Source: Patescibacteria group bacterium (GTDB lineage Bacteria > Patescibacteriota > Patescibacteriia > Veblenbacterales > UBA10138). From it: a stretch of 64,000 nucleotides of DNA. The DNA lies in the NCBI GenBank assembly GCA_041645215.1, contig JBAZQK010000008.1:1744-65743 (forward strand), given 5' to 3'. A program made the position numbers and the translations under genes. Shown here one piece after another: positions 1 through 64,000 of the stretch; the stretch's first letter is position 1, and each line of letters begins with the position of its first letter. The notes below the pieces were generated by a model. It was not told the DNA's origin. It made no database searches and worked only from the letters and a program-made list of their open reading frames with translations.

Positions 1-503
1 ATTTCAAGAAAGAAGGTATTAAAAATTTCATTCTGCTGTCTGGTGATCGCGATGAAGTGGCCAAAAAAGTCGCTCTCTCGCTTGGTATTCAAGAAGCCCA
101 TGGCGATATCTTGCCTGACCAGAAACTCAAAATAATTGAGGATTTGCAGAAAAAAGGCCACAAAGTTGCGATGATTGGGGACGGCATTAATGACGCACCA
201 GCACTCAAACAAGCAGATGTGGGTATTGCAATGGGCGCGATGGGTATGGAGCCAGCCATAGAGGCATCAGACATCGCGCTGATGTCCAATGATTTAAAGA
301 AAGTTGCGATAGTGCATTCCATATCCAAACGAGTAATTCGCACTATAAAACAAAACATTATCCTCGGTCTGGGATTTACCCATGGACTCGGAATGATACT
401 TGCTCTACTTCATATTCTTAATCCAATTCAAGCGGCATTCTTTCATGCCGTTCCCGATCTTCTCATTTTGCTTAACTCCGGACGTTTGATTCAAAAAAAT
501 TAG
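1..503 (+). CDS. C-terminal part of a heavy-metal (P1B-type) P-type ATPase; its 5' end lies upstream of the window
   Basis: Frame 3 is open from base 3 and encodes ...GDRDEVAKKVALSLGI...GDGINDAPAL...GAMGMEPAIEASDIALMSNDL, the hinge and last transmembrane helices of CadA/ZntA-type pumps. Confidence 0.8.
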   Translation, partial: FKKEGIKNFILLSGDRDEVAKKVALSLGIQEAHGDILPDQKLKIIEDLQKKGHKVAMIGDGINDAPALKQADVGIAMGAMGMEPAIEASDIALMSNDLKKVAIVHSISKRVIRTIKQNIILGLGFTHGLGMILALLHILNPIQAAFFHAVPDLLILLNSGRLIQKN

Positions 504-529
504 TATAATAAAATAACGCAAAATAATTT

Positions 530-1006
530 ATGAATAAAACAACCTCAACATCTGATTCTCCACAGGTAATCGCGCCACCGCCGTTCATTTATTTAGGCGG
601 AATCGCAGTCGGATTTATTCTTCACTTGATCAAACCTTTGTCGTTTCTACCAAAGAATTTCGCATTGCCACTTGGCGTGGTATTGATTGTGATTTCGGTT
701 TTGCTTGTTGTTACTGCTATACGCACGTTTATAAGAGCGAAAACAAATATTGATGTACGAAAACCAACCACAAGCATCGTCAGCGTTGGCCCCTACCGCT
801 TCACCCGCAATCCGATTTATCTCTCCATGGCACTCCTCACCATAGGCATAGCAGTTTGGGCTAATGCTCTATGGATACTCATCACACTCGTGCCTGTACT
901 TCTTGTAATGCAATTCGCGGTAATTCTTCGAGAAGAAGATTATCTCACAAGAAAATTCGGCGGGGAGTATTTGCAATACAAAACAAGGGTTCGTCGCTGG
1001 ATATAG
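530..1006 (+). CDS. Isoprenylcysteine carboxyl methyltransferase (ICMT)/phospholipid methyltransferase family membrane protein
   Basis: Multi-TM protein with RNPIYLS...EEDYLTRKFGGEY C-terminal motif typical of the ICMT/PEMT family. Confidence 0.65.
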   Translation: MNKTTSTSDSPQVIAPPPFIYLGGIAVGFILHLIKPLSFLPKNFALPLGVVLIVISVLLVVTAIRTFIRAKTNIDVRKPTTSIVSVGPYRFTRNPIYLSMALLTIGIAVWANALWILITLVPVLLVMQFAVILREEDYLTRKFGGEYLQYKTRVRRWI

Positions 1007-1017
1007 CCGCCGTAACT

Positions 1018-2649
1018 ATGTTAAAAGATCAAAAATTTATGAAAAATAAGACACTAATAGTAGGAATAGTTACTGTGGCGATATTGATTGCCGGAGGTTT
1101 CTTTTTCTCAAACAAATTCTCAAACAAAGGGAATGTTTCCAGTCAGACATTTTCAACGAGCACACAGGGCTTGCCCGAAGCCCAAACTTCGCAAACAGTT
1201 GAACTTAAGAATGGCGATAGCTACACTCTTACCGCGAGCATAGTAAAAAAAGAGATTGGCAATACCGAAGTAAAAATGCTGGCCTACAACGGCTCAATCC
1301 CCGGGCCGCTCATCAAAGTTGTTCAGGGAGCGGCAGTTACCATAAACTTTAAAAACGGCACGGATATGAAGACACTGCTCCATTCCCATGGCGTGCGGAT
1401 GGACAATCCCTTTGACGGCTCGCAGACAACACAGGCGGAAATGGAACCCGGGGAAACCTTTGCCTACAAGCTGAAATTCCCCGATGTTGGTATGTACTGG
1501 TACCACCCGCATGTGCGCGAGGATTACGCCCAGGAGCTTGGACTGTATGGAAATTACTGGGTGGTGCCAAGTGATTTAAATTATTGGTCGCCGGTTAATC
1601 GCGAAGTACCGCTTTTTGTGGATGACATTTTGATTGAGAACGGGGAGATACGTTTAAGCAAAAAATCCGTCGACCGAACGCTTACGGGACGATTCGGCAA
1701 GGTGATGCTTATAAACGGTGAATCCGATTATATTCTTAACGCCAAGGCGGGAGAGGTAATTCGCTTCTACCTTACCAACGCGGCCAATACACGCACCTTT
1801 AATCTGGCTATCAATGGAGTAAAAATGAAACTTGTTGGCGGCGATAGCGGCGCCTATGAAAAAGAGGAATGGAAAGAAAGTGTTATCCTAGGTCCATCAG
1901 AGCGGGTGATTGTTGAAGCGCTCTTTGATCGCGCGGGAACGTATACCATACAGCACAAAACTCCCAATCGCGAATACAAGATGGGGAAGGTTGTCGTGTC
2001 CGCAGACGTTATTTCCTCTTCGTATGCGAAAACTTTTTCTATTCTAAGAACCAACAAGGCGGCGGTGGCGGATATCGATCCATTTAGGGCCTATTTCACT
2101 AAACCGATTGCTAAGCGCATTTCTCTTAGTATTGATATGAGCAGGGGTGAGATGGGTTCAATGATGATGAGCCAGATGGCCGCTGGGTCTACTAGGGGGA
2201 ATATGTCGACCGGAGACCGGCCGGCCGGTGAAGCCGGAGGAGTGAGCCCCGACGGCATTGAGTGGGAAGATACCAATCCAATGATGAACAAAACATCAAA
2301 TGCCGCCATGACTCGGTGGAAGATTGTAGATGAGGCCACTGATCAGGCTAATATGGACATTGACTGGAAGTTTAAAGTCGGCGACAAAGTAAAAATAAGA
2401 ATTACGAACGATCCGAATTCAATGCATCCAATGCAACACCCGATTCATTTCCACGGCCAGCGATTTTTAGTGCTTGATCAGAGTGGCGTACCGCCGACCA
2501 ATCTTGTCTGGAAGGACACTGTATTGGTGCCATCCGGTCAGTATGTTGATATTCTACTCGACGCTTCCAATCCAGGTACATGGATGGCGCATTGCCACAT
2601 TGCCGAGCATTTGGAGGCCGGGATGATGATGAAATTTAAGGTGGAATAA
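1018..2649 (+). CDS. Multicopper oxidase (CueO/CopA-like) with signal anchor and Met-rich segment
   Basis: HSHGVRM, WYHPHV, HPIHFHG and HCHIAEHLEAGMM copper-ligand motifs; Met-rich insert MSRGEMGSMMMSQM. Start ATG 1018 or 1039 after the upstream stop; the listed ORF start at 871 overlaps the previous gene. Confidence 0.85.
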   Translation: MLKDQKFMKNKTLIVGIVTVAILIAGGFFFSNKFSNKGNVSSQTFSTSTQGLPEAQTSQTVELKNGDSYTLTASIVKKEIGNTEVKMLAYNGSIPGPLIKVVQGAAVTINFKNGTDMKTLLHSHGVRMDNPFDGSQTTQAEMEPGETFAYKLKFPDVGMYWYHPHVREDYAQELGLYGNYWVVPSDLNYWSPVNREVPLFVDDILIENGEIRLSKKSVDRTLTGRFGKVMLINGESDYILNAKAGEVIRFYLTNAANTRTFNLAINGVKMKLVGGDSGAYEKEEWKESVILGPSERVIVEALFDRAGTYTIQHKTPNREYKMGKVVVSADVISSSYAKTFSILRTNKAAVADIDPFRAYFTKPIAKRISLSIDMSRGEMGSMMMSQMAAGSTRGNMSTGDRPAGEAGGVSPDGIEWEDTNPMMNKTSNAAMTRWKIVDEATDQANMDIDWKFKVGDKVKIRITNDPNSMHPMQHPIHFHGQRFLVLDQSGVPPTNLVWKDTVLVPSGQYVDILLDASNPGTWMAHCHIAEHLEAGMMMKFKVE

Positions 2650-2657
2650 AAAATTGC

Positions 2658-2684
2658 AAAACCAGTCGTTCCTGAGCTGGTTTT
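2658..2684 (+). terminator. Rho-independent terminator after the multicopper oxidase gene
   Basis: AAAACCAG-11 nt-CTGGTTTT hairpin directly after the TAA at 2647-2649, followed by a T-run. Confidence 0.6.
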
Positions 2685-2688
2685 AGTT

Positions 2689-2736
2689 ATCCACAGCCCT
2701 ATTTGACAGATAGGGTATAGGGGTATAGAGTATAAA
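2689..2736 (+). promoter_or_regulatory. Candidate promoter with overlapping inverted-repeat operator upstream of the CsoR-family gene
   Basis: CCCTAT-TTGACAG-ATAGGG dyad (2697-2715) with TTGACA -35 inside it, a second GGGTAT word and TATAGA/TATAAA -10 candidates. Confidence 0.45.
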
Positions 2737-2771
2737 AGAGGACGAGTTTTTACTTTTAATCTATAAAATTT

Positions 2772-3044
2772 ATGGTAGACCAAAAGTTAAAGAAACGGGC
2801 TATTCATCGAACTAAGATTATTATGGGGCAGGTTAAAGGCCTGACGCAGGCAATTGAAAAGGAACAATATTGCATTGAGCTTTTAAATCAATCGCTCTCC
2901 ATCCAGCGGTCTTTAAAGAGTTTGGACGCGTTACTGTTGGAAAATCACCTCAAAACTCATGTTCAGCACCAAATGCGGGCGACCGACGGAATTGCCAGGG
3001 CCGTTACGGAGTTAATAAAAATTTATCATTTAGCGAGCAAATAA
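2772..3044 (+). CDS. csoR: CsoR/RcnR/FrmR-family metal-sensing transcriptional repressor
   Basis: 90 aa; helical; C...H...C spacing (CIELLNQSLSIQRSL...HLKTHVQHQ) as in CsoR/RcnR. Confidence 0.75.
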   Translation: MVDQKLKKRAIHRTKIIMGQVKGLTQAIEKEQYCIELLNQSLSIQRSLKSLDALLLENHLKTHVQHQMRATDGIARAVTELIKIYHLASK

Positions 3045-3047
3045 TTT

Positions 3048-3437
3048 ATGAATTACGGTTACAAAAAACAGTTTAATGGTTCTTGGACGCAGGCCGTTGC
3101 CAAAATTAAAACCGAACTAGCCGAACAGGGCTTTGGCATTCTGACGGAGATAGATGTCAAGGCCGCTTTAAAAAATAAATTGGATATTGACTATGATAAT
3201 TATGTTATTTTAGGAGCCTGCAATCCACCATTCGCTTATCAAGCGTTGCAAGCGGAAAAAGACATCGGCCTGCTTTTGCCCTGCAATGTGATTGTGTACG
3301 AGGATAAGGGAAAGGTATTTGTGGCGGCGATTCTGCCCACGGTGGCGATGGACATGGTTGATAATTCAGCCTTGGCTGATATTGCCACCGAAGTGGAAGC
3401 AAAATTAAAAATAGCCGTTGATAATCTTAAAGTGTAA
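3048..3437 (+). CDS. DUF302 domain protein
   Basis: GACNPPFAYQAL...LLLPCNVIVYED matches the DUF302 family; frequently metal-operon associated. Confidence 0.7.
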   Translation: MNYGYKKQFNGSWTQAVAKIKTELAEQGFGILTEIDVKAALKNKLDIDYDNYVILGACNPPFAYQALQAEKDIGLLLPCNVIVYEDKGKVFVAAILPTVAMDMVDNSALADIATEVEAKLKIAVDNLKV

Positions 3438-3441
3438 CCGT

Positions 3442-3627
3442 ATGCCAGAGTTCCAATGTGAAATTTGTAAATTAAAATATAAAGATAACTTAACCGCTCG
3501 GCAGTGCTATGAGTGGTGCCGTCAACATGATAGTTGCAATTGGCATATAGCCAGCCAGGCCATAAATAAAGACGAAGCCGAAAAACAAAAATTAAATGAT
3601 AAAAGATACAATGAATTTAATAATTAA
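3442..3627 (+). CDS. Small Cys-rich hypothetical protein (zinc-ribbon-like CxxC...C...C)
   Basis: MPEFQCEICKLKYKDNLTARQCYEWCRQHDSCNWH; weak RBS; start uncertain. Confidence 0.35.
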   Translation: MPEFQCEICKLKYKDNLTARQCYEWCRQHDSCNWHIASQAINKDEAEKQKLNDKRYNEFNN

Positions 3628-3644
3628 AAATTGTTGTTAAATAT

Positions 3645-4349
3645 ATGAAAAAAATATTTTTTATAATCACGACTTTTATCATAATCGGAATAATTAATTT
3701 TACTGTAATTAGTACAGTGACGGCCCAGGCCGACAACTCTAACCAATCGCTGGACGCCCAACTTAAAGATGTTTTAGCAACCCAGAATATAACTGAAATC
3801 AGTAAAATTAACTGCGCGCAAGTTACGGATGAGCAATTTGCCAAATTGGGAGATGCTTATATGGAGCAAATTCATCCGGGCGTACAGCACGAGTATATGG
3901 ATAAAATAATGGGTGGAGAAGGTTCAACCTCTTTGCAAGCCGTGCATATTCGAATGGGACAAGCTTATTTGGGTTGCGGTTCATCGTGTTCGGCCGGCGC
4001 TATGATGGGTGGCGGTTATGGCATGATGGGCAGTGGAATGATGGGCGGGTATTATCTCAATAACGGCGCCGGATTTAATTCAACATTTAATTCTAATGAG
4101 AGGGGAGGTGTATATTCTATGATGGGTTTTCCTTTTATGAGCTTTGGTTTTGGCTGGGGTTGGCTAATAATGGTTTTATTCTGGATTTTGGTAATTATGG
4201 GAATTATTTGGCTGGTGAAATTATCGACCACTAAAAATAACGGTCAAAGTAAACCGTTAGATGCCCTGGAGATATTAAAAACCAGATACGCCAAAGGTGA
4301 AATTGGCCAGGAGGAGTTTGAGGAAAAAAAGAAGAACTTAACCAATTAA
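3645..4349 (+). CDS. Secreted/membrane Met-Gly-rich protein with C-terminal SHOCT domain
   Basis: N-terminal signal/TM, MMGGGYGMMGSGMMGGYY low-complexity Met/Gly/Tyr segment, TM helix, then LEILKTRYAKGEIGQEEFEEKKKNL SHOCT-like tail. Confidence 0.6.
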   Translation: MKKIFFIITTFIIIGIINFTVISTVTAQADNSNQSLDAQLKDVLATQNITEISKINCAQVTDEQFAKLGDAYMEQIHPGVQHEYMDKIMGGEGSTSLQAVHIRMGQAYLGCGSSCSAGAMMGGGYGMMGSGMMGGYYLNNGAGFNSTFNSNERGGVYSMMGFPFMSFGFGWGWLIMVLFWILVIMGIIWLVKLSTTKNNGQSKPLDALEILKTRYAKGEIGQEEFEEKKKNLTN

Positions 4350-4363
4350 TTTAATTCAAAAAC

Positions 4364-4585
4364 ATGAAACCATCAAAATTAATGCATGTTATCAGCATTA
4401 TCGTGGGATTCGCCGGCGTGATTACATTTGCGGCCGCGATCCTCGGCGGCGCTGATAACCTTGTATTCGGGGTTACAAAAGTAGATGCCTTGCTCTACGC
4501 CGGGATTCTTGTTCTTATCGCAATCTGGGTTCAGATTGCAACCATTCATCACATGATGCTTGAGAAAAGCGGAGAGATCGTTTAA
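4364..4585 (+). CDS. Small 2-TM membrane protein (paralog of 6938..7111)
   Basis: 73 aa; shares MK.SK..HVIS...G..GV and C-terminal MHHMMLE..GEI with the downstream paralog. Confidence 0.5.
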   Translation: MKPSKLMHVISIIVGFAGVITFAAAILGGADNLVFGVTKVDALLYAGILVLIAIWVQIATIHHMMLEKSGEIV

Positions 4586-4603
4586 TCAATTAATTTAAAA
4601 TAT

Positions 4604-4876
4604 ATGGAACAATTATCACTTAAAAAATACGGCTGGAAATGCGTGCTCGGCTCTGAAATAGTTTACTTTATTTGTCTTTTGGGCGGACTACTCCCTTGGC
4701 GTACCGCGAGGGGCCTAGAACTGCATCACACATTCTTTGAAACTCTTCCCGGATTCACGTGGCTAACTGCCGGTAGCGTGATACTGGGAGCTATCTATTT
4801 CTTTATTTTTGCCTGGATCTTCGCCTGGTACTTCGTCTGGATGCACAACTCCAGCCTGGTTGAAAACAAGAAATAA
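4604..4876 (+). CDS. Hypothetical membrane protein
   Basis: 90 aa, 3 predicted TM; present only in copy A of the duplicated module. Confidence 0.4.
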   Translation: MEQLSLKKYGWKCVLGSEIVYFICLLGGLLPWRTARGLELHHTFFETLPGFTWLTAGSVILGAIYFFIFAWIFAWYFVWMHNSSLVENKK

Positions 4877-4890
4877 TATCATTAATCACT

Positions 4891-5211
4891 ATGTACGACC
4901 ATAACAACCAGAAAAACTCTTCCCTGATATGGATGATGCTCATCTGCCTATTGCTTTTGGTTGTTCTGCTTTTTACGGGAGGCAAGTTGTTGGCCGGCGG
5001 ATACCTCTGGCCGGTTCTTATTGGCGTCTTTGTCATCGCGCACCTCTGGATGATGTTCAAAGGACATAAAGGACACAGCGGGCACAGCGACGCTAATAGG
5101 GCAGAGAAATCTAACCTGCCGGTTCCGCTAAGCCCGGCGCCGGCCGGTGCAACTTTAGCAAAACAACCCGAGGCCAAGGACGAACATAAGCACGGCGGCT
5201 GCTGTCATTAA
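4891..5211 (+). CDS. DUF2933-like small membrane protein with His-rich and C-terminal HKHGGCCH tail
   Basis: 106 aa; one TM; HKGHSGHSD and terminal HGGCCH metal-ligand-like motifs; near-identical paralog at 7130..7450. Confidence 0.55.
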   Translation: MYDHNNQKNSSLIWMMLICLLLLVVLLFTGGKLLAGGYLWPVLIGVFVIAHLWMMFKGHKGHSGHSDANRAEKSNLPVPLSPAPAGATLAKQPEAKDEHKHGGCCH

Positions 5212-5230
5212 AAAATTGAAGCAGAAATAA

Positions 5231-6115
5231 GTGACAACTATGGAATTACTTTTAAGTGCCTCAATTATTGCCGCCTTTATCGCCGGCGTGGCCGCCCTCT
5301 TCGCGCCGTGTTGCATTACCGTACTTTTGCCGTCGTACTTTGCTTCCATTTTCCGCGAAAAGCGCAAGGTATTCGTGATGACTTTTATTTTCTTTTTGGG
5401 AATTCTCACGGTCTTTCTACCGATTGGATTAGGGGCAGCGGCTCTCGGCAAATTCTTCAGCCAATATCATAATGCGGTGTTTGGCATCGGCGGTATTTTC
5501 CTCACTGTATTAGGAATGATTATTCTTATCGGCAAGCATTTTTCGTTGCCATTTCAAGTACATCCGACGCTTAAAAAACACAGTGCGGCTTCGGTATTTA
5601 CGCTCGGCATATTTTCAGGAATCGCTACTACTTGCTGCGCGCCGGTACTTGCGGGCGTATTGGCCCTCGCAGCACTTCCCGGATCGGTATTTTGGGGTGG
5701 TATCTACACCTTAAGTTATGTTTTTGGAATGGTCGCGCCCCTCTTTCTGATTTCGCTTTTCCTTGATAAAGTCAATTTTGGACAAAAGCTCCAACAAATC
5801 TTCAATAGGCCGGTCCGATATCGATTAGTCGGCAAGGGAATAAGTATTACTGTTTCCGAAGCAGTGTCGGGCATCACTTTTCTTGCCATGGGCGTTTTGA
5901 TTCTTTATCTTGCGCTTACCAATCGACTCTTTATGCAAGCTGGAGGATATCAGATAAACATCAATATTTACCTCACAAAGGTTTTGCAATCAATAAGCGG
6001 CGTCGCGCAAGCGACTCCCGAATATGTATGGGCGCTTTTATTAATCATAATCATTGGCGGAATTGTCTGGCGCGTCGTTCGCCAATTAAATAAAGAAAAA
6101 TATGAACCCCGTTAG
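5231..6115 (+). CDS. DsbD_2/CcdA-like polytopic membrane protein with paired Cys motifs
   Basis: 294 aa, 8+ TM; LFAPCCITVLLPSY and TCCAPVLAGV motifs in TM segments; the last codons and stop (YEPR*) are supplied by the flanking TIR element. Confidence 0.5.
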   Translation: MTTMELLLSASIIAAFIAGVAALFAPCCITVLLPSYFASIFREKRKVFVMTFIFFLGILTVFLPIGLGAAALGKFFSQYHNAVFGIGGIFLTVLGMIILIGKHFSLPFQVHPTLKKHSAASVFTLGIFSGIATTCCAPVLAGVLALAALPGSVFWGGIYTLSYVFGMVAPLFLISLFLDKVNFGQKLQQIFNRPVRYRLVGKGISITVSEAVSGITFLAMGVLILYLALTNRLFMQAGGYQININIYLTKVLQSISGVAQATPEYVWALLLIIIIGGIVWRVVRQLNKEKYEPR

Positions 6116-6244
6116 AAGTCCTTGGCAGAAAAATTTTATTAAAATTTTTCTGCGTTAGACAAACGGGATATTCATAACATAACAATGGGACTGTCTGAAA
6201 TTGATTATTTTGATCATATAAAGACAGACTTCTAACGGGGTGAA
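6103..6244. mobile_element. CCCCGTTAGAA-TIR element copy a (long form, GTC subtype)
   Basis: Perfect 14-bp TIR CCCCGTTAGAAGTC (6107-6120) / GACTTCTAACGGGG (6227-6240), 4-bp direct repeats TGAA at 6103-6106 and 6241-6244; internal 13-bp-stem hairpin GCAGAAAAATTTT-ATT-AAAATTTTTCTGC. Confidence 0.75.
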
Positions 6245-6890
6245 TAAAAAAATAAACGTTTCTACAATTGTTATCGCAATAGTAATTATTGCCGCCATAG
6301 GTCTTTTGATTTGGGGCGGCAGCCAGAATAAAACCAGCGCGCCGGCGGTGGATCAGCATGGGATGCCAATTGCCGCCAATACTTCGGTGGCGCCGCTTAA
6401 TGAACTGGTCAATAAATCGGCGCCGGATTTCGCGTTAGCTGACAAAGATGGCAAAATATATTCATTGAATGAATTACGGGGCAAAAACATTGTCCTCTTC
6501 TTTAACGAAGGATTAATGTGCTATCCTGCATGCTGGAACCAAATCGTTTCGCTCTCGCAAGACGAGCGCTTCAAAAATGACGACACCGTAATTCTCTCGG
6601 TTGTGGTTGACTCCAAAGAAGATTGGCAGCGCGCGGTTAACAAGATGCCCGAACTTGTTCAAGCGGCGGTAGTTTTTGATAACAACGCGTCTGTCTCAAA
6701 AAAGTTTGGCGTTCTTGCAACCCCGTCTTCTATGCACCCCGGTTCGCTTCCCGGTCATACCTATGTCTTGATTGATAAAGAAGGAATAATTAGATATGTT
6801 TTTGACGATCCGAATATGGGAATCCGCAACGATCAGTTAGTTGCAGAAATTTCGAAATTATCCCCGAGTAGTACTGGAAATACACCATAA
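6240..6890 (+). CDS. Thioredoxin-fold (redoxin/TlpA-like) protein with signal anchor and atypical CxxxC motif
   Basis: 216 aa; N-terminal TM; GKNIVLFFNEGLMCYPACW redoxin-like active-site region; candidate GTG start formed by the TIR/direct-repeat junction. Confidence 0.55.
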   Translation: MNKKINVSTIVIAIVIIAAIGLLIWGGSQNKTSAPAVDQHGMPIAANTSVAPLNELVNKSAPDFALADKDGKIYSLNELRGKNIVLFFNEGLMCYPACWNQIVSLSQDERFKNDDTVILSVVVDSKEDWQRAVNKMPELVQAAVVFDNNASVSKKFGVLATPSSMHPGSLPGHTYVLIDKEGIIRYVFDDPNMGIRNDQLVAEISKLSPSSTGNTP

Positions 6891-6937
6891 GGCCGATCAA
6901 TGCTAATTAATCAAAAGTAATCAGATTAACAATCAAT

Positions 6938-7111
6938 ATGAAATTATCAAAAGTGTTGCACGTTATTTCTGTTATCGCGGGGCTTGTTGGGGTTGCTATG
7001 TCGGCCTTCGCTGTTCTTATCTGGCCTGCTGATGTCGTGTGGTTTGGGCTCACGAGGGACATTGCGACTATGCATCACATGATGCTTGAAAATCGCGGAG
7101 AGATTATTTAA
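6938..7111 (+). CDS. Small 2-TM membrane protein (57 aa; paralog of 4364..4585)
   Basis: Not in the ORF track (<60 aa); translation MKLSKVLHVISVIAGLVGV...MHHMMLENRGEII parallels 4364..4585. Confidence 0.45.
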   Translation: MKLSKVLHVISVIAGLVGVAMSAFAVLIWPADVVWFGLTRDIATMHHMMLENRGEII

Positions 7112-7129
7112 TCAATTAATTCAAAGTAT

Positions 7130-7450
7130 ATGCACGACCATAACAACCAGAAAAACTCTTCCCTGATGTGGATGATGCTCATCGGCCTATTGCTTTTGGT
7201 TGTTCTGCTTTTCACGGGAGGCAAGTTGTTGGCCGGCGGATATCTCTGGCCGGTTCTTATTGGCGCCTTTGTCATCGCGCACCTCTGGATGATGTTCAAA
7301 GGACATAAAGGACACGGCGGGCACAGCGATGCTAATAGGGCAGAGAAATCTACCCTGCCGGTTCCGCTAAGCACGGCGCCGGCAGATGCAACTTTAGCAA
7401 AACAACCCGAGGCCAGGGGCGAACATAAGCACGGCGGGTGCTGTCACTAG
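7130..7450 (+). CDS. DUF2933-like small membrane protein, paralog of 4891..5211
   Basis: 106 aa; about 95% nucleotide identity to 4891..5211 (same length, HGGCCH tail). Confidence 0.55.
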   Translation: MHDHNNQKNSSLMWMMLIGLLLLVVLLFTGGKLLAGGYLWPVLIGAFVIAHLWMMFKGHKGHGGHSDANRAEKSTLPVPLSTAPADATLAKQPEARGEHKHGGCCH

Positions 7451-7459
7451 TATTTCACC

Positions 7460-8101
7460 ATGGAAAATTCCTACGGCCTCTGGCCGCTCGTCATTATCAT
7501 CTCCTTGGCGCTCATTGCTTTCGCGGCCAGCTTTGTTCGGCCTAAAACAGCGCGGGATTGGCGGTCGCTCGGCGTGTTTTCGGCATTCGTTGTCGCCCTG
7601 TTTGCGGAGATGTACGGATTTCCACTGACCATCTATCTCGTGTCTGGGTGGCTTGTGAAGAATGTACCCGGTATTGATTTATTTTCACACAATTCCGGCC
7701 ATCTCTTTGAAGACCTCTTCGGGTGGGGCGGCGATCCGCACTTCGGACCGTTCCACATCGCCAGCTACATTTTAATTTTTTACGGCTTCGCGCTACTCGC
7801 TAATGCCTGGAAGGCACTCTATGCGGCCCGGCGCCAGCACACACTGGCAGTCACCGGTCCATACGCTCGCGTTCGCCATCCGCAGTATGTCGGCTTCGTC
7901 ATTATTATGCTCGGCTTCCTCTTGCAGTGGCCAACACTCCTCACGCTTGTTATGTTCCCGATTTTGGTATGGATGTATGTACGATTGGCCCGACGCGAGG
8001 AAGCCGACGCCAGGAAAGAATTTGGCGAAGTATGGGAAGCATACACCCGTCAGACCCCAGCTTTCATCCCCAAATGGGAATCAAAAATTGTTAACGCTTA
8101 A
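7460..8101 (+). CDS. ICMT/phospholipid methyltransferase family membrane protein (second copy in island)
   Basis: 213 aa; ...GPYARVRHPQYVGFV...REEADARKEFGEVWEAY ICMT-family C-terminal signature. Confidence 0.65.
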   Translation: MENSYGLWPLVIIISLALIAFAASFVRPKTARDWRSLGVFSAFVVALFAEMYGFPLTIYLVSGWLVKNVPGIDLFSHNSGHLFEDLFGWGGDPHFGPFHIASYILIFYGFALLANAWKALYAARRQHTLAVTGPYARVRHPQYVGFVIIMLGFLLQWPTLLTLVMFPILVWMYVRLARREEADARKEFGEVWEAYTRQTPAFIPKWESKIVNA

Positions 8102-8108
8102 TGAAAAT

Positions 8109-8264
8109 ATGTTTCGCTCATTTTTCAATAAATTAAAAGGTGATTCCAGTAAAGAATTTCCCAAAGATCCGGTTTGTGGCAGGCGCGCAACCGCTGAAAT
8201 TATTTTAGTCTACAAAGGGCAGACTTATGCTTTCTGTTCGGATCACTGCCGAGGGGCAGTTTGA
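8109..8264 (+). CDS. Small YHS/TRASH-like metal-binding domain protein
   Basis: 51 aa MFRSFF...DPVCGRRATAEIILVYKGQTYAFCSDHCRGAV; C-x-C...FCS..C pattern of the YHS domain; the longer listed ORF 7803..8264 overlaps the previous gene. Confidence 0.55.
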   Translation: MFRSFFNKLKGDSSKEFPKDPVCGRRATAEIILVYKGQTYAFCSDHCRGAV

Positions 8265-8297
8265 AAAAGACCCTGAAGCTTATATCGCAAAATAGCC

Positions 8298-8789
8298 ATG
8301 ATCAACAACATCGCCAAATCAATCCGGTACGGAACGCTCGCCAGCGCAATCTTGCTGGGGGTTTATTTTGCCATTCTCTCGTTGGTGTCGGGATGGGGGT
8401 TCGCCCAAAGTCAATTTGCTTCCTTTTGGTATTTTATTGTCAGTTTGGTAGTAGGTTTTGGAATTCAGATTGCATTGTACCAATACATTAAAAGTCTGGT
8501 GCATAGCGGACAGGGTATGGGCAAGGTAGTCGGTGTATCCGGAACCACTTCCACCGCGGCCATGATTTCCTGTTGCGCTCACTATTTAGTGAATTTAGTG
8601 CCTATTCTTGGAGTGACCGGGCTCGTGACATTTGTCGCGCAGTATCAAATTGAACTTTTCTGGGTAGGTCTTGCTTCTAATATATTTGGTATCGGATATA
8701 TGGTTAGTAAAATTATTAAATTTTTCGCCCAACGCGCCCGCCTGCCGGACGGGCAGGGATCCGCCTTTGGCGGAAAAAAAATACCATGA
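8298..8789 (+). CDS. Hypothetical polytopic membrane protein (contains SCCAHY motif)
   Basis: 163 aa, 4-5 TM. Confidence 0.45.
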   Translation: MINNIAKSIRYGTLASAILLGVYFAILSLVSGWGFAQSQFASFWYFIVSLVVGFGIQIALYQYIKSLVHSGQGMGKVVGVSGTTSTAAMISCCAHYLVNLVPILGVTGLVTFVAQYQIELFWVGLASNIFGIGYMVSKIIKFFAQRARLPDGQGSAFGGKKIP

Positions 8790-9250
8790 AAAAAACAATA
8801 ATAACAATTTTATCATTAGTTATTTTAATTGGAAGCTTTCTTATTTTTTATAAAAATCGTCCATTAGAACAAAAGAAGCCAGTTATTAATCAGACAGATC
8901 AGCAAACGAGCACGAAACAAAATTGGGAATCAAAAATTGATGATCAAACGGCGGTCACCGTTACCATCACTCCCACTGATATTTTGTCCCAATCAAAAGA
9001 GTGGAAATTTAGTATAGTCATGGATACTCATTCGGTTGAATTGGATCAAGATTTAATAAAGTCAGCTATTCTTATAGATGATATGGGGAAAGAATATAAA
9101 CCGCGCAATTGGGAAGGACCAGTCGGTGGTCATCACCGAGAAGGCGTGTTGGTGTTCAACGCTATTCAACCAATGCCAAAATCGGTCGAAATCAAAATTA
9201 AGGATGTCGGCGGAATTCAGGAGCGATCCTTCAAATGGGATTTGAAATAA
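8786..9250 (+). CDS. Hypothetical signal-anchored extracytoplasmic protein
   Basis: 154 aa; N-terminal TM then soluble beta-rich domain with GGHHREG. Confidence 0.45.
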   Translation: MKKTIITILSLVILIGSFLIFYKNRPLEQKKPVINQTDQQTSTKQNWESKIDDQTAVTVTITPTDILSQSKEWKFSIVMDTHSVELDQDLIKSAILIDDMGKEYKPRNWEGPVGGHHREGVLVFNAIQPMPKSVEIKIKDVGGIQERSFKWDLK

Positions 9251-9259
9251 ATCCAATTT

Positions 9260-9961
9260 ATGTCAAAAATAACAAAAATAGTCTACGTAGTCCTGTTCAT
9301 TATTCTCCTCTTAATGCCCCATTTCAGTAGGCATGTAGGAGATATTTCCCAAGCTTATGTGGAATCGATTGTTATGCTGGTTATTTTTGGAATTGCATAT
9401 TTGACATACTTTTTAAACAAATACGAGTTACGTAAACACGAAGAGCAAACTCGTAAATTGGAACAAAATTTACAGATATCTGAACAAAAACTATTAGAGT
9501 CGTTTGAGTACATCGGCACGGTTAACCGCCGACTTCCCCTTTTTAAGAATTTGAGCAGCGACCTTTTAGATAACAATCAGTTTACTAAAAAGTATAAAAA
9601 GGGTATTTTTGATAACCTTCTTGCCACCGCTGTAATTTCTATCGCCCAAGCAAAATGGGGCGTATTCCGATTTGTGGAAGTGGCTAAACAGCGAACCGTG
9701 AGGGAGTTCATTTTTGCTCCTAAAAATTACGTTTTATTAACTCAACGAATCGGAAATAAGGATTTGATTGTTTGTCGCAACGATGACAGTAATATCAAAA
9801 AGGTTGGCAACTTTTATATTATTCCTACCTCAGACCAAGTTGCGCTAATTCAAAATTTTCTCATCTTGCCCCAATCGGATACGGATTTTGGAGAAGAATA
9901 TCCAATACTGCGGGCGATTACAGACCAAGCTCAGTTATTTTATAAATATTTATTTACATAA
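9260..9961 (+). CDS. Hypothetical membrane-anchored protein
   Basis: 233 aa; two N-terminal TM helices then soluble domain. Confidence 0.4.
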   Translation: MSKITKIVYVVLFIILLLMPHFSRHVGDISQAYVESIVMLVIFGIAYLTYFLNKYELRKHEEQTRKLEQNLQISEQKLLESFEYIGTVNRRLPLFKNLSSDLLDNNQFTKKYKKGIFDNLLATAVISIAQAKWGVFRFVEVAKQRTVREFIFAPKNYVLLTQRIGNKDLIVCRNDDSNIKKVGNFYIIPTSDQVALIQNFLILPQSDTDFGEEYPILRAITDQAQLFYKYLFT

Positions 9962-9973
9962 TTTTAAAAATCT

Positions 9974-12340
9974 ATGAACCAACACAATCATAATGCAATG
10001 CAAAAAGAAGAAGGAATAATATACACTTGCCCTATGCATCCGGAGGTGCGGAAAACTGAACCCGGCAAATGTCCGGGCTGTGGTATGGATTTAATTCCTG
10101 AAAAGAAAAAAATAATTACCAATGTTGATAAACATGCCGACCATGACATGCAGAAAATCAGTCATGCTGATCATGAGACAGCAATGACCAATCCGCAAAT
10201 GGCCAAAGCTATGGAGAAAGATATGCGAAAAAGATTTTTTATTTCCTTCTTGCTTTCCATTCCGATTTTTCTCTATTCGCCGGTCGGTACGAACATTCTG
10301 GGTATTGCGCTACCGTCGCCAATTCCAATCAACTGGCTGCTTCTTATCCTGACGACGCCAATCGTTTTTTGGACAGGTTCAATTTTTATCACCGGTACCT
10401 ATTACTCCCTCAAGGCCAAGAAGCTCAATATGGCCGTCTTGGTCGCTACTGGTGTTTTGGCCGCGTATCTCTTTAGCGTGCTTCTCACCTTGATTCGGCC
10501 GGACAGTGAGACCTTTTATGAAGCGGCAGCTTTGCTTGTTACTTTCGTCTTATTCGGCCACTGGATGGAAATGAAATCTCGGCGGGGCACTTCGGATGCG
10601 CTCCGCACGCTTTTCGATCTTGTTCCGCCCAAGGCAAATGTTATTCGGGGAGAGAAAGAGATAACTATTCCCAGCGCGGAAATTGTTAAAGGGGATATTG
10701 TTGTCATCCGGCCCGGCAATAAAATTCCGGTAGACGGCGAGGTGGTGGAAGGGGAGACATATATTGACGAGTCATTAGTGACGGGAGAATCGCTGCCGGT
10801 GCACAAAAAATTAGGCGGCAGTGTCGTCGGCGGGTCTATCAACCAGAACGGTTCAGTTAAATTCAAAGCGACAAAAGTGGGAAGTGACACGGTTCTCGCC
10901 CAAATTATAAAAATGGTGGAAACTGCGCAGAACTCTAAAGCACCGGGCCAGCGCCTTGCCGACACGGCGGCCGGGTGGTTGGTTATAGTGGCGATCGGCT
11001 CGGGACTGGCGGCGTTTTTCGGGTGGTATCTCGGAGCCGGAGTGGGACTTATAACCGCTCTGACGTTTGCGGTATCAACGGTCGTGATCGCTTGTCCGGA
11101 TGCTTTGGGGCTCGCTACGCCGACCGCTGTCGCCGTGGGAACCGGCATCGGTGCCAAGCACAATATTCTCATCAAGGACGCGACCACGCTGGAAAAAACA
11201 TCAAAGATCAACGCCATGATTCTTGATAAAACAGGGACATTGACAAAAGGCCAACCCGAAGTCACAGACATCGTTTCGTTTCTTGAGAGAAAGGACAAGG
11301 GAACCCAAACGCGAATTCTTCAAATTGCCGCTTCCATAGAAAAACAATCCGAGCATCCGCTCGCTCGAACGATCGTGGATAAGGCTTCCCGGGAAGGGAT
11401 TGACCTTTTCTCGGTTTCCAAGTTTGAAGCCGTAGCGGGCCACGGGGTGAAGGGATTTATCTTGGAGTCGGCGGCCGGTTTAGGGAAACAGTCATTGCCG
11501 CCGCTGGCTACGGCAGTACAGCGTGAAGCCGAGGCTAGGCGTGTTCCAAAATCTACTATCAATGATTTTAAAGTTCAACCCGGCCATGGATTGGAGGACA
11601 GACTTGCGGACGGGGGACACCTCGTGCTTTTAGGGAACGAGCGCCTTATGGAAGTTCACAAAATAAACCTTGATCTTGAGATGCGCCAAGAAATGGAGCG
11701 GTTGCAAAGCGAAGGCAAAACGGCGATGCTTCTGGCTTTGAATAACGATATTATTGGTGCCGTGGCGGTCGCGGATACCGCTCGCGAAAATTCAAAGAGG
11801 ACTATTAATGAGTTGAAACGGATGGGCATTGAGACGATTATGATAACGGGAGATAATCAGCGGACCGCCAAAGCGATTGCGAAACAGCTCGGCGTGGATC
11901 GGGTGTTTGCCGAGGTTTTGCCCGCCGAAAAGGCAAACTGGGTAAAGAAACTTCAGAGCGAAGGCAAATTTGTGGCAATGGTCGGAGACGGCATCAATGA
12001 CGCTCCAGCATTGGCACAATCGGATATCGGTATTGCTATCGGAGCCGGGACCGATGTCGCCATAGAAACTGGCAACATTGTGCTCATGAAATCAGATCCA
12101 TACGACATCGTGGCGGCTATACGCCTTTCAAAAGCAACAGTTACCAAGATGAAGCAGAATCTGTTCTGGGCGGCCATTTACAACGTGCTGGCCATTCCGG
12201 TTGCCGCCGGCGTGTTCTATAATTCCCTCGGCTGGTCGCTTCGGCCGGAAATAGCCGCGCTCCTTATGTCAGCGTCGTCAATTATTGTGGCCACCAATGC
12301 AGTGCTTCTCAAACGAGTCGAGCCCCGCCTGCGTCAATAG
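9974..12340 (+). CDS. copA: Heavy-metal (copper-type) translocating P1B-type ATPase with N-terminal CxxC metal-binding domain and His-rich stretch
   Basis: 788 aa; YTCPMHPEV...CPGCGM N-terminal metal-binding domain; HADHDMQKISHADHE; TGES, CPD (TM6), DKTGTLT, GDGINDAPAL P-type motifs. Confidence 0.9.
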   Translation: MNQHNHNAMQKEEGIIYTCPMHPEVRKTEPGKCPGCGMDLIPEKKKIITNVDKHADHDMQKISHADHETAMTNPQMAKAMEKDMRKRFFISFLLSIPIFLYSPVGTNILGIALPSPIPINWLLLILTTPIVFWTGSIFITGTYYSLKAKKLNMAVLVATGVLAAYLFSVLLTLIRPDSETFYEAAALLVTFVLFGHWMEMKSRRGTSDALRTLFDLVPPKANVIRGEKEITIPSAEIVKGDIVVIRPGNKIPVDGEVVEGETYIDESLVTGESLPVHKKLGGSVVGGSINQNGSVKFKATKVGSDTVLAQIIKMVETAQNSKAPGQRLADTAAGWLVIVAIGSGLAAFFGWYLGAGVGLITALTFAVSTVVIACPDALGLATPTAVAVGTGIGAKHNILIKDATTLEKTSKINAMILDKTGTLTKGQPEVTDIVSFLERKDKGTQTRILQIAASIEKQSEHPLARTIVDKASREGIDLFSVSKFEAVAGHGVKGFILESAAGLGKQSLPPLATAVQREAEARRVPKSTINDFKVQPGHGLEDRLADGGHLVLLGNERLMEVHKINLDLEMRQEMERLQSEGKTAMLLALNNDIIGAVAVADTARENSKRTINELKRMGIETIMITGDNQRTAKAIAKQLGVDRVFAEVLPAEKANWVKKLQSEGKFVAMVGDGINDAPALAQSDIGIAIGAGTDVAIETGNIVLMKSDPYDIVAAIRLSKATVTKMKQNLFWAAIYNVLAIPVAAGVFYNSLGWSLRPEIAALLMSASSIIVATNAVLLKRVEPRLRQ

Positions 12341-12539
12341 ACTTCCGCCGGCGCGCTGGCCAGCCAGGGGATTTCTGCTGCAGCCAGCCGCAACCGCTGT
12401 TTTAATGTCGTTGTTAACTGTTATTGTGGCTGTAAATGCTGTATTATTAAAGAAGAAGAATTTAAGCTAATAAGGACTTACGCATTTGACCATTGAGGCG
12501 CATAAATCGGCAGATGCTGAAACAAGCTAATAAGGTTTT

Positions 12540-12995
12540 ATGATGATTTATTATTCCCGGCTGATTAAGACAATAGTGGGCGCGCTGTTAGCGGTAATTG
12601 TGTTTAGCGTTGGACTATTGGGACCAATCAGTATGGCTAAAGCGATGAATCAGTGCTCGGCCTGCGCGGTTCAAACCAGCCACTCCACCGCTTGCGACCT
12701 GCCAGCCGGCGGCGGCTTATGCTATCAGTTTCATCAGGGCATTATCAACAGTTTGTCTAACAGTCTGCCAGCCAATTTAAAGTTGCTTATTTTAGTTTGG
12801 TCAATAGGGGCTTTATTTTTTATGGGGCGCTATTTAGGCAGGGAAAAATGGGTTGTCAAGATACGCCTTAGATTTAAACAATTAATTATATTAGCCAGCC
12901 AAATTTGGCAAAAACAATTTGGTCAGTGGTTAAGTTTGCGTGAGCAAAAGAGTGATACCAATCTCACCTTAACGCTGGTGCATAGTTATTCTTAA
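12540..12995 (+). CDS. Hypothetical membrane protein
   Basis: 151 aa; N-terminal TM; Cys-rich CSACAV...CDL...CYQF. Confidence 0.35.
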   Translation: MMIYYSRLIKTIVGALLAVIVFSVGLLGPISMAKAMNQCSACAVQTSHSTACDLPAGGGLCYQFHQGIINSLSNSLPANLKLLILVWSIGALFFMGRYLGREKWVVKIRLRFKQLIILASQIWQKQFGQWLSLREQKSDTNLTLTLVHSYS

Positions 12996-13068
12996 TAGCT
13001 GGTTGATACCAGAGCAAGATTCTATGCGCCAAGTTTAGGTGTGTTTTTATTTATTTTATAGTTAATTT

Positions 13069-13617
13069 ATGATGCAGTATTCCTATTATTCTTGTCAATA
13101 TAATAACCGACCAGGCAGTTCGCTTAGTTGGTTAATCGTGGGTATAGGTTTGTTTATAGCTTTGGTGGTGGTAGCTTTGGTAGCTTCGTCGCCGTCAACC
13201 CCCAACCAGTCAGCAGTTAGTCAAAAAAGTAAGCCGTCGCAATTGACGGTAGCGGAAACTAAATTTGATTTTGGCACGATTTCCATGGCCGCCGGCCAGG
13301 TTAGTAAAATTTTCAAGCTGCAAAACACCACTGACCAGCCGGTAATTATTGAGAAACTTTACACCTCGTGTATGTGCACAACAGCGTTATTGTTGATAGG
13401 TGATAATCGCTTTGGACCATTTGGTATGCCGGGGCATGGAGCCGTACCGGCAGTTAATCAGATTTTGGCGCCCGGCGCGGCGGCTGATATTGAAGTTGTG
13501 TTTGATCCAGCGGCTCACGGTCCGGCGGGTATAGGTTTTATTCAGCGCGATGTTATTGTTGAGTCGGGCGATGGCGGTCGTTTAAGTTTGGCGTTCACCG
13601 CCCAAGTAACTCCGTAA
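13069..13617 (+). CDS. DUF1573-like secreted protein
   Basis: 182 aa; signal anchor; FDFGTIS...YTSCMCT resembles the DUF1573 (SCGCT) motif. Confidence 0.5.
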   Translation: MMQYSYYSCQYNNRPGSSLSWLIVGIGLFIALVVVALVASSPSTPNQSAVSQKSKPSQLTVAETKFDFGTISMAAGQVSKIFKLQNTTDQPVIIEKLYTSCMCTTALLLIGDNRFGPFGMPGHGAVPAVNQILAPGAAADIEVVFDPAAHGPAGIGFIQRDVIVESGDGGRLSLAFTAQVTP

Positions 13618-13624
13618 AACGCTT

Positions 13625-14413
13625 ATGAAACACAAAAAATTATTTACCCTGGCGGTTGTTTTGGCAGTTGGTTTTGGATTGTTGTGGTTTTTAAAAGTTA
13701 GTCCCGGCGCGACCGGACTAGTCTGGCAATTATCAGCGGGCGGGACCAAACTTTTACCACTAGTCTCAATTGCCGCTTTGGTTGACAGCGTTAATCCGTG
13801 CGCGTTTTCTATTTTGTTGCTGACAATCGCCTTTTTATTCGCGCTCGGGACTTTTAACCGTCAGCGAATCCGGCAAATCGGCGGCGCTTATATCTTTGGT
13901 ATTTTCATGGCCTATTTAGCTATTGGTTTGGGGGTATTGGGGGCATTGCATTTGTTTAATACTCCTCATTTTATGGGTCGGCTGGGAGCCTGGTTACTAA
14001 TCGCCATGGGTGTTATCAACCTAATCAATCATTTCTTTCCAAGTTTTCCAGTTAAGTTGCGGATTCCCCGCGCGGCCCATAGTAAAATCGCGGACTTAAT
14101 GGAAAAATCATCTATCCCGGCGGTATTTGCCCTTGGTTTGCTGGTTGGGTTATGCGAGTTTCCTTGTACTGGCGGTCCGTATTTATTAGTGTTGGGATTA
14201 TTGCACGATGCTCAAACTAAGTTTATTGGTTTGGCTTATTTGATCTGGTACAACATATTGTTTGTTTTACCACTGGCCGGCGTGTTATGGCTGGCCAGCG
14301 AACAGACGGCGCTGGAGAAATTACAGTCCTGGAAGAAAGAAAATTTACAAGCCATGCGGTTATGGAGTGGAATTATTATGATCGCGCTTGGCGCTTTAGT
14401 GTTGGTTGTATAA
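13625..14413 (+). CDS. DsbD/CcdA-family thiol-disulfide transmembrane protein
   Basis: 262 aa, 6-7 TM; LVDSVNPCAFSIL and GLCEFPCTGGPY motifs. Confidence 0.55.
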   Translation: MKHKKLFTLAVVLAVGFGLLWFLKVSPGATGLVWQLSAGGTKLLPLVSIAALVDSVNPCAFSILLLTIAFLFALGTFNRQRIRQIGGAYIFGIFMAYLAIGLGVLGALHLFNTPHFMGRLGAWLLIAMGVINLINHFFPSFPVKLRIPRAAHSKIADLMEKSSIPAVFALGLLVGLCEFPCTGGPYLLVLGLLHDAQTKFIGLAYLIWYNILFVLPLAGVLWLASEQTALEKLQSWKKENLQAMRLWSGIIMIALGALVLVV

Positions 14414-14428
14414 TTAACGGTTTTCCAT

Positions 14429-14953
14429 ATGGCAGAATTATTATCACAAGCTGAATTAATACAAAAGATTACCAAGTTAAAAACTGACGGTACAATTGAT
14501 TTGTCAATGGAGGAAGATTTGAGTTTGGCGATTATGAACCTGGTCAGTTTGGAAGAGCATTTCTTTTTTACGGCCGCTAAAACCGGGCAAGACGAGTATT
14601 ATGATTTATTGCGGCAAACGCGGGAAATTAGAAAGAGTTTGTTGGCTAAAATGATAAATCAGCACGAGGGTGAAACTTGGTGCATTAGCAAGCACTTATT
14701 GGCGGCCACTATGCGTTTGATTGAGGTTGGCACCAAACTGCAGTCAAGCGACGCGATTGCGGCCAAAGATATGTTCGGTAAAGCCTATGAGCTGTATTCA
14801 TTGTTTTGGGCGTTGCGGCTAAAATTAATTGATATAACCGGCTTAAAAAAAATAAATGACCAACAAATTAATAAACACGATGTCAGTTCGCGCGACGCCC
14901 CGTGGAGTAAGGCGGATATAGTTAGGCAGTTAGTAGATTGTTGCGATGAATAA
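14429..14953 (+). CDS. Hypothetical cytoplasmic protein
   Basis: 174 aa, helical, no TM. Confidence 0.4.
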   Translation: MAELLSQAELIQKITKLKTDGTIDLSMEEDLSLAIMNLVSLEEHFFFTAAKTGQDEYYDLLRQTREIRKSLLAKMINQHEGETWCISKHLLAATMRLIEVGTKLQSSDAIAAKDMFGKAYELYSLFWALRLKLIDITGLKKINDQQINKHDVSSRDAPWSKADIVRQLVDCCDE

Positions 14954-14981
14954 CAAATTTAATTATTAGTAAATAAATAAT

Positions 14982-15983
14982 ATGAATAATCCTTTAGTTT
15001 TTTTACTTCCTCCAACCAAGCAATTGTTCCGACGGTTAATTCATAGTACATTGCTGGAGCGAGTCGGCCTAATAGCTATTATGATTTTGGTTTTTAATTT
15101 ATTTTTCGCGGTTGAAATATCAGTTACTCGTCAGCCGTTGCTTAATAAATTACTGGGTCGACCAGTCACTAACCAAGCAGTAGTTAAAGCCACCTTGCCG
15201 GCGGCGGGCAATGCGGCGGCCATTAATGATACCAATTTGGCGGCCAGTATTTTACCGCAGCAGGGCCTAAGCTTAGGGGTGTCGTGGGGAGATTTAGGCC
15301 AGCGGTTGGTGGAGGCGGGCGTTATTGACAGGCAAAAATTAGAAAGTCTTTATGCCAATAATACCGCGGCGTTACCAGTAATAACAAAATTATTAACGGA
15401 AAACAATGTTGAGCCATTAGTAATTTCGGCGGATAATTCCACTATTTTGCTTAATTTATTATGGGCGTTCGGGTTAGGCAATCAGAATGATATTTTGACT
15501 AAGGGTGAAATGACCGACACTCGTTATGGCGGGGCTGGCGGCTTTGCCTCCACCGGCGGTTGGACTCTTGCCAAGGGGAACGCGATGGATCACTATGCCA
15601 AGCATCAATTTGTGAAATTAACGCCGGAACAGCAAGATTTAGTTAGTCGTGTATCTAAAAACATTTATCGTCCGTGTTGCGGCAATTCCACTCATTTTCC
15701 GGATTGCAACCACGGGATGGCGATGCTGGGACTGCTGGAACTTATGGCTAGCCAGGGGGCTGATGAATCATTGATGTATCAATCAGCCTTGGCGGCTAAC
15801 TCATATTGGTTTCCTGATACTTATCTTACGATTGCCAAGTATTTACAAAAGCAAGGTAAGTTAGGTAAGGTTAACGCGCAGGAAATTTTAGGGGCGCAGT
15901 ATTCAAGCGCGACTGGTTATCAACAAATCTTAAGCCAAGTTGAGCCGGCTTCTAGCCAAGGCGGCTCCTCATGCTCACAGTAA
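14982..15983 (+). CDS. Hypothetical signal-anchored protein with Cys-rich C-terminal region
   Basis: 333 aa; RPCCGNSTHFPDCNHGMAMLGL. Confidence 0.4.
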   Translation: MNNPLVFLLPPTKQLFRRLIHSTLLERVGLIAIMILVFNLFFAVEISVTRQPLLNKLLGRPVTNQAVVKATLPAAGNAAAINDTNLAASILPQQGLSLGVSWGDLGQRLVEAGVIDRQKLESLYANNTAALPVITKLLTENNVEPLVISADNSTILLNLLWAFGLGNQNDILTKGEMTDTRYGGAGGFASTGGWTLAKGNAMDHYAKHQFVKLTPEQQDLVSRVSKNIYRPCCGNSTHFPDCNHGMAMLGLLELMASQGADESLMYQSALAANSYWFPDTYLTIAKYLQKQGKLGKVNAQEILGAQYSSATGYQQILSQVEPASSQGGSSCSQ

Positions 15984-16056
15984 ACTGTAAGCTGAATTAA
16001 ATAATAACAAAAATTTAAAACCAGGGAGTACAATACACTTCTTGGTTTTAAATTAT

Positions 16057-16224
16057 TAGGACTTACGCGCTTGCCGCTTTAGGGGCGGGCGCAGCCCGAC
16101 CCCTCAAGCGGCTTTGGCCAATTTCTTCGTTAAAACCTCTGCTTTTCGCTCACCGTAGTTTTACTACGGCTTGCTCAAATGCTCGGTTTTGCCTCGAACT
16201 TGGCTCAAACGCGTAAGTCCTAAT
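16057..16224. repeat. Long-range 14-bp perfect inverted repeat TTAGGACTTACGCG/CGCGTAAGTCCTAA enclosing ~140 bp of GC-rich structured sequence
   Basis: Read directly; internal hairpin CCGTAGTTTTACTACGG. Confidence 0.5.
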
Positions 16225-16419
16225 TATATTAGACCCGTTGCTTAATGAGTACTTTGGCTAAGGTTGGCCATAATTTCTAAAAGGCCTTAATAAGCAACAC
16301 ATCTATTATGTAATCGCATTTTTAATTATCCACAGGCTGGACTTGACCGTTATTTTTATTTGTGTTAACGTGTTAACACGTTGATACAAGATAAATAAGT
16401 CTTAATTTTACTGATATTT

Positions 16420-16710
16420 ATGAAAGCTGATAAAAAATGGGATAGCCCGGAGGCGGAGGAGCTTTATGGCGCTATTCTTAAGCTTAAAACCGCGGGCGAG
16501 TGTAAGCGTTTTTTTAGGGATTTGTGCACTCTATCTGAAATTGAGGCAATGATAGATCGTTTTCAGGTTGCCAAAATGGTAAAAAACAACATTCCGTATC
16601 GAGAAATTAGCGCCAAAACCGGCTCAAGTACTGCCACCGTCACCCGTGTGGCTCATTGGCTTCATCATGGGATGGGTGGCTATAAGCTGGCGCTTGAACG
16701 TATGAAATAA
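16420..16710 (+). CDS. YerC/YecD (TrpR-related) family DNA-binding protein
   Basis: 96 aa; EAMIDRFQVAKMV...REISAKTGSSTATVTRV HTH; family typical size. Confidence 0.7.
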   Translation: MKADKKWDSPEAEELYGAILKLKTAGECKRFFRDLCTLSEIEAMIDRFQVAKMVKNNIPYREISAKTGSSTATVTRVAHWLHHGMGGYKLALERMK

Positions 16711-16737
16711 GATCAATCAAGCACTTAAGTTTTAGTT

Positions 16738-16763
16738 ACCCGTTCAGATGAACGGGTTTTTTA
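16738..16763 (+). terminator. Rho-independent terminator after the YerC-like gene
   Basis: ACCCGTTCA-GA-TGAACGGGT followed by TTTTTTATTTT. Confidence 0.65.
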
Positions 16764-16786
16764 TTTTATCAATTAACTAATTATTA

Positions 16787-16874
16787 TGAACCCCGTTAGA
16801 AATTCAGTATTCAAACTGGATTTCTGCTGGGGCTAAAAAATGACTATGCTGACAAAAATTTCTAACGGGGTGAA
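16787..16874. mobile_element. CCCCGTTAGAA-TIR element copy b (short form, ATT subtype)
   Basis: TIR CCCCGTTAGAAATT (16791-16804)/AATTTCTAACGGGG (16857-16870); direct repeats TGAA 16787-16790 and 16871-16874. Confidence 0.75.
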
Positions 16875-18159
16875 CAAGATTCAACCAACAATTCTTAAGG
16901 GGACTCGCGATTTTCTTCCGCCGGAGATGATGCGGCGTAATGTTGTAATGGAAATTATCCGCAAGACGTTCGAACAGTTCGGCTATTCTCCAATTGAGAC
17001 ACCCATTATTTGTCCGGCTGAAACCATTTTAGGCAAATACGGCGAAGAAGGAGATCGGCTCACTTATTCATTCAAAGATCGCGGCGGGCGACTCATTGCT
17101 TTGCCGTATGATTTGACCGTGCCGTTCGCGCGGTTTGTCGCGGCTAATTATCAGGATTTACCTATACCATTCAAACGCTATCAAATTCAGCGTGTTTGGC
17201 GAGCAGAAAAGCCGCAAAAAGGCCGCTTACGCGAATTTTATCAATGCGATGTTGATATCATCGGATCAAAAAGCCTGGTCTGTGAAGCAGAAATTGTCAA
17301 AGTGATTACTGTAGTATTTGAGAAGTTAGGTGTTCCAAATATTACGATCAAAGCAAATTCAAGGCGATTGCTGAATGCGATATTGCAGTCTTATGGTGTC
17401 AATCAAAGCGAGATAATATCCACCATTCGCGTTATAGATAAAATCACCAAAGTTGGCGAGGAAAGTGTTATTTTAGAATTGCAAAAGATGGAAATAAACA
17501 ATGCCGAGAAGATAATCGAAACACTTAAATCAGAAGACACGAACAAAAACACGCTCAAAAAACTCTCCGAATATGACCTCTCCGAGTTGGAAGAATTTTT
17601 GTCATATTGCGGCGAGCTTGGTGTGCCAGAAAAGAATCTCCAGATTGATCCAACACTGGCAAGAGGACTTGATTATTATACCGGCCTCACCTTTGAAGTA
17701 GTTAGTGAAGATGCGGACTTCGGCTCAATCTGTGCCGGCGGCCGTTACGATAATCTCTGCGGTTTTTTTTCTGACAAGGATTTTTCCGGAGTTGGCGTTG
17801 CTTTCGGCTTTGAACGCATTATGTTGTTGCTCGAACAACTGAAACTCTTTCGCAGTAGCAATGCGCCTTCACAGGTTCTGGTAACCATTTTTGATGACAA
17901 TTCAATCAAGAATGCATTGCAAACGTATCGCCAGCTTATTGAGGCTAATGTTGCGGCGGAAATTTACTTTGAGCCGGAAAAATTATCAAAACAATTCAAA
18001 TTTGCGGACAAAAAACAAATTCCTTTTGTCCTGATTCAAGGACCGGAAGAACGAGAAAAAGGCGAAATTACAATCAAACGCCTGCAAAACGGCAAACAAA
18101 AAACTATACCTGTAAATCAACTTGTTTCTTATTTATCCAACTATTATGAACCCCGTTAG
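16840..18159 (+). CDS. hisZ: HisRS paralog; probable HisZ regulatory subunit, or a second HisRS
   Basis: Class II aaRS HisRS-like core (LKGTRDFLPPE, WRAEKPQKGRLREFYQCDVD) plus a C-terminal anticodon-binding-like domain. Lies immediately upstream of a short-form hisG. The listed ATG 16840 lies inside the TIR element; the homology-consistent start is GTG 16871 at the element junction. The stop is supplied by element c. Confidence 0.6.
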   Translation: MTMLTKISNGVNKIQPTILKGTRDFLPPEMMRRNVVMEIIRKTFEQFGYSPIETPIICPAETILGKYGEEGDRLTYSFKDRGGRLIALPYDLTVPFARFVAANYQDLPIPFKRYQIQRVWRAEKPQKGRLREFYQCDVDIIGSKSLVCEAEIVKVITVVFEKLGVPNITIKANSRRLLNAILQSYGVNQSEIISTIRVIDKITKVGEESVILELQKMEINNAEKIIETLKSEDTNKNTLKKLSEYDLSELEEFLSYCGELGVPEKNLQIDPTLARGLDYYTGLTFEVVSEDADFGSICAGGRYDNLCGFFSDKDFSGVGVAFGFERIMLLLEQLKLFRSSNAPSQVLVTIFDDNSIKNALQTYRQLIEANVAAEIYFEPEKLSKQFKFADKKQIPFVLIQGPEEREKGEITIKRLQNGKQKTIPVNQLVSYLSNYYEPR

Positions 18160-18229
18160 AAATTCAATACGGATAACACGTTTTAAGATCTATGAAACTA
18201 CAAAAATATACAATTTCTAACGGGGTAAA
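18147..18229. mobile_element. CCCCGTTAGAA-TIR element copy c (short form, ATT subtype)
   Basis: TIR 18151-18164 / 18212-18225; flanks TGAA / TAAA (one mismatch). Confidence 0.7.
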
Positions 18230-18836
18230 AATCGCAATCCAAAAAGAAGGGCGGCTCAAGATACCGAGTCTTGAGTTTCTTGAATCTTTGGGCCTTCAAT
18301 TTTCCAAAGACAATGACAGAACGCTTGTTGTTCCTTGTAAAAACGCCGATGTCGAAATTCTATATGTGCGGCACAGCGATATACCGCAGTATGTTCAAAG
18401 CGGCGCGGCTGATTTTGCTGTTGTTGGTGGCAATGTGCTGTATGAGAATAATTTTAAGGTAAGAGAAGTTAAAAAACTGGATTTTGGCAGGTGCCGTTTG
18501 GTGATTGCCATACCCATTATTTCTCCTATTCAAAAAACAAAAGAACTTGAGGGGGAGCGAGTAGCAACGTCTTACCCAAATAGTCTGCGAAAGTTTTTAC
18601 AAAAGCAAAAAATCAACGCGGCCATCATTGAAATAAAAGGCGCGGTTGAAGTTGCGCCGGTTTTGGGGCTCGCGGACGCGATTTGTGATCTTACGCAAAC
18701 CGGAAATACGCTAAAAGAAAACGCCCTGAAGCCCATAGCCACATTATTTAATTCCACGGCCGTATTTATCGAGTCGCCATTTGAAAGCAAACAAAAGAAT
18801 GAATTTATAAACAAGTTTCTAACTGCAACACTATGA
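18192..18836 (+). CDS. hisG: ATP phosphoribosyltransferase, short form (HisG-S)
   Basis: 214 aa; KIAIQKEGRLK...; lacks the C-terminal regulatory domain; start codon ATG lies inside element c. Confidence 0.85.
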   Translation: MKLQKYTISNGVKIAIQKEGRLKIPSLEFLESLGLQFSKDNDRTLVVPCKNADVEILYVRHSDIPQYVQSGAADFAVVGGNVLYENNFKVREVKKLDFGRCRLVIAIPIISPIQKTKELEGERVATSYPNSLRKFLQKQKINAAIIEIKGAVEVAPVLGLADAICDLTQTGNTLKENALKPIATLFNSTAVFIESPFESKQKNEFINKFLTATL

Positions 18837-20116
18837 AAAAATATTATTTTAAACAACTTAATGATGCCGCATTAAAAAACCTTTGTAAAAGAAAGGCCAT
18901 TCGTTTTGATGACGTTTTGCCTGTTGTCGAAAATGTCTTGCGTGAAGTCAAAATGAGAGGTGACGAGGCTATCCGTGAGTTCACAGCAAAATTCGATAAT
19001 GCAAGTCTTTCTTCTTTGAAAGTCAACAAAAAAGAAATTGAGCGCGCTTGTGAACGCATACCAAAAAATATCCGGAGTGCTTTTAGAAAAGCAACGCGCA
19101 ATATAGAGAAATTTCACAAAGCGCAGATGGTCCGGCGAAAGGAGGTAAAAACAATGTCTGGGATTACCTGTTTTGCAGAGGCGAGAGCGATTGAAAAAGT
19201 TGGGCTATACATTCCCGGCGGGACAGCGCCATTGCCTTCAACGGTATTGATGCTTGCAATTCCAGCAAAACTTGCTGGTTGCGAGGAAATTGTGCTTATT
19301 ACTCCGCCAACAAAAGACGGAGATATAGCTGATGTTATTTTATTCGCCGCCCAGCTCTGTGGAATTACACAAATTTTCAAAATTGGCGGCGCGCAGGCAA
19401 TTGCGGCGTTAGCGTTTGGGACGGAGAGCGTGCCGAAAGTTTACAAGATTTTTGGCCCCGGCAATCAATATGTGACTGCGGCAAAAATGCTGGTTTCTAT
19501 TAACCCCGATGGCGCGGCTATTGATATGCCAGCCGGACCGACGGAGGTGCTGGTTGTTGCCGACGAAAAAGCGCGGGCTGATTTTGTGGCAAGCGATCTT
19601 TTATCACAAGCAGAGCATGGTATTGACTCACAAGCGATTCTTGTTGCTACTTCTGATAAAAAAGCAAACGAAGTCCTAGTCGAGGTGAGACAGCAATTGC
19701 AGTCTTTGCCACGAAAAGAGATTGCTCAAAAATCGCTCGACAATAGTTTTGTTATCGTTGTTGATTCTGTGGATAAGGCAATTGCTTTCTCTAACATGTA
19801 CGCACCTGAACACCTTATCTTAAATGTTGGAAATGCCACAAGGTATGTTCCAGAAATTATAAACGCTGGTTCTGTATTTTTAGGTCCGTACTCTTGTGAG
19901 TCAGCCGGTGATTACGCCAGCGGCACCAATCACTCGTTGCCGACGTATGGCTATGCCCGCGTATCAGGTGGTGTTTTTGTGAGCAGTTTTCAAAAGCAAG
20001 TAACCTTTCAGAAAATTACCAAACAGGGAGCGAAAAATTTAGGGCCCATTGTATCAACCTTGGCTTCCCAAGAATCGCTGGAGGGCCACAAAAGGGCGAT
20101 GCAGTTACGCTATTAA
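18833..20116 (+). CDS. hisD: Histidinol dehydrogenase
   Basis: 427 aa; ...SQAEHG..., ...HSLPTYGYAR... conserved HisD motifs. Confidence 0.9.
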   Translation: MKKYYFKQLNDAALKNLCKRKAIRFDDVLPVVENVLREVKMRGDEAIREFTAKFDNASLSSLKVNKKEIERACERIPKNIRSAFRKATRNIEKFHKAQMVRRKEVKTMSGITCFAEARAIEKVGLYIPGGTAPLPSTVLMLAIPAKLAGCEEIVLITPPTKDGDIADVILFAAQLCGITQIFKIGGAQAIAALAFGTESVPKVYKIFGPGNQYVTAAKMLVSINPDGAAIDMPAGPTEVLVVADEKARADFVASDLLSQAEHGIDSQAILVATSDKKANEVLVEVRQQLQSLPRKEIAQKSLDNSFVIVVDSVDKAIAFSNMYAPEHLILNVGNATRYVPEIINAGSVFLGPYSCESAGDYASGTNHSLPTYGYARVSGGVFVSSFQKQVTFQKITKQGAKNLGPIVSTLASQESLEGHKRAMQLRY

Positions 20117-20130
20117 TAATAACTATTCTT

Positions 20131-21696
20131 ATGAAAAATTTAGCATTAGAAAGAATTCAAAAAATGAAATCATATAAACCGCCACTCGACGGCAGGTCGG
20201 AATATGGCGGCATGCTTTTGGATTTCAATGAGCGAACGAAACCACCGCCAAGCAACGTTGTCCGCACACTGGAAAAATTTGTAAAGGGCCAAAAACTACA
20301 GGTATACCCGGAGTATTTTGATTTGGAGAGGAGAATTGCGAAATATGCTGACGTCAAGATCAACCAAGTAATGATTACCAACGGATCCGATCAAGGTATT
20401 GATATTATTTTCCGAACATTCACTGAAAGGGGCGACAAAGTAATTATTCCCAGCCCCAGCTTTGCTATGTTTTATCAGTGTGCTCAAATTGTTGGCAATG
20501 AAATTGTTTGTCCGCTTTACAAAAAGGATGATCTTGCGTTTCCACTTGAGGAAGTATTAAGTTTGATTGACGAGCAAACAAAGCTGATTGTGGTATGCAA
20601 CCCCAATAACCCGACTGGTACCGGTGTGTCCGTTGCTGATATTGAAAAAATAGCGCGGAAGGCAAAGAAAGCGGTCGTATACGTTGATGAGGCCTATTTT
20701 GAATTCTCAAAAATTACCACTACATCTCTCATCAGGAAATATCCAAACATTATTATAACGAGAACATTTTCAAAAGCTTTCGGCCTCGCTTCTCTTAGAA
20801 TTGGATATGTTATCGCGAGAGCAGAATACATCGCTGAAATGCTGAAAATTCGCGGACCCTATGACGTAAATATGGCCGCGTACTATGCGGCATGCGCGGC
20901 ACTTGGAGACAGAAAAAGTATGGAGCGCTATGTTGACGACGTAATGACGAAAGCAAAACCACTGGTGGAAAAATTCTTTTCTCAAAATGCCGTACCTTAT
21001 TTTTTGTCCCGGTCAAACTTTATTTTATTTCGTCCCGATAATCCTGAAAACGCGATGAAGTTACTTGGTAAGGGCGGTGTCCTGGTGCGACCGCAAAATA
21101 AGCAGAATATTGAAAACACCTTGCGCGTGAGTATCGGCACGATAAAGCAAATGGAGAAGTTTATTGGGATTTATAAAAGCGTTGTGTCTAAAAATTCAAA
21201 GCGTAAGTACGCCTTTCTTGATCGTGACGGTACTCTCCTAAACGAACCTCAAGATACTTATCAGATTGACAGCTTAAAAAAACTGAAAATTCTTGATGGC
21301 GTCATTGCCGGATTACAAGAATTGAAAAAAAGAGGCTACGCGCTGATTATGATTTCCAATCAAGACGGTTTAGGAACTTCCTCATTCCCGCAAAAGGGTT
21401 TTGCGGCTCCGCAAGAAAAAATGCTGAAAATCTTTCGCAGTAATGGAATAACTTTTGACCAAATATTTATTTGTCCGCACTTGCCGCAGGAGTCATGTAA
21501 TTGCCGCAAGCCAAAAACAAGATTGGTGGATGAATTTTTGCAGAACGCAAACATTGATAAAAAATTATCTTTCGTTTGCGGCGATAGAAACAGTGATCGG
21601 AAATTCGCGAAGAATATCGGCATTAAGTTTATTCCGATGGAAACCAACGGCAATTTTTGCAAGGCGATTAAGTCATTTTTAACCAAAACTATATGA
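20131..21696 (+). CDS. hisC: Fusion: histidinol-phosphate aminotransferase (HisC) plus histidinol-phosphatase HAD domain (HisB-N/HisN-like)
   Basis: 521 aa; N-terminal PLP aminotransferase (TFSKAFGLASLRIGY); C-terminal FLDRDGTLL...ISNQDGLGT...CPHLPQESCNCRKPK matching the E. coli HisB N-terminal phosphatase domain. Confidence 0.85.
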   Translation: MKNLALERIQKMKSYKPPLDGRSEYGGMLLDFNERTKPPPSNVVRTLEKFVKGQKLQVYPEYFDLERRIAKYADVKINQVMITNGSDQGIDIIFRTFTERGDKVIIPSPSFAMFYQCAQIVGNEIVCPLYKKDDLAFPLEEVLSLIDEQTKLIVVCNPNNPTGTGVSVADIEKIARKAKKAVVYVDEAYFEFSKITTTSLIRKYPNIIITRTFSKAFGLASLRIGYVIARAEYIAEMLKIRGPYDVNMAAYYAACAALGDRKSMERYVDDVMTKAKPLVEKFFSQNAVPYFLSRSNFILFRPDNPENAMKLLGKGGVLVRPQNKQNIENTLRVSIGTIKQMEKFIGIYKSVVSKNSKRKYAFLDRDGTLLNEPQDTYQIDSLKKLKILDGVIAGLQELKKRGYALIMISNQDGLGTSSFPQKGFAAPQEKMLKIFRSNGITFDQIFICPHLPQESCNCRKPKTRLVDEFLQNANIDKKLSFVCGDRNSDRKFAKNIGIKFIPMETNGNFCKAIKSFLTKTI

Positions 21697-22283
21697 GAGC
21701 GAGAACTTCAACAATCAGGCGTAAAACAAGGGAAACCGACATTGCCGTTACTGTAAAACTTGATGGTACGGGCAAATATCAAGTGGACACCGGCATCGGT
21801 TTTCTGAATCACATGCTGGAACTTTTTTCCAGGCATTCGTTAATAGATCTCACCGTAAAAGCTAAAGGCGATCTGAAAGTAGATGAACATCACACAGTTG
21901 AGGATATTGGAATTTGTTTGGGCGCAGCGCTGCGCCAAAGCCTTGGCGACAAAAAAGGCATTGAGCGGTATGGTTTTTTGTTGCCTATGGATGAAGCTCT
22001 GGCTGAAGCAGCAATTGATTTAGGCGGAAGGGCTTGTCTTGTTTGGAACGCTTCTTTTAAGCGGGAAAAAATAGGAGATATGCCGACCGAGCTTTTCGAG
22101 GATTTTTTTAAGGCGGTAGCTGATAATCTCCAAGCAAATATCCACATCAATGTAAAATACGGCAGGAACGAACACCACATTGCGGAAAGCATATTTAAAG
22201 CGCTTGCAAGAGCCTTGAGGAATGCTGTAAGCCGCGATAAGCGAGCCAAAGATTTATTACCATCTACCAAAGGAAAATTATGA
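21693..22283 (+). CDS. hisB: Imidazoleglycerol-phosphate dehydratase
   Basis: 196 aa; TRETDI...GIGFLNHML...HH..E IGPD motifs. Confidence 0.9.
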   Translation: MRARTSTIRRKTRETDIAVTVKLDGTGKYQVDTGIGFLNHMLELFSRHSLIDLTVKAKGDLKVDEHHTVEDIGICLGAALRQSLGDKKGIERYGFLLPMDEALAEAAIDLGGRACLVWNASFKREKIGDMPTELFEDFFKAVADNLQANIHINVKYGRNEHHIAESIFKALARALRNAVSRDKRAKDLLPSTKGKL

Positions 22284-23005
22284 TTGCCATTATTGACTAC
22301 AAGGCAGGCAATATTGCGTCTGTAAAAAACGCTCTGGAACGACTTGGGCGAGCGTGTGTTGTTACATCCGAGCCGAAAGAAATTTTATCAGCTGACGGCG
22401 TAATATTCCCGGGTCAAGGCCGGGCTGGCGCCGCAATGTCGAACTTAAGAAAAACCGGCATTGATAAGATTATTCCTCAAATTACAAAACCGTTTTTGGG
22501 TATTTGTCTGGGGATGCAACTACTTGGCTCAACTTCCGCAGAAGATAAGACAGAATGCCTTGAGATTTTTCAGGGTGTGTGTCGCAAATTCCCGCCGACA
22601 TTAAAAACCCCGCATCTTGGCTGGAATAAAGTTGAATTGACGGGAGAGTCATCCTTAACCACTGGTATCCAAAACGGGGCATACTTTTATTTTGTGCACT
22701 CATATTACGTTGACCCCGTTAGAAGTCCTCGGCGTAAAAATTGCTGTGCAATTTTTACGCGGTATCAATCAGAGCTCACTACTGAAAGTTGTCGTGATAA
22801 TGACACAATGTCATTATCACGACCAAAGCCGACTTCTAACGGGGTTGATGTTGCGGAAGCTCAAATTGTCGGAAAAACAAGTTATGGTTTTGATTTTCCA
22901 TCGATTATGCAAAAAGGTAATTTTTTTGCAGTCCAGTTTCACCCTGAAAAATCAGGTGAGCAAGGTTTACGATTACTCAATAATTTTTGTGAACTATGTA
23001 TATAA
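22280..23005 (+). CDS. hisH: Imidazole glycerol phosphate synthase glutaminase subunit HisH carrying an in-frame 45-codon TIR-element insertion
   Basis: 241 aa; ...GICLGMQLL...HLGWNKV...YFVHSYYVD [45-aa insert [11 protein letters not shown]...KPTSNGV] DVAEAQ...[14 protein letters not shown]; removal of 22714..22848 restores E. coli-like spacing. Confidence 0.85.
   Translation: [241 protein letters not shown]
22710..22848. mobile_element. CCCCGTTAGAA-TIR element copy d (long form, GTC subtype) inserted in-frame inside hisH
   Basis: Perfect TIR 22714-22727/22831-22844; direct repeats TTGA 22710-13 and 22845-48; element (131 bp) + one repeat = 135 nt. Internal hairpins GCGTAAAAATTGC-TGT-GCAATTTTTACGC and a 15-bp stem GTCGTGATAATGACA-CAA-TGTCATTATCACGAC. 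Confidence 0.85.
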
Positions 23006-24471
23006 TACCAGCAATTGACATAATGAACGGCAAATGTGTGCGTTTAGCGCAAGGAAATTTTGCGAAGTCAACCATCTACAACAGCAATCCGGTTGAGGTT
23101 GCGAAAGATTTTGCAAAGCAAGGAGCGCAATCCTTGCATATTGTTGATTTGGACGGCGCAAAATCGGGCTTTCCAGTAAACTTGGAAACAGTCCTTGCCA
23201 TCGTTAAATCGGTCAACATTCCGCTTCAAGTTGGCGGCGGCATACGCTTGTACGATCAGGCGCAAAAATATCTTGAAAATGGCATTGAGAAAATTATTTT
23301 AAGCACTGTTGCCATAGAAGACCCAAAATTGCTGGAGCGTCTATTGGAGGAATTTGGAAGTTATAGAGTTACAGTTTCAGTGGATATTGATGATGGACAA
23401 GTCGCTACTCGCGGCTGGATGAAAAAGAACACAAAAACTGTTCCGGGCCTTGTTAGTTTTCTCAAAAAAGTGGGTATCACATCGGTCATTGTAACCGACA
23501 TTTCCAAAGACGGCTTACTTAAAGGGCCAAATTTTGATTTGGCAAAAGAATTTATCAACGAAGGATTCAAAACTGTTGTGGCTGGCGGCGTATCATCTTT
23601 GGGAGATTTAGAGAAGTTGAATAAGCTAGGTGCATTTGGCGCAATAATTGGGAAAGCAATGTATGAGGGAAAAGTTGATCTGCGAGAAGCGCAGGAAAGA
23701 GTCGCTTATAAAAACAATCTTGCCAAAAGAATCATTCCTTGCCTTGATGTAAAAAATGGGCGGGTAGTAAAGGGCATACGCTTTAGCGATTTGTGCGATG
23801 CTGGTGATCCGGTTGAACTGGGAAAACGATACTGCGAGTTAGGTGCGGACGAGCTTATTTTTCTTGATATAGCCGCCACACTGGAAAATCGCAAAACACT
23901 TTGCGAGTTGGTTTCAAAGATTGCCAAAGAAATAAACATACCTTTTACCGTTGGTGGCGGCATTTCAACGTTTGAGGATATAAAAAATCTCCTTAATGCC
24001 GGGGCCGACAAGGTCTCCATTGGGTCCGCGGCGGTGAAAAATCCTAATTTTGTCAAGGAGGCGGCGGAGTATTTTGGTTCTCAATGCATCGTTATTTCTG
24101 TTGACGCGAAAAGGCAAAATGAGGGCTGGAAAATTTATATAAAGGGCGGGTCAGAAAAAACAGATATTGACGCTATAGAATTTTCCAAACAAATGGAAAA
24201 ACTCGGCGCCGGGGAACTTCTGGTGAATAGTTTAGACCGCGACGGAACCAGAGAAGGATTTGATCTGGAGTTGTTAGAAAGTATTACAGACAGTGTGAAT
24301 ATTCCGGTGATTGCCTCAAGTGGTGCCGGTTCAATGCAAGATTTTCTGGCCGTTTTTCAAAAAACAAACGTTGATGCCGCTCTTGGAGCAAGCATATTCC
24401 ACTATCAAGAAGTAAACATAATGGAACTCAAGAAATTTTTATCCAATAATAATTTACCCATACGCGTATGA
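22996..24471 (+). CDS. hisA-hisF: Fused HisA (ProFAR isomerase) - HisF (IGP synthase cyclase subunit)
   Basis: 491 aa; N-terminal IIPAIDIMNGKCVRL...(HisA), C-terminal RIIPCLDVKNGRVVKG...(HisF); TIM-barrel phosphate-binding GG motifs in both halves. Confidence 0.85.
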   Translation: MYIIPAIDIMNGKCVRLAQGNFAKSTIYNSNPVEVAKDFAKQGAQSLHIVDLDGAKSGFPVNLETVLAIVKSVNIPLQVGGGIRLYDQAQKYLENGIEKIILSTVAIEDPKLLERLLEEFGSYRVTVSVDIDDGQVATRGWMKKNTKTVPGLVSFLKKVGITSVIVTDISKDGLLKGPNFDLAKEFINEGFKTVVAGGVSSLGDLEKLNKLGAFGAIIGKAMYEGKVDLREAQERVAYKNNLAKRIIPCLDVKNGRVVKGIRFSDLCDAGDPVELGKRYCELGADELIFLDIAATLENRKTLCELVSKIAKEINIPFTVGGGISTFEDIKNLLNAGADKVSIGSAAVKNPNFVKEAAEYFGSQCIVISVDAKRQNEGWKIYIKGGSEKTDIDAIEFSKQMEKLGAGELLVNSLDRDGTREGFDLELLESITDSVNIPVIASSGAGSMQDFLAVFQKTNVDAALGASIFHYQEVNIMELKKFLSNNNLPIRV

Positions 24472-25145
24472 ACCCCGTTAGAAATAATATAAAAAATATA
24501 ATAAACCCTGTTAGGAACAAAATTTCTAACGGGGTGAATAAACTTAATATCCAACAATTGGATTTTGATAAGTTGGGCGAGATTATTCCTGCAATCATCC
24601 AAGATGCTGAAACAAAAGCTGTCCTTATGCTGGGATTTATGGATAAAGAGGCACTGAACAAAACAATCAAAAGCAAAAAAGTTACATTTTGGAGTAGAAC
24701 AAAAAAACGACTTTGGGAGAAAGGCGAAATTTCGGGCAATACGCTTGAAGTAATCTCCATTGCTGCCGATTGCGATAATGACATACTTTTGGTTTTGGCA
24801 AAGCCGAAAGGACCAACGTGCCACACCGGCGCTTATTCTTGTTTTGGAACTAAAAAGCAAGGTGGGCTTGAATTTTTGCAAGAGCTTTATGATTTGCTAG
24901 TTGCAAGAAAAAAGGATTTACCGAAAAATTCTTACACGACCTCGCTTTTCAACCAGGGGTTGGTTAAAATTTTAGAGAAGGTTGAGGAAGAATCAGGCGA
25001 GGCGCTGCAAGCTGCCAGAAAAGAGACAAGAACGCGGCTTATTGAGGAAAGCTCCGATTTGTTATATCACCTGTTCGTACTGCTTGTTCAAAAAAATATT
25101 TCTCTCAACGATATTACCCAAGAACTCCAACGCCGAAAAAAATAG
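24468..25145 (+). CDS. hisIE: Bifunctional PR-AMP cyclohydrolase / PR-ATP pyrophosphatase (HisIE)
   Basis: IPAIIQDAETKAVLMLGFMDKEAL (HisI) and LYDLLVARKKD...LYHLFVLL (HisE). The listed ATG 24468 lies in the element; homology suggests the start is the junction GTG at 24534. Confidence 0.85.
   Translation: MNPVRNNIKNIINPVRNKISNGVNKLNIQQLDFDKLGEIIPAIIQDAETKAVLMLGFMDKEALNKTIKSKKVTFWSRTKKRLWEKGEISGNTLEVISIAADCDNDILLVLAKPKGPTCHTGAYSCFGTKKQGGLEFLQELYDLLVARKKDLPKNSYTTSLFNQGLVKILEKVEEESGEALQAARKETRTRLIEESSDLLYHLFVLLVQKNISLNDITQELQRRKK
24469..24538. mobile_element. CCCCGTTAGAA-TIR element copy e (short form, ATT subtype)
   Basis: TIR 24473-24486/24521-24534 (13/14); direct repeats TGAA 24469-72 and 24535-38; degenerate internal copy AACCCTGTTAGGAA. 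Confidence 0.7.
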
Positions 25146-25160
25146 TCCCGCCGCTTCCGG

Positions 25161-25189
25161 CCTTCGCAGTCTTCCTAAGGAGGACGAAG
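25161..25189 (+). terminator. Imperfect GTCCTCC/GGAGGAC-family hairpin after hisIE
   Basis: CCTTCGCAGTCTTCC-TAA-GGAGGACGAAG; weaker version of the 45278 and 58404 hairpins. Confidence 0.4.
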
Positions 25190-25356
25190 TCGGCGGCTGC
25201 GGCTTCTGAGTTTCATTTTTAAGGTGCTTTATTTATTAGCAAGGGCAAGTGAAGTCGGGCTGATTCGCCCTTGAGCCGCGTTTGGCTTAAAGCAAACTTT
25301 AGTTTTATCCTCATCCATCCGCCCTAGACGGGTGGTCTTCTGCGAAGGCGGATAAA

Positions 25357-25388
25357 AAATCTGACCCGATGTACATCGGGTCAGATTT
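25357..25388 (+). terminator. Strong 14-15 bp stem hairpin (terminator-like) in the hisIE-mfd spacer
   Basis: AAATCTGACCCGATG-TAC-ATCGGGTCAGATTT. Confidence 0.55.
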
Positions 25389-25616
25389 AATCTACTGTTT
25401 TTAAGCTTACTTACCAGCGTTAGCTAAATTGTAAAATAGAGCTGGTTTTACAGATGTTCTTGATAAGGAGGGGTCACAAGTACATCAAACTGGTAAGTAA
25501 GCCTAACTACATTAGTACTTATTTGATGATTTGTTAAGGCCTATTTTTTAGTATATTTTACTTTAGCAATGTTATGCTATATTGTCAAGAGGCCCGAATT
25601 CGCCAATCGCTAAACC

Positions 25617-28607
25617 ATGTTTTCAAAAAACCGCGATTATAAGGCAAAATACCGCCAAATCCTTAACCTGCCGCTTAATTTGTCAGCCCAGGCTTATTTT
25701 ATTTGTCAATTAATTAACCAATCAACCACCAGTCAGCTGGTCTGGAACCTAACTAATACCCGCTATCTTGAATCTGCCCAAAAACTCTTAACGTTTTTTG
25801 CCAAAGTTATTAAAATCCGGCTGTCAATATTTTTGTTTCCGCAAGACTGGCTCGATTGGCAAGCCCAACCAGCTGACACGGCCACTGTTTTGTTAGTTGC
25901 TGATGAACATTGGACGCTGGCCCTGGCCGACCCCAAAACTATTTCAGCCAATATTATCAATTTGGCGGTGGCGCAAACCATAAAACCACAACAATTAAAA
26001 GCGCGATTACTCGCCGCCGGTTATGAACCCGGTCCCTTGCCCGACGACGGCGGTTGGTTCTATCAGCAAGGGGGAATTTTATTTATAACCGATAATCACG
26101 CGACTTGGCGGATTATTTGGCAGGGCAATAAAATTGAATCAATTCGCCGTTATAATTTTTATACCGAAAACGATGACGCGCTCGTAAACAAAATAACTCT
26201 GGCTCCGCGCCAGCTGACACCACTGGCTGACTTCAGCTTGGCTGACTATTTAAGGGCCAATTATATTATAGTTAACGCCCCGGCCGCTATTAAAACCAAC
26301 CACGCCATTACCTGCCACCCGACCGCTGGTTCACCCTTAAGGGGCGTACCGACCCTTACTCAACAATGGCCCCTAATCAACGATTATATCGCCCGGCAAA
26401 TCAGCCGCGGCTATAGCGTGAAAATTTTATCAACCGAAATTCCGCTTATTAAAACTTGGCTCGCGCCCCGGGCCCCGGCGATTGACTGGCAGGCTATATC
26501 CGACCGGCTGGCTTACGAGCTGGAGGGATTTACTGACGATATCAGCCGGATGATTTATTTAACCGACCGCGAATTAATCGGTCGCCGCCGCCGCCGTTTT
26601 GCCACTAACTTAGCGTCATACGAAAAACTAAAAACCGGTGATTATGTCGTTCATATTGACCATGGCATCGGGCGTTTTAACAGCTTAATAAACCAAACTA
26701 TCGACGGGCAAGTTCGCGATTATTTATTAGTTGATTATGCTGATAATGATAAATTATACGTGCCGGTTGAACACACTGACCGATTGTCGCGTTATCGGGG
26801 CGGTCCGCACCCGATCTTACAACGGTTACACAGCGCCAGTTGGTTTAAAATCACCAAAAAAGTCAAAGCCGAAACGGCGGCGTTGGCGAACGAACTTATT
26901 AAAATTCAGGCCGCCCGGAAAATTACGTCAACTAAACCAATGTCAGCCTACCCCGAGGAGTATATACTGGCGGCCAGTTTTCCCTGGCCGCTCACGAGCG
27001 ATCAATTAAAAGCCTGGTCAGACATCACCGCTGATTTGTCGCGCCCGCAACCAATGGAGCGCTTAATCTGCGGCGATGTCGGCTTTGGTAAGACTGAATT
27101 AGCCATTCGGACCGCTTACCGCGCCGTCCTTAATGGGTACCAGGTCGCCCTACTGGCGCCAACTACTTTATTAGCTCAACAACACTACGATACTTTTAAC
27201 GGCCGACTAAACCACGCGGCTCTTACTATCGGTTTAATTTCACGACGCCAGACCGGACCGGAACAAACCAGTCTCCTTAAACAGCTGGCGCAAGGCCGAA
27301 CCGATATTATTATCGGCACTCACGCTTTACTGGCGGTCCGCGTTGAATTTGCCCGGCTGGGACTTTTAATTATTGATGAAGAACAGCGCTTTGGCGTTAA
27401 ACAAAAAGAAAAATTAAAACAATACAAACCCAGTGTCCATGTGCTGACGCTGTCAGCCACCCCCATACCACGCACGCTGAATTTGGCCGTCTCCAGTTTG
27501 CGCGATCTGTCAATTATTATGACACCGCCCGTCGGACGGCAGCCAATAACCACCACCATAGCTGTTTTTAACAACAATCTTATTAAGCAAGCCATTACGG
27601 CTGAAATTAAACGGCGCGGGCAAGTTTACTATTTGGTTAATCATATTGCTGATTTACCAGCCGCCGCCCAACGGCTTAAAAATTTAATTAAGGGCTTAAA
27701 GCTGGGAATTATTCACGGCCGTATGGCCGGCGGACAAGCGGAACAAGTTATGCGCGACTTTGACAATAATCAACTGGACCTTTTGTTGGCCACCAGCATT
27801 ATTGAAAATGGTCTTGACTTGCCCAATGTTAATACCTTAATTGTTGAACATGCCGAAAAATTCGGCTTAGCTGATTTGTACCAGCTCAAAGGCCGCGTTG
27901 GCCGCGGGACGGCTAAAGCTTACGCTTATTTTTTAGTTCCCGAGCGACTGCCGGAACTCGGCCGCCAGCGCCTGCAAGCTTTGCGCGCCGCGGCCGATTT
28001 AGGCAGTGGACTTAGTTTGGCGTTCAAAGATATGGAGTTAAGAGGCGCCGGCGCTATTCTTGGCCGGGCCCAACACGGCCAGATTAATGCGGTGGGGGTG
28101 CACCTTTATGGACAACTCCTGGCCCAAGCGGTGGAGGAACTTAAAACCGGGCAAGCTTTGCCAGGCGTACCCGAAGTTTTGTTGCGCTTGCCGTTGGCGG
28201 GCCGTTTATCAGAGCAACTAATACCCAATGAATTTAATCGCATTCAAATTTATCAACGCTTGGCCGGCCAACGTGATACCAGCGAACTTAAACATTTGGC
28301 GGAAGAATTAATTGGACGCCCGCTCAACGATACCGCGCCTGATCGCCAACTAAAAAATCTTTTGACGCTGTTGGAAATAAAAATTTTAAGCGAACGGAGC
28401 GGACTCCGTGAAGTAGCCTGTCAAACTCAAAATCAACTTGGTCGCTTTTCAATTCGTTTTATTAATCCGCTGTTACCGGCCCCAGCCGCCAAACTATACG
28501 AATTGGGTTGGCATCCGGTTGAGTCGTCTTGGCAAGCGCGACAGCCTTTGGCGGCCGGCGCTTGGATTGAGTGGCTTAAACAATCGCTAATAATGCTGGG
28601 TAATTAA
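25617..28607 (+). CDS. mfd: Transcription-repair coupling factor Mfd
   Basis: 996 aa; RNAP-interacting TRCF domain (DYLLVDYADNDKLYVPVEHTDRLSRY), SF2 helicase motifs (LLAPTTLLAQQHY, DEEQRFGV, LTLSATPIPRT), C-terminal TRG region. Confidence 0.85.
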   Translation: MFSKNRDYKAKYRQILNLPLNLSAQAYFICQLINQSTTSQLVWNLTNTRYLESAQKLLTFFAKVIKIRLSIFLFPQDWLDWQAQPADTATVLLVADEHWTLALADPKTISANIINLAVAQTIKPQQLKARLLAAGYEPGPLPDDGGWFYQQGGILFITDNHATWRIIWQGNKIESIRRYNFYTENDDALVNKITLAPRQLTPLADFSLADYLRANYIIVNAPAAIKTNHAITCHPTAGSPLRGVPTLTQQWPLINDYIARQISRGYSVKILSTEIPLIKTWLAPRAPAIDWQAISDRLAYELEGFTDDISRMIYLTDRELIGRRRRRFATNLASYEKLKTGDYVVHIDHGIGRFNSLINQTIDGQVRDYLLVDYADNDKLYVPVEHTDRLSRYRGGPHPILQRLHSASWFKITKKVKAETAALANELIKIQAARKITSTKPMSAYPEEYILAASFPWPLTSDQLKAWSDITADLSRPQPMERLICGDVGFGKTELAIRTAYRAVLNGYQVALLAPTTLLAQQHYDTFNGRLNHAALTIGLISRRQTGPEQTSLLKQLAQGRTDIIIGTHALLAVRVEFARLGLLIIDEEQRFGVKQKEKLKQYKPSVHVLTLSATPIPRTLNLAVSSLRDLSIIMTPPVGRQPITTTIAVFNNNLIKQAITAEIKRRGQVYYLVNHIADLPAAAQRLKNLIKGLKLGIIHGRMAGGQAEQVMRDFDNNQLDLLLATSIIENGLDLPNVNTLIVEHAEKFGLADLYQLKGRVGRGTAKAYAYFLVPERLPELGRQRLQALRAAADLGSGLSLAFKDMELRGAGAILGRAQHGQINAVGVHLYGQLLAQAVEELKTGQALPGVPEVLLRLPLAGRLSEQLIPNEFNRIQIYQRLAGQRDTSELKHLAEELIGRPLNDTAPDRQLKNLLTLLEIKILSERSGLREVACQTQNQLGRFSIRFINPLLPAPAAKLYELGWHPVESSWQARQPLAAGAWIEWLKQSLIMLGN

Positions 28608-28936
28608 ATTTCCACTGCTATAAAACCCTGGCGGCAAAGACCGACCCCGAATCATAATTTAAAACCATTCGTACGAGCCAAACTATTCGCGGGTACCCTC
28701 GGGCAATTCACTATTTATAGTGTGGCACTTAGAACAAACTATAGTTCCACCCTTAAGCGGCGCGTCACAATGACGGCAGGATTTTTCCTTTTTTTCGTCA
28801 TCATAGTCGCCCAAGTCACTATTAAATTCGGGATTAAAAGGCGGGTCGTATTTAAACATAAATTAAATGGTTATTTGTCTTTTTTGACAATTAAACTTAA
28901 TCTTAATCATTATAGCTTAATTTTTGAGGAGGGGCT

Positions 28937-30022
28937 ATGGCAAATAACAATTCAGACTTAATCTACTGGCTAGCCTGGCTATCACATCCTAAAATCGGTC
29001 CGACTCGCTTTGCCCTGCTGCGCCGCCATTTTTCCACTCTGGCCGAGGCTTGGCAAGCCGACAGCCAAAAATTATTACAAGCCGGGTTAGACAGCGAAAC
29101 TGTGGCCGCCTTATCCAACCACCGCCACCAAATCGACCCGGCTAAACTATGGACCCGACTTAATGAACTAAAAATCAGCGTTGTCGCCCTGTTTGATGAG
29201 GCCTACCCCAAACTGTTAAAGGAAATTGCTGATCCGCCGCCACTGTTATTTTATAAAGGCTCCGCCGCCGCTTGGCAAAACCAATGTTTAGCTATAGTTG
29301 GTTCGCGTCGCCCGACCGGCTATGGCTTACGCGTAACCAGTGAACTGGGCAAAGACCTGGCCGTCGCTGGTTTAACAATCGTGTCCGGTTTAGCTTATGG
29401 CATTGACACCGCCGCTCATCAGGCGGCCTTAGAAATAAAAACGCCGACTATCGCCGTACTGGCCAGCGGGCTTGATATTATCTACCCGGCCGCCAACCGA
29501 AATTTAGCCGACAAAATTATGGCTGACGGCGGAGCTTTGCTCAGTGAATTCACCCCTGGCCGGCCGCCGTTAAAACAAAATTTTCCTTATCGCAATCGAA
29601 TTATCGCCGGTCTGGCCCGCGGCACGCTGGTAACCGAGGCCACTCTTGATTCCGGGGCTTTAATCACCGCCAAACTGGCGCTGGAATATAACCGTGATGT
29701 TTTTGCCGTACCCGGCAGTATTTTTAGCGATCCGTCCCAGGGCACTAATGAACTGTTAAAATTAGGCGCCCGTTTGGTCACAAAATCATCTGACATCTTG
29801 GATTATTTCGGCCTTGACCAAACCAGCCACCGGCCGCGAATCAGCCTTAATGACGCCCAAGAAAAATTTTTAGAAATCTTTACGCGCGAACCAAAAAACC
29901 TCAACGATTTGATTGTTGAATCAACCCTGCCGGTCGCCAGTTTTATGGCCCAACTGACTGAATTTGAGCTAGCGGGCTGGGTTAAGGAAACTAGTCCTAA
30001 CTTTTACGCCCGGGCCTATTAA
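28937..30022 (+). CDS. dprA: DNA processing protein DprA (Smf)
   Basis: 361 aa; Rossmann-like DprA core (IVGSRRPTGYG...IVSGLAYGIDTAAH...VPG) and C-terminal winged helix. Confidence 0.85.
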   Translation: MANNNSDLIYWLAWLSHPKIGPTRFALLRRHFSTLAEAWQADSQKLLQAGLDSETVAALSNHRHQIDPAKLWTRLNELKISVVALFDEAYPKLLKEIADPPPLLFYKGSAAAWQNQCLAIVGSRRPTGYGLRVTSELGKDLAVAGLTIVSGLAYGIDTAAHQAALEIKTPTIAVLASGLDIIYPAANRNLADKIMADGGALLSEFTPGRPPLKQNFPYRNRIIAGLARGTLVTEATLDSGALITAKLALEYNRDVFAVPGSIFSDPSQGTNELLKLGARLVTKSSDILDYFGLDQTSHRPRISLNDAQEKFLEIFTREPKNLNDLIVESTLPVASFMAQLTEFELAGWVKETSPNFYARAY

Positions 30023-30092
30023 TATTTGCCAAAAACTTTTAAATCGTGGTATAACCTATTAAGTTAAATCATAGACGACAACCTCTAACCCA

Positions 30093-30207
30093 TAAAATCC
30101 AAATAACAAATTTCAAATGTCAAACCAATGACTTAATGACTAAATGCCAAAAAAGTTTTGGAATTTGGATTTGATTTGACATTTGACATTTGGATTTTGA
30201 AATTAAT
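30093..30207. repeat. AT-rich imperfect palindromic element (AAATCC/TTTGGA word family) upstream of topA
   Basis: Arms AAAATCCAAATAACAAATTTCAAATGTCAAA ... TTTGACATTTGACATTTGGATTTTGAAATT. Confidence 0.45.
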
Positions 30208-30230
30208 TGGATACTATAACTTTTCCAGTT

Positions 30231-32900
30231 ATGTCATCAGCCTTAATCATCGTTGAATCTCCCACCAAAGCCAAAACCATTGGCCGCTTTTTGGACAATA
30301 ACTATAAGGTAATGTCATCTTACGGCCATGTCCGTGATCTGCCCAAATCTAAATTGGGCATTGATGTGGACGATGATTTCAAGCCGCAGTACCAATTGAT
30401 CGCCCGCGCTAAACCAGCCGTGGCCGAACTTAAACAGGCAGTGGCCAAGGTTGACACGATATATTTAGCGACTGACGAAGATCGCGAGGGTGAGGCTATT
30501 TCCTGGCACCTCGCGCAAGTCCTTAAGCTAAACGCGGACAATTGTAAACGCATTGTTTTTCACGAAATCACTCCAGAGGCCATTGAGCAGGCCTTAAAAA
30601 ATCCGCGCGCCATTGATAATAATTTGGTGCGGGCCCAGGAAGCGCGCCGCTTACTGGACCGGCTTTATGGTTACAGCGTGTCGCCCTTGCTGTGGCAAAA
30701 AATTAAAGTCGGCTTGTCCGCCGGACGAGTGCAAAGCGTGGCTATCCGCATATTGGTGGAGCGCGAGCGCGAGCGCTTAGGTTTTAACACCGCTGAATAT
30801 TGGGATGTTTTAGCTACTTTTGCCACTTTAAAGCTCGAAGAATTCACCGCCCAATTAGTCAATTTAAATAATCAACCCCTGGCCCTTGGTAAAGATTTTG
30901 CCGGTGACACTGGTTTACTAAAAAACCACAACCCCCTTTGGCTTAAAAAAGTTGAAGCTGAACAATTGGTCGCTGAACTTAAGAACGAACCCGCTTTGGT
31001 CCAAAGTGTTGAAAGCAAACCGTTTGTAGAAAAACCGTTAGCCCCTTTTATCACCAGCACCTTGCAACAGGAATCAAATCGTAAATTACGATACTCGGCC
31101 CGACGCACCATGCAACTGGCCCAGGATTTGTATGAAAACGGTTACATTACTTATATGCGGACAGATTCCACTTTGTTGTCGGAACAGGCCATAACCGCCG
31201 CCCGGAATTGGATTAAAGAGCAATACGGTAATGAATATTTAAGCCCGAGCGCGCGTCAATACCAAACCAAAGTTAAAAACGCCCAGGAAGCGCACGAGGC
31301 GATTCGTCCGGCCGGGGCTAATTTTAAACCGCTTGACCAGGTAAAAATCGAGGTCAGTGACGACACTTACCGGCTATACGAACTAATTTGGAAACGCACC
31401 GTGGCTTCGCAAATGGCTGATTGTCGCGGCGATCGTGTAACTATTCTTGTGGAAATGAAGTCTCACCAATCTGCAACTTTAACCAATACCGCGTCTGATA
31501 ATTCCCAGAATCCAAAGGAAAGTAAAAAAACGGATAGACTCCCGTACCGTAGCGGTCTTAACAGTACTGGCAGCGGGGTTAAAAATGCTATCTTTCGCGC
31601 CAGTGGCAAGGCCATAACCTTTGAAGGTTACCGCCGGGCCTATGTGGAAGGATCAGACAGTCCGGAAACTGATTTAGCCGAACAAGAAAAAATTCTGCCC
31701 GCGGTTACGGCTCAGGAAAAATTACAAACCGTTAAGCTTGAACCTAAAGGCCATATTACCCAGCCGCCGGCTCGCCTCACCGAAGCCGCTTTGATTAAGG
31801 AATTGGAAACGCGCGGCATCGGCCGGCCATCCACCTACGCCTCCATTATCGACACGATTGAACGCCGCGATTATGCGGTTAAACGCGGCACTACCTTAAT
31901 ACCGACCTTTACCGCCTTCGCGGTTGTTAATTTAATGGAAAAATATTTAGCCAACTTGGTTGATTACAATTTTACCGCTCATATGGAAGATGAGCTTGAT
32001 GAAATCGCCGCCGGCGACTTGGACGATAAAACTTATTTAAAGGAATTTTATTTTGGCGATAATAACAACGGTTTGGTACAAATTTTAAGCGCCGTCAAAG
32101 ACAGTATTGACCCGCGCACCACCAGCGGCGTCACTATTGGCGAATATGAAGGTAAAATCGTAGAGGTCAGAATCGGCCGCTATGGACCGTTTATTAAATG
32201 GAACGATCTCACCGCGCCCTTGCCGCCAGATATAGCGCCGGACGATTTAACTATTACCAGGGCAGTTGAACTTATTAAACAAGGCAGCGCCGGGCCCAAA
32301 ATTTTAGGCGCCGACCCGCACAGCGGCCTTCAGGTTTATGCTAAAGTCGGACGCTTTGGACCATACGTGCAACTGGGCGAATCACTTAAGGCTGATAATA
32401 AAGACAAAACCGCCAAACCAAAAATGGCCTCTTTGCTTAAATCAATGACGCCCCAAACCGTCACGCTGGAGCAGGCTTTGCAGTTGTTATCGCTTCCCCG
32501 TCCGCTCGGTACCAATCCCAAAACCAATTTAGAAGTTACCGCCGCCAATGGACGGTTCGGTCCTTATATTAAATCCGGTGCGGAAACTCGGAGTATTCCC
32601 GCTACCGCCGATGTTTTGCATATCACCCTTGGCGAGGCGCTGGAACTTTTAGCCCAGGACAAAAAATCATCCCGCCGCGGCGCTGAAGTAATTAAAGAGC
32701 TGGGTAAAAATTCCGCCACTGACAAAACTATTAAAATAATGAGCGGCCGCTACGGCATGTATGTGACTGATGGTGAGACTAACGCCACGATTAACCAAGG
32801 CCTAGCCGCTGATAATATTACCCTTGAACAAGCTGTTGAACTTATTAAGGCGCGCGAAGGCGTGCCAAAGAAGCGACGCACCAGCCGCAAAAAATCTTAA
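30231..32900 (+). CDS. topA: DNA topoisomerase I
   Basis: ~890 aa from ATG 30231 (MSSALIIVESPTKAKTI Toprim start); EDREGE, active-site YITYMRTDS; C-terminal repeated GRFGPY zinc-ribbon-like/Topo_C repeats. Confidence 0.9.
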   Translation: MSSALIIVESPTKAKTIGRFLDNNYKVMSSYGHVRDLPKSKLGIDVDDDFKPQYQLIARAKPAVAELKQAVAKVDTIYLATDEDREGEAISWHLAQVLKLNADNCKRIVFHEITPEAIEQALKNPRAIDNNLVRAQEARRLLDRLYGYSVSPLLWQKIKVGLSAGRVQSVAIRILVERERERLGFNTAEYWDVLATFATLKLEEFTAQLVNLNNQPLALGKDFAGDTGLLKNHNPLWLKKVEAEQLVAELKNEPALVQSVESKPFVEKPLAPFITSTLQQESNRKLRYSARRTMQLAQDLYENGYITYMRTDSTLLSEQAITAARNWIKEQYGNEYLSPSARQYQTKVKNAQEAHEAIRPAGANFKPLDQVKIEVSDDTYRLYELIWKRTVASQMADCRGDRVTILVEMKSHQSATLTNTASDNSQNPKESKKTDRLPYRSGLNSTGSGVKNAIFRASGKAITFEGYRRAYVEGSDSPETDLAEQEKILPAVTAQEKLQTVKLEPKGHITQPPARLTEAALIKELETRGIGRPSTYASIIDTIERRDYAVKRGTTLIPTFTAFAVVNLMEKYLANLVDYNFTAHMEDELDEIAAGDLDDKTYLKEFYFGDNNNGLVQILSAVKDSIDPRTTSGVTIGEYEGKIVEVRIGRYGPFIKWNDLTAPLPPDIAPDDLTITRAVELIKQGSAGPKILGADPHSGLQVYAKVGRFGPYVQLGESLKADNKDKTAKPKMASLLKSMTPQTVTLEQALQLLSLPRPLGTNPKTNLEVTAANGRFGPYIKSGAETRSIPATADVLHITLGEALELLAQDKKSSRRGAEVIKELGKNSATDKTIKIMSGRYGMYVTDGETNATINQGLAADNITLEQAVELIKAREGVPKKRRTSRKKS

Positions 32901-33060
32901 ATCCTAAAACTTAAATCCCAACAATTTAAACTCAAAACGCAAAAGTAAAAGCTCAAAACCACTAAAAGCCTCGCTTTTACTTTGTCATTGGGATTTTGGA
33001 GATTGGGTATTATTTAGGATTTAGAAATTAGAAATTAGGATTTGTATTCGTAATTCTTAC
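32901..33060. repeat. AT-rich imperfect palindromic element downstream of topA, sharing the core TTTTGGAGATTGG-TATT-ATTTAGGATTT with the element at 37054..37170
   Basis: Read directly; ~35 bp shared core with 37095-37140. Confidence 0.45.
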
Positions 33061-33311
33061 CCAGTATAACTATTTTGTTATAGCTCGCTTGTAAAATAAA
33101 ATTTATAAACCAGGTAAGTAGCCTATGCCAGCGTTATCTCTTACTAGTTATTTAATTTAAGCTCGCTAAATTTTATTTAACAAAGTTGTTATACTGGGCT
33201 TAATTCATAATTCTATTTAGCCGTGGAACACTTTATTCCACGCTCTTTTATTTTCCCTGCTATTAGCCATAAGCTATTGGCTAATAGCTATTTTATGTTC
33301 CACGAGCCTTG

Positions 33312-33341
33312 ACAAATTGGGGCTGGGGGAGTATACTAATT
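33312..33341 (+). promoter_or_regulatory. Consensus sigma70-like promoter TTGACA-17-TATACT in a 700-bp non-coding region
   Basis: TTGACA (33312-33317), 17-nt spacer, TATACT; the G-rich spacer word GGGGCTGGGGGAG is repeated at 33418. Confidence 0.5.
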
Positions 33342-33725
33342 AGTTATTTAATGGAAAAGTCGTAGTTGACACAGGGGATGTTCTTTAACAATTAAGCCAG
33401 ATCCACCCCTCTTAATAATAAGAGGGGCTGGGGGAGTTATATTCTGCTTATTCATAACCCCCTTTAATCCCCCTTAGCTTAAGGGGGAGATAACGCTTTA
33501 AATATGCGTCTGGCACAATCTAACATTTCTCCTTACCAACTCGGGAGGGGAGAAGGGTTAATGAGCTAGGATATTGACTGGTACCATCAAATTGGCCACT
33601 GGTCTTTTCCAGACTAATTAATCTTAAAACGTCAGTCTTTTTTAGACATAAGGCGTTTTCAACTTCTCCTCCGGATTAGTAAGGAGAAATAAATCCAAAT
33701 TACTAAGACAAAAAACAAAAACTAA

Positions 33726-33920
33726 ATGGAGGTTATCATGAACAACCAATTTAATCCGCAATCCATCTTGGATTGGGCACTCATCGGCATTGGACTCATT
33801 GGTCTATTTTTTTATTTTATCGGCGATAGTAAATCTAAACCTTACCTAGAATTCGTTGGTATAGTACTAATGTTCGTCGTCGTAATGATAATCATCATAA
33901 CAAAATTACATTGGTTTTAA
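33726..33920 (+). CDS. Small 2-TM membrane protein
   Basis: 64 aa; GGAGG RBS 7 nt upstream. Confidence 0.4.
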   Translation: MEVIMNNQFNPQSILDWALIGIGLIGLFFYFIGDSKSKPYLEFVGIVLMFVVVMIIIITKLHWF

Positions 33921-33969
33921 AAACAAACAATCCCCCGGCGCCGAGGGTAAAATCGGGTAAGGAGAAAAA

Positions 33970-34704
33970 GTGAAAAAAATAATATCTGTTATTGCTATTT
34001 TAGCCACAGTCATTCTTATCTCTTGTGGCGATGCCGGCGTTGATGTTGTTAACGACATCACGCCAGTACACAACTGGTCGCCTGAAAAACAAGCTATCCT
34101 TGACAGCTTAAAAAACATTCCGGTAACAAACCGTCAACAATTTTTATCAGCCAACTGGCCATCTTTAAGCGCTGATCTAGTTTTATTTCTTAAAGGAAGA
34201 AATAAAATTGAAAGAACAGCACAGATTGACTCCATTGTTTATAAATATGGCGATGCTGAAGGAGTCAAAGCTGAAGATGCCAGTGGAAAAGTTCATGAAG
34301 GGTATTTTAAAAATCAACTAGTAGCCTTCATCTACATAGCCAACCGACAAAAACCTTTAGCTATCTTAGTTTCTTGCGTCAATGGCGGCTTCCAACTGCC
34401 TGAAGACCTTGAATACGTAAAAAGAGATACCAAATTTGAATTCACTATTGAAAAGACTCGCGGAATAGCCTACTACGTAGGCTCAAACGAAACCGCGATA
34501 TATTTAGCGGAATTCTTTGGTCGACCCCTTTATGAAGGTAAAGGGATTAACAAGAAAAGATTAATTACACCAGCACAAGCACGACAAATAAATACCAACG
34601 AACTTCAAATTACTGTGTTGGTATACACTGGTGACTACTTCAACCTCAACACCATGGAGTACCGACCGGCACGCCAGCCAAATGTAAGGTACCCTGTATA
34701 CTAG
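33970..34704 (+). CDS. Hypothetical lipoprotein
   Basis: 244 aa; GTG start with AAGGAG RBS; lipobox LISC. Confidence 0.5.
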   Translation: MKKIISVIAILATVILISCGDAGVDVVNDITPVHNWSPEKQAILDSLKNIPVTNRQQFLSANWPSLSADLVLFLKGRNKIERTAQIDSIVYKYGDAEGVKAEDASGKVHEGYFKNQLVAFIYIANRQKPLAILVSCVNGGFQLPEDLEYVKRDTKFEFTIEKTRGIAYYVGSNETAIYLAEFFGRPLYEGKGINKKRLITPAQARQINTNELQITVLVYTGDYFNLNTMEYRPARQPNVRYPVY

Positions 34705-35024
34705 ACAAAGGATAACAAAAGATTTTTCTTTCCACCCAGACGCTGAAAAGCAATTCAGCGTCTTTTATTATTTCCAATTTCCAATTTTGAATTTTGATTT
34801 GCCAGTCCTCCACAGTCCCGCCGCCGGCGGGCCCCGCTTAGCGGGGCGGGCAGGTATTTGTATTTTTAATTTTCCTTCAAAGCCTATTGACAAAACAGGT
34901 CGGAAGGGCGTAAAGTAGTATACTAAATAAACATCGATTTCCCTGGCTGTCGCGCTCATCGCTCTTTAAAAAATTGAAAGCTATTAAATAAATCAAAATA
35001 TTATCAACCATCGGGAATAAAAAA

Positions 35025-35447
35025 ATGAAAAACATTAAATTGGTTATGGTAATTTTTATTGCCATAGCAGTAGTATCGCTTATATTGTTGCTTGACTTGT
35101 TTGTCATAAAAGGATTGCTGCCTTTTAATCAAGCAATTGAAAACAGCTTATTCTCTGGCCAACTAGGACTACTATTCCTCATCACCGGTGCGGTGATTTG
35201 GAAGCATGCGGACGCAAGTTCCAGCTCAACGGACGGAATTTGGCTAACTCTTGAACCACTATTAGCCATACTGACGTGGGGAGTAGGATTATTTATTATT
35301 GGAACTGGTATATTTGTGTTGCTGCCAAGTAAAGCATCTGAATTAATACTTGGATATTACACGCCAACATTAATGTTGGCGGCAATAATACTAATATCTG
35401 TAATATTCTTGTTTTACTACTTACACATAAAAGCGTCCAAAACCTAA
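35025..35447 (+). CDS. Hypothetical 4-TM membrane protein
   Basis: 140 aa. Confidence 0.4.
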   Translation: MKNIKLVMVIFIAIAVVSLILLLDLFVIKGLLPFNQAIENSLFSGQLGLLFLITGAVIWKHADASSSSTDGIWLTLEPLLAILTWGVGLFIIGTGIFVLLPSKASELILGYYTPTLMLAAIILISVIFLFYYLHIKASKT

Positions 35448-35577
35448 AAGATTGTTGTAGCTTCAGCTGACTGACTAGTTGTTTCATTATACTAGCCAGT
35501 CTTTTTATTATCTGGCTTTATATTTAGAACCTTGAAAAAAACCGTTATAAATGCTAATCTGATGTTTATCAATCATT

Positions 35578-37053
35578 ATGGCCACTTTTGAAGATTTAAA
35601 GGTTTTAGTGCGAACCAATAATCCCGAGGCCGACCTGGGACTGCTGGAGCGCGCCTTTGAGTTCGCGGACAAAGCCCACGCCGGCCAAAAACGGCTGGAC
35701 GGCAGCGATTATATTACTCACCCCTTAGAAACGGCTTACACTTTGGCGCACATGAATTTGGATTTGGACACCATTGTCGCGGGCCTGCTTCACGATGTGC
35801 CCGAAGACACGGCGGTTTCAATTGCGGAAATTGAAAAGAATTTTGGCAGCGATGTGACTAAACTGGTTAAAGGCATTACCAAACTGGGCAAGCTCAAATA
35901 TCGCGGCCTGGAACGCTACGCGGAAAATTTGCGTAAAATGTTTATTGCCATGGCCGAGGATGTGCGGGTTATTTTAATCAAGCTGGCCGACCGACTGCAT
36001 AATCTTGCTACTTTGTCAGTCCTGCCCCCAATTAAGCAGCAGCGCATTGCGCGCGAGACTTTGGAAATTTACGCGCCGATTGCTAACCGACTGGGTATTG
36101 GTGAGTTGCGCGGCCAGCTGGAGGATATGGCTTTTAAATATGTCTACCCGGAGGAATACGACTGGGTCGTTAAACTGGCTAAAACCCGCTTAGAGGATCA
36201 ATTAGCTTACATTAATAATCAAATTAAACAGGTTAAAAAATTATTAACCGACAACAACATTGAAATCGTTCAAATTCACGGCCGCGTTAAGCACTATTAC
36301 ACCTTATACCGCAAACTTTTACGTAAAGATATGGACATTAGCAAGGTTTATGATCTGGTGGCTTTAAGAATAATTCTTAAAAATGTGGCTGATTGTTACC
36401 AGGTCTTAGGTTTGTTGCACAGCCAATGGAAGCCATTGCCGGGCCGAATTAAAGATTACATTGCCCAGCCTAAACCTAATAGTTATCGTTCTCTTCACAC
36501 CACCGTGTTTGGCGACGACGGCCACATTATTGAATTCCAAATTCGTGATCAGGAAATGCACGAGCACGCCGAATATGGCATTGCCGCCCACTGGCACTAC
36601 AAAGAAGGCGGCAAGCGCAATGTTACCCTGCCGCCGGAACAATTAAAATGGATTAAAGAATTGTTGGATTGGCAAAAGGAAATATCCGACAACGAGCAGT
36701 ATTTGCAAGCTTTAAAAATAGATATTTTTCAAAATCGCATTTTTGTATTCACCCCCAAGGGCGATGTGATTGACCTGCCGGAAGATGCCACGCCGGTTGA
36801 TTTTGCTTATTTTATTCATACTGACATTGGTAATAAGTGCAGTGGCGCTCGCGTTAACGAAAAAATCGCCGCCCTTGACACCAAACTTAAAAGCGGCGAT
36901 TTGGTGGAAATAATAGTGGACAAAAATCGCGGTGGTCCCAGTGAAGATTGGCTAAAGTTTGTTAAAACTAATCTGGCTAAAAGTCATATTAAAAACTATT
37001 TAAAACGCAAACGCGGTAGTTTGCTAAGTTTTTTCAACCGCCGGGGAAAATAA
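35578..37053 (+). CDS. rel: Short RelA/SpoT-family (p)ppGpp synthetase/hydrolase (HD + synthetase + TGS, no ACT)
   Basis: 491 aa; HD motif LLHDVPEDT; synthetase region RVKHYYTLYRK...; TGS-like IFVFTPKGDVIDLP. Confidence 0.85.
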   Translation: MATFEDLKVLVRTNNPEADLGLLERAFEFADKAHAGQKRLDGSDYITHPLETAYTLAHMNLDLDTIVAGLLHDVPEDTAVSIAEIEKNFGSDVTKLVKGITKLGKLKYRGLERYAENLRKMFIAMAEDVRVILIKLADRLHNLATLSVLPPIKQQRIARETLEIYAPIANRLGIGELRGQLEDMAFKYVYPEEYDWVVKLAKTRLEDQLAYINNQIKQVKKLLTDNNIEIVQIHGRVKHYYTLYRKLLRKDMDISKVYDLVALRIILKNVADCYQVLGLLHSQWKPLPGRIKDYIAQPKPNSYRSLHTTVFGDDGHIIEFQIRDQEMHEHAEYGIAAHWHYKEGGKRNVTLPPEQLKWIKELLDWQKEISDNEQYLQALKIDIFQNRIFVFTPKGDVIDLPEDATPVDFAYFIHTDIGNKCSGARVNEKIAALDTKLKSGDLVEIIVDKNRGGPSEDWLKFVKTNLAKSHIKNYLKRKRGSLLSFFNRRGK

Positions 37054-37170
37054 TAAAAATCCTAAATCCTAATATCTAAATCTTAAATAATACCCAAAAA
37101 TAAATCCCAATATTTTGGAGATTGGAATTTATTTAGAATTTAGGACTTAAGTTTTAGGATTTGAATTTTA
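37054..37170. repeat. AT-rich imperfect palindromic element (AAATCCTAAAT arms) after rel
   Basis: AAAATCCTAAATCCTAATATCTAAATCTTAAATAAT ... ATTTATTTAGAATTTAGGACTTAAGTTTTAGGATTTGAATTT. Confidence 0.45.
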
Positions 37171-37216
37171 CCCCGTTAGAAGCAGAATGCCCCGTGTGAG
37201 CTTCTAACGGGGTTTA
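37167..37216. mobile_element. CCCCGTTAGAA-TIR element copy f (minimal form, AGC subtype) between convergent rel and parB
   Basis: TIR CCCCGTTAGAAGC 37171-37183 / GCTTCTAACGGGG 37200-37212; 16-nt loop; direct repeats TTTA 37167-70 and 37213-16; the parB stop codon lies in the right repeat. Confidence 0.7.
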
Positions 37217-38104
37217 CTTTTTACCTGATATCTTACCAACCAGTTCCGCCAAATCGCCGCTGGAATAAAATTCAATCTCAATCTTGCCTTTTTGGTTGCC
37301 GATAATTCTAACCTTGGTCCCCAAAGTTCTTTGCAAATCAGCTTCCAGCTGGCGGAACTGCCAATTGACACCCGGCGCGCCCGCTCGCGCCCGGCCCTTA
37401 ATTTGGGCGGCCTTGGCCTCGGCCAGCCGCACCGGCAAACCCTCGGCCGTAATCAAACGGAAAAATTTTTCCTGCTCTTGGGGTGTTTCCAAACTCAATA
37501 TTACTTTGGCATGACCAAAGGTTAGTTTGCCGTCCCACAAAGCTTGCTTAATACTCTCGGGCAATTCTAACAAACGCAGAGTATTGGCTATTTGTGGCCG
37601 TGACTTGCCGACCTGTTTGGCAATTTGGTCCTGGGTTAAATTAAATTCATCGCGCAACCGGCGGTAGCCTTCGGCCTCTTCCAATGGGTTTAAATCCTGG
37701 CGCTGAATATTCTCCACCAAGGCAATCTCCAATTTTTGCTGTTCATCAAACGGGCGCACTATTACCGGCACGGTCGCCAAGCCGGCGGTTAGCGCCGCGC
37801 GCCAACGCCGTTCGCCTACGATTAAATCATAATTGCCGTCCGCCCGCTCACTTACCACCAACGGCTGTAAAATTCCATGTTCCTTAATGGAGGCCGCAAG
37901 CTCTACTAAACTGGCCTGGTCAAATTTATGGCGCGGCTGTTGGGGGTTGGCTTTTATCGCCTGGGGTGAAATCTGCCTGACGCCGCCATCAGCCACAATT
38001 TTAGTTTTGTCAGCCGCTGGCCCCGCACCCCAGTAATTATCCTTGGCTGGTTGGGACGGTATTAACGAACCCAAGCCCCGCCCGAGTTGAAAAGGTTTTA
38101 CCAT
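37214..38104 (-). CDS. parB: Chromosome partitioning protein ParB
   Basis: 296 aa; ParB box GERRWRAA, HTH, C-terminal dimerisation region. Confidence 0.85.
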   Translation of the reverse strand: MVKPFQLGRGLGSLIPSQPAKDNYWGAGPAADKTKIVADGGVRQISPQAIKANPQQPRHKFDQASLVELAASIKEHGILQPLVVSERADGNYDLIVGERRWRAALTAGLATVPVIVRPFDEQQKLEIALVENIQRQDLNPLEEAEGYRRLRDEFNLTQDQIAKQVGKSRPQIANTLRLLELPESIKQALWDGKLTFGHAKVILSLETPQEQEKFFRLITAEGLPVRLAEAKAAQIKGRARAGAPGVNWQFRQLEADLQRTLGTKVRIIGNQKGKIEIEFYSSGDLAELVGKISGKK

Positions 38105-38113
38105 AAATTAATT

Positions 38114-38222
38114 TTTATCCCGTTACATTTTAAAAACCCCGCGGTCTTGCCACGGGGATACCGCAGCAAATTCAGATCATTTCCGCGGGGTCTAATACCC
38201 CGTGGAAATGTAACGGGATTTA
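38114..38222. mobile_element. Variant TIR element (TCCCGTTACATTT termini) at the parA-parB junction
   Basis: TIR 38118-38130 / 38206-38218 (13 bp perfect); direct repeats TTTA 38114-17 and 38219-22; two internal GC hairpins CCCCGCGG..CCACGGGG and CCGCGGGG..CCCCGTGG; the last 8 codons and stop of parA are encoded by the element. Confidence 0.65.
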
Positions 38223-38986
38223 TTTTCTAAATAGCTTATTAATTCCCGGGCAAAGGCTTGATAAGCCTCGGCGCCGCGCGAGCCATGGTCATAAAGCATA
38301 ATCGGCTGGCCGTAACTGGGGGCTTCGGCCAGGCGGACATTGCGCGGTATCATAGTTTGAAAAACTTTATTGGGAAAATGCTGCTTTAGCTCGTTAACCA
38401 CCGCCTTGGCCAAGCGGTTGCGCGGATCGTACATTGTAACCAACGCCCCCAAAATACCCAAACTGGGTTTTAGATGGTTTTGAATCAGGTTAATCGTGTT
38501 AATCAGCTGACCTAACCCCTCCAGCGCGTAGTACTCGGCCTGAATCGGGATTAGCACCTGATCAGCCGCCGTCAAACCATTAATAGTCAAAAGCCCTAAG
38601 CTAGGCGGACAATCTATTAATATAATATCATACTGGTCGGATAATTTTTCCAAGGCTTGCGACAGCCGATATTCTCTGGCTTCCAGCCCCACTAATTCAA
38701 TTGCCGCGCCGGCCAAATCCGAATGCGCCGGCAAAATGTGTAGCCGCTCCAAATTAGTCGGGCGGACAATGTCGGTTACCCGCGTTGGCTCCAATAACAC
38801 CTGGTAAATATGGTTTTCACCCGTTGCCACGCGCACGCCCACGCCGGCCGAGGCGTTGCCTTGCGGGTCCATATCAACAAGCAACACGCGCTTGCCAGCC
38901 GCGCTTAAATAAGCCGCCAAATTCACGGCGGTGGTAGTTTTACCCACCCCGCCTTTTTGATTTACTAAAGCAATGGTTAAAGCCAT
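38192..38986 (-). CDS. parA: Chromosome partitioning ATPase ParA/Soj
   Basis: 264 aa; deviant Walker A KGGVGKTT, Walker B. Confidence 0.9.
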   Translation of the reverse strand: MALTIALVNQKGGVGKTTTAVNLAAYLSAAGKRVLLVDMDPQGNASAGVGVRVATGENHIYQVLLEPTRVTDIVRPTNLERLHILPAHSDLAGAAIELVGLEAREYRLSQALEKLSDQYDIILIDCPPSLGLLTINGLTAADQVLIPIQAEYYALEGLGQLINTINLIQNHLKPSLGILGALVTMYDPRNRLAKAVVNELKQHFPNKVFQTMIPRNVRLAEAPSYGQPIMLYDHGSRGAEAYQAFARELISYLENKSRYISTGY

Positions 38987-39194
38987 AAGACTTAGTTAAT
39001 TATACTGGTCAACTTGAGGTTTGACAATTAAAAAACAAACAACTTTACCTATTTTTGGATTGATTGACAACAGGAATGCCGCTTTTACCAGTTTAAAAAT
39101 ATTTCACATTAACAAATCCATAATTTATCTACAATATTAAATATAACCCCATTATAATAAATGGGGTTATTTTACAACTAAAACCATATCATTT

Positions 39195-39767
39195 TCAAGC
39201 AGGAACTTTTTCTTTTGCCACATCTTTTTCATATCTGCCGATATCACTAGTTGGTACGAGTACAGCCTCCGGAGCTAGGCTGAATTCTTTTAAATATGAG
39301 TCGTACTCATAGTCTCCAATAGAAATCAAACGACCGTTTTTATCACTTTTCAATTCAACGAAGTGTTCACCTGTTTTATACTTCATTCTTTTATTATCAA
39401 CAAAAACAGCAAATAGGGTATTGGGAGGAATATTATTCGTTGTAAAAGTTTGTAAAGGAGAGAACCGTACGTTAGGCTTAAAACAACCAGCCAAGGCTGT
39501 AGCCTTAAGGCATAGAGCGGTGCCAATTTTTAAACCTAACTCGAGCAGGAAATCTTTGTCTGGATGATCTTCCCCTAAAACAGGTAGTTCTATTAATTCC
39601 ACGGGGTGGAATTTCTTTCTCGTAGGCACCCCGCTATACAAAACTCGGAAGGCCATTGATTTGCCTGGCTCTACTTCTTCCGGTTCATTTTTACCTTCCA
39701 GATACACTACAACTGTAGCACCTACTGGCACCTCTTGTTCGGTTAAAAACAATTTGTTCTCGGCCAT
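39195..39767 (-). CDS. Hypothetical protein
   Basis: 190 aa; no recognisable motif. Confidence 0.4.
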   Translation of the reverse strand: MAENKLFLTEQEVPVGATVVVYLEGKNEPEEVEPGKSMAFRVLYSGVPTRKKFHPVELIELPVLGEDHPDKDFLLELGLKIGTALCLKATALAGCFKPNVRFSPLQTFTTNNIPPNTLFAVFVDNKRMKYKTGEHFVELKSDKNGRLISIGDYEYDSYLKEFSLAPEAVLVPTSDIGRYEKDVAKEKVPA

Positions 39768-39974
39768 AATGACCTCCTTTTTGATAGTTTATTTGATAGT
39801 GGATTGTTAATTAGCAATTTTGATATTTATAGACTACATAAAATATGTATCTTACAACCCTATAAGAAACACTAAGAAAAGTCAATACCTCTCTTCAGTT
39901 GGTGGTTATTTGGTTGGTTTTGACATTTTTGGTTAACTTTACTATATTGTGTAGGCCAATTTGATATAACTTAC

Positions 39975-40059
39975 GGGCATGTGGCGGAACTGGTATACGC
40001 ATACGACTCAAAATCGTACGGAGAAATCCATGAGGGTTCGACTCCCTCCTTGCCCACCA
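39975..40059 (+). tRNA. tRNA-Leu (anticodon CAA), type II with long variable arm, CCA encoded
   Basis: Cloverleaf: acceptor GGGCATG/CTTGCCC, anticodon stem TACGA/TCGTA with loop CTCAAAA, T-arm GAGGGTTCGACTCCCTC; TTGACA-17-TATATT promoter ~45 bp upstream. Confidence 0.8.
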
Positions 40060-40171
40060 CGCTAAGCGTGGTTATGGTTGCGCTTAGCGCGACACCAAAA
40101 AATAGTTAATAGTCAATGGACTATTGTCAGGACTCATTTAATAGGGTATCTTTAAGCAGTTAGTTTTACGA

Positions 40172-40246
40172 CGCGGGGTGGAGAAGTGGCATCTCGCCTG
40201 GCTCATAACCAGGAGATCGTGGGTTCAAGTCCCACCCCCGCAACCA
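40172..40246 (+). tRNA. tRNA-Met (CAT), initiator-like (C1:A72)
   Basis: Very similar to E. coli tRNA-fMet (CGCGGGGTGGAG...CTCATAA...GGTTCAAGTCC...CCCCGCAACCA); C1-A72 mismatch present. Confidence 0.8.
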
Positions 40247-40372
40247 ATTAACATTTAGTTCTGCATTAGGGACTTGAAGGCGACTGTACTGTTCCGCCGG
40301 TGGCGGAACGCAGACAGCGCCCGGCTGCGGAGGAAAACCGAGCCGACTGGCGGCGAGGTTTGGGGGAGCAGA

Positions 40373-40393
40373 AGTCCCACCCCCGCAACCATG
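40373..40393 (+). repeat. Partial direct repeat of the tRNA-fMet 3' end (AAGTCCCACCCCCGCAACCA), 127 bp downstream of the intact gene
   Basis: 21/21 nt identical to 40226-40246. Confidence 0.7.
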
Positions 40394-40522
40394 AACCAGT
40401 CGCTCATTACATTCGCTCCGATTCATGGCTAGCCAAGCACCACTTTTCACTATGGCCCAATAAGGGCCATTTGTTATAAAATACTGTTACAGGCTATCAG
40501 CTATTTGCTATTAGCTAATAAG

Positions 40523-40598
40523 GCAGGGTAGCTCAGTTGGTTAGAGCGAGGGACTCATAAGCCCTAGGTCGTGGGTTCGATCCCCACCCCTGCTACCA
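40523..40598 (+). tRNA. tRNA with CAT anticodon (elongator Met or Ile2-lysidine)
   Basis: GGCAGGGTAGCTCAGTTGGTTAGAGC...CTCATAA...GGTTCGATCCCCACCCCTGCTACCA. Confidence 0.8.
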
Positions 40599-40717
40599 AT
40601 ATTAAACTAAACAGGCCTTTGCCTGTTTTTTAGTTTATTATCACTTAATTACTTTTTAACCCCAATGTGCTAAAATATATATATCTTAAATATTTTTTAA
40701 AGGAAGGGGGTGACAAT

Positions 40718-40972
40718 ATGACACAAGGCAGTAAATTACATATGGTTACCTATGTATTATTGATGATTGGTGGCCTTAACTGGCTGTTAGTCGGTTTGTT
40801 CGGTTGGGATATTGGCGCATTATTTGGCGGTACGGGTGCCTATATTTCACGCATTATCTACATTCTCGTCGGTCTGTCAGCGCTGTATGAGATGTTTAAC
40901 CACAAACACATTTGCAAGGAATGTGAGGGTATGGCCAAAAGTGGCCCAACTGCTCCCACCATGTCGGTTTAA
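40718..40972 (+). CDS. DUF378 family small membrane protein
   Basis: GGLNWLLVGLFGWDIGALFGG signature; AAGGAAGGGGGTG RBS before ATG 40718. Confidence 0.65.
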   Translation: MTQGSKLHMVTYVLLMIGGLNWLLVGLFGWDIGALFGGTGAYISRIIYILVGLSALYEMFNHKHICKECEGMAKSGPTAPTMSV

Positions 40973-40983
40973 TAGCCCTAATA

Positions 40984-41016
40984 AAAAACCTTCCGCTCAC
41001 ACGGAAGGTTTTTTAT
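40984..41016 (+). terminator. Rho-independent terminator
   Basis: AAACCTTCCG-CTCACA-CGGAAGGTTTTTTAT. Confidence 0.7.
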
Positions 41017-41372
41017 CCGTTTCCGCCCCGCCGCGGCGGGACTACGGAGGACGGACGCTTAACTCCACCGCCGATGTACAAAAGGCTGGTGTGCGGGTAA
41101 GAAGAATTATTTTTTTATCTGCGCCGCGGCAACCGAAGGCTAACAATAAGAAACCCGCGACGATAAATATTGCAATTAGCGATTTGCGCATATTGTTAAT
41201 TATTTAGTTATTTAAGAATAAAATTTAAATTTACATTGCCGCTACCATAATCGGCACCAATTTCAGCATAAGACAGCCACTGGCAAATTAACAACTACCT
41301 TACCCAAAAATTTGAATCTAAATGCTTTATCAGGTAAAATTAAGTTAGTTTCATCAATTAATTGATATCTAT

Positions 41373-41831
41373 ATGTATTTAACAGTTCACAGCGCCTCAG
41401 CTTTAGTGATTGCTAAATTCATTCCCCATCCATTAGTGGCTTTACTAGCAGGTCTTGTCAGCCACTTCGTGCTGGATGCGATACCGCACGGCGATGAACA
41501 TTTAATGCGCGATCACTTCCCTAGCTGGCGCAATCTGCGTCGCCCAGTTGGCGCCGCCATGCTTGATGGTATAGTCATGCTCTTTTTACTGCTGATTTAC
41601 ATTGCCACCACGCCGCTCCCTTCTTATACTACTTTAATTTTAGCAGTGGTCGGCGCTTTGCTGCCTGATCTGCTGCAGGCAATTTATATTGTTTTCAAAC
41701 TCCGCTGGCTGAAATGGTTTTACTTAATTAATCTAAAAATACATAATTTTTCCGGGCACAAAATCCATTGGACTCAAGGCTTGCTGGTGCAAGGCATGGT
41801 TTTAGCCGCCCTGTGGCTAATGGTAATGTGA
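41373..41831 (+). CDS. Hypothetical 4-TM membrane protein
   Basis: 152 aa. Confidence 0.4.
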   Translation: MYLTVHSASALVIAKFIPHPLVALLAGLVSHFVLDAIPHGDEHLMRDHFPSWRNLRRPVGAAMLDGIVMLFLLLIYIATTPLPSYTTLILAVVGALLPDLLQAIYIVFKLRWLKWFYLINLKIHNFSGHKIHWTQGLLVQGMVLAALWLMVM

Positions 41832-42101
41832 AGCTTGTTCCGAGCCCTACGTTTTTGTCACTGCGAGTCCCGTGAGGCGGCGGCTAAAAAACCAAGCTGA
41901 ACCTTAAAGAAATTACCGAAGTCACCCCAGAAGAATTAAACGCTTTACCGAGCGCGTCGCCGATCAACGAGGGCAAATTATCGGTTAATTTGGACCAAAA
42001 AGTAAACTAACCGCCAGTTTAATCAGTGAATTTAACCGGTTCCGCTACGGCGGCGCCGGTTTTAAATTTGTTGATAACTCGTCTGTGCTATAATAAAAAA
42101 T

Positions 42102-43013
42102 ATGTTGTTAAAGGAATCATCACTTTTTTTATTGACACTATTGTTAAGCGCCTTTATCCCTTTGTCAGCTGGCGCCGTCAGCAAAAAATCTAACTATCAA
42201 GATTTTACCGCCTGGTATCAAAAAAATTTGCGCGTTAAAACCGTACCCTGGCAAGCCGCTGTCTTGCTGGACGCTCAAACTTTAGAGCCGCTCTACTTTT
42301 ACCAAGAGAACACGGTTATACCCACCGCCAGCCTGATAAAACTCATTACCGCCGGCGCGGCGCTGGAATACAAGCCGGACTGGCATCAGCGGATTGATTT
42401 TACGCCGGCCGAGAACGGCGAATTATTAACGCAATATTTAGATCCGGCCGACAAATTTTCGCGCCTGATTTTGGAACCGGGCGAAACTATGAGTCTGGAG
42501 CAGGGTTTTGCCACTATGCTTATGTCATCGGCTAATAACGCGGCGGTGGCTCTGCCACGCTGGGTCGGCGCCACGCGCGCTGAATTTATTCAACAAATGC
42601 GCGCCACCGCCGTCAAATGGGGGCTAACCAACACGACAATTGACGAACCAAGCGGCTTATCTCTGAAAAACACCAGCACGGCTTATGATATGGCCCGGGC
42701 CGCCTGCCAAGCCTTTAGCCAGTTTATGATAACGCATTATAGTTCCAAACCAAGCTACAACTACGTCTTGTCATCGGGGCGCGAAAAAATAATTAAACAC
42801 ACCGCGCACGACTTGCGCCGTTATCCGCAAAATTACTGGGGCGTCAAAACCGGCTATTTGGATGAAACCAAATTCCATATTGTTAGCGGCTTATACACGC
42901 CCAGCGGCCGCAAAGTTTGCGGCGCCGTATTATCAGTCGCGCGCCAGACTGATTCCGAACAGGCGCTGACCAAACTGGCTCACTGGGCCGACTTAATGTA
43001 CCGCTGGAAATAA
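42102..43013 (+). CDS. Serine-type D-Ala-D-Ala carboxypeptidase / penicillin-binding-protein-like (S11 family)
   Basis: 303 aa; signal peptide; SxxK (TASLIKL), SxN (SSANN), KTG (VKTGY) motifs. Confidence 0.7.
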   Translation: MLLKESSLFLLTLLLSAFIPLSAGAVSKKSNYQDFTAWYQKNLRVKTVPWQAAVLLDAQTLEPLYFYQENTVIPTASLIKLITAGAALEYKPDWHQRIDFTPAENGELLTQYLDPADKFSRLILEPGETMSLEQGFATMLMSSANNAAVALPRWVGATRAEFIQQMRATAVKWGLTNTTIDEPSGLSLKNTSTAYDMARAACQAFSQFMITHYSSKPSYNYVLSSGREKIIKHTAHDLRRYPQNYWGVKTGYLDETKFHIVSGLYTPSGRKVCGAVLSVARQTDSEQALTKLAHWADLMYRWK

Positions 43014-43085
43014 ATATACCATTCAACTATTTTTAGAAATATAAAAATGGGTTCTTGATTAGAACCCATTTGGTAATTAATCTAT

Positions 43086-44372
43086 TTATTTTACTTTCAA
43101 GGCAATGTCGCTGCGGAATTTTTTCCCGCCAACAAAATCAATTTTATCAACCGCCGCGTAGGCTTCAGCGCGGGCATCAGCCATATTATCGCCTAATCCA
43201 ACCACAGTCACAACCCGACCGCCGCTGGTAAGTAAATTAACACAATCGGCTTTTACACCAGCATAAAATAATTCAACCTCCGAAATACTGCCAGCCTCAG
43301 CCAAACCGCTAATAATATTACCAGTTTGAGGTTTTTGCGGATATCCTGGCGAAGCCAGCACTACCCCAACCGCACAACCATCTTGCCATTTTATGGTACC
43401 GGCAAATTCTTTTTGTCCGGGTTCAATGGTCCATTGAATTAATTCCAGCAAACTGCTCGCCAGCAAAGGCAAAATTACTTCCGTTTCCGGGTCGCCGAAC
43501 CGGCAATTGATTTCCAATACTTTCGGGCCATCGTCTGTTAACATCAGACCGAAATACAGTAAACCGCGATATTCAACATTATTATTTTGTAACCCCAGCA
43601 GAGTTGGATAAACAATTCCATTCATGATGGTTCCAACCAGCTCATCATCCAGATTGGTCGGCGCATAAGCACCCATACCGCCGGTCATTGAGCCTTCATC
43701 ATCGGCAAACTCGTGTTTATAATCTTTAGCCTGAAGCAGCGGTATGGCATATTTGCCATTAGTCAAAACCATAAAACTGCACTCGGTGCCAAATAATCTC
43801 TCTTCAATGATTATTCTTTCACCGGCCTGGCCGTAAATACCTTTTTCCAACGCATCAGAAGCGGCCAAGATCGCTTCCAATTTTTTAGCGCAAACTATAA
43901 CACCCTTGCCGGCACATAAACCATCGGCTTTAATAACCAAAGACGCCGTTTTGTTGTTCGTATAACCATTGATATACTTAAAAGCTTCATAAAGAGTCTT
44001 GGGCACAAAATAGCCGGCCGTGGGTACACCAGCCTTAACCAACAATTCCTTACAGCTGATTTTGCTGCCTTCGGTAACTTTAGCCGCCGCCATATTTGGT
44101 CCAAAGATTGGTAGGTTAACCGATTGAAAAAGATCAACTATGCCGTTAACCAATGGAGCTTCCGGACCCACTACAACTAAGTCGATGCTTTCATCATTAG
44201 CAATGGATAAGTATGAAACATTTGTTTCATCGGCTGGCTTGAGACAGCGAAATTTTTTAGCTATACCGGCGTTGCCGGGACTTACGATAACTTCTGTTAC
44301 GCCCGGGTCTTGGTTGAGTTTGTCAGCCAGTACGTGCTCACGCGCCCCGGAACCGATTACCATTATTTTCAT
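43086..44372 (-). CDS. purD: Phosphoribosylamine-glycine ligase
   Basis: 428 aa; ATP-grasp; MKIMVIGSGAREH N-terminus, conserved PurD C-terminal region. Confidence 0.9.
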   Translation of the reverse strand: MKIMVIGSGAREHVLADKLNQDPGVTEVIVSPGNAGIAKKFRCLKPADETNVSYLSIANDESIDLVVVGPEAPLVNGIVDLFQSVNLPIFGPNMAAAKVTEGSKISCKELLVKAGVPTAGYFVPKTLYEAFKYINGYTNNKTASLVIKADGLCAGKGVIVCAKKLEAILAASDALEKGIYGQAGERIIIEERLFGTECSFMVLTNGKYAIPLLQAKDYKHEFADDEGSMTGGMGAYAPTNLDDELVGTIMNGIVYPTLLGLQNNNVEYRGLLYFGLMLTDDGPKVLEINCRFGDPETEVILPLLASSLLELIQWTIEPGQKEFAGTIKWQDGCAVGVVLASPGYPQKPQTGNIISGLAEAGSISEVELFYAGVKADCVNLLTSGGRVVTVVGLGDNMADARAEAYAAVDKIDFVGGKKFRSDIALKVK

Positions 44373-44387
44373 GTTGCACTCCCGTAT

Positions 44388-45107
44388 TTAATGATGCTGT
44401 GAATATTTTTGTTTAGCTTCTTCAATTGCTTGTTTGTACAAATCAACTTCATTATCATGAACTACGTGTCCAAGTTTTATAATCTCAATTCTCTGGCCAC
44501 AAGCCCAGCGACGTAAAATTTCCACCACCAAATCATGCTCAATTGGTAGCAGTCTGACGGCTAAGGAATCAGCCGTATCGGTTTTAAGCACCGGTAAACC
44601 ACGAACGCCTATGATTGTACCTTGGTCGTAACAATTTGTTACTAAATGCACCGTGGCTTCCGTCATAATCGGCCGTTTGATCTTATTCATAAATCTAATG
44701 GTGGCTTCATGCACGACCTTGCCATACATACCTCGTCCGCCAAAATCATTAAAGCCGTAATTCAGTATGCCCGGATGCTGATTGATAATCCTGCCGGAAA
44801 ATTTTTCTACTACATTACTTGGTGTTTTGGCTAGCCAACCAAGCTGAGCTATAACATCAACCTGGCCAGTGGTACAAATTTCAATTATAGCTTCACCAAA
44901 AACCACCTCATCACCATTAAAATCAGCTTTGGGTCTTAATACCGTAACCGGCACGCCTAAAGCTTGGGCCTTAGCTATGCCCCCAGCCGAACTATTGCTG
45001 GCAATAACATGCGCTACCTGTGAATCTGGTATGCCGCCACTTTGGCATTCCTTTATAACTCGTTCCATGGTGGAGCCACCACCCGAAATAAGAATAACAA
45101 TATTCAT
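44388..45107 (-). CDS. purN: Phosphoribosylglycinamide formyltransferase (formyl_trans_N family)
   Basis: 239 aa; MNIVILISGGGS...INQHPGIL; adjacent to purD. Confidence 0.7.
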   Translation of the reverse strand: MNIVILISGGGSTMERVIKECQSGGIPDSQVAHVIASNSSAGGIAKAQALGVPVTVLRPKADFNGDEVVFGEAIIEICTTGQVDVIAQLGWLAKTPSNVVEKFSGRIINQHPGILNYGFNDFGGRGMYGKVVHEATIRFMNKIKRPIMTEATVHLVTNCYDQGTIIGVRGLPVLKTDTADSLAVRLLPIEHDLVVEILRRWACGQRIEIIKLGHVVHDNEVDLYKQAIEEAKQKYSQHH

Positions 45108-45277
45108 AACACCTCCAACTATACTATGATTTATTGTTTTTTTTGGCTAATCTTAGCCATATTTATTTTTTAATATGCGATTTTATATATCTAAAAGTAC
45201 TTTATCTTAATCAAAATACGTCAAAAAAGCAAATGGCCTTTTGTTTTAATTAATGAAGCCTCCACGGGCTTATCCAG

Positions 45278-45304
45278 CCTTCGTCCTCCTTAGGAGGACG
45301 AAGG
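45278..45304. terminator. Perfect 12-bp stem hairpin CCTTCGTCCTCC-TTA-GGAGGACGAAGG (GTCCTCC/GGAGGAC family)
   Basis: Read directly; downstream (minus strand) of the ZIP transporter gene. Confidence 0.55.
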
Positions 45305-45374
45305 CGGACAAAATCTAAAGAGCGCCTTCCTTGAAATAAGAAGGTGCCCTTCAAAACTAAGTTTATATTTAAAG

Positions 45375-46127
45375 TTAGTGAGCCAACGAAACCAAATAAG
45401 CAATAGATATCATACCAAAGAGGAAGCTTAAAATAATTCCATAAACCTGCTTATGGCCGGCGCGGTGGTGAATTTCCGGTATTAAATCGGACGCCGCTAT
45501 GTAAAGAAAAATTCCAGCTACGGCCGCCAGCAAAAAAGGCAGCCAAGCCGCAAATAGTTGAGCGGCGTAATAACCAATAACGGCTCCGGCTACCGTAAGC
45601 AAGGACGAAGCAATATTAACCAAAATAATTTTCGCTTTAGACCAACCCCGATCAAGTAATATGACAAAATCACCAATCTCTTGGGGTATTTCATGGGCGG
45701 CCACGGCCAAAGCAGTGGTTAAGCCTAAAGCCGGATTAGCCACAAACGATAAGGCGATTACTATGCCATCCAAAAAATTATGCAAACTATCGCCCACTAC
45801 CACTAATACTGGCAAGGATTCCGTGTGGTCATTATGGCCCTCACCTTCCAATTTATGCCGGTGGAAATAACGCATGATAAATCGCTCCATTACGAAAAAA
45901 CAAAAGTAGCCGCCTAACAACCAAGCAAAAATATAGTGGGATTCTTTAACGCCGGCTAAAGCTTCCGGCAAAATATCAAAAAAACTCACACCCATAAAGG
46001 CGCCGGCCGCAAATGACACCAGCGGTGTAATTATTTTTAAGGTTGATTTTGACTTCCAAACTATCAACAGGCCTCCGATCAAGGAAACCACTCCACCGAT
46101 TAAAGCATAAAATATCAATGTAAGCAT
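45375..46127 (-). CDS. zupT: ZIP-family divalent metal transporter (ZupT-like)
   Basis: 250 aa; 8 TM; HNFLDGI and HEIPQEIGDF signature helices. Confidence 0.8.
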   Translation of the reverse strand: MLTLIFYALIGGVVSLIGGLLIVWKSKSTLKIITPLVSFAAGAFMGVSFFDILPEALAGVKESHYIFAWLLGGYFCFFVMERFIMRYFHRHKLEGEGHNDHTESLPVLVVVGDSLHNFLDGIVIALSFVANPALGLTTALAVAAHEIPQEIGDFVILLDRGWSKAKIILVNIASSLLTVAGAVIGYYAAQLFAAWLPFLLAAVAGIFLYIAASDLIPEIHHRAGHKQVYGIILSFLFGMISIAYLVSLAH

Positions 46128-46148
46128 TACTTTAAGTAATTAATTAAT

Positions 46149-46919
46149 CTAACTATTGGCTTTAATTCGCTCGTTATTTTTAAGAATATCTTTAATAAAT
46201 TCCGCATTGTAACCAGCCTCGCTCGCGGCCTTAACAATGGCAGTCAAATCTTTAGGCAAGCATTTGCCGTCAAAACCGCGTTGCTGGGGATAAACAAAGG
46301 TGAAATACCGGCTCATCCGCGGGTCCAGCAAAAACGCTTCGCGCACCATATTGTAATCAGCCCCCCAGGCTTGGGCAATGTTATAAAATTCATTGGCAAA
46401 CGTAACCATCATCCCGACCGCCGTGTTGGCCATATATTTAACTATCTCCGCCTCGGTGGCGGTTAAAAACAATATTTTTACGCTAGAATTATAAACCGTT
46501 TGATAAAGTCGCACGGCCTTAGCGCAATCTTCCCGGGTTCCACCCAAAATTATAAAAGTCTGACTGCTTTCATCTTTCAAGGGGTGCGCCACAGTTTCGC
46601 CAATATATTCCGGCTGGAACACAATATGTTTCTGGGGATATTGCTGTTGTAACTTCTCGGTGGTGCCGGGTTTAACCGTGGAACGGATAATTATTAATGG
46701 AGTTTTTAACCAAGCGACGGATTGTTCTACGATGGAAGTGTCGCAGGAACCGTTTGGTAAGGGATTGGTCGGCACACAAATAAAAACTGCCTCGCACTCA
46801 TTTATTTCCTCTTTGGTGCTGGACACATCCTTAAACCCAGGGTCATAAATTTTAGCCGCTGGGAAAAGCTTATGCATTGCCTTCCCTACAAAACCATAAC
46901 CGATGATTGCTGTGTTCAT
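46149..46919 (-). CDS. Short UDP-glucose/GDP-mannose dehydrogenase-family protein
   Basis: 256 aa; N-terminal Rossmann IIGYGFVGKAM; catalytic-Cys-like GKCLPKDL; much shorter than canonical 390-440 aa enzymes. Confidence 0.5.
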   Translation of the reverse strand: MNTAIIGYGFVGKAMHKLFPAAKIYDPGFKDVSSTKEEINECEAVFICVPTNPLPNGSCDTSIVEQSVAWLKTPLIIIRSTVKPGTTEKLQQQYPQKHIVFQPEYIGETVAHPLKDESSQTFIILGGTREDCAKAVRLYQTVYNSSVKILFLTATEAEIVKYMANTAVGMMVTFANEFYNIAQAWGADYNMVREAFLLDPRMSRYFTFVYPQQRGFDGKCLPKDLTAIVKAASEAGYNAEFIKDILKNNERIKANS

Positions 46920-46922
46920 AGA

Positions 46923-47504
46923 TTAGTTTAAAAATAATTTTCTTAGTTCTTCCATTTTAGAGGAATCCAGCCGAGATTGCAAAACCTTCGTCCTTAGCTG
47001 ATTACTCCCCAGCTGGCCGCTGCTAATCATGTTCATAAATTCCTCAAAATCAACCTCGGTTGATTTAATTTTTTCAGCGCCGTCTAATTCCTGCTGGCCC
47101 GCCCTCTGGCAATTCTTAGCAATAAACACATAAACCGCCCAATCAATTTTCGTAACCGGCTGATAGCCAAACCAAAATTGCCAGTTATCCGAAGTATATC
47201 CGGTTTCCTCTTTTAACTCTCTTTGAGCCGCAGCTAGCGGCTCTTCGCCTTCATTTATCCGCCCGCCTTCTACTCCCCAAAAGGGTTCCCGGCCCGGCTG
47301 TTCCTGTCGGGCAACCACAATTTTACCTTCTTTGGTAACAGGAAAAACTACTACCGTATCCGGACGTTTTAATTTTTCAAACACTCGTTTTTGTCCGTCA
47401 TAGCCTGTAACTTCCCACTGATAAACCTCAAAAACTACCCCTTTAAAAACCAACCTGGCATTGGATGGCATTATTTGTCTGGATACCGGACGTTCTATTT
47501 CCAT
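46923..47504 (-). CDS. NUDIX hydrolase
   Basis: Nudix box GGRINEGEEPLAAAQRELKEETG. Confidence 0.8.
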   Translation of the reverse strand: MEIERPVSRQIMPSNARLVFKGVVFEVYQWEVTGYDGQKRVFEKLKRPDTVVVFPVTKEGKIVVARQEQPGREPFWGVEGGRINEGEEPLAAAQRELKEETGYTSDNWQFWFGYQPVTKIDWAVYVFIAKNCQRAGQQELDGAEKIKSTEVDFEEFMNMISSGQLGSNQLRTKVLQSRLDSSKMEELRKLFLN

Positions 47505-47507
47505 AAG

Positions 47508-48125
47508 TTAAACTAATGTAAATAAATCATCTTCACTCAAACGAACCTTATTATAAGCCGGGCCATGCAAACGGTGACCAATGGCTAAAAAAACCAAGGG
47601 CTTATAATGAGCGGGTAAATCCATAACTTCGGCGATTTTAGCCGGCGTAAACCCTCCCATCGGGCAAGAATCTATTTTGAGTTCCGCGCAGGCGGCTAAA
47701 CCAAAACCCAGGGCAATATAGGTTGAATTAGAAGCCCAGGTTAATAGCTCGGCCTCATTTTTACTAGCCAGAAACTGCTTAAACCTTTCCCGCCGCCCCT
47801 GTTGCGCCGCCTGATCATAACCGCTGGCAGCGGCGATTTTAATATACTCTTCAATCTTCTGGCTGATATTCGTTTCAGCACAAAACACTAAAACATATTT
47901 AGCGTCAGTTATTTGCGCTTGGTCAAAAGAATAAGGCCTCATCTTTTCTTTAAGAGTTTGATCACTAACCACATAAACATGGAACGGCTGCAAACCAAGC
48001 GAAGTCGGCGCCAGACGGATCGCGCGCAAAATTTTAGCTAAATCAGCTGGGGCGACTGATTTAGCCGGGTTAAATTTCTTGGTGGCAAAGCGCCAATCCA
48101 ATTGTGACAAAAAAGTGGTTGCCAT
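47508..48125 (-). CDS. Nitroreductase-family oxidoreductase
   Basis: 205 aa; FMN nitroreductase fold motifs (RRSxR-like N-terminus, conserved C-terminal GGF). Confidence 0.7.
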   Translation of the reverse strand: MATTFLSQLDWRFATKKFNPAKSVAPADLAKILRAIRLAPTSLGLQPFHVYVVSDQTLKEKMRPYSFDQAQITDAKYVLVFCAETNISQKIEEYIKIAAASGYDQAAQQGRRERFKQFLASKNEAELLTWASNSTYIALGFGLAACAELKIDSCPMGGFTPAKIAEVMDLPAHYKPLVFLAIGHRLHGPAYNKVRLSEDDLFTLV

Positions 48126-48214
48126 AGTCTAATGGTTTACACTCTATCATAATTTTCGCTTTTCTTAAAGCTGATAATTTTAAACAAAATGCAACTCGGG
48201 TGCCACGAACTAAG

Positions 48215-48397
48215 ATAGAGATGGTTTCAAAACCCTTTTCGTGGCGTCCGTAAGGTGGATTGAACGAGACAAGGAAGATGAGCAAAATGCCCGGAAACGT
48301 AGCAGTAGCTACGATGAGGACATTTTGGAAAATCTGACGCAGTCGCAGTCAAAAAACAGAAATTGCAGCAGAAATAGGGTTTTGAAACCATCTCATA
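48215..48397. mobile_element. 177-bp MITE copy 1 with 19-bp perfect TIRs and 3-bp TSD ATA
   Basis: GAGATGGTTTCAAAACCCT (48218-48236) ... AGGGTTTTGAAACCATCTC (48376-48394); flanking ATA/ATA. Confidence 0.8.
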
Positions 48398-48429
48398 ATA
48401 TCCGCCCCGAGGTCCATCAGCGTGGAGCT

Positions 48430-49008
48430 TCATACTTTAACCGTAGTGTTTTCCAATTTACCGGAGCCAATAAAAATACTGATGAAGTTACCGGCTATAT
48501 CAAGGACTTGGTTAAGCCTGATTTTGTCAGTGGCGTTAAATGTTTGTAACACATAGTCTTCTAGCGGTTGAGGAGTAGCGGGCCGGCCGATTCCAATTCT
48601 AAGCCGCCAGAATTTATCAGTGGCCAGATTATCAATAATGCTTTGCACGCCTTTGTGGCCAGCCGCGGAGGCAGCCCATGACGGACGAATCGCGCCGAAT
48701 GGTAAATCAACCTCATCGTTAATAATAAGTAACTGGTTAGAGTTTAGTTTAAAAAATTTCATCACTTCGGCCACGCTCAAACCCGATTCGTTCATAAAGG
48801 TTTGCGGCTTTAACAGGCGCACGGTTGTGTTCTCAACTTTGACTTTTGCCAGTAGTGATTTGGCGGAAGGTTGAGCTTTCCAGTCGAGCGTTAGATTTTT
48901 TTGCTGTAACCAGTAAGCCAACGCGCGCTCGCCAACATTATGTCGGGTTGGTTCATATTTTTTACCGGGGTTGCCCAGACCGACGATTAAAAGATTGATG
49001 GTGGTCAT
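48430..49008 (-). CDS. pth: Peptidyl-tRNA hydrolase
   Basis: 192 aa; LIVGLGNPG...YEPTRHNVG. Confidence 0.85.
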   Translation of the reverse strand: MTTINLLIVGLGNPGKKYEPTRHNVGERALAYWLQQKNLTLDWKAQPSAKSLLAKVKVENTTVRLLKPQTFMNESGLSVAEVMKFFKLNSNQLLIINDEVDLPFGAIRPSWAASAAGHKGVQSIIDNLATDKFWRLRIGIGRPATPQPLEDYVLQTFNATDKIRLNQVLDIAGNFISIFIGSGKLENTTVKV

Positions 49009-49037
49009 AAAAATAAATTAAGTAACTTTAGAGCAGT

Positions 49038-50342
49038 TTAGCTTTTGGCTCGATTTTGCAAATTAACTTTGATTGGCGTACCGCTAAAATCAAAACCATG
49101 TCTTAGTTTGCCCTCAACCCAGCGGGCGACGGCAGTGGGTAGGACAACCTTAGTGTTAAAACGAAGTTGAAAGCGCGGCGGGGCCGTGCCAATTTGTTCA
49201 AGCGCCACCAGCGGTAAATTTTTAATCGGATGGAGGCGCCGAATATAGTTGGTAAATTTAATTATTTCGGCGTCGCTTAGTCGGCGCTGCCAATTGCTTT
49301 TAATTTGTTCGGCCAGCGGTATGATTTTATAAACTTTATGGCCGCTTAGCGCCGATACCCAGAGACAAGGTGCGTAGCTTAGCATGGGCAAATAGTGGGT
49401 GATGCTTTTGGCAATGATTTTGCGTTCCTCCAACTCTACTAAATCAGCTTTGTTAAGAATTATTACAACCGGACGAGAAGTTTTGGTGGCGGCATCAGCC
49501 AGGGCCTGATCCTGCCAGCTTAATTTTTGGCGGGCGTCTATGACCAATAAGATTACGTCCACCGCCGGCAGGATTTGCATAGCTTGTTGGACGCTTTGCG
49601 TTTCTAAGGTTGGCGCTTTATTGATTTGCCGTCTAACCCCGGCGGTGTCAACCAACTCCACTAAAGTATTAAAGTGAAAAAAATAATGATGTTGGCGGTC
49701 ACGCGTGGTATGAGGCGTCGCCAGCACTAAACTGCGTTCGGCATTAAGTAAGCGGTTAAAAAGTAATGACTTGCCCACGTTAGTTTGTCCGATAATAGCC
49801 AGTTTAAGCGACGGTTTTGGCTCCTCGATTTTATTTATATGCGGCCACATTGCGTCAAGCAGGTCGCCGACGCCGACACCGGTTTTGGCGGACAGCAATT
49901 GGGTGGTAAATTTTAATATTTGTTGCGGCGCGCGGGCGCGCTGGCGCGGTCCGTCAATTTTGTTAACCGCCACGATAACATTTTTTTGCCAGCGCTGGAG
50001 TTTTTTGATTAATTCTAATTCTTTGTCAAGTAAGCCGGTTTGACCGTCAATGACAAATATTATCAGACGGCTGGTTTTAATAAGGCGATTGAGTTTTTTT
50101 AAACCCGCCTGTCCGGCGGGGTCCTGGGCCAGCGGATCAATTCCACCACTGTCGTAAATTAAAAAATTTTGTCCCCGCCAATTAACCAGGCCCAGATTAG
50201 TGTCGCGGGTGGTACCGGCTTCGGACGAAACCAGCGCTTTATTGCCGCCGACAAGGCGGTTGAATAAGGACGATTTACCGACATTGGTTCGTCCGACAAT
50301 TACAACTTCAGCTTGAGGAAGGAGTGGCATAATTTTTAACAA
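49038..50342 (-). CDS. der: Ribosome-associated GTPase Der (EngA), two tandem G domains + KH-like domain
   Basis: GRTNVGKSSLFNRL and GQTNVGKSLLFNRL P-loops. Confidence 0.85.
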   Translation of the reverse strand: MLKIMPLLPQAEVVIVGRTNVGKSSLFNRLVGGNKALVSSEAGTTRDTNLGLVNWRGQNFLIYDSGGIDPLAQDPAGQAGLKKLNRLIKTSRLIIFVIDGQTGLLDKELELIKKLQRWQKNVIVAVNKIDGPRQRARAPQQILKFTTQLLSAKTGVGVGDLLDAMWPHINKIEEPKPSLKLAIIGQTNVGKSLLFNRLLNAERSLVLATPHTTRDRQHHYFFHFNTLVELVDTAGVRRQINKAPTLETQSVQQAMQILPAVDVILLVIDARQKLSWQDQALADAATKTSRPVVIILNKADLVELEERKIIAKSITHYLPMLSYAPCLWVSALSGHKVYKIIPLAEQIKSNWQRRLSDAEIIKFTNYIRRLHPIKNLPLVALEQIGTAPPRFQLRFNTKVVLPTAVARWVEGKLRHGFDFSGTPIKVNLQNRAKS

Positions 50343-50362
50343 TCGGACGGTTAATTAAATTC

Positions 50363-50545
50363 AATGAGATGGTTTCAAAACCCTTTTCGTGGCGTCCGTA
50401 AGGTGGATTGAACGAGACCAGGAAGATGAGCAAAATACCCGGAAACGTAGCAGTAGCTACGATGAGGACATTTTGGGAAATCTGACGCAGTCGCAGTCAA
50501 AAAACAGAGATTGCAGCAGAAATAGGGTTTTGAAACCATCTCAAT
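50363..50545. mobile_element. 177-bp MITE copy 2 with 19-bp perfect TIRs and 3-bp TSD AAT
   Basis: 50366-50542, ~96% identical to copy 1; flanking AAT/AAT. Confidence 0.8.
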
Positions 50546-50914
50546 AAGTCTCATACTATTTTATCATACAGCAAACCGTCCGCTTTCGGTAATTTGGTTC
50601 CGTTCAGCCGGGCCTGGTAGGAAATTTAAAATTTACCTGCCCGCCATCGGCCTCTTGCAATCGATAATTATTATTTAGTGCTGTAGCTTTCTATTTAATA
50701 GCATCGTTTACTTTGTACAGGCTTAGGCAGGCGGGCCTGCCCGCCCCGTCATGGCTTCGCCAGATCTCGCAGAGCGATGACTTAGCAGGGCCCGCCGTTA
50801 GCCTTAGAAATATCACTATAACACTGAAACACTGGAACACTAGATCACTGGATCAAATTTGTTCAAGTGTTAAAGTGTTCCTGTGATTAAGTGTTTCTTG
50901 ATTCTTTATTAAAG

Positions 50915-52036
50915 CTACGGCAGTTGGGAATTTTTTAGACCAGTCTGCTTTTGATTTTGGTCATTAGTTGAGATTGATAAAATGTCAGCGGCCGCGGCTT
51001 TTAATTCCGAGTAATCGCCTTGGCGGGGGGTTAGTAAGTAAGCGCCATCCAGGCTAATTATTTGTTTTAGCAAGCCATCGGCGGTATCGTCTAACACCCG
51101 GTGTTGAATAGCGCCGGTGTCAACCTGGCGCAGGATGTGAGCCAAGCGAATAGCGTCGGCCGCGTCCAGGTTGGTGAGTACGCTGTTTTGGAGAGTTTGG
51201 TAAACTTTTAGCATTAGCCGCGGATTTAAGAAAGTGGCCGGTGACAGCAGTTTAGCTTTAATAGCTGATAAAATTATTTGTTGACGTTGGGCCCGGGCAA
51301 AGTCAGAATTTTGCTGGTTGTCGCCATGCCGTGAGCGGACGTATTCTAAAGCTTTAGTTCCGGACATAACTTGCCAACCAGCCGGGAAGGAAATTGTTCT
51401 GTAGCCATGGTCATCATTGGGAAAACTGTTATCGGTAAAGGCGTTTGGAACATTGACCGGTAGACCGCCTATTTGGTCCACAATTTTTACAAAACCGTCA
51501 AAGTCCAGTCGGACATAGTAGTGTATTTTTAAACCAAAAACCTCACCAATTACTTGGCTGGCCAAAACGGGCCCCTGGTTTAAGCTTTGTTGTTCACCTA
51601 GGGCGTTGGCGTAATTAACCCGTCTGGCGCCACCACCGGGAATTGGAACTACTAAATCACGAGGAATTGACATTAAACCAACTTGGGCAGTTTGCGGATT
51701 AAGACTGGCTAAAATAATAGTGTCGGTTAAATAAGGCCCGTCGTGGCCTGGTCCGCCCTGACCAAGCAAAAGAAAATTAATCCGGCCATCAGCTTCACCC
51801 TCAAGCATTTTGTCTTGCCCGCTGACCAGTTGTTTGACATTCTCCCATAATGAATGCTGGGGCCAGTTTAAAATAGTGGCTTGCACGTGAGGCTGTCGCG
51901 ACAGCCAAATTACTGTCAGGCTGACAACAATAAAAACGGTATACAAAAAAAACTTCCCCCGGTTGATTTTGCGAACAGCGGGGGACTGCTCACTTGCCGG
52001 AGTCGGCGGTAATGGTAGATTGTCTAGATTATCCAT
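50915..52036 (-). CDS. LytR-CpsA-Psr (LCP) family protein
   Basis: 373 aa; N-terminal TM; LCP core (ILLLGQGGPGHDG..DTIILASL, RHGDN..DFARAQRQQ). Confidence 0.8.
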   Translation of the reverse strand: MDNLDNLPLPPTPASEQSPAVRKINRGKFFLYTVFIVVSLTVIWLSRQPHVQATILNWPQHSLWENVKQLVSGQDKMLEGEADGRINFLLLGQGGPGHDGPYLTDTIILASLNPQTAQVGLMSIPRDLVVPIPGGGARRVNYANALGEQQSLNQGPVLASQVIGEVFGLKIHYYVRLDFDGFVKIVDQIGGLPVNVPNAFTDNSFPNDDHGYRTISFPAGWQVMSGTKALEYVRSRHGDNQQNSDFARAQRQQIILSAIKAKLLSPATFLNPRLMLKVYQTLQNSVLTNLDAADAIRLAHILRQVDTGAIQHRVLDDTADGLLKQIISLDGAYLLTPRQGDYSELKAAAADILSISTNDQNQKQTGLKNSQLP

Positions 52037-52047
52037 AAAGGGTTGCC

Positions 52048-52156
52048 TTTACCCCGTTAGAAGCAGGATGCCCCGCCGATTCGGCGGGGATGAATGCCCA
52101 ATTCTCAACAGCGAACACGGGGTTTAATGCCCCGTGTGAGCTTCTAACGGGGTTTA
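52048..52156. mobile_element. CCCCGTTAGAA-TIR element copy g (AGC subtype) upstream of the LCP gene
   Basis: TIR 52052-52064 / 52140-52152; direct repeats TTTA 52048-51 and 52153-56; interior shares ATGCCCCGTGTGA with copy f plus extra hairpins CCCCGCCG-ATTC-GGCGGGG and CACGGGG-TTTAAT-GCCCCGTG. Confidence 0.7.
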
Positions 52157-52454
52157 CCCACGCCTTAGTCCGATTTAGGGGCCCCAGCGTGGGAGTTGGG
52201 CGCTCTAAAAGTTCAAAGGAGTTGATATCGCAGTAAGATCAGGAGCGCTTCACAAGGCGCAGAAAAAATGGTAACATTTTGTATATTTATTTGTCAATTT
52301 ATCGTTTAGATTATATACTGTGGTGGCTTTAACTGCCGGTGTAGCCATAGCGGCAGCACGTTAGCTGTTATTTATTCACTTATTTAACAAGGTTGGTTGG
52401 CTTTAGGCCCAAAACGTCCGGCCCAGGAACATTTATCACCCTACTATATTCTAA

Positions 52455-52529
52455 GGACGGTTAGCTCAGCGGTAGAGCACTGCATTCACATTGCAGGGGT
52501 CATAGGTTCAAATCCTATACCGTCCACCA
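52455..52529 (+). tRNA. tRNA-Val (anticodon CAC)
   Basis: Canonical cloverleaf GGACGGT...CTGCA-TTCACAT-TGCAG...ATAGGTTCAAATCCTAT-ACCGTCCACCA; TTGTCA-17-TATACT promoter at ~52290. Confidence 0.85.
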
Positions 52530-52961
52530 CGATGTATTAAGTCAAAAGTTAAAAGTCAAAGGTCAAATCTACAACGCAAAGCTCAAAACTTTTTAGTTTA
52601 ACCAAATTAACAATTAATTATTTACTCTGCCGCTATGCCGTAGGTTCAGCTAGCAATGCGGCACCCGTGTGAAGGCTAAGCTGGCGCGTGTTGTGGTGGT
52701 TTGTGCACCCGCCTGCCTAAGCCTGTTCTTAAAGTAAGCGACGCTATTAAATAACAACGAGTAATATTAAGTTATAGTTGTTGATTACAGCAGGACTATG
52801 GCGGGCAGGTAGCGCCAGCCCTGAACGCGGGTAGCATTGCCTGAATCGAAGGCTTTAAGCGGCGACTCTTGTGTTACTTCTCTAGAGAAGTAACAAGAAA
52901 TTAATTTAGATTTAGGATTTGATGTAGAATTTAGAAATATCTATAACTTTACTAATTATTT

Positions 52962-53525
52962 ATGTGGGAAAATTTAAAAGCTTTTTTAGTATTCTTGGGC
53001 GAGGTGCTTAAGGTCGGACTAGTTTCGCTCCTAATTATATTGCCGATTCGTTATTTTTTGGTACAACCGTTTTACGTTAAAGGGGCTTCGATGGAACCAA
53101 ATTATTATGACCATGATTATTTGTTGATTGATGAAATATCATTCCGCTGGCGCGGGCCCGAGCGGGGTGAGGCGGTAGTGTTGCGCTATCCGCGCGATCG
53201 CAGCCAATTTTTTATTAAGCGGATTGTTGGCTTGCCGGGTGAGCGAGTAGTGGTCAAGAATGAGAAAGTTTGGATTGCCGCCCCGCGCGGCGAGCTGGCG
53301 CCGCTAGCCGAGCCATATTTAGGCGAGTGGGTTAGAACTCAAGGCAACCTTGATATTACCCTGCAGGCCGACCAGTATTTTATTTTAGGCGATAATCGCG
53401 CCGCTAGTCTTGATTCTAGAGCCTTTGGGCCGGTAGTGAAAGGCGAGCTTGTCGGCCGCAGTTGGATTCGCGCTTGGCCCTTTGACCGCTGGACAGTTTT
53501 TAGTCCGACGCCGCCAGCGCCGTAA
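52962..53525 (+). CDS. lepB: Signal peptidase I
   Basis: 187 aa; catalytic GASMEPN (Ser) and RIVGLPG / GDNRAASLDSR boxes. Confidence 0.85.
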   Translation: MWENLKAFLVFLGEVLKVGLVSLLIILPIRYFLVQPFYVKGASMEPNYYDHDYLLIDEISFRWRGPERGEAVVLRYPRDRSQFFIKRIVGLPGERVVVKNEKVWIAAPRGELAPLAEPYLGEWVRTQGNLDITLQADQYFILGDNRAASLDSRAFGPVVKGELVGRSWIRAWPFDRWTVFSPTPPAP

Positions 53526-53537
53526 TTAAATTATTTT

Positions 53538-54896
53538 ATGACAGCAACTGACAAAAAAAACGACAAGTTGGCCGCCAGCGAGGAGGAGCCGGTCAATAAA
53601 GTAAAAAAAGTAACTACCCCGCAATTAGTACGGGGTATGCATGATATTTTGCCGGCCGAGTGGCCATGGTGGGATACGGTTTTAAGTGAGGTGGCTACGC
53701 AGGCGGCGACATACGGTTTTGGTCGGATTGAGACGCCGGCGGTAGAAAAGACAGCTTTGTTTACGCGCGCGATTGGCACGGCCACTGATATTGTGGAGAA
53801 AGAGATGTATTCGTTTGTGGACCAATCAGACGATCATTTAAGTTTGCGTCCCGAGTATACCGCCGGTATCGCGCGCGCCTTTATTGAGCATGGTATGTTA
53901 AACTTGCCCCAGCCGGTGAAGCTGTGCGCGATCGGGCCGGTGTTTCGCCATGAACGACCGCAGGCCGGACGTTATCGCGGTTTGTGGCAGGCTGATTTTG
54001 AAACATTAGGGGACGCGTCGCCGGCGTCGGACGCGCAGTTGATAATGGTGGCCGCGTCATTGTTAGAAGGTTTACAGCTTTCGGTTACCGTGCAAATTAA
54101 CAGTGTTGGTTGTTTAAATTGTCGTCCCGCTTACAAACTGGAACTGCAAGATTATTATCGCACTAAACGTTCAGTTTTATGCGAGGATTGTAAAAAGCGC
54201 CTACCGCGCAACCCTTTGCGTTTATTAGATTGCAAACAAGACAATTGTCGTCAGATTGCGGTTAAAGCTCCCCAGTTGGTTGATTCATTGTGTCCGGATT
54301 GCCGTCAGCACTTTGTTAGCGTTTTGGAATATTTGGATGAGGTGGAAATTTCGTATCAACTTAATTCGCAACTGGTCCGGGGTTTGGATTATTATACGCG
54401 GACCGTGTTTGAATTATGGAGTCAGCAGGAGGGGCAGTTAGCTTTAGTCGCCGGCGGGCGCTATGATAATTTAGTGGAAGAATTGGGCGGGCCACCGACG
54501 CCGGCAATTGGTTTCGCGGCCGGGATTGAGCGTTTGATTATTGAAATGAAATCACGCGGCGTGGCGCTGCTAGCTCCGGCCGGAGCCGAAGTATTTGTGG
54601 CTTGTTTGGGCGAGCCGGCTCGTAAACGGGCTTTTAAACTGTTTGATGATTTGCGGCGCCAGGGTGTAAGAGTGGCGGAAAATTTTGCCAAGGACGGTCT
54701 TAAAAGTCAGCTTGAAATTGCTAATCGTCTAAAAGTTAAATTTACTTTGGTGGTCGGGCAAAAAGAATTGATGGACGGCACGATTATTGTGCGCGATATG
54801 GAAAATGGCATTCAGGAGGTTGTTGATTTTAATAAAGTCGTGGCTGAAGTACGGAAACGTTTAGCGGCCCAACAGTCTAATGTGATTTCAACTTAA
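53538..54896 (+). CDS. hisS: Histidyl-tRNA synthetase
   Basis: 452 aa; class II motifs (VRGMHDILP, FRHERPQAGRYRGLWQAD, GGRYDNL), HisRS insertion with Cys cluster, C-terminal anticodon-binding domain. Confidence 0.85.
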   Translation: MTATDKKNDKLAASEEEPVNKVKKVTTPQLVRGMHDILPAEWPWWDTVLSEVATQAATYGFGRIETPAVEKTALFTRAIGTATDIVEKEMYSFVDQSDDHLSLRPEYTAGIARAFIEHGMLNLPQPVKLCAIGPVFRHERPQAGRYRGLWQADFETLGDASPASDAQLIMVAASLLEGLQLSVTVQINSVGCLNCRPAYKLELQDYYRTKRSVLCEDCKKRLPRNPLRLLDCKQDNCRQIAVKAPQLVDSLCPDCRQHFVSVLEYLDEVEISYQLNSQLVRGLDYYTRTVFELWSQQEGQLALVAGGRYDNLVEELGGPPTPAIGFAAGIERLIIEMKSRGVALLAPAGAEVFVACLGEPARKRAFKLFDDLRRQGVRVAENFAKDGLKSQLEIANRLKVKFTLVVGQKELMDGTIIVRDMENGIQEVVDFNKVVAEVRKRLAAQQSNVIST

Positions 54897-55298
54897 ATAG
54901 GACTTAATGAGTCTTTTCCGTCATGCTGAACTTGTCCGCCCAAGGCGGATCTGCCTCGGGCATGATTTCAGCATCTAGTTGTCCACGCCTCCCTCGGCCC
55001 GCCTGCGGCGGTGATTTCAGAATCCCCGATATTAGCCAACAAGAATTACGCCATTATCACTGACAGAATTGTCAGTAGCCACACCGTCAATATGTATGAC
55101 ACCGATCCCACATGGTCGCCGTAAATAAGTATGACACTTAAATATAGAGATTTATCATTAATTTACCCTTAACCACTTAATTAATTTAGTAGGTATGTGA
55201 CCCGGTTATGGCCCCCGCTTGTATTAGCTGATTTGCCTTCCCTATCCTAGAATGATCTATAAGCAGTTGTGATTTTATCCGTTGTAATTTTACGGCCA

Positions 55299-55327
55299 TT
55301 GACAAAACGGCCTGTATACGCTATAGT
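55299..55327 (+). promoter_or_regulatory. Sigma70-like promoter TTGACA-17-TATAGT upstream of the DGR target gene
   Basis: Read directly. Confidence 0.5.
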
Positions 55328-55408
55328 ACTTTGTTACTGTATTGGTACGTACATTGACAATTAACCCCCGAAATAACGGGGACATCATAACACAAATAAA
55401 AATAAAGG

Positions 55409-56047
55409 ATGACGCCAATGAAAAATATCATTGCCCCCATCGAGACCATAACCAAAGGCCAAGCTGGCAGAGCCGCTGACCGATTTATGGAATTCTGTTA
55501 CAAAAACGCCGCATCGCTTCCCAAGGATACGGTGCAACAAGTCCTTGAGGAAGAAGGAGACCAACTGTCGCAGGAGATGTTCGAAGCCTTGCGCAAACGC
55601 GTCGAAGCTCGCTCATCAATGATTGTGCGCCATGTGAAGGTCAATCGCAAGCAGTCACCCGTACAGGTGATTGATGCAACCGGCCGCGTAAAGTACATAA
55701 ACGATGATACCCTGGCAAGTATGCCAAGTGAAGGAGCGGAAGAGGTTGATATGTACTTTTTCAAGCTCGATAAGTACGTGTCCGTCGATGATCTTGACCG
55801 CGAGTATGAACGCTGCGGTCTGGTACCCGACCCCTATGTGCAGTTACAGGCGAATACCGACGACCCTGCTTTTGCCGATGAGCACCCAAATGGTGGTCAG
55901 TGGCGAGACAGCCAGGGCCGTGCCTGTTACATCGCTTTCGGCCGGGACGGCGACGGGCGCAACGTCGGCGTGCGCCGCAGCAGCCTCGACTGGCATGACG
56001 ACTGGTGGTTCGGTGGCGTCCGCAAGCCTCAGACGCTTGGACAATAA
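55409..56047 (+). CDS. DGR target protein with C-terminal variable region
   Basis: 212 aa; the C-terminal ~34 codons (55924-56026) are the variable-region counterpart of the template repeat; ends ...DWHDDWWFGGVRK. Confidence 0.8.
   Translation: MTPMKNIIAPIETITKGQAGRAADRFMEFCYKNAASLPKDTVQQVLEEEGDQLSQEMFEALRKRVEARSSMIVRHVKVNRKQSPVQVIDATGRVKYINDDTLASMPSEGAEEVDMYFFKLDKYVSVDDLDREYERCGLVPDPYVQLQANTDDPAFADEHPNGGQWRDSQGRACYIAFGRDGDGRNVGVRRSSLDWHDDWWFGGVRKPQTLGQ
55924..56026 (+). repeat. DGR variable region (VR)
   Basis: ~93 nt alignable to 56363-56456; 15 differences, all at positions where the template has A. Confidence 0.85.
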
Positions 56048-56082
56048 GTCCTTGGATCGGAATTTTGATCCTTGGTCGTTTC

Positions 56083-56122
56083 AAAAACCCTCTAAGCATA
56101 AGTTGCAGAGGGTTTTATTTTT
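56083..56122 (+). terminator. Hairpin + T-run downstream of VR (terminator; possibly the DGR VR-proximal stem-loop)
   Basis: AAACCCTCT-AAGCATAAGTTGC-AGAGGGTTTTATTTTTT. Confidence 0.6.
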
Positions 56123-56350
56123 TACCACGAGCCTGCTAAGCTAAGTTACAGATAAATCCGAACCTGCGGTTACGGCTCCAGGTTATTTATCCCGCACTGC
56201 CGATAACCAGAGTGGCGCATGGGTACTGCTTGTGGCCAGGGTGTTGCCGGTAGCTCCTTAAAGGAGAGACTTGGTGTAGCGCACTAGGGGATAAGATCCC
56301 AAATACTATACAGCCCCGAGAGTACTCAAGGGGTAGTGCTACGGATGGTG

Positions 56351-56456
56351 TGTTGTACATTCCGCTTTCAACCGGAACGGCGACGAGCGCAACGTCAACG
56401 TGAACCGCAACAACAACGACTGGAATGACAACTGGTGGTTCGGTGGCGTCCGCAAA
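56351..56456 (+). repeat. DGR template repeat (TR)
   Basis: AAC-rich (FNRNGDERNVNVNRNNNDWNDNWWFGGVRK in the VR frame); identical to VR except at 15 adenines; shared GC-rich 3' end GGTGGTTCGGTGGCGTCCGCAA (IMH-like). Confidence 0.85.
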
Positions 56457-56482
56457 TTTCTCCTAATCTCCTGGTTTACCAA

Positions 56483-56824
56483 CTAGGGGATTTTTGTTAG
56501 TTGTTTTTTCCAACCACCCAGCATTTTGCCGGATTCATTGAGTGGCTCTGACAATTGTGCTATTTTTTTATTGTCAATGGCTTTTATTTCCCAGGCTATT
56601 TGTAGAAAGTATTTTAACAGGTCCAGTTTAATGCAGGCTTTGTCTACGATGATAATTTTTTGTTCCCTGGCGGAGTAGGTAGCTATAATGACGAGTTCAA
56701 TAAGTTCTATAAAGAGCAGATTTATTTTTTCTCCCAGCGAATATCTTGTCAGTCGTTCAATATGTGGCAGATAAGAATGCCATAGTTTGTAGGCTTGAGT
56801 TATTTTTTGCAACACCGGTAACAA
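56483..56824 (-). CDS. avd: DGR accessory variability determinant (Avd), four-helix-bundle family
   Basis: ~113 aa; four predicted helices; C-terminal ESGKMLGGWKK resembles the bAvd EVGRILGSWI region. The start is non-ATG (TTG/GTG) because the ORF track M corresponds to TTG. Confidence 0.7.
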   Translation of the reverse strand: MLPVLQKITQAYKLWHSYLPHIERLTRYSLGEKINLLFIELIELVIIATYSAREQKIIIVDKACIKLDLLKYFLQIAWEIKAIDNKKIAQLSEPLNESGKMLGGWKKQLTKIP

Positions 56825-56842
56825 TTTTGCTTGAAAGTAGTC

Positions 56843-56851
56843 GGGGGGGGG
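56843..56851. repeat. G9 homopolymeric tract in the 40-bp divergent avd/RT intergenic region
   Basis: tcGGGGGGGGGtat read directly. Confidence 0.9.
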
Positions 56852-56864
56852 TATAGTTAGGATT

Positions 56865-57899
56865 ATGGGAAATAAAATTCAGTTGCTTCATAATTATCAG
56901 TATATCATTTCTTTGGAAAATTTGCTTGGTGCTTGGCAAGAGTTTGTCAAAGGTAAAAAATCAAAACGGGACGTGCAGCAATTTGAATTGCACTTATTGG
57001 ATAATGTTATTGCTCTGCACAATGACTTAGCCGCCAGAGTATATTGCCATTCCACTTATCAGGCTTTTAGGATTTCCGACCCCAAACCCAGGCATATTCA
57101 TAAAGCTAGTGTCCGAGATAGATTGTTGCATCATGCTGTTTACCGGATACTTTATCCGTTTTTTGACAAAACCTTTATAGCCGATTCTTATTCTTGCCGT
57201 CTTAACAAAGGGACGCATAAAGCCATTAACCACTTTAGGAAGTTTGCTTATAAAGTCAGCCGTAATCATACCAGAACTTGTTGGGTGCTAAAATGCGATG
57301 TTAAAAAATTTTTCGCCAGTATTGACCAGGCAATACTTAAGAACATTCTGGAGTATTATATTCCTGATGGAGATATATTGTGGCTTTTGAGGAGGATAAT
57401 AGACAGTTTTAGTTCTGGTCAGCCGGGCAAGGGCCTGCCTTTGGGCAATTTAACTTCGCAACTTTTCTGTAATGTTTATATGAACGAGTTTGACCAGTAT
57501 GTTAAGCACGGGTTAAAGGTAAAATATTATATCCGCTATGCTGATGATTTTGTTGTTATGTCGCATGATAAATATCAGCTAATAAAACAGCAGGAAGAAT
57601 TAGCCAAGTTTTTAGCAGGCAAGCTTAAACTTAGATTGCATGAAGATAAGGTAATTATTAAATCTTTGGTTTCAGGCGTTGATTTTTTAGGGTATGTTTG
57701 TTTGCCTCATTACCGGGTACTGCGCACCAAAACCAAACGGCGAATATTTGGCAAGTTACAACGAAAACAGTTAGCGGTGCGGCAAGGTTTAATACCGCCA
57801 GCGTCACTTAACCAATCAATTCAGTCTTATTTAGGCGTGGTTAAACACTGTAACGGTTTTAAGATTGCGCGCCGGATTAAGGAATTAACAGGTAGTTAG
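56865..57899 (+). CDS. DGR reverse transcriptase
   Basis: 344 aa; RT motifs incl. YADDFVV (motif C) and LPLGNLTSQLFCNVYM (motif 4 as L-G-x-x-x-S-Q, the DGR-RT hallmark instead of QGxxxSP). Confidence 0.85.
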   Translation: MGNKIQLLHNYQYIISLENLLGAWQEFVKGKKSKRDVQQFELHLLDNVIALHNDLAARVYCHSTYQAFRISDPKPRHIHKASVRDRLLHHAVYRILYPFFDKTFIADSYSCRLNKGTHKAINHFRKFAYKVSRNHTRTCWVLKCDVKKFFASIDQAILKNILEYYIPDGDILWLLRRIIDSFSSGQPGKGLPLGNLTSQLFCNVYMNEFDQYVKHGLKVKYYIRYADDFVVMSHDKYQLIKQQEELAKFLAGKLKLRLHEDKVIIKSLVSGVDFLGYVCLPHYRVLRTKTKRRIFGKLQRKQLAVRQGLIPPASLNQSIQSYLGVVKHCNGFKIARRIKELTGS

Positions 57900-58114
57900 T
57901 TCACCATTTTGATTTTTTGACTTGACGAGAGACTTTAAAAACGGTACAATATATGTATTGATTTATTCGGTTTGTCATTAATTATATTTATAGATAAGGA
58001 GGTGACCCCGCAGTAGTCCGATGTCCATCGGACACTACGGGGCGAGACGAAGTGATAAACAATCAACTCGTTTAATCAACTTATATAGGTTTATAATTTT
58101 TTAGAGAAAGGAAG

Positions 58115-58399
58115 GTGACCAGCGTGATAGAAGTTAAGCGTAAAGAGGGCGAGTCGGTGGACAGTTTAATTCGCCGTTTTTCCAAAAAAGTTCAGCAGTC
58201 GGGTCTGATTATCCGTACCAAAAAGCGCCAGCATTTTGTTGCTCCATTATCTAAAGGTGAACAGCGGGTCGGAGCCCTGCGGCGGCAAAATATTCGCGAG
58301 CGCAAGGAGTACTTGCGTAAGACCGGGCAGTTGGATGAAGAAGAATTACGTAGCCGTAATCCGCGGGTACGGGCTTTAATTAAACGCGGTTTGCGTTAA
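58115..58399 (+). CDS. rpsU: 30S ribosomal protein S21
   Basis: VIEVKRKEGESVDSLIRRFSKKVQQSGLI...KRQHF; basic tail. Confidence 0.8.
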   Translation: MTSVIEVKRKEGESVDSLIRRFSKKVQQSGLIIRTKKRQHFVAPLSKGEQRVGALRRQNIRERKEYLRKTGQLDEEELRSRNPRVRALIKRGLR

Positions 58400-58403
58400 T
58401 TTA

Positions 58404-58439
58404 TCCGCCTCCGTCCTCCCAAGGAGGACTACGGCGGAT
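58404..58439 (+). terminator. GTCCTCC/GGAGGAC-family hairpin after rpsU
   Basis: ATCCGCCTCCGTCCTCC-CAA-GGAGGACTACGGCGGAT. Confidence 0.5.
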
Positions 58440-58469
58440 TATACCAAATTAATTTAGTGACTTGAGTAT

Positions 58470-58940
58470 ATGGTCGAATTGACAGTTAGCCAAAAAATTG
58501 AACAGGCTATGAAAACGGCCGCTCGGGCGCGCTCGGCTGATTTAGCGACCCTGCGTTTATTAAAGGCGGCCTTACAAAATGAAGCCATCGCCTTTCGCGG
58601 TAAGGGGCAAACGCTGACGGCGACGGATGAATTAACCGTCGTCCGGCGCGAGTTAAAGCGGCGTCAAGAAGCGGCGGAATTGTACAAAAATAATAATCGT
58701 CCCGAGCTAGCCGCCCGGGAGGAAGCCGAAGTCCAGGTTTTACGGCGTTATTTGCCGCCGGCGCCGGCAATTGAAGAGGTCCGGCAGACTATTAAGAATT
58801 TGCAACAGCAATTGGTTTTGAGCGGGCCAGCCGCCGCCGGCCAGCTAATTAAAGCCGTGCTGGATTACTACCACGGAGCAGTTGATGGTTCCACTGTTAG
58901 CCAAGAGGTCCGTCGTATTTTAACTCCAGACAGCCGATAA
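58470..58940 (+). CDS. GatB/YqeY domain protein
   Basis: 156 aa; helical; YqeY family pattern (LKAALQNEAIAFRGKG...). Confidence 0.7.
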   Translation: MVELTVSQKIEQAMKTAARARSADLATLRLLKAALQNEAIAFRGKGQTLTATDELTVVRRELKRRQEAAELYKNNNRPELAAREEAEVQVLRRYLPPAPAIEEVRQTIKNLQQQLVLSGPAAAGQLIKAVLDYYHGAVDGSTVSQEVRRILTPDSR

Positions 58941-58957
58941 AAATTAAACTACGTTCC

Positions 58958-61900
58958 ATGGCCAAATGGTTTAAAGCCAACACCTTCCTGATTTCATACC
59001 GCCGGCGACTGATCGGCGGGGTGAGTATTTTAATCGGCGGGCTGTTTGGGTTTGCTAAACCAGCCTGGGCGCAAAATGCCGGTTTAGAAAATTTGAGCCA
59101 GGCCGGGGTTAACTTGGGCAATCAGGATTTAATTTATACCGTCGCCCGCCTCATTAATATCGGCCTGGGCGTGTTGGGCGTTATCGCCGTGTTGTTAATT
59201 TTGTACGCCGGCTTTATTTGGATGACCTCGCGCGGCAATGAGGAAAAAATTACCCAGGCTAAAAAAATACTTTCGGGCGCGGTAATCGGTTTAGTTATAA
59301 TTTTAGTCAGTTTCGCGGTGGCGTCTTTTATAATTAATAAATTAATTGGCGCCACCGGCGGCCGTAATGGCGGCGGGCCGGTAGTCTGCGCTGATGGTTT
59401 GCCGCCGCCGTGTGTTGGCTTTGACAGATTGCAGGTAGTGTCAACTTCGCCTAAGCCCCAAGCCGAAGGTGTTAAATTGTGCAAGCGGGTGCAGGCGCAG
59501 TTTAATGAGAAGCTCGACCCCGGCACGGTAAAGAATAGTGCCGTCAGAATAGTTGATACCAAAAACACGGCGGTGGCCGCCGATGACGAGACTGTGGCCG
59601 GAACGTTCGCGGTTAGCAATAAATCATTTAGTTTCCGCCATCCTGATTTTGCCCCCGGTAGTCGTTATCAGGCGACAATTGCCAGTGGCAGCGCCGGCGT
59701 TAAAGATATTCGCAATCGCTCGTTGCGAGAGGATAAAAAATGGTATTTTACCACCGGTACCGAAACTGACGCGGTTTTGCCGCAAGTAGTCAGGGTTGAG
59801 CCCGCGCCAGCGTCAACTACGGTTTGTCGTAATACGCCAATTCAAGTGGTGTTCTCGGAAGAAATGGATGCAACTACTTTGAACAGCAATAATATTATTC
59901 TTAAGGATAGCGCCGGTTCTGTTATACCGCTGGCGGATGTGGACGCGGGTAGTGACTTTAAATCAGTGACGATTTACGCCGCGGCGGTGTTGGCCGCTAA
60001 CAGTAGTTTTACCGTAACTTTAAAAAGCGGTCCGGATGGCATTGCGGACGCTTGCGGCAACCAGCTTGATGGTAACAAGAATGGTAAAGTTGACGGTACG
60101 CCGGCCGATGATTATTCTTGGAGCTTTACCACTGGTGAAATCACTGAATGTAAGCCAGTGCTGAATGACTTGTTGCCTAGCAGCGGCTATTACGGCGATG
60201 AAACAATTTTGAGCGGAAAAAATTTTGGCATTACCGGTGAAGTGATGTTCAATAATTTTCCGGCTGATAGCAACAGTTGGGGCGGCAGTGATAATGTTAT
60301 TTGTTGGGGCAGCGGCGCTTGTCTGGCTAACACCATTAAAGTTAAAGTGCCGGTCGGTTTTGAGCTTGGTCGATTTAATGATGTCGCTGTCAAAGTTAAG
60401 GTCGGACGGGAATCAAGCGCTGACAAACCATTCGCTTTGTTGTCGCCATACGTGCGGGCGCTTAGCCCTAATCACGGCCCGCCGGGGCAATTTATTACCG
60501 TGTTTGGTTTGAATTTTGGCACTACCGTGGGCACGGTTAAATTTGGCACGGTGTCAGCCGAACTCGCTTGCAGTGCCAGTAACAGTTGGTCGGATCGTGA
60601 AATCGTGGTTAAGGTGCCGGCCAGTTTAGCTGTGGGCGATTATGAAGTACAAATTTTAACAACGGCTAATAAACCCAGTAACAAGAAAGATTTTACGGTT
60701 GATAATAGTCTTTTAGCCCCGGGTTTATGCGAAGTGCGGCCGCAGTGCGCCGCGACCGCCGGCGGAGCAATTGATGAAATTGCCGGCACGCGTTTTGGCG
60801 CCAGCCGCGGCCGTAGTGTTATAAATTTAGCTGGCTATAATATCGCGCCCACCGGACAATGGCGCGACAATTTAATTAAGACTACGCCAGTGCCGGCTGA
60901 TTTGAGCGATGATAATCACCTGGCGCGGGTGGTGGTTAATAATTTAATGAGTAATGCCAGGTATTATGACATTCCTTGCGTCGGTGTAATTTATCCCGAG
61001 GTGGTGGAAGAGCGAACTTGTGAATTGGAAACGCAAACCCCCAGCCCCTGGAAAGATAGCAGTGAGGCGTGTAAGAACGGTCTTATTTCCGCGCGTTTTA
61101 CGGTGCCGATGGCCGCCGCGACTTTAGCGCCGGTTAATATAGTTTTGCAAAAATGCGGGAGCGGCGCCAATTTTGACGCCAGCGCCTGCCAGCAAACAGT
61201 TAATTTAGTTGATATGGATACAATTCCGGCGGGCGAGGATTCTAATCCGATTGGTTTTTTTGCCGCGCCGGCCGGCGGCTTGGCGGCTAATACCTGGTAT
61301 CAAACAACTATTAAGACCGCCGTTACCAGTTCAACCGGCAGACCCTTAAGGTCGGAATACAAATGGCATTTTAAGTCGCGTACTGATACAACCAATTGCG
61401 CCATCAATAAAGTCAGTTGCGCGCCGCCGACAGCTTATATTAGATCACTAGCCGGTCCGGATAATACTCAAGCCTATAACGCCAACGCGGTCGCTAATAA
61501 TTGTAATTTATTAAACCAACAATCTTACAATTATACTTGGACCTCGTCGGATAATTCTAAGGCGACTGTCAGCGCCGGGGTTTTGAATTATAAAGCGGAG
61601 GCCGAGGCCAAGGATTGGACCAGCGCTGACAATCCAGTTAAAATCAAGGCCCGCATTGATAGTGAAAATAAAGAAGGTTTATGTAATTTAAATATTTCTA
61701 CCACCGCCTGTCGGGAGAATAAGGATTGCCAAGCTTGCGGGCCCGGCGTATCAAGTTGCGTCGCCGGCAGTTGCACGCCGGTAATAAAAGATTTTTCGCC
61801 GGCCGATGGCGCGGTCGGAACCTGGATTACTATAGATGGCTGTTACTTTGGCGAAACTCAAGGCCGGGTGCTCTATACTAAGGCCGGCAGTGGAACAGTT

Positions 61901-64000
61901 GCGGGTAAATGGCCGGATCCGGCATTGTGCGGACAAATGTGGACAAACAAACAAATTATCAGCGAGGCGCCAGCCACGGCCGCGACCGGCGTTTTTATAG
62001 TTGAACGGCCGCCGGCTAATGAAGGGCAAGCCGTATCGCCCGCCGCTTTCACAGTAAACAACAATCATTATCCGGGATTGTGCAAGGTAGCGCCGACGTT
62101 TGTTTATAAGAATCAGTTGGGTACTAACCTGGCTGAAGTAACTCTGACGGGCAAGGGGTTTGGCGGAATGCGAGTTACTGATGATGGTGTTTATTATTTT
62201 AAAAGTGACGGCGGCGCATTGACCGGAAAGGCGAGCAGTTATATATCGTGGGCTGACAATAAGGTCGTAGCTGTAACACCGGCCGGAATAGCTGTCGGGC
62301 CGGGTAAAATAGCGGTCAATAAAATTTATCCCACTAATAAACTTAATTTTGAAATTAAAGATTTTGTGCAGAGCCAAAAACCCATAGTCAAGGGCATCTC
62401 GCCGGAAAACGGTATGGCGCGGGCTGACATTGCCACCACCCTGATTACCGTTAGCGGCGAGAATTTTGGCGCCAGCCAGAGCGGCGGGCAAGTATGGTTG
62501 CGCGCCGCGGTTAAGAGCCAAGATTGGGACAACGCGAAAAAATATGATTTTAATTCAGATAAAATTTTAAATCAAGCGGATGGGGATTTATTGGCCAGCA
62601 AAAAAGGCGCTGATGTCAATTACGAAGAAGAGCAGATGATTAATGGTCAAAAAGTTAAAGTCAAAATTAATAAACCGTTTGACATTAATAACGACGGCAA
62701 AATTGATGAGGCTGATAAGACAGTAGTGGTTAATTATTTAAGTTCTTCTCCGTTTGAACATGATGTTGACTATACTTTGGTCGCCGGCATAGGTTGTACT
62801 TGGTCAGATAAAGAAATTGTCGCCAAGGTGCCGACTGGTTTAACTATTAACGAGACTTGGCGGGTATATGTTAAGACCAGCGGCGGCGTTAGTGTTTATA
62901 ATAATGCAATTTTTACCGTTAGTAATATTATCCACCCGGGGATTTGCTCTCTTACTCCTAATCACGGCGCCGAGGGCACAATTGTGACAATTAATGGTTT
63001 GAATTTTGGCGACCTTAAATCTAACAGCCAATTAACCTTTACTAAAGTTGGCGGCGTAGTTGAGGTGGATAGTAAGTACATTAAATCTTGGCGCAACCAA
63101 AACATCGTAGCCGCCGTGCCAGATAAGGATTACATCCAGCTTTGCGGCCAACCACCGGCGCCCTGCGCCATCAAGATTAAAACCGGTGATGTTAAAGTGA
63201 CAGTTACTTTTCCAGTTGTTCCAATTAATTATGGCGGTACGCAGACATCTAACCCGGTAACTTTTACGGCTGATCCTTATATAACCAGTATCACGCCGGC
63301 GCAAGGCCCGGCTGGCAGCTGGCTAACTATTAAGGGCGGCAATTTTGGTGAATGTTCAGCTCGCGGCAATACCCTGACTGATCCTTGCGTGGTTACATTG
63401 GCTGGTAGCGGTGGGCGTGTTTTAGAGGGGGCCTTGCCGTCAATTTGTGGAAATACTTGGACTGATAGTCAAATTATTGCTAAGGCGCCGTCCGGCGGCG
63501 AAACTGGCTTGGTTAAAGTTGTGAATGAACAAGGCTATGAAACTAGCGATAGTGCCAGCAAAATCTTTACCTATGACAGCAAATTGCCAATCGCGCCGGG
63601 CTTGTGTAAATTAACGCCGGCCGAGTCTGGACAGCTGCCGGTCGCGGTGGCTTTGCAAGGCGATAATTTCGGTTCGGAACCACATCAATCGGACAAAAGT
63701 GGCGGTGTTAAGTTTTCTAACAAAGAATTTACTTCTGATAGCAGTTTGTTAAAATGGTCAGCTTGGGGTAATAATTCCATTAGTTTAACCGCGCCCGTAG
63801 GGACAACCAGCGGCGAAGTCTATGTTAAGCGCAAGCAAGAGGTTCAGACTGGCGCCAAATGTAATGGCATCACGGTAGCGGGTAAATGTCTGGGCGCGGA
63901 AGAGCCGGTTTATAAAACTGAAATTACGGTTTCTAATCCGCTGGAATTTAAAATTAGCGACAAACCGAAAGTGGTGAGCGTTTTGCCGGTCAACAACCAA
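58958..64000 (+). CDS. Giant secreted/surface protein (>1680 aa, continues past window end) with signal peptide, hydrophobic hairpin and multiple IPT/TIG and Ig-like Cys-pair repeats
   Basis: Single + frame open from ATG 58958 to the window end (no + ORF terminates here; only short antisense ORFs are listed). It carries an N-terminal signal peptide (FAKPAWA-QN) and two long hydrophobic helices. It has repeated xSPxxGPxGxxITIxGxNFG...W.D..I...VP IPT/TIG-like modules and many Cys pairs. Confidence 0.75.
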   Translation, partial: MAKWFKANTFLISYRRRLIGGVSILIGGLFGFAKPAWAQNAGLENLSQAGVNLGNQDLIYTVARLINIGLGVLGVIAVLLILYAGFIWMTSRGNEEKITQAKKILSGAVIGLVIILVSFAVASFIINKLIGATGGRNGGGPVVCADGLPPPCVGFDRLQVVSTSPKPQAEGVKLCKRVQAQFNEKLDPGTVKNSAVRIVDTKNTAVAADDETVAGTFAVSNKSFSFRHPDFAPGSRYQATIASGSAGVKDIRNRSLREDKKWYFTTGTETDAVLPQVVRVEPAPASTTVCRNTPIQVVFSEEMDATTLNSNNIILKDSAGSVIPLADVDAGSDFKSVTIYAAAVLAANSSFTVTLKSGPDGIADACGNQLDGNKNGKVDGTPADDYSWSFTTGEITECKPVLNDLLPSSGYYGDETILSGKNFGITGEVMFNNFPADSNSWGGSDNVICWGSGACLANTIKVKVPVGFELGRFNDVAVKVKVGRESSADKPFALLSPYVRALSPNHGPPGQFITVFGLNFGTTVGTVKFGTVSAELACSASNSWSDREIVVKVPASLAVGDYEVQILTTANKPSNKKDFTVDNSLLAPGLCEVRPQCAATAGGAIDEIAGTRFGASRGRSVINLAGYNIAPTGQWRDNLIKTTPVPADLSDDNHLARVVVNNLMSNARYYDIPCVGVIYPEVVEERTCELETQTPSPWKDSSEACKNGLISARFTVPMAAATLAPVNIVLQKCGSGANFDASACQQTVNLVDMDTIPAGEDSNPIGFFAAPAGGLAANTWYQTTIKTAVTSSTGRPLRSEYKWHFKSRTDTTNCAINKVSCAPPTAYIRSLAGPDNTQAYNANAVANNCNLLNQQSYNYTWTSSDNSKATVSAGVLNYKAEAEAKDWTSADNPVKIKARIDSENKEGLCNLNISTTACRENKDCQACGPGVSSCVAGSCTPVIKDFSPADGAVGTWITIDGCYFGETQGRVLYTKAGSGTVAGKWPDPALCGQMWTNKQIISEAPATAATGVFIVERPPANEGQAVSPAAFTVNNNHYPGLCKVAPTFVYKNQLGTNLAEVTLTGKGFGGMRVTDDGVYYFKSDGGALTGKASSYISWADNKVVAVTPAGIAVGPGKIAVNKIYPTNKLNFEIKDFVQSQKPIVKGISPENGMARADIATTLITVSGENFGASQSGGQVWLRAAVKSQDWDNAKKYDFNSDKILNQADGDLLASKKGADVNYEEEQMINGQKVKVKINKPFDINNDGKIDEADKTVVVNYLSSSPFEHDVDYTLVAGIGCTWSDKEIVAKVPTGLTINETWRVYVKTSGGVSVYNNAIFTVSNIIHPGICSLTPNHGAEGTIVTINGLNFGDLKSNSQLTFTKVGGVVEVDSKYIKSWRNQNIVAAVPDKDYIQLCGQPPAPCAIKIKTGDVKVTVTFPVVPINYGGTQTSNPVTFTADPYITSITPAQGPAGSWLTIKGGNFGECSARGNTLTDPCVVTLAGSGGRVLEGALPSICGNTWTDSQIIAKAPSGGETGLVKVVNEQGYETSDSASKIFTYDSKLPIAPGLCKLTPAESGQLPVAVALQGDNFGSEPHQSDKSGGVKFSNKEFTSDSSLLKWSAWGNNSISLTAPVGTTSGEVYVKRKQEVQTGAKCNGITVAGKCLGAEEPVYKTEITVSNPLEFKISDKPKVVSVLPVNNQ

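What the first reader, a model, noticed from the sequence alone, without database searches (positions are those of the whole stretch)
1..12340. Dense copper/thiol homeostasis island with duplicated modules
Within 12 kb the window holds:
- two P1B ATPases (one truncated by the window edge, with a ZntA/CadA-like C-terminus; one full-length with an N-terminal CxxC metal-binding domain and a CPD TM6 motif instead of the usual CPC)
- a multicopper oxidase with a Met-rich insert
- a CsoR-family repressor
- DUF302
- a Met/Gly-rich SHOCT protein
- two DUF2933-like HGGCCH proteins
- a YHS-domain miniprotein
- a CC-motif DsbD_2-like membrane protein next to a CxxxC thioredoxin-fold protein
- two ICMT-family methyltransferases

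ICMT-family and DUF2933 genes recur next to metal-efflux genes in other bacteria, but their function there is unknown.

The unusual CPD in place of CPC/CPH in TM6 may indicate altered metal selectivity.
Basis: partly seen in the sequence, partly recalled or inferred. Interest (0 to 1): 0.55.

Follow-up and report, generated by a model that had tools for sequence, protein, structure and literature searches.

The report
Copper-stress gene island in a Patescibacterium
This is a real, roughly 21-kb chromosomal cluster of copper- and thiol-handling genes in an uncultured Patescibacteria (CPR) bacterium; it is built around a CsoR repressor, a CopB-type copper pump with an uncommon but already reported CPD motif, and a copper oxidase, so it is a lineage-specific variant of a well-known kind of resistance island and not a new kind of system.

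Summary
The gene list is essentially correct. HMMs support the multicopper oxidase, CsoR, DUF302, SHOCT, YHS, DsbD-type membrane protein, AhpC/TSA-fold CxxxC protein, two ICMT/PEMT methyltransferases and two P-type ATPases.

Two labels fail:
- The HGGCCH proteins do not reach the DUF2933 threshold. Kinship is weak and rests mainly on synteny.
- The edge-truncated ATPase is not ZntA/CadA-like. It belongs to a Cys-less SP[I/L]E subfamily.

The island is larger than reported. It runs about 9 kb upstream of the window and down to 15,983, with about 33 co-directional genes.

CPD is not a one-off. All 120 closest homologues and all 80 related genomic loci carry it, as do plasmid pumps of Mycolicibacterium, Methylocystis and Meiothermus. 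CPD pumps group with CPH (CopB/P1B-3) pumps (94/100 bootstrap). The motif was noted in 2017.

A CsoR-type operator overlaps the csoR promoter and is conserved in related loci.

The accessory genes recur as shuffled modules beside CPD pumps across Patescibacteria, while the flanking housekeeping genes never do. Base composition gives no sign of recent foreign origin.

Verdict: a new variant of a known kind, of moderate interest. Its value lies in about ten conserved orphan Cys/His/Met-motif families and the unexplained small-protein–ICMT pair.

The parts
1..503 (+). g01: 3' end of ATPase-1 (full length 617 aa in L081:7604-9457). Cys-less P1B-like pump with TM4 SPIE, a TM5 His and TM6 HAVPD, and no N-terminal metal-binding domain
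530..1006 (+). g02: ICMT/PEMT-family membrane methyltransferase (ICMT_a), a distant paralogue of g15
   Evidence: PEMT 3.3e-16; ICMT 25.5 bits; 27% identity to g15
1018..2649 (+). g03: three-domain multicopper oxidase (CueO-like) with an N-terminal membrane anchor, intact HxH/HxH/HxxHxH/HCHxxxHxxxxM sites and a Met-rich insert
2658..2684 (+). Hairpin (AAAACCAG...CTGGTTTT) after the MCO gene; likely terminator separating the upstream unit from the csoR unit
   Evidence: sequence
2697..2735 (+). csoR promoter and candidate CsoR operator: CCCTAT-TTGACA(-35)-G-ATAGGGTATAGGGGTAT-AGAGT(-10)
   Evidence: The same TTGACAnATAGGGTATAGGGGTA is found upstream of csoR in 12 other loci
2772..3044 (+). g04: CsoR-family repressor with ligand fingerprint C34-H59-H63 (x-C-H-H)
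3048..3437 (+). g05: DUF302 protein with two invariant Cys (C58, C79)
3442..3627 (+). g06: 61-aa cytoplasmic Cys-rich miniprotein (CxxC...CxxxCxxHxxC). In other loci it often sits immediately upstream of the pump. Candidate chaperone
3645..4349 (+). g07: Met/Gly-rich membrane protein with a C-terminal SHOCT domain
4364..4585 (+). g08: 73-aa two-TM protein with a conserved TIHHMMLEK motif (orphan family)
4604..4876 (+). g09: 90-aa two-TM protein, weak DUF5676 match; conserved C13, C24, HH41-42, MH80-81
4891..5211 (+). g10: HGGCCH protein copy 1 (two TM, AHLWMMFKGHxGH, C-terminal KHGGCCH); DUF2933-like by architecture and synteny only
5240..6115 (+). g11: DsbD_TM-family membrane protein with two invariant CC pairs (APCC, TTCC)
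6240..6890 (+). g12: membrane-anchored AhpC/TSA-fold protein. It lacks the peroxiredoxin Thr/Arg and has C94xxxC98 plus M165-H166 and H173 (a Sco-like ligand pattern)
6938..7111 (+). g13: 57-aa paralogue of g08 with an internal deletion
7130..7450 (+). g14: HGGCCH protein copy 2 (about 95% nt identity to g10 over the ORF only)
7460..8101 (+). g15: ICMT-family methyltransferase (ICMT_b), 65-68% identical to ICMT genes on proteobacterial metal-resistance plasmids
8109..8264 (+). g16: stand-alone YHS/TRASH miniprotein (C21-x19-C41-x2-H-C45). The same domain is fused to the pump N-terminus in Proteobacteria
8298..8789 (+). g17: 163-aa polytopic membrane protein with an invariant CC-x-H motif (orphan family), always paired with g18
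8786..9250 (+). g18: membrane-anchored beta-sandwich ectodomain with an invariant His triad (H82, H116, H117); 593 homologues, all hypothetical proteins
9260..9961 (+). g19: 233-aa membrane protein of unknown function, poorly conserved (3 of 80 loci)
9974..12340 (+). g20: CopB-type (P1B-3-related) pump with an N-terminal HMBD, TM4 CPD, TM5 NX6YNX4P, TM6 MSASS, and an internal duplication in the N-domain (aa ~497-547)
12357..12455 (+). Out-of-frame relic of the last ~33 codons of another P1B ATPase (…AVLMSLLTVIVAVNAVLLKK); a scar of pump replacement
12540..12995 (+). g21: 151-aa Cys-containing membrane protein, lineage-specific
13069..13617 (+). g22: DUF1573 (Ig-like) protein with invariant C-M-C and GMPGHG motifs
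13625..14413 (+). g23: second DsbD-like/SfLAP-family membrane protein (NPC...CEFPC)
14429..14953 (+). g24: 174-aa cytoplasmic helical protein with a C-terminal CC-x-E (orphan family), paired with g25
14982..15983 (+). g25: 333-aa anchored ectodomain protein with the invariant motif RPCCGNSTxFPDCNHGMA (orphan family). It is among the most frequent partners of the pump (28 of 80 loci); only CsoR is commoner (30)
16055..16225 (.). ~170-nt element with 17-bp terminal inverted repeats at the right edge of the island (MITE-like or structured repeat)

Best explanation
The region is the core of a roughly 21-kb chromosomal copper-stress island in a Patescibacteria (CPR) genome. It is assembled from modules that move among CPR lineages.

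Shown here:
- A CsoR-family repressor (x-C-H-H ligand set) sits behind a sigma-70-like promoter whose -35/-10 spacer carries a conserved CsoR-type operator.
- Downstream lies a co-directional run of genes ending in a CopB-type P1B pump (CPD in TM4; Cu-type TM5/TM6 residues; HMBD N-terminus).
- Upstream lies a separate unit with a CueO-like multicopper oxidase, a second methyltransferase and a Cys-less P1B-like pump.

Inferred mechanism:
- Cytoplasmic Cu(I) releases CsoR from its operator.
- Cu is handed by small cytoplasmic Cys proteins (the free YHS/TRASH miniprotein and/or the 61-aa Cys protein) to the pump's HMBD and is exported.
- Outside the single membrane, the anchored MCO oxidises Cu(I) to the less toxic Cu(II).
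- Small membrane or anchored proteins with invariant Cys/His/Met motifs (g08, g09, HGGCCH, g17/g18, g22, g25) bind or relay copper.
- Two DsbD-like membrane proteins, with a CxxxC...H Trx-fold partner (g12) and a DUF1573 partner (g22), keep extracytoplasmic thiols reduced or repair copper-catalysed disulfides, analogous to Scs or CcdA/ResA systems.
- The ICMT-family enzyme acts with the small HGGCCH/DUF2933-like protein in an uncharacterised, SAM-dependent methylation step that is conserved next to copper pumps from Proteobacteria to CPR.
- The Cys-less ATPase-1 probably exports a harder divalent cation, which would make the island multi-metal.
For: - Domain assignments.
- Pump identity: best PDB matches are CopA pumps (E = 5e-168); P1B-1/3 TM5/TM6 signatures are present in all homologues; CPD+CPH form one clade in 94/100 bootstraps.
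- MCO copper ligands are intact.
- Regulation: the best promoter match in 16.8 kb lies at 2703-2731, overlapped by CCCTAT-N7-ATAGGG and ATAGGGTATAGGGGTAT. The identical arrangement occurs upstream of csoR in 12 other loci, and the ATACCCC-N3-GGGGTAT palindrome (the published C. glutamicum CsoR box, PMC5057107) at 15 further sites.
- A C-H-H CsoR has a copper-responsive precedent in Thermus thermophilus (PMC5057107, citing Sakamoto 2010).
- Modular synteny: CsoR 30, g25 28, g17 25, g18 23, DsbD_TM 18, AhpC-like 18, DUF5676-like 18, SfLAP-like 16, ICMT_b 15, MCO 15, DUF1573 15, HGGCCH 14 and DUF302 13 of 80 loci; flanking genes 0 of 80.
- Invariant Cys/His/Met motifs in every accessory family.
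- The YHS and HMBD domains are fused to the pump in Xanthobacter and Acinetobacter plasmids, where a small protein and ICMT lie directly upstream.
- Copper induction of a merR-copA-cupredoxin-DUF2933-ICMT cluster is reported in PMC8478169.
- The g18 model is a confident beta-sandwich; its second-best PDB match is the H. pylori copper-resistance protein CrdA.
- A comparable MCO-DUF302-SHOCT-Met-rich-CPD pump-CsoR island sits on a Meiothermus plasmid.
Against: - No experiment exists on any CPD pump, so the transported metal is inferred from motifs. Asp in place of Cys/His is a harder ligand, and the C-H-H sensor type is reported to be poorly selective (Cu+, Cu2+, Zn, Cd).
- Only one operator was found in the window, so control of genes beyond the 124-bp and 199-bp gaps (6116-6239, 12341-12539) is not shown.
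- The roles of the orphan families rest only on conserved residues and neighbourhood. The g18 fold match is generic (TM 0.4-0.5).
- The Sco-like reading of g12 has no HMM support (SCO1-SenC E = 0.28).
- DUF2933 kinship is weak.
- Most Patescibacteria lack respiratory cuproenzymes, so the need for such a large copper apparatus is unexplained.
Confidence: 0.72

Rival explanations
1. The island serves copper supply and cuproenzyme maturation, not detoxification. The CPD pump would be a slow, CopA2/FixI-like exporter that loads the anchored multicopper oxidase. The Sco-like g12, the g17/g18 pair (CopD/CopC-like in logic) and the small His/Met proteins would act as extracytoplasmic copper chaperones.
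For: - CxxxC...H pattern in g12.
- Beta-sandwich His-triad protein paired with a polytopic membrane protein.
- An MCO is present in 15 of 80 loci.
- Patescibacteria have few other cuproenzymes, so a dedicated loading route for the MCO is conceivable (inference).
Against: - Repression by a CsoR-type sensor that is released by excess metal is the logic of detoxification.
- The MCO is absent from most loci that carry the pump and accessory genes (65 of 80).
- The Met-rich insert is typical of cuprous oxidases such as CueO (best NCBIfam match CueO, below its cut-off).
- Analogous gene sets sit on metal-resistance plasmids from mines and contaminated soils.
Confidence: 0.12
2. The island is primarily a multi-metal or divalent-metal (Zn/Cd/Co/Ni/Pb) or reactive-sulfur/thiol-stress island, and copper is only one of several triggers. 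The CPD Asp and the C-H-H sensor would shift specificity to harder cations. Rhodanese, DsbA and DUF302 would serve sulfur trafficking.
For: - The C-H-H ligand set resembles RcnR (H-C-H-H), and T. thermophilus CsoR binds Zn and Cd as well (PMC5057107).
- ATPase-1 has only Ser/Glu/His/Asp ion-site residues. Its nearest cultured relatives lie next to CzcE-like, DmeF and RcnR-like genes.
- Rhodanese, DsbA-like and a second DUF302 gene lie upstream.
- ICMT homologues CzcN/NccN sit in Co/Zn/Cd/Ni clusters (PMC7563307).
Against: - g20 keeps every Cu(I) site-II residue (YN, MxxSS), and its closest structures are copper pumps.
- The operator is the copper-CsoR box.
- An MCO with a Met-rich insert is specific to copper.
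- The regulator lacks the second Cys of persulfide sensors (CstR) and the N-terminal His3 of RcnR.
- ATPase-1 relatives do not travel with the other island genes.
Confidence: 0.13
3. The dense cluster is an assembly or binning chimera, or a chance juxtaposition, of unrelated metal genes from different organisms.
For: - The source is a metagenome-assembled genome.
- GC3 varies among the island genes (0.34-0.64).
- A relic pump 3' end and a duplicated ORF show past rearrangement.
Against: - The same sequence was recovered in a 70.8-kb NCBI contig and in two independent assemblies, with 1 mismatch in 11,006 bases and 0 in 4,924.
- Overall GC and codon usage match the housekeeping part of the window.
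- The same modules occur in the same order in dozens of other Patescibacteria contigs.
Confidence: 0.02

Closest known systems
CsoR-regulated copper efflux operons of Gram-positive bacteria and Thermus (csoR-copZ-copA; C. glutamicum and T. thermophilus CsoR)
   Same: A CsoR-family repressor whose GC-rich TACCCC/GGGGTA operator overlaps the promoter, controlling a P1B copper pump. The C-H-H ligand set matches T. thermophilus CsoR.
   Different: There is no CopZ/HMA chaperone; a free YHS/TRASH miniprotein and a 61-aa Cys protein stand in its place. The pump is CopB-type with CPD. The operon is about ten times larger and carries many orphan membrane proteins.
CopB / P1B-3 ATPases (CPH motif; A. 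fulgidus and E. hirae CopB) and the 'CPD subtype' of Cubillas et al. 2017
   Same: The pump falls in the same clade (94/100 bootstrap), with the same YN(X)4P and MSxS[ST] signatures and a Cys-Pro-X TM4 motif. CPD has already been reported for Xanthobacter, Nitrobacter and Bradyrhizobium pumps.
   Different: The N-terminus is a zinc-ribbon HMBD instead of a His-rich stretch. TM6 reads MSASS (the P1B-1 form), not MSxST. The closest ~40 homologues carry an internal duplication of the SEHPL segment of the nucleotide-binding domain.
merR-copA-cupredoxin-DUF2933-ICMT genomic-island module of Gammaproteobacteria (Cusick et al. 2021), and CzcN/NccN of Cupriavidus
   Same: A small two-TM His/Met-rich protein sits immediately upstream of an ICMT-family methyltransferase next to a copper pump. 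The ICMT is 65-68% identical across phyla. YHS and HMBD domains are associated with the pump.
   Different: The regulator is CsoR, not MerR. There is no cupredoxin. YHS is a separate gene. The small protein carries a C-terminal KHGGCCH tail and does not reach the DUF2933 threshold. The partner pump is CPD, not CPC.
E. coli Cue system (CopA + CueO)
   Same: A cytoplasmic-membrane Cu(I) pump combined with an extracytoplasmic multicopper oxidase that carries a Met-rich insert.
   Different: The MCO is membrane-anchored, with no Tat signal visible, in an organism with one membrane. The regulator family differs.
Scs (suppressor of copper sensitivity) and CcdA/ResA or DsbD/TlpA thiol-reducing systems
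   Same: A DsbD-type membrane electron conduit is encoded next to an anchored Trx-fold protein inside a copper-responsive context.
   Different: The membrane protein has CC pairs instead of single Cys. The Trx-fold partner has CxxxC plus His (a Sco-like pattern) and scores as AhpC/TSA. A second such module uses a DUF1573 CxC protein.

Membership tests
P1B-type (heavy-metal) P-type ATPase, copper branch (g20) | E1-E2 ATPase and HAD domains with DKTGT; the whole protein scores above the NCBIfam cut-offs for ATPase-IB and IB1_Cu | tested here: met
   TIGR01525 618 bits (cut-off 346); TIGR01511 581 bits (cut-off 397). DKTGT is visible in the sequence.
P1B-1 (CopA) subgroup | TM4 CPC together with TM5 NX6YNX4P and TM6 MXXSSX5[NS] | tested here: not met
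   TM5 and TM6 match, but TM4 is CPD in the window and in 120/120 and 80/80 relatives. The CopA equivalog model scores 555 bits against a cut-off of 1316.
P1B-3 (CopB) subgroup | TM4 CPH, TM6 MSxST, His-rich N-terminus; phylogenetic grouping with CopB | tested here: inconclusive
   CPD and CPH pumps group together in 94/100 NJ bootstraps. However, His is replaced by Asp, TM6 is MSASS, and the N-terminus is an HMBD. The tree is neighbour-joining on 58 sequences only.
ZntA/CadA (P1B-2) for the edge-truncated pump (g01) | TM4 CPC, TM5 NX7K, TM6 DXGX7N | tested here: not met
   The full-length sequence has SPIE, N-x7-T-H and HAVPD. The ZntA models score far below their cut-offs.
CsoR/RcnR family (PF02583), copper-sensing CsoR type | Family HMM; W-X-Y-Z ligand fingerprint x-C-H-C; GC-rich inverted-repeat operator at the regulated promoter | tested here: inconclusive
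   The HMM is met (63 bits). The operator is met. The fingerprint is x-C-H-H, not C-H-C, as in the copper-responsive T. thermophilus CsoR (PMC5057107). Metal selectivity is not testable here.
Multicopper oxidase (CueO-like) | Three cupredoxin domains; four His-rich copper-binding motifs including HCH; Met-rich region near the T1 site | tested here: met
   The CueO equivalog is below its cut-off (146 vs 525 bits), so this is an MCO of CueO type and not a CueO orthologue.
DUF2933 (PF11666) | Score at or above the Pfam gathering threshold (21 bits) | tested here: not met
   10.7 bits (E = 0.63) for g10 and no hit for g14. None of the 18 homologues is annotated with it. Weak remote signal: the family HMM ranks the two ICMT-adjacent small proteins first and second of 1,483 ORFs (E = 7e-4 and 0.28), and hhalign gives 26% probability.
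YHS/TRASH domain (PF04945) | Score above the gathering threshold; C-x19-22-C-x3-C cysteine pattern | tested here: met
   33.4 bits against 30.3. C21, C41 and C45 are conserved in 9/9 sequences.
ICMT/PEMT membrane methyltransferases (PF04140/PF04191) | Score above the gathering threshold; C-terminal SAM-binding region (RHPxY...E) | tested here: met
   g02: PEMT 60 bits. g15: ICMT 39 bits. 'RHPQY' is conserved 16/16. The substrate is not testable here.
Peroxiredoxin (AhpC/TSA) as an enzyme class, for g12 | Catalytic PxxxTxxC motif and a conserved Arg | tested here: not met
   In the alignment to Prx 2ywn, Thr is replaced by Tyr and Arg by His. The fold family is met (70 bits).
Sco1/SenC copper chaperones, for g12 | PF02630 match; CxxxC plus a distal His | tested here: inconclusive
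   CxxxC, H166 and H173 are conserved in 18-19 of 19 sequences, but PF02630 scores only E = 0.28.
DsbD/CcdA transmembrane domain (PF02683), for g11 | Score above the gathering threshold; one Cys in each of two pseudo-symmetric TM helices | tested here: met
   36.7 bits against 27.1. Both positions are CC pairs, conserved in 18-19 of 19 sequences.

The most novel reading that the evidence does not exclude
The pump-proximal orphan families (g08, g09, HGGCCH, g17/g18, g24/g25, the 61-aa Cys protein), together with the cross-phylum-conserved small-protein-ICMT pair, may form an uncharacterised extracytoplasmic copper-handling pathway specific to single-membrane, ultra-small CPR bacteria. In this reading, a SAM-dependent methylation step (of a lipid, a thiol or the partner protein) is an integral part of copper resistance that has been overlooked, and the CPD pump has a metal or oxidation-state preference different from both CopA and CopB.
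Probability: 0.25. Interest if true: 0.65.

Novelty: new variant of a known kind. Interest (0 to 1): 0.4.

Why it matters
- Copper islands built from a sensor, a P1B pump and a multicopper oxidase are textbook. This one shows how bacteria with tiny genomes and a single membrane assemble the same function from a different parts list.
- It gives a defined, widely conserved set of about ten small Cys/His/Met-motif protein families that have no annotation.
- It provides a domain fission/fusion link tying the YHS miniprotein to the pump.
- It links the Patescibacteria island to proteobacterial metal plasmids through an ICMT enzyme that is 65-68% identical. The role of this enzyme has been an open question since CzcN/NccN were described.
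- It shows that the CPD variant is the standard pump in every Patescibacteria relative sampled here, which makes that clade a good target for testing what the third TM4 residue does for metal selectivity.

Tried and rejected
- An exact look-up of the pump's contig found nothing. It succeeded with the small ICMT gene.
- Rfam found no RNA families in the island.
- GC, GC3, codon usage and dinucleotide signature do not separate the island from the rest of the window (GC 0.454 vs 0.456; Mann-Whitney p = 0.37-0.67).
- No integrase, transposase or tRNA lies at the borders.
- The first tree attempt timed out and was redone.
- The single-sequence AlphaFold model of g25 was unusable (pLDDT 40).
- Family profiles of g25 and g17 found no solved relative.
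- Relaxed Pfam scans gave nothing credible for g17, g18, g21, g24, g25 or four upstream proteins.
- A second CsoR operator was sought in the window and not found.
- ATPase-1 relatives in metagenomes share no island neighbours, so a conserved 'ATPase-1 module' was rejected.
- The idea that C-H-H versus C-H-C regulators track the two operator classes was tested and rejected: C-H-H occurs with both.
- The idea that the C-terminal GGCCH tail is the ICMT substrate was set aside, because the proteobacterial partners lack it.
- A mercury-resistance reading was rejected: there is no MerA, MerR or MerP.

Full report
**Source and gene content**

The window comes from an uncultured Patescibacteria (CPR) genome. 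The 788-aa pump, the HGGCCH protein and g18 are each identical to NCBI proteins of a 'Patescibacteria group bacterium' MAG on a 70,840-bp contig. From base 1 to 15,983 every credible ORF lies on the + strand.

Pfam and NCBIfam support these assignments:
- a multicopper oxidase (1018-2649)
- a CsoR-family repressor (2772-3044)
- DUF302 (3048-3437)
- a Met/Gly-rich SHOCT protein (3645-4349)
- a DsbD_TM protein (5240-6115)
- an AhpC/TSA-fold protein (6240-6890)
- two ICMT/PEMT methyltransferases (530-1006, 7460-8101)
- a YHS miniprotein (8109-8264)
- a P1B ATPase with an N-terminal HMBD (9974-12340)

The two 106-aa HGGCCH proteins do not reach the DUF2933 threshold, and none of their 18 homologues carries a Pfam domain.

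**True extent**

An independent assembly (L081) differs from the window by 1 base in 11,006. A third (L082) is identical over 4,924 bases. This excludes an assembly artefact and supplies the missing upstream part. That part holds a small CC membrane protein, a DsbA-like CPFC protein, three orphan proteins (one His-rich, one very Cys-rich), a rhodanese, a second DUF302 and the full 617-aa ATPase-1. The whole set is bounded on the left by a divergent DEAD-box helicase gene.

On the right the island ends at 15,983 and is followed by TrpR, a histidine operon and other core genes: Mfd, DprA, TopA, RelA/SpoT, ParB, PurD, Der and HisS. The island is therefore about 21 kb with roughly 33 genes. It is chromosomal and has no mobility genes or tRNA at its edges.

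**The CPD pump**

The closest solved structures are the A. fulgidus and L. pneumophila CopA pumps (E = 5e-168 and 1e-163). TM5 (NLFWAAIYNVLAIP) and TM6 (MSASSIIVATN) carry the copper signatures.

TM4 reads CPD. This holds in all 120 best homologues, in all 80 related loci from GTDB species representatives, and in plasmid-borne pumps of Mycolicibacterium gilvum, Methylocystis rosea and Meiothermus taiwanensis. Among the 150 best 50%-identity representatives out of 1.84 billion proteins, 8 are CPD, 6 CPH, 1 SPD and about 130 CPC.

In a neighbour-joining tree, CPD and CPH pumps form one clade in 94 of 100 bootstraps, while CPD alone is monophyletic in only 7. The pump is thus a CopB-type (P1B-3-related) pump with Asp in place of His. 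Cubillas et al. 2017 reached the same placement for three rhizobial pumps, called the motif novel and did not characterise it (PMC5552934). No functional study of a CPD pump was found in the library.

Two further features:
- The 54-aa 'insert' relative to CopA (aa ~497-547) is an internal duplication of the N-domain segment that carries SEHPL. About 40 close homologues share it, and it is partly degenerate in the window copy.
- Directly after the stop codon lies an out-of-frame relic of another pump's last ~33 codons (12357-12455). This is a scar of gene replacement.

**The other pump**

ATPase-1 aligns 'SPI' to the CPC of CopA. In 24 metagenomic relatives the motifs are SP[L/I]E in TM4 (24/24), a TM5 His (24/24) and HxxxD in TM6 (18/24 matched the HxxxD search pattern). 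Cupriavidus and Shinella plasmid relatives (41% identity) read SPAE / H / HLGPD. The Cupriavidus gene lies beside CzcE-like, DmeF and RcnR-like genes.

These residues fit neither ZntA nor canonical P1B-4. They suggest a harder divalent cation (inference). The relatives of ATPase-1 never carry other island genes nearby, so this pump joined the island independently.

**Regulation**

After a hairpin that follows the MCO gene (2658-2684) comes the best sigma-70-like match in 16.8 kb: TTGACA-17-TAGAGT at 2703-2731. CCCTAT-N7-ATAGGG embraces the -35 box, and ATAGGGTATAGGGGTAT fills the spacer.

Upstream of csoR homologues in related loci:
- the same 'TTGACAnATAGGGTATAGGGGTA' occurs in 12 loci;
- ATACCCC-N3-GGGGTAT occurs at 15 further sites. 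This is the CsoR box reported for C. glutamicum (PMC5057107).

The repressor's ligand positions are C34-H59-H63. This is C-H-H in 25 of 31 homologues and C-H-C in 5, and it does not depend on operator class. T. thermophilus CsoR has the related H-C-H-H set, responds to copper, and also binds Zn and Cd (PMC5057107, citing Sakamoto 2010). The regulatory logic of a copper-released repressor is therefore well supported. Strict copper selectivity is not.

**Conserved modules**

BLAST of the window proteins against all ORFs of 80 loci that encode relatives of the pump shows three recurring, shuffled modules:
- [CsoR - g08 - g09 - HGGCCH - (ICMT) - YHS - g17 - g18 - pump]
- [DsbD_TM - AhpC-like - g24 - g25]
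- [DUF1573 - SfLAP/DsbD-like - g24 - g25]

The MCO, DUF302, SHOCT and the 61-aa Cys protein are optional additions. The loci span many CPR lineages, one Woesearchaeota contig and one Acidimicrobiia contig. Flanking housekeeping genes are never shared.

Each accessory family keeps invariant soft-metal ligands:
- g17: CC-x-H (26/26)
- g18: H82/H116/H117 (24/24 in the loci; also invariant in a 63-sequence alignment)
- g11: two CC pairs
- g12: CxxxC plus MH and H
- g22: CMC
- g25: PCC...C-N-H (29/29)
- g24: C-terminal CC

g12 lacks the peroxiredoxin Thr and Arg and shows the Sco ligand pattern, but it has no significant Sco HMM match.

g18 has 593 homologues, all 'hypothetical'. Its AlphaFold model (pLDDT 83, and above 90 in the ectodomain) is a membrane-anchored beta-sandwich. 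The best PDB matches are MPT63 and the H. pylori copper-resistance protein CrdA, at TM 0.4-0.5. That is compatible with a CopC/CrdA-like metal-binding protein but not diagnostic.

**Link to proteobacterial metal plasmids**

ICMT_b is 65-68% identical to ICMT genes on plasmids of Cupriavidus, Xanthobacter, Ralstonia and Acinetobacter, several of them from mines. On pXAUT01 and pALWEK1.1 the gene order is small two-TM His/Met protein (annotated DUF2933 in Acinetobacter), then ICMT, then a CPC pump whose N-terminus carries YHS and HMBD domains in tandem. In the window the order is HGGCCH, ICMT_b, free YHS, g17, g18, g19, then HMBD-pump.

This is a fission/fusion relationship. It ties the YHS miniprotein functionally to the pump and shows that the small-protein-ICMT pair is an ancient partner of copper pumps.

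An HMM of the HGGCCH family ranks exactly those two small proteins first and second among 1,483 ORFs of the plasmid loci, but the scores are weak (E = 7e-4 and 0.28; hhalign probability 26%). Published work documents the same pairing (copper-induced merR-copA-cupredoxin-DUF2933-ICMT, PMC8478169; CzcN/NccN, PMC7563307) without assigning a function. NCBIfam similarities of g15 to isoprenylcysteine O-methyltransferase, lipid A phosphate methyltransferase LmtA and methanethiol S-methyltransferase MddA allow a carboxyl, phosphate or thiol acceptor.

**Duplication and origin**

Only the HGGCCH ORF is recently duplicated, or homogenised by gene conversion: about 95% identity from start to stop codon. 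The preceding g08/g13 pair is diverged, and g13 has lost part of its second helix. g09 is present only in copy 1. The two ICMTs share 27% identity.

The arrangement looks like a fusion of two island variants that both exist separately in other genomes.

Composition does not distinguish the island from the rest of the window. Within it, GC3 ranges from 0.34 to 0.64, with the HGGCCH and ICMT_b genes highest. Mobility is therefore inferred from comparative evidence only:
- shuffled modules in unrelated contexts;
- 56-78% pump identity across CPR classes (64% to a pump on one Woesearchaeota contig);
- the relic pump end;
- a MITE-like element at the right border.

**Verdict**

The island is a lineage-specific, enlarged variant of a CsoR/CopB/MCO copper-resistance cluster. 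Its most interesting content is not the CPD motif itself, which is clade-wide and already noted. It is the set of conserved, unannotated Cys/His/Met-motif proteins and the cross-phylum small-protein-ICMT-YHS-pump association.

Noticed in passing
window 16055-16225; also 12473-12483 and L081:129-142: A ~170-nt element with 17-bp terminal inverted repeats (TTAGGACTTACGCG...CGCGTAAGTCCTAA) folds at -85 kcal/mol (z = -9.2) and has no Rfam match. Its 11-mer end motif recurs four times in the window, allowing one mismatch, against 0.6 expected, and the copies bracket the g21-g25 module. It may be a MITE/REP-like repeat or a structured RNA.
   Followed up: partly
window 2687-2695, 16326-16334, 19768-19776(-); related loci L001-L080: The perfect DnaA-box 9-mer TTATCCACA occurs 34 times in 1.46 Mb of Patescibacteria loci (about 12 expected). 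In 10 of the 34 cases TTGAC follows 7-13 nt downstream, including at the csoR and TrpR promoters here. It looks like a promoter-proximal element shared across CPR lineages.
   Followed up: partly
window 12357-12455: An out-of-frame relic of the last ~33 codons of a different P1B ATPase lies directly after the pump's stop codon (52-59% identical to pump C-termini), suggesting that the pump gene was replaced by recombination.
   Followed up: yes
window 11462-11614 (aa ~497-547 of the pump): The nucleotide-binding domain contains an internal duplication of its SEHPL-containing segment. About 40 of the closest homologues share it, and it is partly degenerate (SLPPLA) in this copy.
   Followed up: partly
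L081:7604-9457 (window 1-503 is its 3' end): ATPase-1 belongs to a conserved P1B-like subfamily with no cysteine in the ion pathway (TM4 SP[L/I/A]E, a TM5 His, TM6 HxxxD). Relatives occur on Cupriavidus and Shinella plasmids. I did not find this subgroup described in the papers read.
   Followed up: partly
L081:3544-7599 (upstream of the window): The island's left part encodes a DsbA-like CPFC protein, a rhodanese, a second DUF302 and four orphan proteins. One of these is very Cys-rich (CCSPMD, PCCCKCW), and one has an HWH...HTHE His-rich motif.
   Followed up: no
window 16840-25145 and 43086-48125: An apparently complete histidine operon (with a HisS-like HisZ candidate, HisG, HisD and a HisC-phosphatase fusion) and purine-synthesis genes (PurD and neighbours) are present. 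This is notable because many Patescibacteria lack such biosynthetic pathways. A second HisS-type gene lies at 53538-54896.
   Followed up: no
window 9260-9961: g19 is a 233-aa protein with two N-terminal TM helices, a coiled-coil stretch and an unassigned C-terminal domain. It sits between g18 and the pump and recurs next to the pump in only 3 of 80 loci. It may be a lineage-specific sensor or adaptor.
   Followed up: no

Follow-up and report, generated by a model that had tools for sequence, protein, structure and literature searches.

The eight short inverted-repeat elements spread over the window, by which we mean the whole 64,000-nucleotide stretch of DNA analyzed here, are very probably mobile copies of a superfamily of non-autonomous DNA transposons (MITEs). 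The signature of this family is a pair of 11-bp terminal inverted repeats (TIRs), CCCCGTTAGAA...TTCTAACGGGG, together with a 4-bp target site duplication (TSD).

Eight copies in the window

Seven exact CCCCGTTAGAA...TTCTAACGGGG pairs and one variant copy are present in the window, all with 4-bp repeats on their flanks. A search for CCCGTTAGAA with at most 1 mismatch gave 15 matches compared with 4.2 ± 2.1 in shuffled sequence (0 of 100 shuffles reached 15), and 14 of these 15 are exact and arranged as 7 inverted pairs spanning 42 to 134 nt. The first-pass annotation had listed eight copies with perfect 13-14-bp TIRs, three terminus subtypes, and TGAA (four times), TTGA (once), or TTTA (three times) as flanking 4-mers, and all eight were recovered with these properties where it had placed them:

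6103..6244, + strand: long-form copy; element 6107-6240 (134 nt), TSD TGAA on both sides; terminus ...GAAGTC
16787..16874, no strand assigned: short copy; 80 nt plus TSD TGAA, on the start codon of a HisRS-like (hisS/hisZ) gene; terminus ...GAAATT or ...GAAAT
18147..18229, no strand assigned: short copy; 75 nt, flanks TGAA/TAAA, at the hisS-like/hisG junction; terminus ...GAAATT or ...GAAAT
22710..22848, + strand: long-form-like copy; 131 nt plus TSD TTGA = 135 nt, in frame within hisH (22280-23005); terminus ...GAAGTC
24469..24538, no strand assigned: short copy; 62 nt plus TSD TGAA = 66 nt, on the hisAF/hisIE ATGA stop/start overlap; terminus ...GAAATT or ...GAAAT
37167..37216, no strand assigned: shortest copy; 42 nt, TSD TTTA, directly 3' of parB; terminus ...GAAGC
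38114..38222, no strand assigned: variant-TIR copy, TCCCGTTACATTT...AAATGTAACGGGA; TSD TTTA, between parA and parB, over the parA 3' end
52048..52156, no strand assigned: GC-hairpin copy; 101 nt, TSD TTTA, 12 nt upstream of a LytR-family gene start; terminus ...GAAGC

The internal hairpins described earlier are real, with folding z-scores from -4.5 to -10.2 in all 8 copies, and the two long copies do have in common an identically placed 13-bp hairpin in which 4 positions are compensated. Four copies sit in the histidine operon, as had been noted. The further claim that copies lie exactly at gene boundaries was right about their location near boundaries but fell short, since they are not merely there but overlap and extend ORFs, and the window copies supply or displace start or stop codons of the hisS-like gene, hisG, hisIE, a redoxin gene, and parA. 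Copy 6103..6244 occupies the stretch where the end of a DsbD_TM-like gene overlaps the redoxin gene start: the upstream ORF (5231-6115) now terminates as ...YEPR*, using the TAG in the left TIR, the GTG start of the downstream ORF (6240-6890) is composed of the last G of the element and the TG of the TSD, and the reconstructed empty site reads ATGAATAAAAAA, encoding MNKKINV. At the hisS start, the ORF (16840-18159) restarts at an ATG within the copy and then reads through the right TIR (..KISNGVNKIQ..). The terminus of the same ORF (..YYEPR*) falls in the left TIR of copy 18147..18229, within which lies the ATG start of the hisG ORF (18192-18836; MKLQKYTISNGV-KIAIQKEGRL).

In the par region, the TAA stop of parB (37214-38104, minus strand) corresponds to the TTA of the right TSD of copy 37167..37216, read on the opposite strand. 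The interior of this copy, GCAGAATGCCCCGTGTGAGC, matches both ends of 52052-52152, which suggests that the copy arose from the 52048 type by deletion. The C-terminus of ParA lies within copy 38114..38222 (..ENKSRYISTGY*), and the reconstructed empty site would give ..ENKN*; the variant terminus of this copy is also present in another matching locus (L236), and its interior follows a two-GC-hairpin plan common to copy 52048..52156. The latter contains the repeated boxes ATGCCCCG / CGGGGCAT, adjoins a LytR-family gene at 50915-52036 on the minus strand, and groups with 37171-37212 and a locus from Parcubacteria (L197).

Empty sites and repeated insertion in relatives

In six related Patescibacteria, the his operon has empty sites where the 4-mer occurs exactly once: at the start of hisS, within hisH, and at the hisF/hisI junction. 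Such sites are seen at the DNA level in L003 and L006 at three his-operon positions, and another four relatives (L248-L251) lack the element both in hisH and at the hisF/hisI junction. The hisS start of L003 reads TTATGAACAAAATTCAACC with a single TGAA, and its hisS-like/hisG junction is likewise without an element. In the window, HisH is 241 aa long with an in-frame insert of 45 codons (45 aa, reading DPVR...SNGV), compared with 195-196 aa in L006 and L248-L251, each of which has a single TTGA. When window HisH is aligned to the solved HisH 4gud_A, query residues 145-196 are matched by just 6 residues, and the catalytic VQFHPEKS motif is intact downstream of the insert. Copy 24469..24538 is translated through in frame, and HisIE has 225 aa in the window and in L002 (MNPVRNNIKNIINPVRNKISNGV-NKLNIQQL) but 203-206 aa in L003, L006, and L249-L251 (MKKFNVKQL...), where the junction has no element; L248 HisIE, shortened by a contig end, also starts with MKKFD.

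The insertion is polymorphic among lineages. In a HisAF tree, the window and L003, both with a filled hisH, are separated by lineages in which hisH is empty, and the two hisH copies have unrelated interiors (131 and 98 nt): the same TTGA was struck independently in two lineages and is a hot spot that has been reused. Nested copies are seen in two loci (L188 and L229). The first-pass annotation had named as its alternative a non-mobile family of conserved host regulatory hairpins (REP-like terminators or attenuators), for which relatives without empty sites would have spoken; because relatives do have them, the MITE reading stands. Gene-boundary location, stable hairpins, and the failure to find a transposase would suit such host hairpins, but six relatives with clean empty sites, a site struck independently more than once, nesting, many different sequences duplicated as 4 bp, copies within ORFs of essential genes, and unrelated interiors across 13 phylum labels among the matches listed contradict this explanation and make it exceedingly improbable.

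The elements had also been called non-autonomous, and the searches agree: a Pfam scan of 30 window ORFs yielded no transposase, and the 1.83 Mb surrounding more than 250 copies yielded neither an autonomous element nor a transposase candidate. A trans-acting transposase would recognize the TIR, probably along with the repeated CCCCG/CGGGG boxes, and make 4-bp staggered cuts.

Target preference and the nature of the duplication

Identical 4-mers flank 99 of 137 and 75 of 105 copies, with a target preference of (R)T-W-W-A(Y). The earlier proposal of a stop-codon-like target word did not hold: the preferred context of the long form, TATGAA, consists of a start codon followed by AA and frequently forms part of an ATGA stop/start overlap. 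Around 28% of the exact-TIR copies have differing 4-mers despite 22/22 intact TIR bases, a pattern not accounted for by simple neutral decay of inserted copies.

An HUH/Y1-type single-strand transposon (a PATE derived from IS200/IS605 or a RAYT-mobilized REPIN) would account for the hairpins as recognition structures and for the apparent TSD as a target tetranucleotide plus an identical right-end cleavage site. Read in the element's frame, the long-form TSD is TGAA 44 times and TTCA once, that is, the left end attaches 3' of TGAA in an orientation-specific manner as this model would have it; covariation maintains the hairpins, no TIR-bounded DDE transposase turned up in the 1.83 Mb, and one matching locus (L233) contains a weak RAYT-like ORF. 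This ORF, however, is below threshold (59.9 bits; cut-off 80) and not next to a copy, the GTAG head of REPs is absent, and the inverted repeats are perfect and strictly terminal, whereas the hairpins of IS200/IS605 are subterminal. Moreover, a guide-recognized cleavage site should stay constant in a subfamily, but the unforced sample of the homogeneous long form alone has 13 different 4-mers as identical pairs, including some not of the T..A type (TATG, CGTG, CAAG). We therefore regard an HUH/Y1 origin as very unlikely. The identical pairs of the long-form subfamily are:

TGAA, TATG, TAAA, CATA, TGGA, TGAG, CAAG, CGTG, TTTA, TTCA, CTTA, TTGA, and others

Distribution and comparison with known systems

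Species-level genomes with the identical TIR pair number at least 120 and fall under 13 phylum labels among the matches listed; because these labels are drawn from the titles of MAG records, some contigs may be mis-binned. The bearers are uncultivated bacteria and also one viral contig, and one closed genome, ORM2a (CP113000.1), bears a copy. The long form alone is found on at least 119 groundwater metagenome contigs. Copies are 29-163 nt long across the family, and their interiors are lineage-specific, with clusters of similar interiors confined within a phylum. The TIR family is thus not local to the source genome and, with one TIR across the 13 labels, differs from lineage-restricted MITEs such as ERIC, Nezha, and Chunjie. 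These intragenic MITEs and putative mobile promoters are similar in that homologous short elements lie upstream of or inside non-homologous genes and may affect expression.

The likeness to Correia elements (NEMIS) of Neisseria proposed earlier extends to the architecture, with coexisting long and short forms, TIRs, a structured transcript, proximity to and cotranscription with genes, and no transposase known for either. The resemblance stops at architecture, since insertion duplicates 4 bp here instead of TA. In Correia elements, which are known from a single genus, the TIRs measure 26 bp, the duplication is TA, and an IHF site is present, while the family described here has a different TIR and commonly inserts within ORFs. 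REP/REPIN sequences with their RAYTs are comparable as short palindromic repeats of high copy number within and between operons that form hairpins as inverted doublets, but they are extragenic and genus-specific with a GTAG head and no target duplication, none of which is true of this family.

By description, comparable elements include the Rickettsia palindromic elements (RPEs), summarized in PMC10969869 as small palindromic repeats in frame in unrelated housekeeping genes, adding a family-specific peptide and with no transposase known. RPEs occur only in Rickettsia and its near relations, measure around 100-150 bp, and have no defined TIR and TSD signature, in contrast to the sharp TIRs, 4-bp TSDs, and wider length range of our family and to the large fraction of its copies on start codons. 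In a 2024 survey of 183,232 genomes, 97.4% of MITE clusters were within one genus and about 90% were intergenic (PMC11602168), whereas long-form copies mostly abut a start codon and do so in a single orientation.

Because of the 4-bp T..A duplication, close to the TTAA of piggyBac, and the CCC...GGG tips, one might think of an enzyme of the piggyBac/IS1380 type, IS1380 being the prokaryotic relative and outgroup of piggyBac (PMC10813416). This is only a guess and more apt to be wrong than right. The sampled IS1380 elements (ISEcp1, IS1678, and a Lactiplantibacillus element) carry CCTGAAT.. or CCTAGAT.. at their ends, make duplications of 5 bp, and share only the CC tip with the family; a local HMM search for IS1380 gave nothing, and no IS1380-like ORF lies near any copy.

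Compatibility with translation

Copies probably persist in compact genomes by having ends compatible with translation. Each TIR blocks only one reading frame per strand (by TAG at the left end and TAA at the right), and the TSD restores the signals that insertion splits. Survivors comprise in-frame, stop-free inserts that add an NPVR...SNGV peptide (in the window, HisH), inserts exactly on start codons or ATGA overlaps, and intergenic copies. For those on start codons, the left TSD copy retains the upstream stop and the original ATG, and the right junction remakes a potential start, GTG with a TGAA duplication and ATG with TATG.

The lengths of the short forms are distributed 79/28/29 modulo 3, an in-frame excess (chi-square p=7e-9), and 70 of the 79 copies of in-frame length are stop-free in the PVR..SNGV frame compared with 54.5 ± 3.4 after shuffling. 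Taking out the element brings back an ORF of 40 or more codons on both sides in 32 copies, of which 23 are in phase and read through; the others mostly rest on marginal ORFs. Hosts of in-frame copies elsewhere include SecA, CarB, IF-2 (infB), GlyRS (glyS), HypE, ProB, and FolD.

Alternatively, the elements might be skipped in expression by RNA excision or by translational bypassing as in the yeast mitochondrial byps or T4 gene 60, with the direct repeats as take-off and landing sites. A stable hairpin between direct repeats and the stop codons that two frames meet after the left repeat would fit. Yet no skipping is needed because the 23 in-phase copies are stop-free, the multiple-of-3 bias and stop depletion are predicted by read-through and not by bypass, and start-codon copies have no nascent peptide to drive it; we give skipping almost no credence.

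Orientation and folding of the long form

Long-form copies (~130 nt) have a gene start at their right junction in 69 of 106 cases and at the left in 5, and the genes downstream are unrelated housekeeping genes. Copy 6103..6244 can be aligned with 56 metagenome copies, and the claim that hairpin structure is selected gained support from these 57 sequences: covariation was 0.186 compared with 0.090 in shuffled alignments (0 of 500 reached the observed value) and 0.025-0.055 in slid controls. Besides two covarying hairpins, the long form contains an internal third box, AACGGGG, a decoy copy of the right TIR.

In the transcript, this third box would pair with the left TIR and so keep both the right TIR, which is the gene-proximal one, and the start codon unpaired. 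Computed folds of the 5' part pair the left TIR with box 3 in 47/47 copies, and freeing the gene-proximal TIR is calculated to cost 7.8 kcal/mol in the observed orientation compared with 15.7 in reverse, with the reverse cost higher in 57/57 copies (p=5e-11). By this calculation, the decoy box halves the cost of exposing the start codon, although the full TIR stem is still favored at equilibrium by ~8 kcal/mol. Exposure would matter because this lineage hardly uses Shine-Dalgarno sequences, whose core precedes only 5 of 48 window ORFs and 3 of 35 target starts. We propose the decoy mechanism tentatively, as possible rather than probable; that one orientation survives at gene starts because the decoy box exposes the start codon is a hypothesis whose one basis is thermodynamic folding.

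Compatible with the MITE reading, the long form could further have been exapted as a portable gene-start module, a structured 5' leader or outward promoter kept by the host to supply or regulate expression of the gene before which it landed. Strict position and orientation, asymmetric folding of the two orientations, covarying hairpins with the conserved unpaired boxes ATAACGGGGTATAA and TATATAA, an excess of G:U over A:C combinations on the gene's sense strand (48 to 31), and the presence of the long form at the same genes in several organisms (ssb, pilC-like, dksA-like, RNase J, and RNase H) point this way. Against it, the downstream genes have no common function, the sense strand of the window copy has no sigma-70-type promoter or terminator, the consensus lacks a -35-like hexamer, no Rfam family matches, and the leader ORF from the original ATG terminates within the element in 36 of 37 copies. 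Selection against harmful insertions can yield the same position and orientation pattern without host benefit, and we consider exaptation unlikely. Against the MITE reading itself, an orientation bias of 69:5 is unexpected for a DDE element with symmetric TIRs.

An insertion family that is polymorphic among relatives

The small elements of the window end in the terminal inverted repeat (TIR) pair CCCCGTTAGAA / TTCTAACGGGG, and scanning for the motif CCCGTTAGAA with at most 1 mismatch recovered 15 matches in the window compared with 4.2 ± 2.1 in shuffled sequence (0 of 100 shuffles reached 15). Fourteen of these matches are exact and form seven inverted pairs that coincide with elements proposed in the first-pass annotation, while an eighth copy (38114-38222) has the variant termini TCCCGTTACATTT / AAATGTAACGGGA. 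TIRs are perfect over 13-14 bp in all 8 window copies around a conserved core of 11 bp, three subterminal subtypes are seen, and the flanking 4-mers are TGAA four times (once as TGAA/TAAA), TTGA once, and TTTA three times. Motif scan and reading with flanks thus bore out the proposed copy number, TIRs, subtypes, variant, and flanking repeats. The internal hairpin proposed to be shared with compensatory changes by the two long copies was also recovered: It spans 13 bp at a matching position in both, with four compensated positions. All 8 window copies fold with z = -4.5 to -10.2 relative to shuffles. Copies range from 29 to 163 nt in size, and none contains a transposase ORF. Identity with a known RNA family was rejected for lack of an Rfam match: At gathering score, only 4 tRNAs were found in the window and no element, and an E-value search of 6050-6300 gave chance-level hairpin matches only.

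The first-pass annotation had read these elements as MITE-like mobile DNA and proposed empty sites in relatives as a test of mobility. We retrieved orthologous his operons via homologues of HisAF, the product of a hisA-hisF fusion; the closest fusion homologues are labelled Patescibacteria, and the window's his operon is also found on an ENA metagenome contig. HisAF identity to the window is 88% for locus L002, 81% for L003-L005, 77% for L006, 82% for L248, 79% for L249, 78% for L250, and 81% for L251.

Table. Filled and empty sites in related his operons.
hisS start: empty in L003 as TTATGAACAAAATT; filled in the window as TTATGAA(element)TGAACAAGATT
hisH: empty in L006 and L248-L251 as TA(C/T)GTTGA(C/T)G; filled in the window and L003 as TACGTTGA(element)TTGATG
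hisF/hisI junction: empty in L003, L248, L250, and L251 as ATGAAAAAA; filled in the window and L002 as TGAA(element)TGAA

Presence and absence are therefore polymorphic at all three sites across seven loci (L002, L003, L006, and L248-L251), and at the DNA level the empty sites contain a single copy of the 4-mer. The hisF/hisI junctions of L006 and L249 have different starts and are likewise element-free. These comparisons support the MITE interpretation. In a neighbor-joining HisAF tree, L003 groups with the empty L251, L248, and L250, and the window groups with L002; furthermore, the hisH inserts have unrelated interiors (131 nt in the window versus 98 nt in L003). Either the TTGA target was therefore hit twice independently or the element was excised precisely in the intervening lineages. 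L006 has a copy of its own at a different place: flanked by duplicated TTGA, it lies at the 3' end of a gene with a DivIC domain (PF04977). Nested copies were found in loci L188 and L229.

The window is Patescibacteria (CPR) DNA, and its his operon is complete (16420-25145), with a TrpR-like ORF upstream, a HisRS-like gene at its head, and fusions of hisA with hisF (491 aa) and of hisC with histidinol-phosphatase (521 aa). A second HisRS paralogue lies at 53538-54896, and L006 has a fusion of HisG with the TrpR-like domain.

Insertions overlap genes, often in frame

Contrary to the earlier proposal that copies sit exactly at gene boundaries, they overlap coding sequence of window ORFs.

Table. 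Overlap of window copies with genes.
22710-22848: inside hisH; 131 nt plus one TTGA make 135 nt, i.e., 45 in-frame codons (DPVR...SNGV)
24469-24538: ATGA overlap of hisAF and hisIE; read through, HisIE gains 22 residues
Copies 16787 and 18147 (named by start): downstream ORFs restart at element-internal ATGs and read out via the right TIR (..ISNGV..)
Copies 6103 and 18147: upstream ORFs terminate ..YEPR* at the TAG of the left TIR
6240, right junction of copy 6103: redoxin gene start is GTG, the element's last G plus TG of the target site duplication (TSD)
Copy 38114 (variant): new parA C-terminus encoded within the element
Copy 37167: parB stop codon falls in a TSD

In a comparison of HisH with the solved structure 4gud_A, just six residues of the latter match the stretch 145-196 of the window protein, and the catalytic motif VQFHPEKS is kept downstream of the insert. 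In silico removal of the element and one repeat gives the natural starts MNKIQPTILKG, MKIAIQKEGRL, MNKLNIQQL, and MNKKINV.

Each TIR closes one reading frame, the left with TAG and the right with TAA, and the two stops share a frame when length + 4 is a multiple of 3. Among distinct copies in the matches listed from other genomes, lengths show a three-base periodicity (79 in-frame versus 28 and 29; chi-square p = 7e-9), and 70 of the 79 in-frame-length copies are stop-free in the PVR..SNGV frame, compared with 54.5 ± 3.4 and a maximum of 65 when interiors were shuffled. A copy was called intragenic if taking it out re-forms an ORF that has 40 or more codons on each side, which applied to 32 of 137 copies among the matches listed; 23 of these 32 are in phase and read through. 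According to NCBIfam, the in-frame hosts include SecA, CarB, IF-2, GlyRS, HypE, ProB, and FolD in different phyla.

At two loci (L222, 1230-1500; L226, 1560-3720), type IV pilin-like genes carry copies at their 5' end, where the TTTA target belongs to GGG TTT ACx, which encodes G-F-T in the prepilin motif. The right TIR in L222 is degenerate and now codes for the leader MITKISKRG/FTLIEL (slash before the F of the motif), and L226 has several tandem pilin-like genes, each with a variant copy CCCCGTTAGAGATA.

The target site is duplicated

The pattern used for the genome sample forced A and T next to the TIRs; with it, 99 of 137 copies among the matches listed had identical 4-bp flanks of many different sequences, and the site logo of these 99 perfect-TSD copies is a weak palindrome (G/A, T-W-W-A, C/T). 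Extra copies within the same loci are flanked by TATG/TATG and CGAG/CGAG, which shows that the element begins at CCCC and that the duplication is 4 bp long. As an unforced sample, we scanned metagenomes with the left end CCCCGTTAGAAGTCCTYGGC of the ~130-nt long form (window example 6107-6240), obtaining at least 119 contigs, mostly from groundwater.

Table. Identical flanks of long-form copies among the matches listed.
TGAA/TGAA: 44
TATG/TATG: 10
TAAA/TAAA: 6
CATA/CATA: 3
Other identical pairs: 12

Identical flanks were thus present in 75 of 105 long-form copies among the matches listed, with 13 different 4-mers. Such variety within one subfamily argues for a duplication that would arise by staggered cutting, rather than for a fixed cleavage tetranucleotide of the IS200/IS605 type. 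Among the matches listed, 28% of copies have non-identical flanks despite intact TIRs.

One terminus across many phyla

A collection scan requires 14 fixed bases, and a first version with a single-TIR 14-mer was swamped by chance singletons. It was replaced by a specific pair pattern with a 20-80 nt gap, written as two gaps split by an IUPAC letter, which matched at least 120 loci in a one-genome-per-species collection as well as one viral contig.

Table. Loci among the matches listed, by phylum label taken from record titles.
Patescibacteria (many classes): 42
Planctomycetota: 26
Desulfobacterota/Thermodesulfobacteriota, including the closed MAG ORM2a (CP113000.1): 20
Omnitrophota: 11
Nitrospirota: 4
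Pseudomonadota: 3
Clostridia: 2
Bdellovibrionales, KSB1, Riflebacteria, Cloacimonadota, Elusimicrobia, and Edwardsbacteria: 1 each
Unclassified: 6

Host loci among these matches range from 31% to 61% GC. Of the exact-TIR copies listed, 136 of 137 are distinct. For 111 of 137, no similarity could be detected between the interior and any other copy, and where interiors do cluster by similarity, none of the nine clusters spans more than one phylum label. It is therefore the 11-nt terminus that is common across phyla, while subfamilies are lineage-specific. MITEs are regarded as genus-restricted and mostly intergenic, and a 2024 survey found 97.4% of prokaryotic MITE clusters confined to one genus and ~90% to be intergenic (PMC11602168), which makes the cross-phylum pattern seen here unusual. 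Literature searches by sequence string and topic found no paper describing the element, and we view it as a new family with unusual properties.

In MAG DX4.bin27 and a relative (L132, 2166-5034; L144; L161; L196), near-identical 94-nt copies share similar flanks (..GCATATAAA / TTTATATGC..). In L132, they form an inverted pair around the gene for a 686-aa secreted protein, and recurring copies of this type may be part of a larger repeat or inversion.

The long form lies at gene starts in one orientation

Among the matches listed, the long form comprises 106 complete copies (86 distinct) with lengths clustering at 128-134 nt. The in-frame length bias of the short forms is absent from these 106 copies (35/51/20). 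An ORF of at least 80 codons starts at the right junction of 69 of them versus 5 at the left, and in the element's frame the TSD reads TGAA in 44 cases and TTCA in one. Downstream lie housekeeping genes that are unrelated to one another, such as clpP, valS, leuS, rplK, ssb, dnaN, dnaB, RNase J, ftsZ, groES, secA, and others. Start contexts (window-wide and in L256-L374) are AT-rich, typically ..TTATG or ..CTATG, and several long-form copies directly follow tRNA 3' ends or -10-like boxes.

Across 57 aligned copies, among them window 6107-6240, the TIR stem does not vary. Hairpin 1 is 98% paired with changes on both sides in 8 of 12 pairs, and hairpin 2 covaries too. The covariation score of 0.186 exceeds that of shuffles (0.090; 0 of 500 reached the observed value) and of slid controls (0.025-0.055), so that the earlier suggestion of a hairpin structure under selection held for these 57 copies. 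The conserved unpaired center (..ATAACGGGGTATAA..) is a third copy of the AACGGGG box, termed box 3.

Several ways in which the long form could serve gene expression were considered. Stop/start coupling at GTGA was refuted because the leader ORF runs into an internal stop codon in 36 of 37 copies. A folded element that bridges an upstream Shine-Dalgarno (SD) sequence to the junction start was rejected since this lineage hardly uses SD sequences: An SD core was seen at 3 of 35 sites and upstream of 5 of 48 window ORFs, versus 6% at random positions. A consensus scan for an outward sigma-70 promoter or terminator gave no support, and the consensus has no -35-like hexamer.

When the 5' part of the long form is folded, the left TIR pairs with box 3 in all copies (47 of 47). 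The computed cost of releasing the 11 nt of the TIR next to the gene is 7.8 kcal/mol in the orientation observed versus 15.7 kcal/mol in reverse, and the reversed cost is higher in 57 of 57 copies (p = 5e-11). In the decoy model, box 3 would occupy the left TIR and leave the right TIR and start codon free, and selection for an accessible start codon would favor one orientation. We infer from these folding energies that the model may account for the orientation bias of the long form.

Many metagenome contigs end inside the long form (L258, L266, L295, L305, L309, L323, L345, L346, L353, L365, L372, and L374), so this repeat evidently breaks short-read assemblies of these genomes.

Relation to known elements and the search for a mobilizing enzyme

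The family shares with MITEs a small size, lack of transposase coding, TIRs, a TSD of fixed length, and site polymorphism. REP/REPIN sequences, which are mobilized by RAYT, have a GTAG head, are extragenic, and cause no target duplication; this reading was rejected on anatomy, given that the 4-bp duplications vary, a GTAG head is absent, and copies occur within ORFs. PATEs derived from IS200/IS605 insert 3' of a fixed tetra- or pentanucleotide without duplication and have subterminal hairpins but no TIR. The 13 identical flanking 4-mers in one subfamily and the strictly terminal inverted repeats do not fit this anatomy, and the resemblance is limited to orientation bias. Integron attC sites carry RYYYAAC at the 5' end and GTTRRRY at the 3' end and lie 3' of promoterless cassettes in arrays. 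Here the order is reversed (GTTAGAA 5', TTCTAAC 3') and copies lie in a conserved his operon with empty sites in relatives, so an attC reading was dismissed. Translational bypass was rejected on anatomy as well. Correia/NEMIS elements have a TA target duplication and 26-bp TIRs; the likeness to them proposed earlier does not extend to TSD or TIR, as our family has a 4-bp TSD and an 11-bp core of different sequence.

In-frame insertion of elements into genes is a phenomenon of RPE in Rickettsia (PMC10969869). The family resembles RPE in such insertions (HisH; 23 of 32 intragenic copies among the matches listed), but its hosts are Patescibacteria, Omnitrophota, Planctomycetota, Desulfobacterota, and others rather than the Rickettsia lineage. 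No similarity to Rfam families or to other sequences was found. This is the RPE phenomenon, shown by another element that occurs far more widely.

The 4-bp T..A duplication and CCC(C) tips recall piggyBac and IS1380, its prokaryotic outgroup (PMC10813416). In three sampled IS1380 members (ISEcp1, IS1678, and a Lactiplantibacillus IS), only the CC tip is common with the family TIR and TSDs are 5 bp; a fourth, ISKpn23-like, was left out because its ends were not delimited.

The first-pass annotation had stated that the window has no transposase, and none was found among 30 window ORFs scanned with Pfam. Neither a transposase nor, using a local HMM, an IS1380-like ORF was found in 1.83 Mb around more than 250 copies, with host genomes sampled as fragments. 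The search also covered TIR pairs at distances of 0.4-5 kb, solo ends, and ORFs between inverted repeats of any kind, and no cognate autonomous element with the family TIRs emerged from the scanned window ORFs or the 1.83 Mb of related loci. All candidates proved to be host genes with a distinct copy on each side, or copies that are degenerate or truncated (the latter in L291, beside a tRNA gene, and in L321). Proteins recurring across loci were rejected as mobilizers, being DnaX, HemC, PorB, VorB, and one sub-threshold RAYT-like ORF. To our knowledge, a cognate autonomous element is also lacking for several accepted bacterial MITE families, and we know of no mobilizing enzyme for RPE and Correia elements either.

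Implications

One 11-nt terminus is kept across 13 phylum labels, mostly of uncultivated bacteria, and largely inside or edging genes. The insertion of selfish DNA into protein-coding genes, a phenomenon familiar in Rickettsia, thereby extends to Patescibacteria, Omnitrophota, Planctomycetota, Desulfobacterota, and others. The family is a possible source of protein insertions. MAG annotation is affected because genes look extended, split, or wrongly started and many contigs end inside an element. The conserved terminus is a specific probe for the missing transposase, and the family also poses the question of start codon recognition in lineages without SD sequences.

A joint reading of these results, which we consider conceivable though rather unlikely, would be an ancient pan-bacterial mobile family selected for invisibility to gene expression. 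Its identical 11-nt ends would be recognized by a widely conserved enzyme and its copies would persist as tolerated peptides in essential proteins of many phyla, while the ~130-nt form of Patescibacteria would be an orientation-specific leader that unmasks itself, with an internal decoy of its right end keeping the start codon accessible. This form would have reached the start codons of a large proportion of housekeeping genes. If true, this would be a new co-adaptation of selfish DNA and SD-independent translation initiation.

Other repeats in the window

Another MITE-like family, not related to the first, is present as two almost identical copies of ~177 bp (48218-48394 and 50366-50542) with 22-nt TIRs (GAGATGGTTTCAAAACCCTTTT) and 3-bp flanking repeats ATA and AAT. 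Further long intergenic palindromes lie at 16044-16235, 25357-25388 (perfect 16+16), 25392-25515, 33060-33198, and 33525-33690, and the genome seems rich in several kinds of inverted-repeat elements.

Table. Diversity-generating retroelement, 55409-57899.
55409-56047: ORF with the variable repeat at its 3' end
55933-56025: variable repeat
56363-56455: template repeat
56865-57899: reverse transcriptase ORF (Pfam RVT_1, 1.3e-21)

The two 93-nt repeats of this retroelement are 85% identical, and all mismatches are at template adenines. Diverged direct repeats at 60461-63502 (46-60 nt, 63-74% identical, ~2.2-2.5 kb spacing) are probably repeated domains in neighboring large proteins.

Follow-up and report, generated by a model that had tools for sequence, protein, structure and literature searches.

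A probable IS5-family-type MITE on both sides of the pth–der gene pair of a Patescibacteria genome

The stretch of DNA that was analysed as a whole, here called the window, comprises 64 kb of a Patescibacteria genome. On its minus strand it harbors the gene pth (48,430–49,008), encoding a peptidyl-tRNA hydrolase (Pfam PF01195, E = 1.5e-54), and the gene der/engA (49,038–50,330), encoding a ribosome-biogenesis GTPase with two MMR_HSR1 matches and a KH_dom-like match in Pfam. The start codon of der is likely the ATG at 50,330, giving the recorded product of 430 aa. This product is a 100% match to a protein named Der in a “Patescibacteria group bacterium” MAG, and the next relative, from a Candidatus Kerfeldbacteria MAG, shows 64% identity. 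As assigned by Pfam, a nitroreductase gene is located downstream of the der–pth pair and a LytR-family gene upstream of it. Both der and pth are generally essential. The initial annotation had described the pair as flanked by two copies of a small repeat element, which was borne out, both host genes being confirmed by Pfam: copy 1 follows the pth stop codon at a distance of 35 bp and precedes the nitroreductase start by 92 bp, and copy 2 is located 35 bp upstream of the der ATG.

Direct reading and alignment of the sequence placed the two 177-bp copies with their perfect 19-bp TIRs where they had been annotated. Copy 1 extends over positions 48,218–48,394 (plus strand), with its A end (TTTCGTGGCG...) on the left and its B end (...TTGCAGCAGAAAT) on the right, and copy 2 extends over positions 50,366–50,542 in the same orientation. 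Each copy opens with GAGATGGTTTCAAAACCCT and closes with the exact reverse complement of this sequence, whereby the left TIRs (plus strand) lie at 48,218–48,236 and 50,366–50,384 and the right TIRs (minus strand) at 48,376–48,394 and 50,524–50,542. Even with up to 3 mismatches these four TIRs are the only matches to GAGATGGTTTCAAAACCCT in the 64-kb window, where 0.03 would be expected by chance. The pairwise alignment yielded 4 substitutions between the copies (173/177, 97.7% identity), which replaces the 5 substitutions and approximately 96% identity annotated before. Copy 1 is bordered by the target-site duplication (TSD) ATA at 48,215–48,217 and 48,395–48,397, and copy 2 by AAT at 50,363–50,365 and 50,543–50,545. 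Beyond the TSDs the flanks are unrelated and the similarity stops abruptly at the element ends, so that the earlier interpretation of two independent insertions holds. With 177 bp, the element falls into the size range of MITEs (about 50–500 bp), and it contains no transposase ORF. The ORFs predicted at 48,241–48,549 (plus strand) and 48,227–48,433 (minus strand) start inside the element or overlap pth in antisense, and neither has a Pfam match; position and missing match fit the view that both of them are artefacts, as suspected before for the first.

Both copies point in the same direction. A recombination event between them would therefore remove the segment with der and pth and would not invert it; of the deletion or inversion considered in the initial annotation, only the deletion is thus retained. 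Arrival of the der–pth segment as a composite transposon was ruled out because the TSDs are separate for each copy and the outer flanks are not the same (ATA versus AAT). The GC skew of the window switches at about 48.0 kb, adjoining copy 1, and at about 25.6 kb. A MITE-mediated inversion was rejected because the 25.6-kb end carries neither an element remnant nor a shared repeat. A syntenic relative with the gene order HisS-S26-LytR-der-pth, whose Der is 64% identical, is without any TIR; a precise empty site could not be aligned, as the intergenic DNA of this closest relative does not align. Two public contigs that are identical to the window end 24–27 bp inside the TIR regions, as is expected of a multi-copy repeat in short-read assemblies. 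There was no sign of an effect on der or pth and no regulatory role was detected; the window copies appear to be passengers in the intergenic DNA around the two genes.

A wider search for the TIR had been proposed together with the initial annotation, whereby an occurrence at the two places only, with identical flanks, would have indicated segmental duplication rather than transposition. The search was run on public genomes and metagenomes: 185,579 GTDB representative genomes were scanned for the exact 19-mer, JGI/ENA metagenome contigs were scanned for the 19-mer preceded by a non-G base, and IMG/VR was scanned, too. The non-G base excluded cold-shock protein genes, in which the same bases are the codons for GDGFKTL; many other exact 19-mer matches were located inside such genes (G-D-G-F-K-T-L codons) and were set aside. 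In Patescibacteria assemblies and metagenome contigs, small elements bounded by the TIR were found at about 20 other places, with different flanks. Together with the two copies in the window, which represents all of the host genome that was available and to which the copy count refers, the element is thus present in multiple dispersed copies and clearly not confined to one duplicated locus. The MAGs carrying it are labelled Saccharibacteria, Parcubacteria, Minisyncoccales, Patescibacteria group, and, in one case, Pacearchaeota, whereas the metagenome carriers are JGI/ENA contigs from groundwater and other sources. Two Yanofskybacteria loci contain a solo TIR only. The three loci of the “Pacearchaeota” MAG encode bacterial genes, namely a type I methionine aminopeptidase (MetAP), a bacterial-type triose-phosphate isomerase (TIM), and ComEC; the bin is therefore bacterial, and cross-domain spread was rejected. 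Among plasmids, no match was obtained. Full-text literature searches did not find a description of MITEs in CPR/Patescibacteria, and the family, which occurs widely in Patescibacteria, is undescribed as far as the literature could be searched.

In the exact-TIR scans, elements with identical ends had lengths of 56, 159, 162, 175–178, 195, and 304 bp. Relatives of 177 bp are 80–98% identical to the window copies, with near-identical copies (98%) in the contigs L062 and L071. The L062 copy occupies a clearly separate insertion site. For L071 the far flank is uncertain: it has only one flank in common with copy 1, 19 bp up to the contig end, probably an artefact at an end of the assembly graph, and it was hence not counted as a separate TSD. 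Besides these, there are a 162/195-bp group and 175-, 159-, 56-, and 304-bp forms. The interiors are unrelated between the subfamilies, and contexts as well as orientations vary among the members. Common to all members is the layout of a 19-bp TIR, followed by an asymmetric subterminal motif and by further inverted sequence, with ...CCCT(t)TTCGTnnCGAAA at the A end and ...CCCTaTyyyrCTGCAAT at the B end. Compared with its closest relatives, the window subtype has a replaced segment in the A arm (GTCCGTAAGGTGGAT), which folds as its own small hairpin. At the same position the 304-bp variant contains a larger insert, and a copy of a different palindromic repeat is nested more internally in this variant.

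Perfect 3-bp TSDs were present at 11 of the 22 distinct sites and a TSD with one mismatch at six, while a 4-bp TSD was not present at any of them. When left and right flanks from different sites were paired as a null, the rate was 9%, which corresponds to a binomial p of about 1e-6. The perfect TSDs contain nothing but A and T (ATT, ATA, TTA, AAT, and TAA). Judged from these flanks, transposition via a 3-bp staggered cut at AT-rich sites is well supported. Tourist/PIF-Harbinger elements, which are eukaryotic and whose transposase superfamily is related to IS5, have a 3-bp AT-rich TSD as well, typically TWA. Here, the host is bacterial, only 3 of the 11 perfect TSDs follow the TWA rule (TTA twice and TAA), and there is no sequence similarity to these elements. 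Thus, of the likeness to PIF/Harbinger and IS5 that had been read from the TSD, the PIF/Harbinger part was not confirmed, whereas the IS5 part is in line with the identical 19-mer on an IS5-family IS described below. The 3 bp observed lie within the short target duplications of the IS5 family (2–4 bp), and for its IS1031 group a target duplication of 3 nt is described as a feature (PMC2516522).

Each copy folds end to end, copy 1 as a full-length hairpin with −66.8 kcal/mol (z = −7.2; z = −9.0 for the opposite strand). In a covariation alignment of 14 distinct members of 175–178 bp, the consensus fold comprises 55 pairs, and compensatory changes, with both sides altered and the pair kept, were found at 15 of them. 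In 500 column shuffles this number was never reached, and when the partners were slid by 1–3 columns, 1–5 were obtained. Such preserved pairing and so strong a fold would be explained if the MITE had been co-opted by its host, with the transcribed hairpin of roughly 177 nt serving as an mRNA stabiliser, as an attenuator/terminator, or as a processing site; the intergenic position of both copies, in the same orientation and at 35 bp from the pth stop and the der start, would also agree with this. However, the alignment contains 12 G-U wobbles on the given strand versus 11 A-C, which are G-U on the opposite strand, so that the strand bias expected of an RNA is missing. Furthermore, the hairpin is not followed by a U-tract, and a function as promoter or terminator was rejected since the respective scans remained at background. 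With Rfam, nothing in the window reached the gathering threshold and the element had no match at E ≤ 1, and together with the symmetric wobble counts this led to the rejection of a strand-specific RNA. The varying contexts and orientations within the family and the syntenic relative without the element likewise speak against co-option, which we therefore regard as unlikely. The symmetric counts suggest that the constraint acts on the Watson-Crick complementarity of the arms, which points to a DNA palindrome rather than to a strand-specific RNA. Complementary arms would fit paired transposase-binding ends, a DNA hairpin or cruciform, or palindrome self-correction.

An IS5-family IS with the 19-mer at one end was identified on three soil contigs (L031, L060, and L067) of 65–67% GC, i.e., from a high-GC host. 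L031 and L060 contain a 900-bp element with both ends present, one end being the identical 19-mer and the other GAACTGGTTTCAAAACC, and L067 contains the identical 19-mer end together with part of the same transposase gene. The 19/19 match is located at the exact tip of the IS, in the same outward orientation as the TIR of the MITE. The transposase gene of L031 and L060 is frameshifted into two overlapping ORFs, which, when joined, match DUF4096 (1.7e-29), DDE_Tnp_1 (8.6e-20), and DDE_Tnp_1_2 in Pfam; single-ORF homologues of the L060 transposase have about 268 aa and are named IS5 family transposases. The TIR of the MITE is thus common to an autonomous IS, but one from a different, high-GC host. 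Compared with five full-length relatives and with the ISNme1 TIR, the ends of the MITE are of the IS5 type, with a GA/GG start and a ...TTTCAAAACC core. The TIRs of the IS relatives have the form GA(A/G)nnnnTTTCAAAACC, and a GCAAT motif near position 30 is common to several of them and to the MITE ends. The right-hand IR of this IS clade overlaps the end of the transposase gene. Many transposases of the clade end with ...LRRVLK (AGG GTT TTG AAA) or with ...RF*, and ...LRRVLK is encoded by AGGGTTTTGAAA, the core of the TIR. It may therefore be that the core is invariant across hosts because it doubles as the codons of the transposase C-terminus.

In the choice of target, the MITE does not behave like these relatives. 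The full-length ISs duplicate TA within CTAG-like sites: two relatives of 942–1004 bp, of which both ends were read, have TA on both sides; two further ones with the same TIR form, of which single ends were read, are preceded by TA; and for L060, which is located within an 8-bp tandem repeat, the TA duplication is shown by the periodicity of the repeat. In contrast, the MITE family has a 3-bp WWW duplication. Thus, the full-length ISs are related to the partner but not identical with it, and the true partner must differ in its target handling.

A search with 120 IS5-type transposases by tblastn yielded no IS5-type transposase in the window, as had been annotated, and none in the CPR loci that were fetched. 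Among the best 120 matches of two large protein searches, for which the L060 transposase and a low-GC relative served as seeds, there was no CPR-labelled homologue. In the CPR contigs scanned there was no exact TIR pair at a distance of 0.8–1.5 kb, and no CPR-resident full-length element was found in GTDB representatives, JGI metagenomes, IMG/VR, and 6 contigs of relatives; solo TIRs on three contigs are followed by unrelated sequence. A full-length element with the same TIRs and a DDE transposase, for which the initial annotation had proposed to look, was not found in the CPR genomes and loci searched; the 900-bp soil IS with its identical 19-mer end is a relative.

It could also be that the family is an “orphan” MITE lineage of several Patescibacteria classes, which would be moved in trans by the IS5-type transposases of the bacteria on which these epibionts live, or would be kept for a structural role in DNA or RNA. 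The traits behind this reading are the invariant 19-bp TIR, the compensatory hairpin, and the fact that no CPR-encoded transposase was found; the identical TIR on the IS of a high-GC soil bacterium would, if host transposases are involved, be their trace. We consider this improbable. An even smaller probability is given to a MITE that is moved by a transposase from outside the IS5 family and whose IS5-type TIR match is convergent. A cognate transposase missing from the window and from the CPR loci fetched, as well as the AT-only 3-bp TSD differing from the TA of the nearest IS5-type relatives, would be consistent with it. However, convergence hardly accounts for a match of all 19 positions at the very tip of an IS5-family IS, for the subterminal GCAAT on both sides, or for a TIR core made up of transposase C-terminus codons, and a 3-bp TSD is not foreign to the IS5 family. 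That the copies are not mobile at all, but a segmental duplication or a conserved structured ncRNA gene whose terminal stem mimics TIRs, as might be thought from only two copies in the window and from pairing that covaries across the family, can practically be dismissed in view of the unrelated flanks with differing TSDs, the about 20 sites in other genomes with TSDs far above chance, the sizes from 56 to 304 bp with unrelated interiors, the missing Rfam match, and the ends being identical to an IS end.

Most probably, the window copies thus represent an IS5-family-type MITE, seemingly as passengers at der and pth. For its movement we propose that a DDE transposase with DUF4096 and DDE_Tnp_1 domains, which is supplied in trans, would bind the 19-bp TIRs and the conserved subterminal GC(G/A)AAT motifs, excise the element, and integrate it into AT-rich DNA by way of a cut with a 3-bp stagger, the repair of which would generate the 3-bp duplication. 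The element itself encodes nothing, and the complementarity of its two arms is maintained from end to end, most likely at the level of the DNA. This type of transposase we infer from the TIR identity only; a cut-and-paste chemistry would go along with it, and the family may be currently active.

Among known systems, the IS427/IS1031-type ISs of the IS5 family (DUF4096 + DDE_Tnp_1, about 0.9–1.0 kb) resemble the MITE in the 19-mer, which is identical in L060, in the TIR form GA(G/A)nnnnTTTCAAAACC, in the subterminal GCAAT, and in a short target duplication (2–4 bp). They differ in that the MITE has 177 bp without an ORF and that the target duplication is TA for the ISs but 3 bp of A/T for the MITE family; none of the full-length IS relatives was found in a CPR genome. 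Correia/NEMIS, ERIC/IRU, and RUP elements have 100–200 bp, are intergenic, form a long stem-loop, and are often co-transcribed with their neighbours. They belong to other parent IS families and have other TSDs, and the symmetric wobble counts observed here argue for a constraint at the DNA level. REP/REPIN elements, mobilised by RAYT, are short inverted hairpin pairs without TSD, whereas the present family has TSDs and the TIRs of a DDE-type IS. Small and non-coding like the window MITE are ATR, which is derived from ISNme1 in Neisseria meningitidis, and BrickBuilt and related MITEs of Porphyromonas gingivalis. These IS5-derived MITEs have similar GAGAnnnTTnCAAAA ends, with IS5-type TIRs beginning GAGA...TT.CAAAA, and their parent was inferred from TIR identity (PMC4596501). 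Sequence and host phylum differ from those of the window MITE, and the TSD length of BrickBuilt varies, whereas it is consistently 3 bp here. Furthermore, the parent ISs of ATR and BrickBuilt are present in the same genomes, whereas none was found for the window MITE.

The element is otherwise an ordinary selfish element of the IS5-type miniature kind that is already known. The small genomes of CPR/Patescibacteria are regarded as poor in mobile elements. The family explains assembly breaks and spurious ORF calls at such sites, and the dual coding of the TIR core would be one way in which a TIR can be invariant across phyla. The family provides a concrete marker both of DNA mobility in recent times and of exchange among lineages of CPR.

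The 11-mer CCCCGTTAGAA was found 14 times in the window compared with an expectation of 0.04, and all matches were arranged as inverted pairs with a spacing of 42-134 bp, which amounts to seven small palindromic elements in the 64 kb (6107-6240, 16791-16870, 18151-18225, 22714-22844, 24473-24534, 37171-37212, and 52052-52152). An identical 32-mer occurs at 37186-37217 and 52126-52157. These seven elements probably constitute what the initial annotation, made from the sequence alone, had counted as a first MITE family. A nested inverted pair, CCCCGTTAGAAAT...TTTCTAACGGGG, which is similar to the CCCCGTTAGAA pairs, is contained in a 304-bp variant of the 177-bp MITE family (L054:2599-2902, from the public assemblies and metagenomes). 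A further MITE-like element of about 190 bp is located at 16044-16235 and ends in imperfect terminal inverted arms of 30 nt (GGTTTTAAATTATTAGGACTTACGCGCTTG...). A copy of this element with 96% identity is present in a metagenome contig (L062:6950-7136), which also bears a copy of the 177-bp MITE.

The cumulative GC skew of the window reaches its maximum at ~25.6 kb and its minimum at ~48.0 kb, the latter roughly 200 bp to the left of MITE copy 1 (48218-48394). Within the 22-kb segment between these points the skew is reversed irrespective of the gene strand, so that either an inversion of this segment or a landmark of replication could be involved. At its 25.6-kb end, neither a MITE remnant nor a shared repeat was found. 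An inverted repeat of 81 nt with 73% complementarity (50634-50714 and 52731-52811) brackets the LytR-family gene and tRNA-Val, and is located within unusually long non-coding stretches adjoining MITE copy 2 (50366-50542). Two direct repeats, one of 300 nt with 95% identity (4890-5189/7129-7428) and one of 72 nt with 86% identity (4535-4606/7061-7132), have a spacing of about 2.2-2.5 kb within each pair, and their appearance suggests that a local duplication, not a mobile element, gave rise to them. A third direct repeat (93 nt, 85%, 55933-56025/56363-56455, spacing 430 bp) is probably a repeated coding module.

Among the public loci carrying the exact 19-bp TIR, L005, L008, and L017 originate from GenBank DAOSDI01 (“Candidatus Pacearchaeota archaeon AMR_MDS_1835”), in which 162-bp family members are present. 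Since these loci encode a type I MetAP, a bacterial-type TIM, and ComEC, the archaeal label of this MAG is probably wrong. In the soil contig L060, the 900-bp IS5-family element interrupts tandem repeats of an 8-bp unit, GGTTCTAG (L060:700-810 and 1710-1760), the periodicity of which shows that the target duplication is TA. Solitary exact 19-mers occur in eight non-CPR metagenome contigs (L038, L041, L042, L053, L056, L063, L072, and L073), where CTA stands directly before them and either ...CTCAGGTCATTTAGAATCC or ...TCCAGCTCCTTTAGAATC comes after. Neither a partner TIR nor a transposase is present near these copies, and related IS5-type elements may have left them as solo ends.
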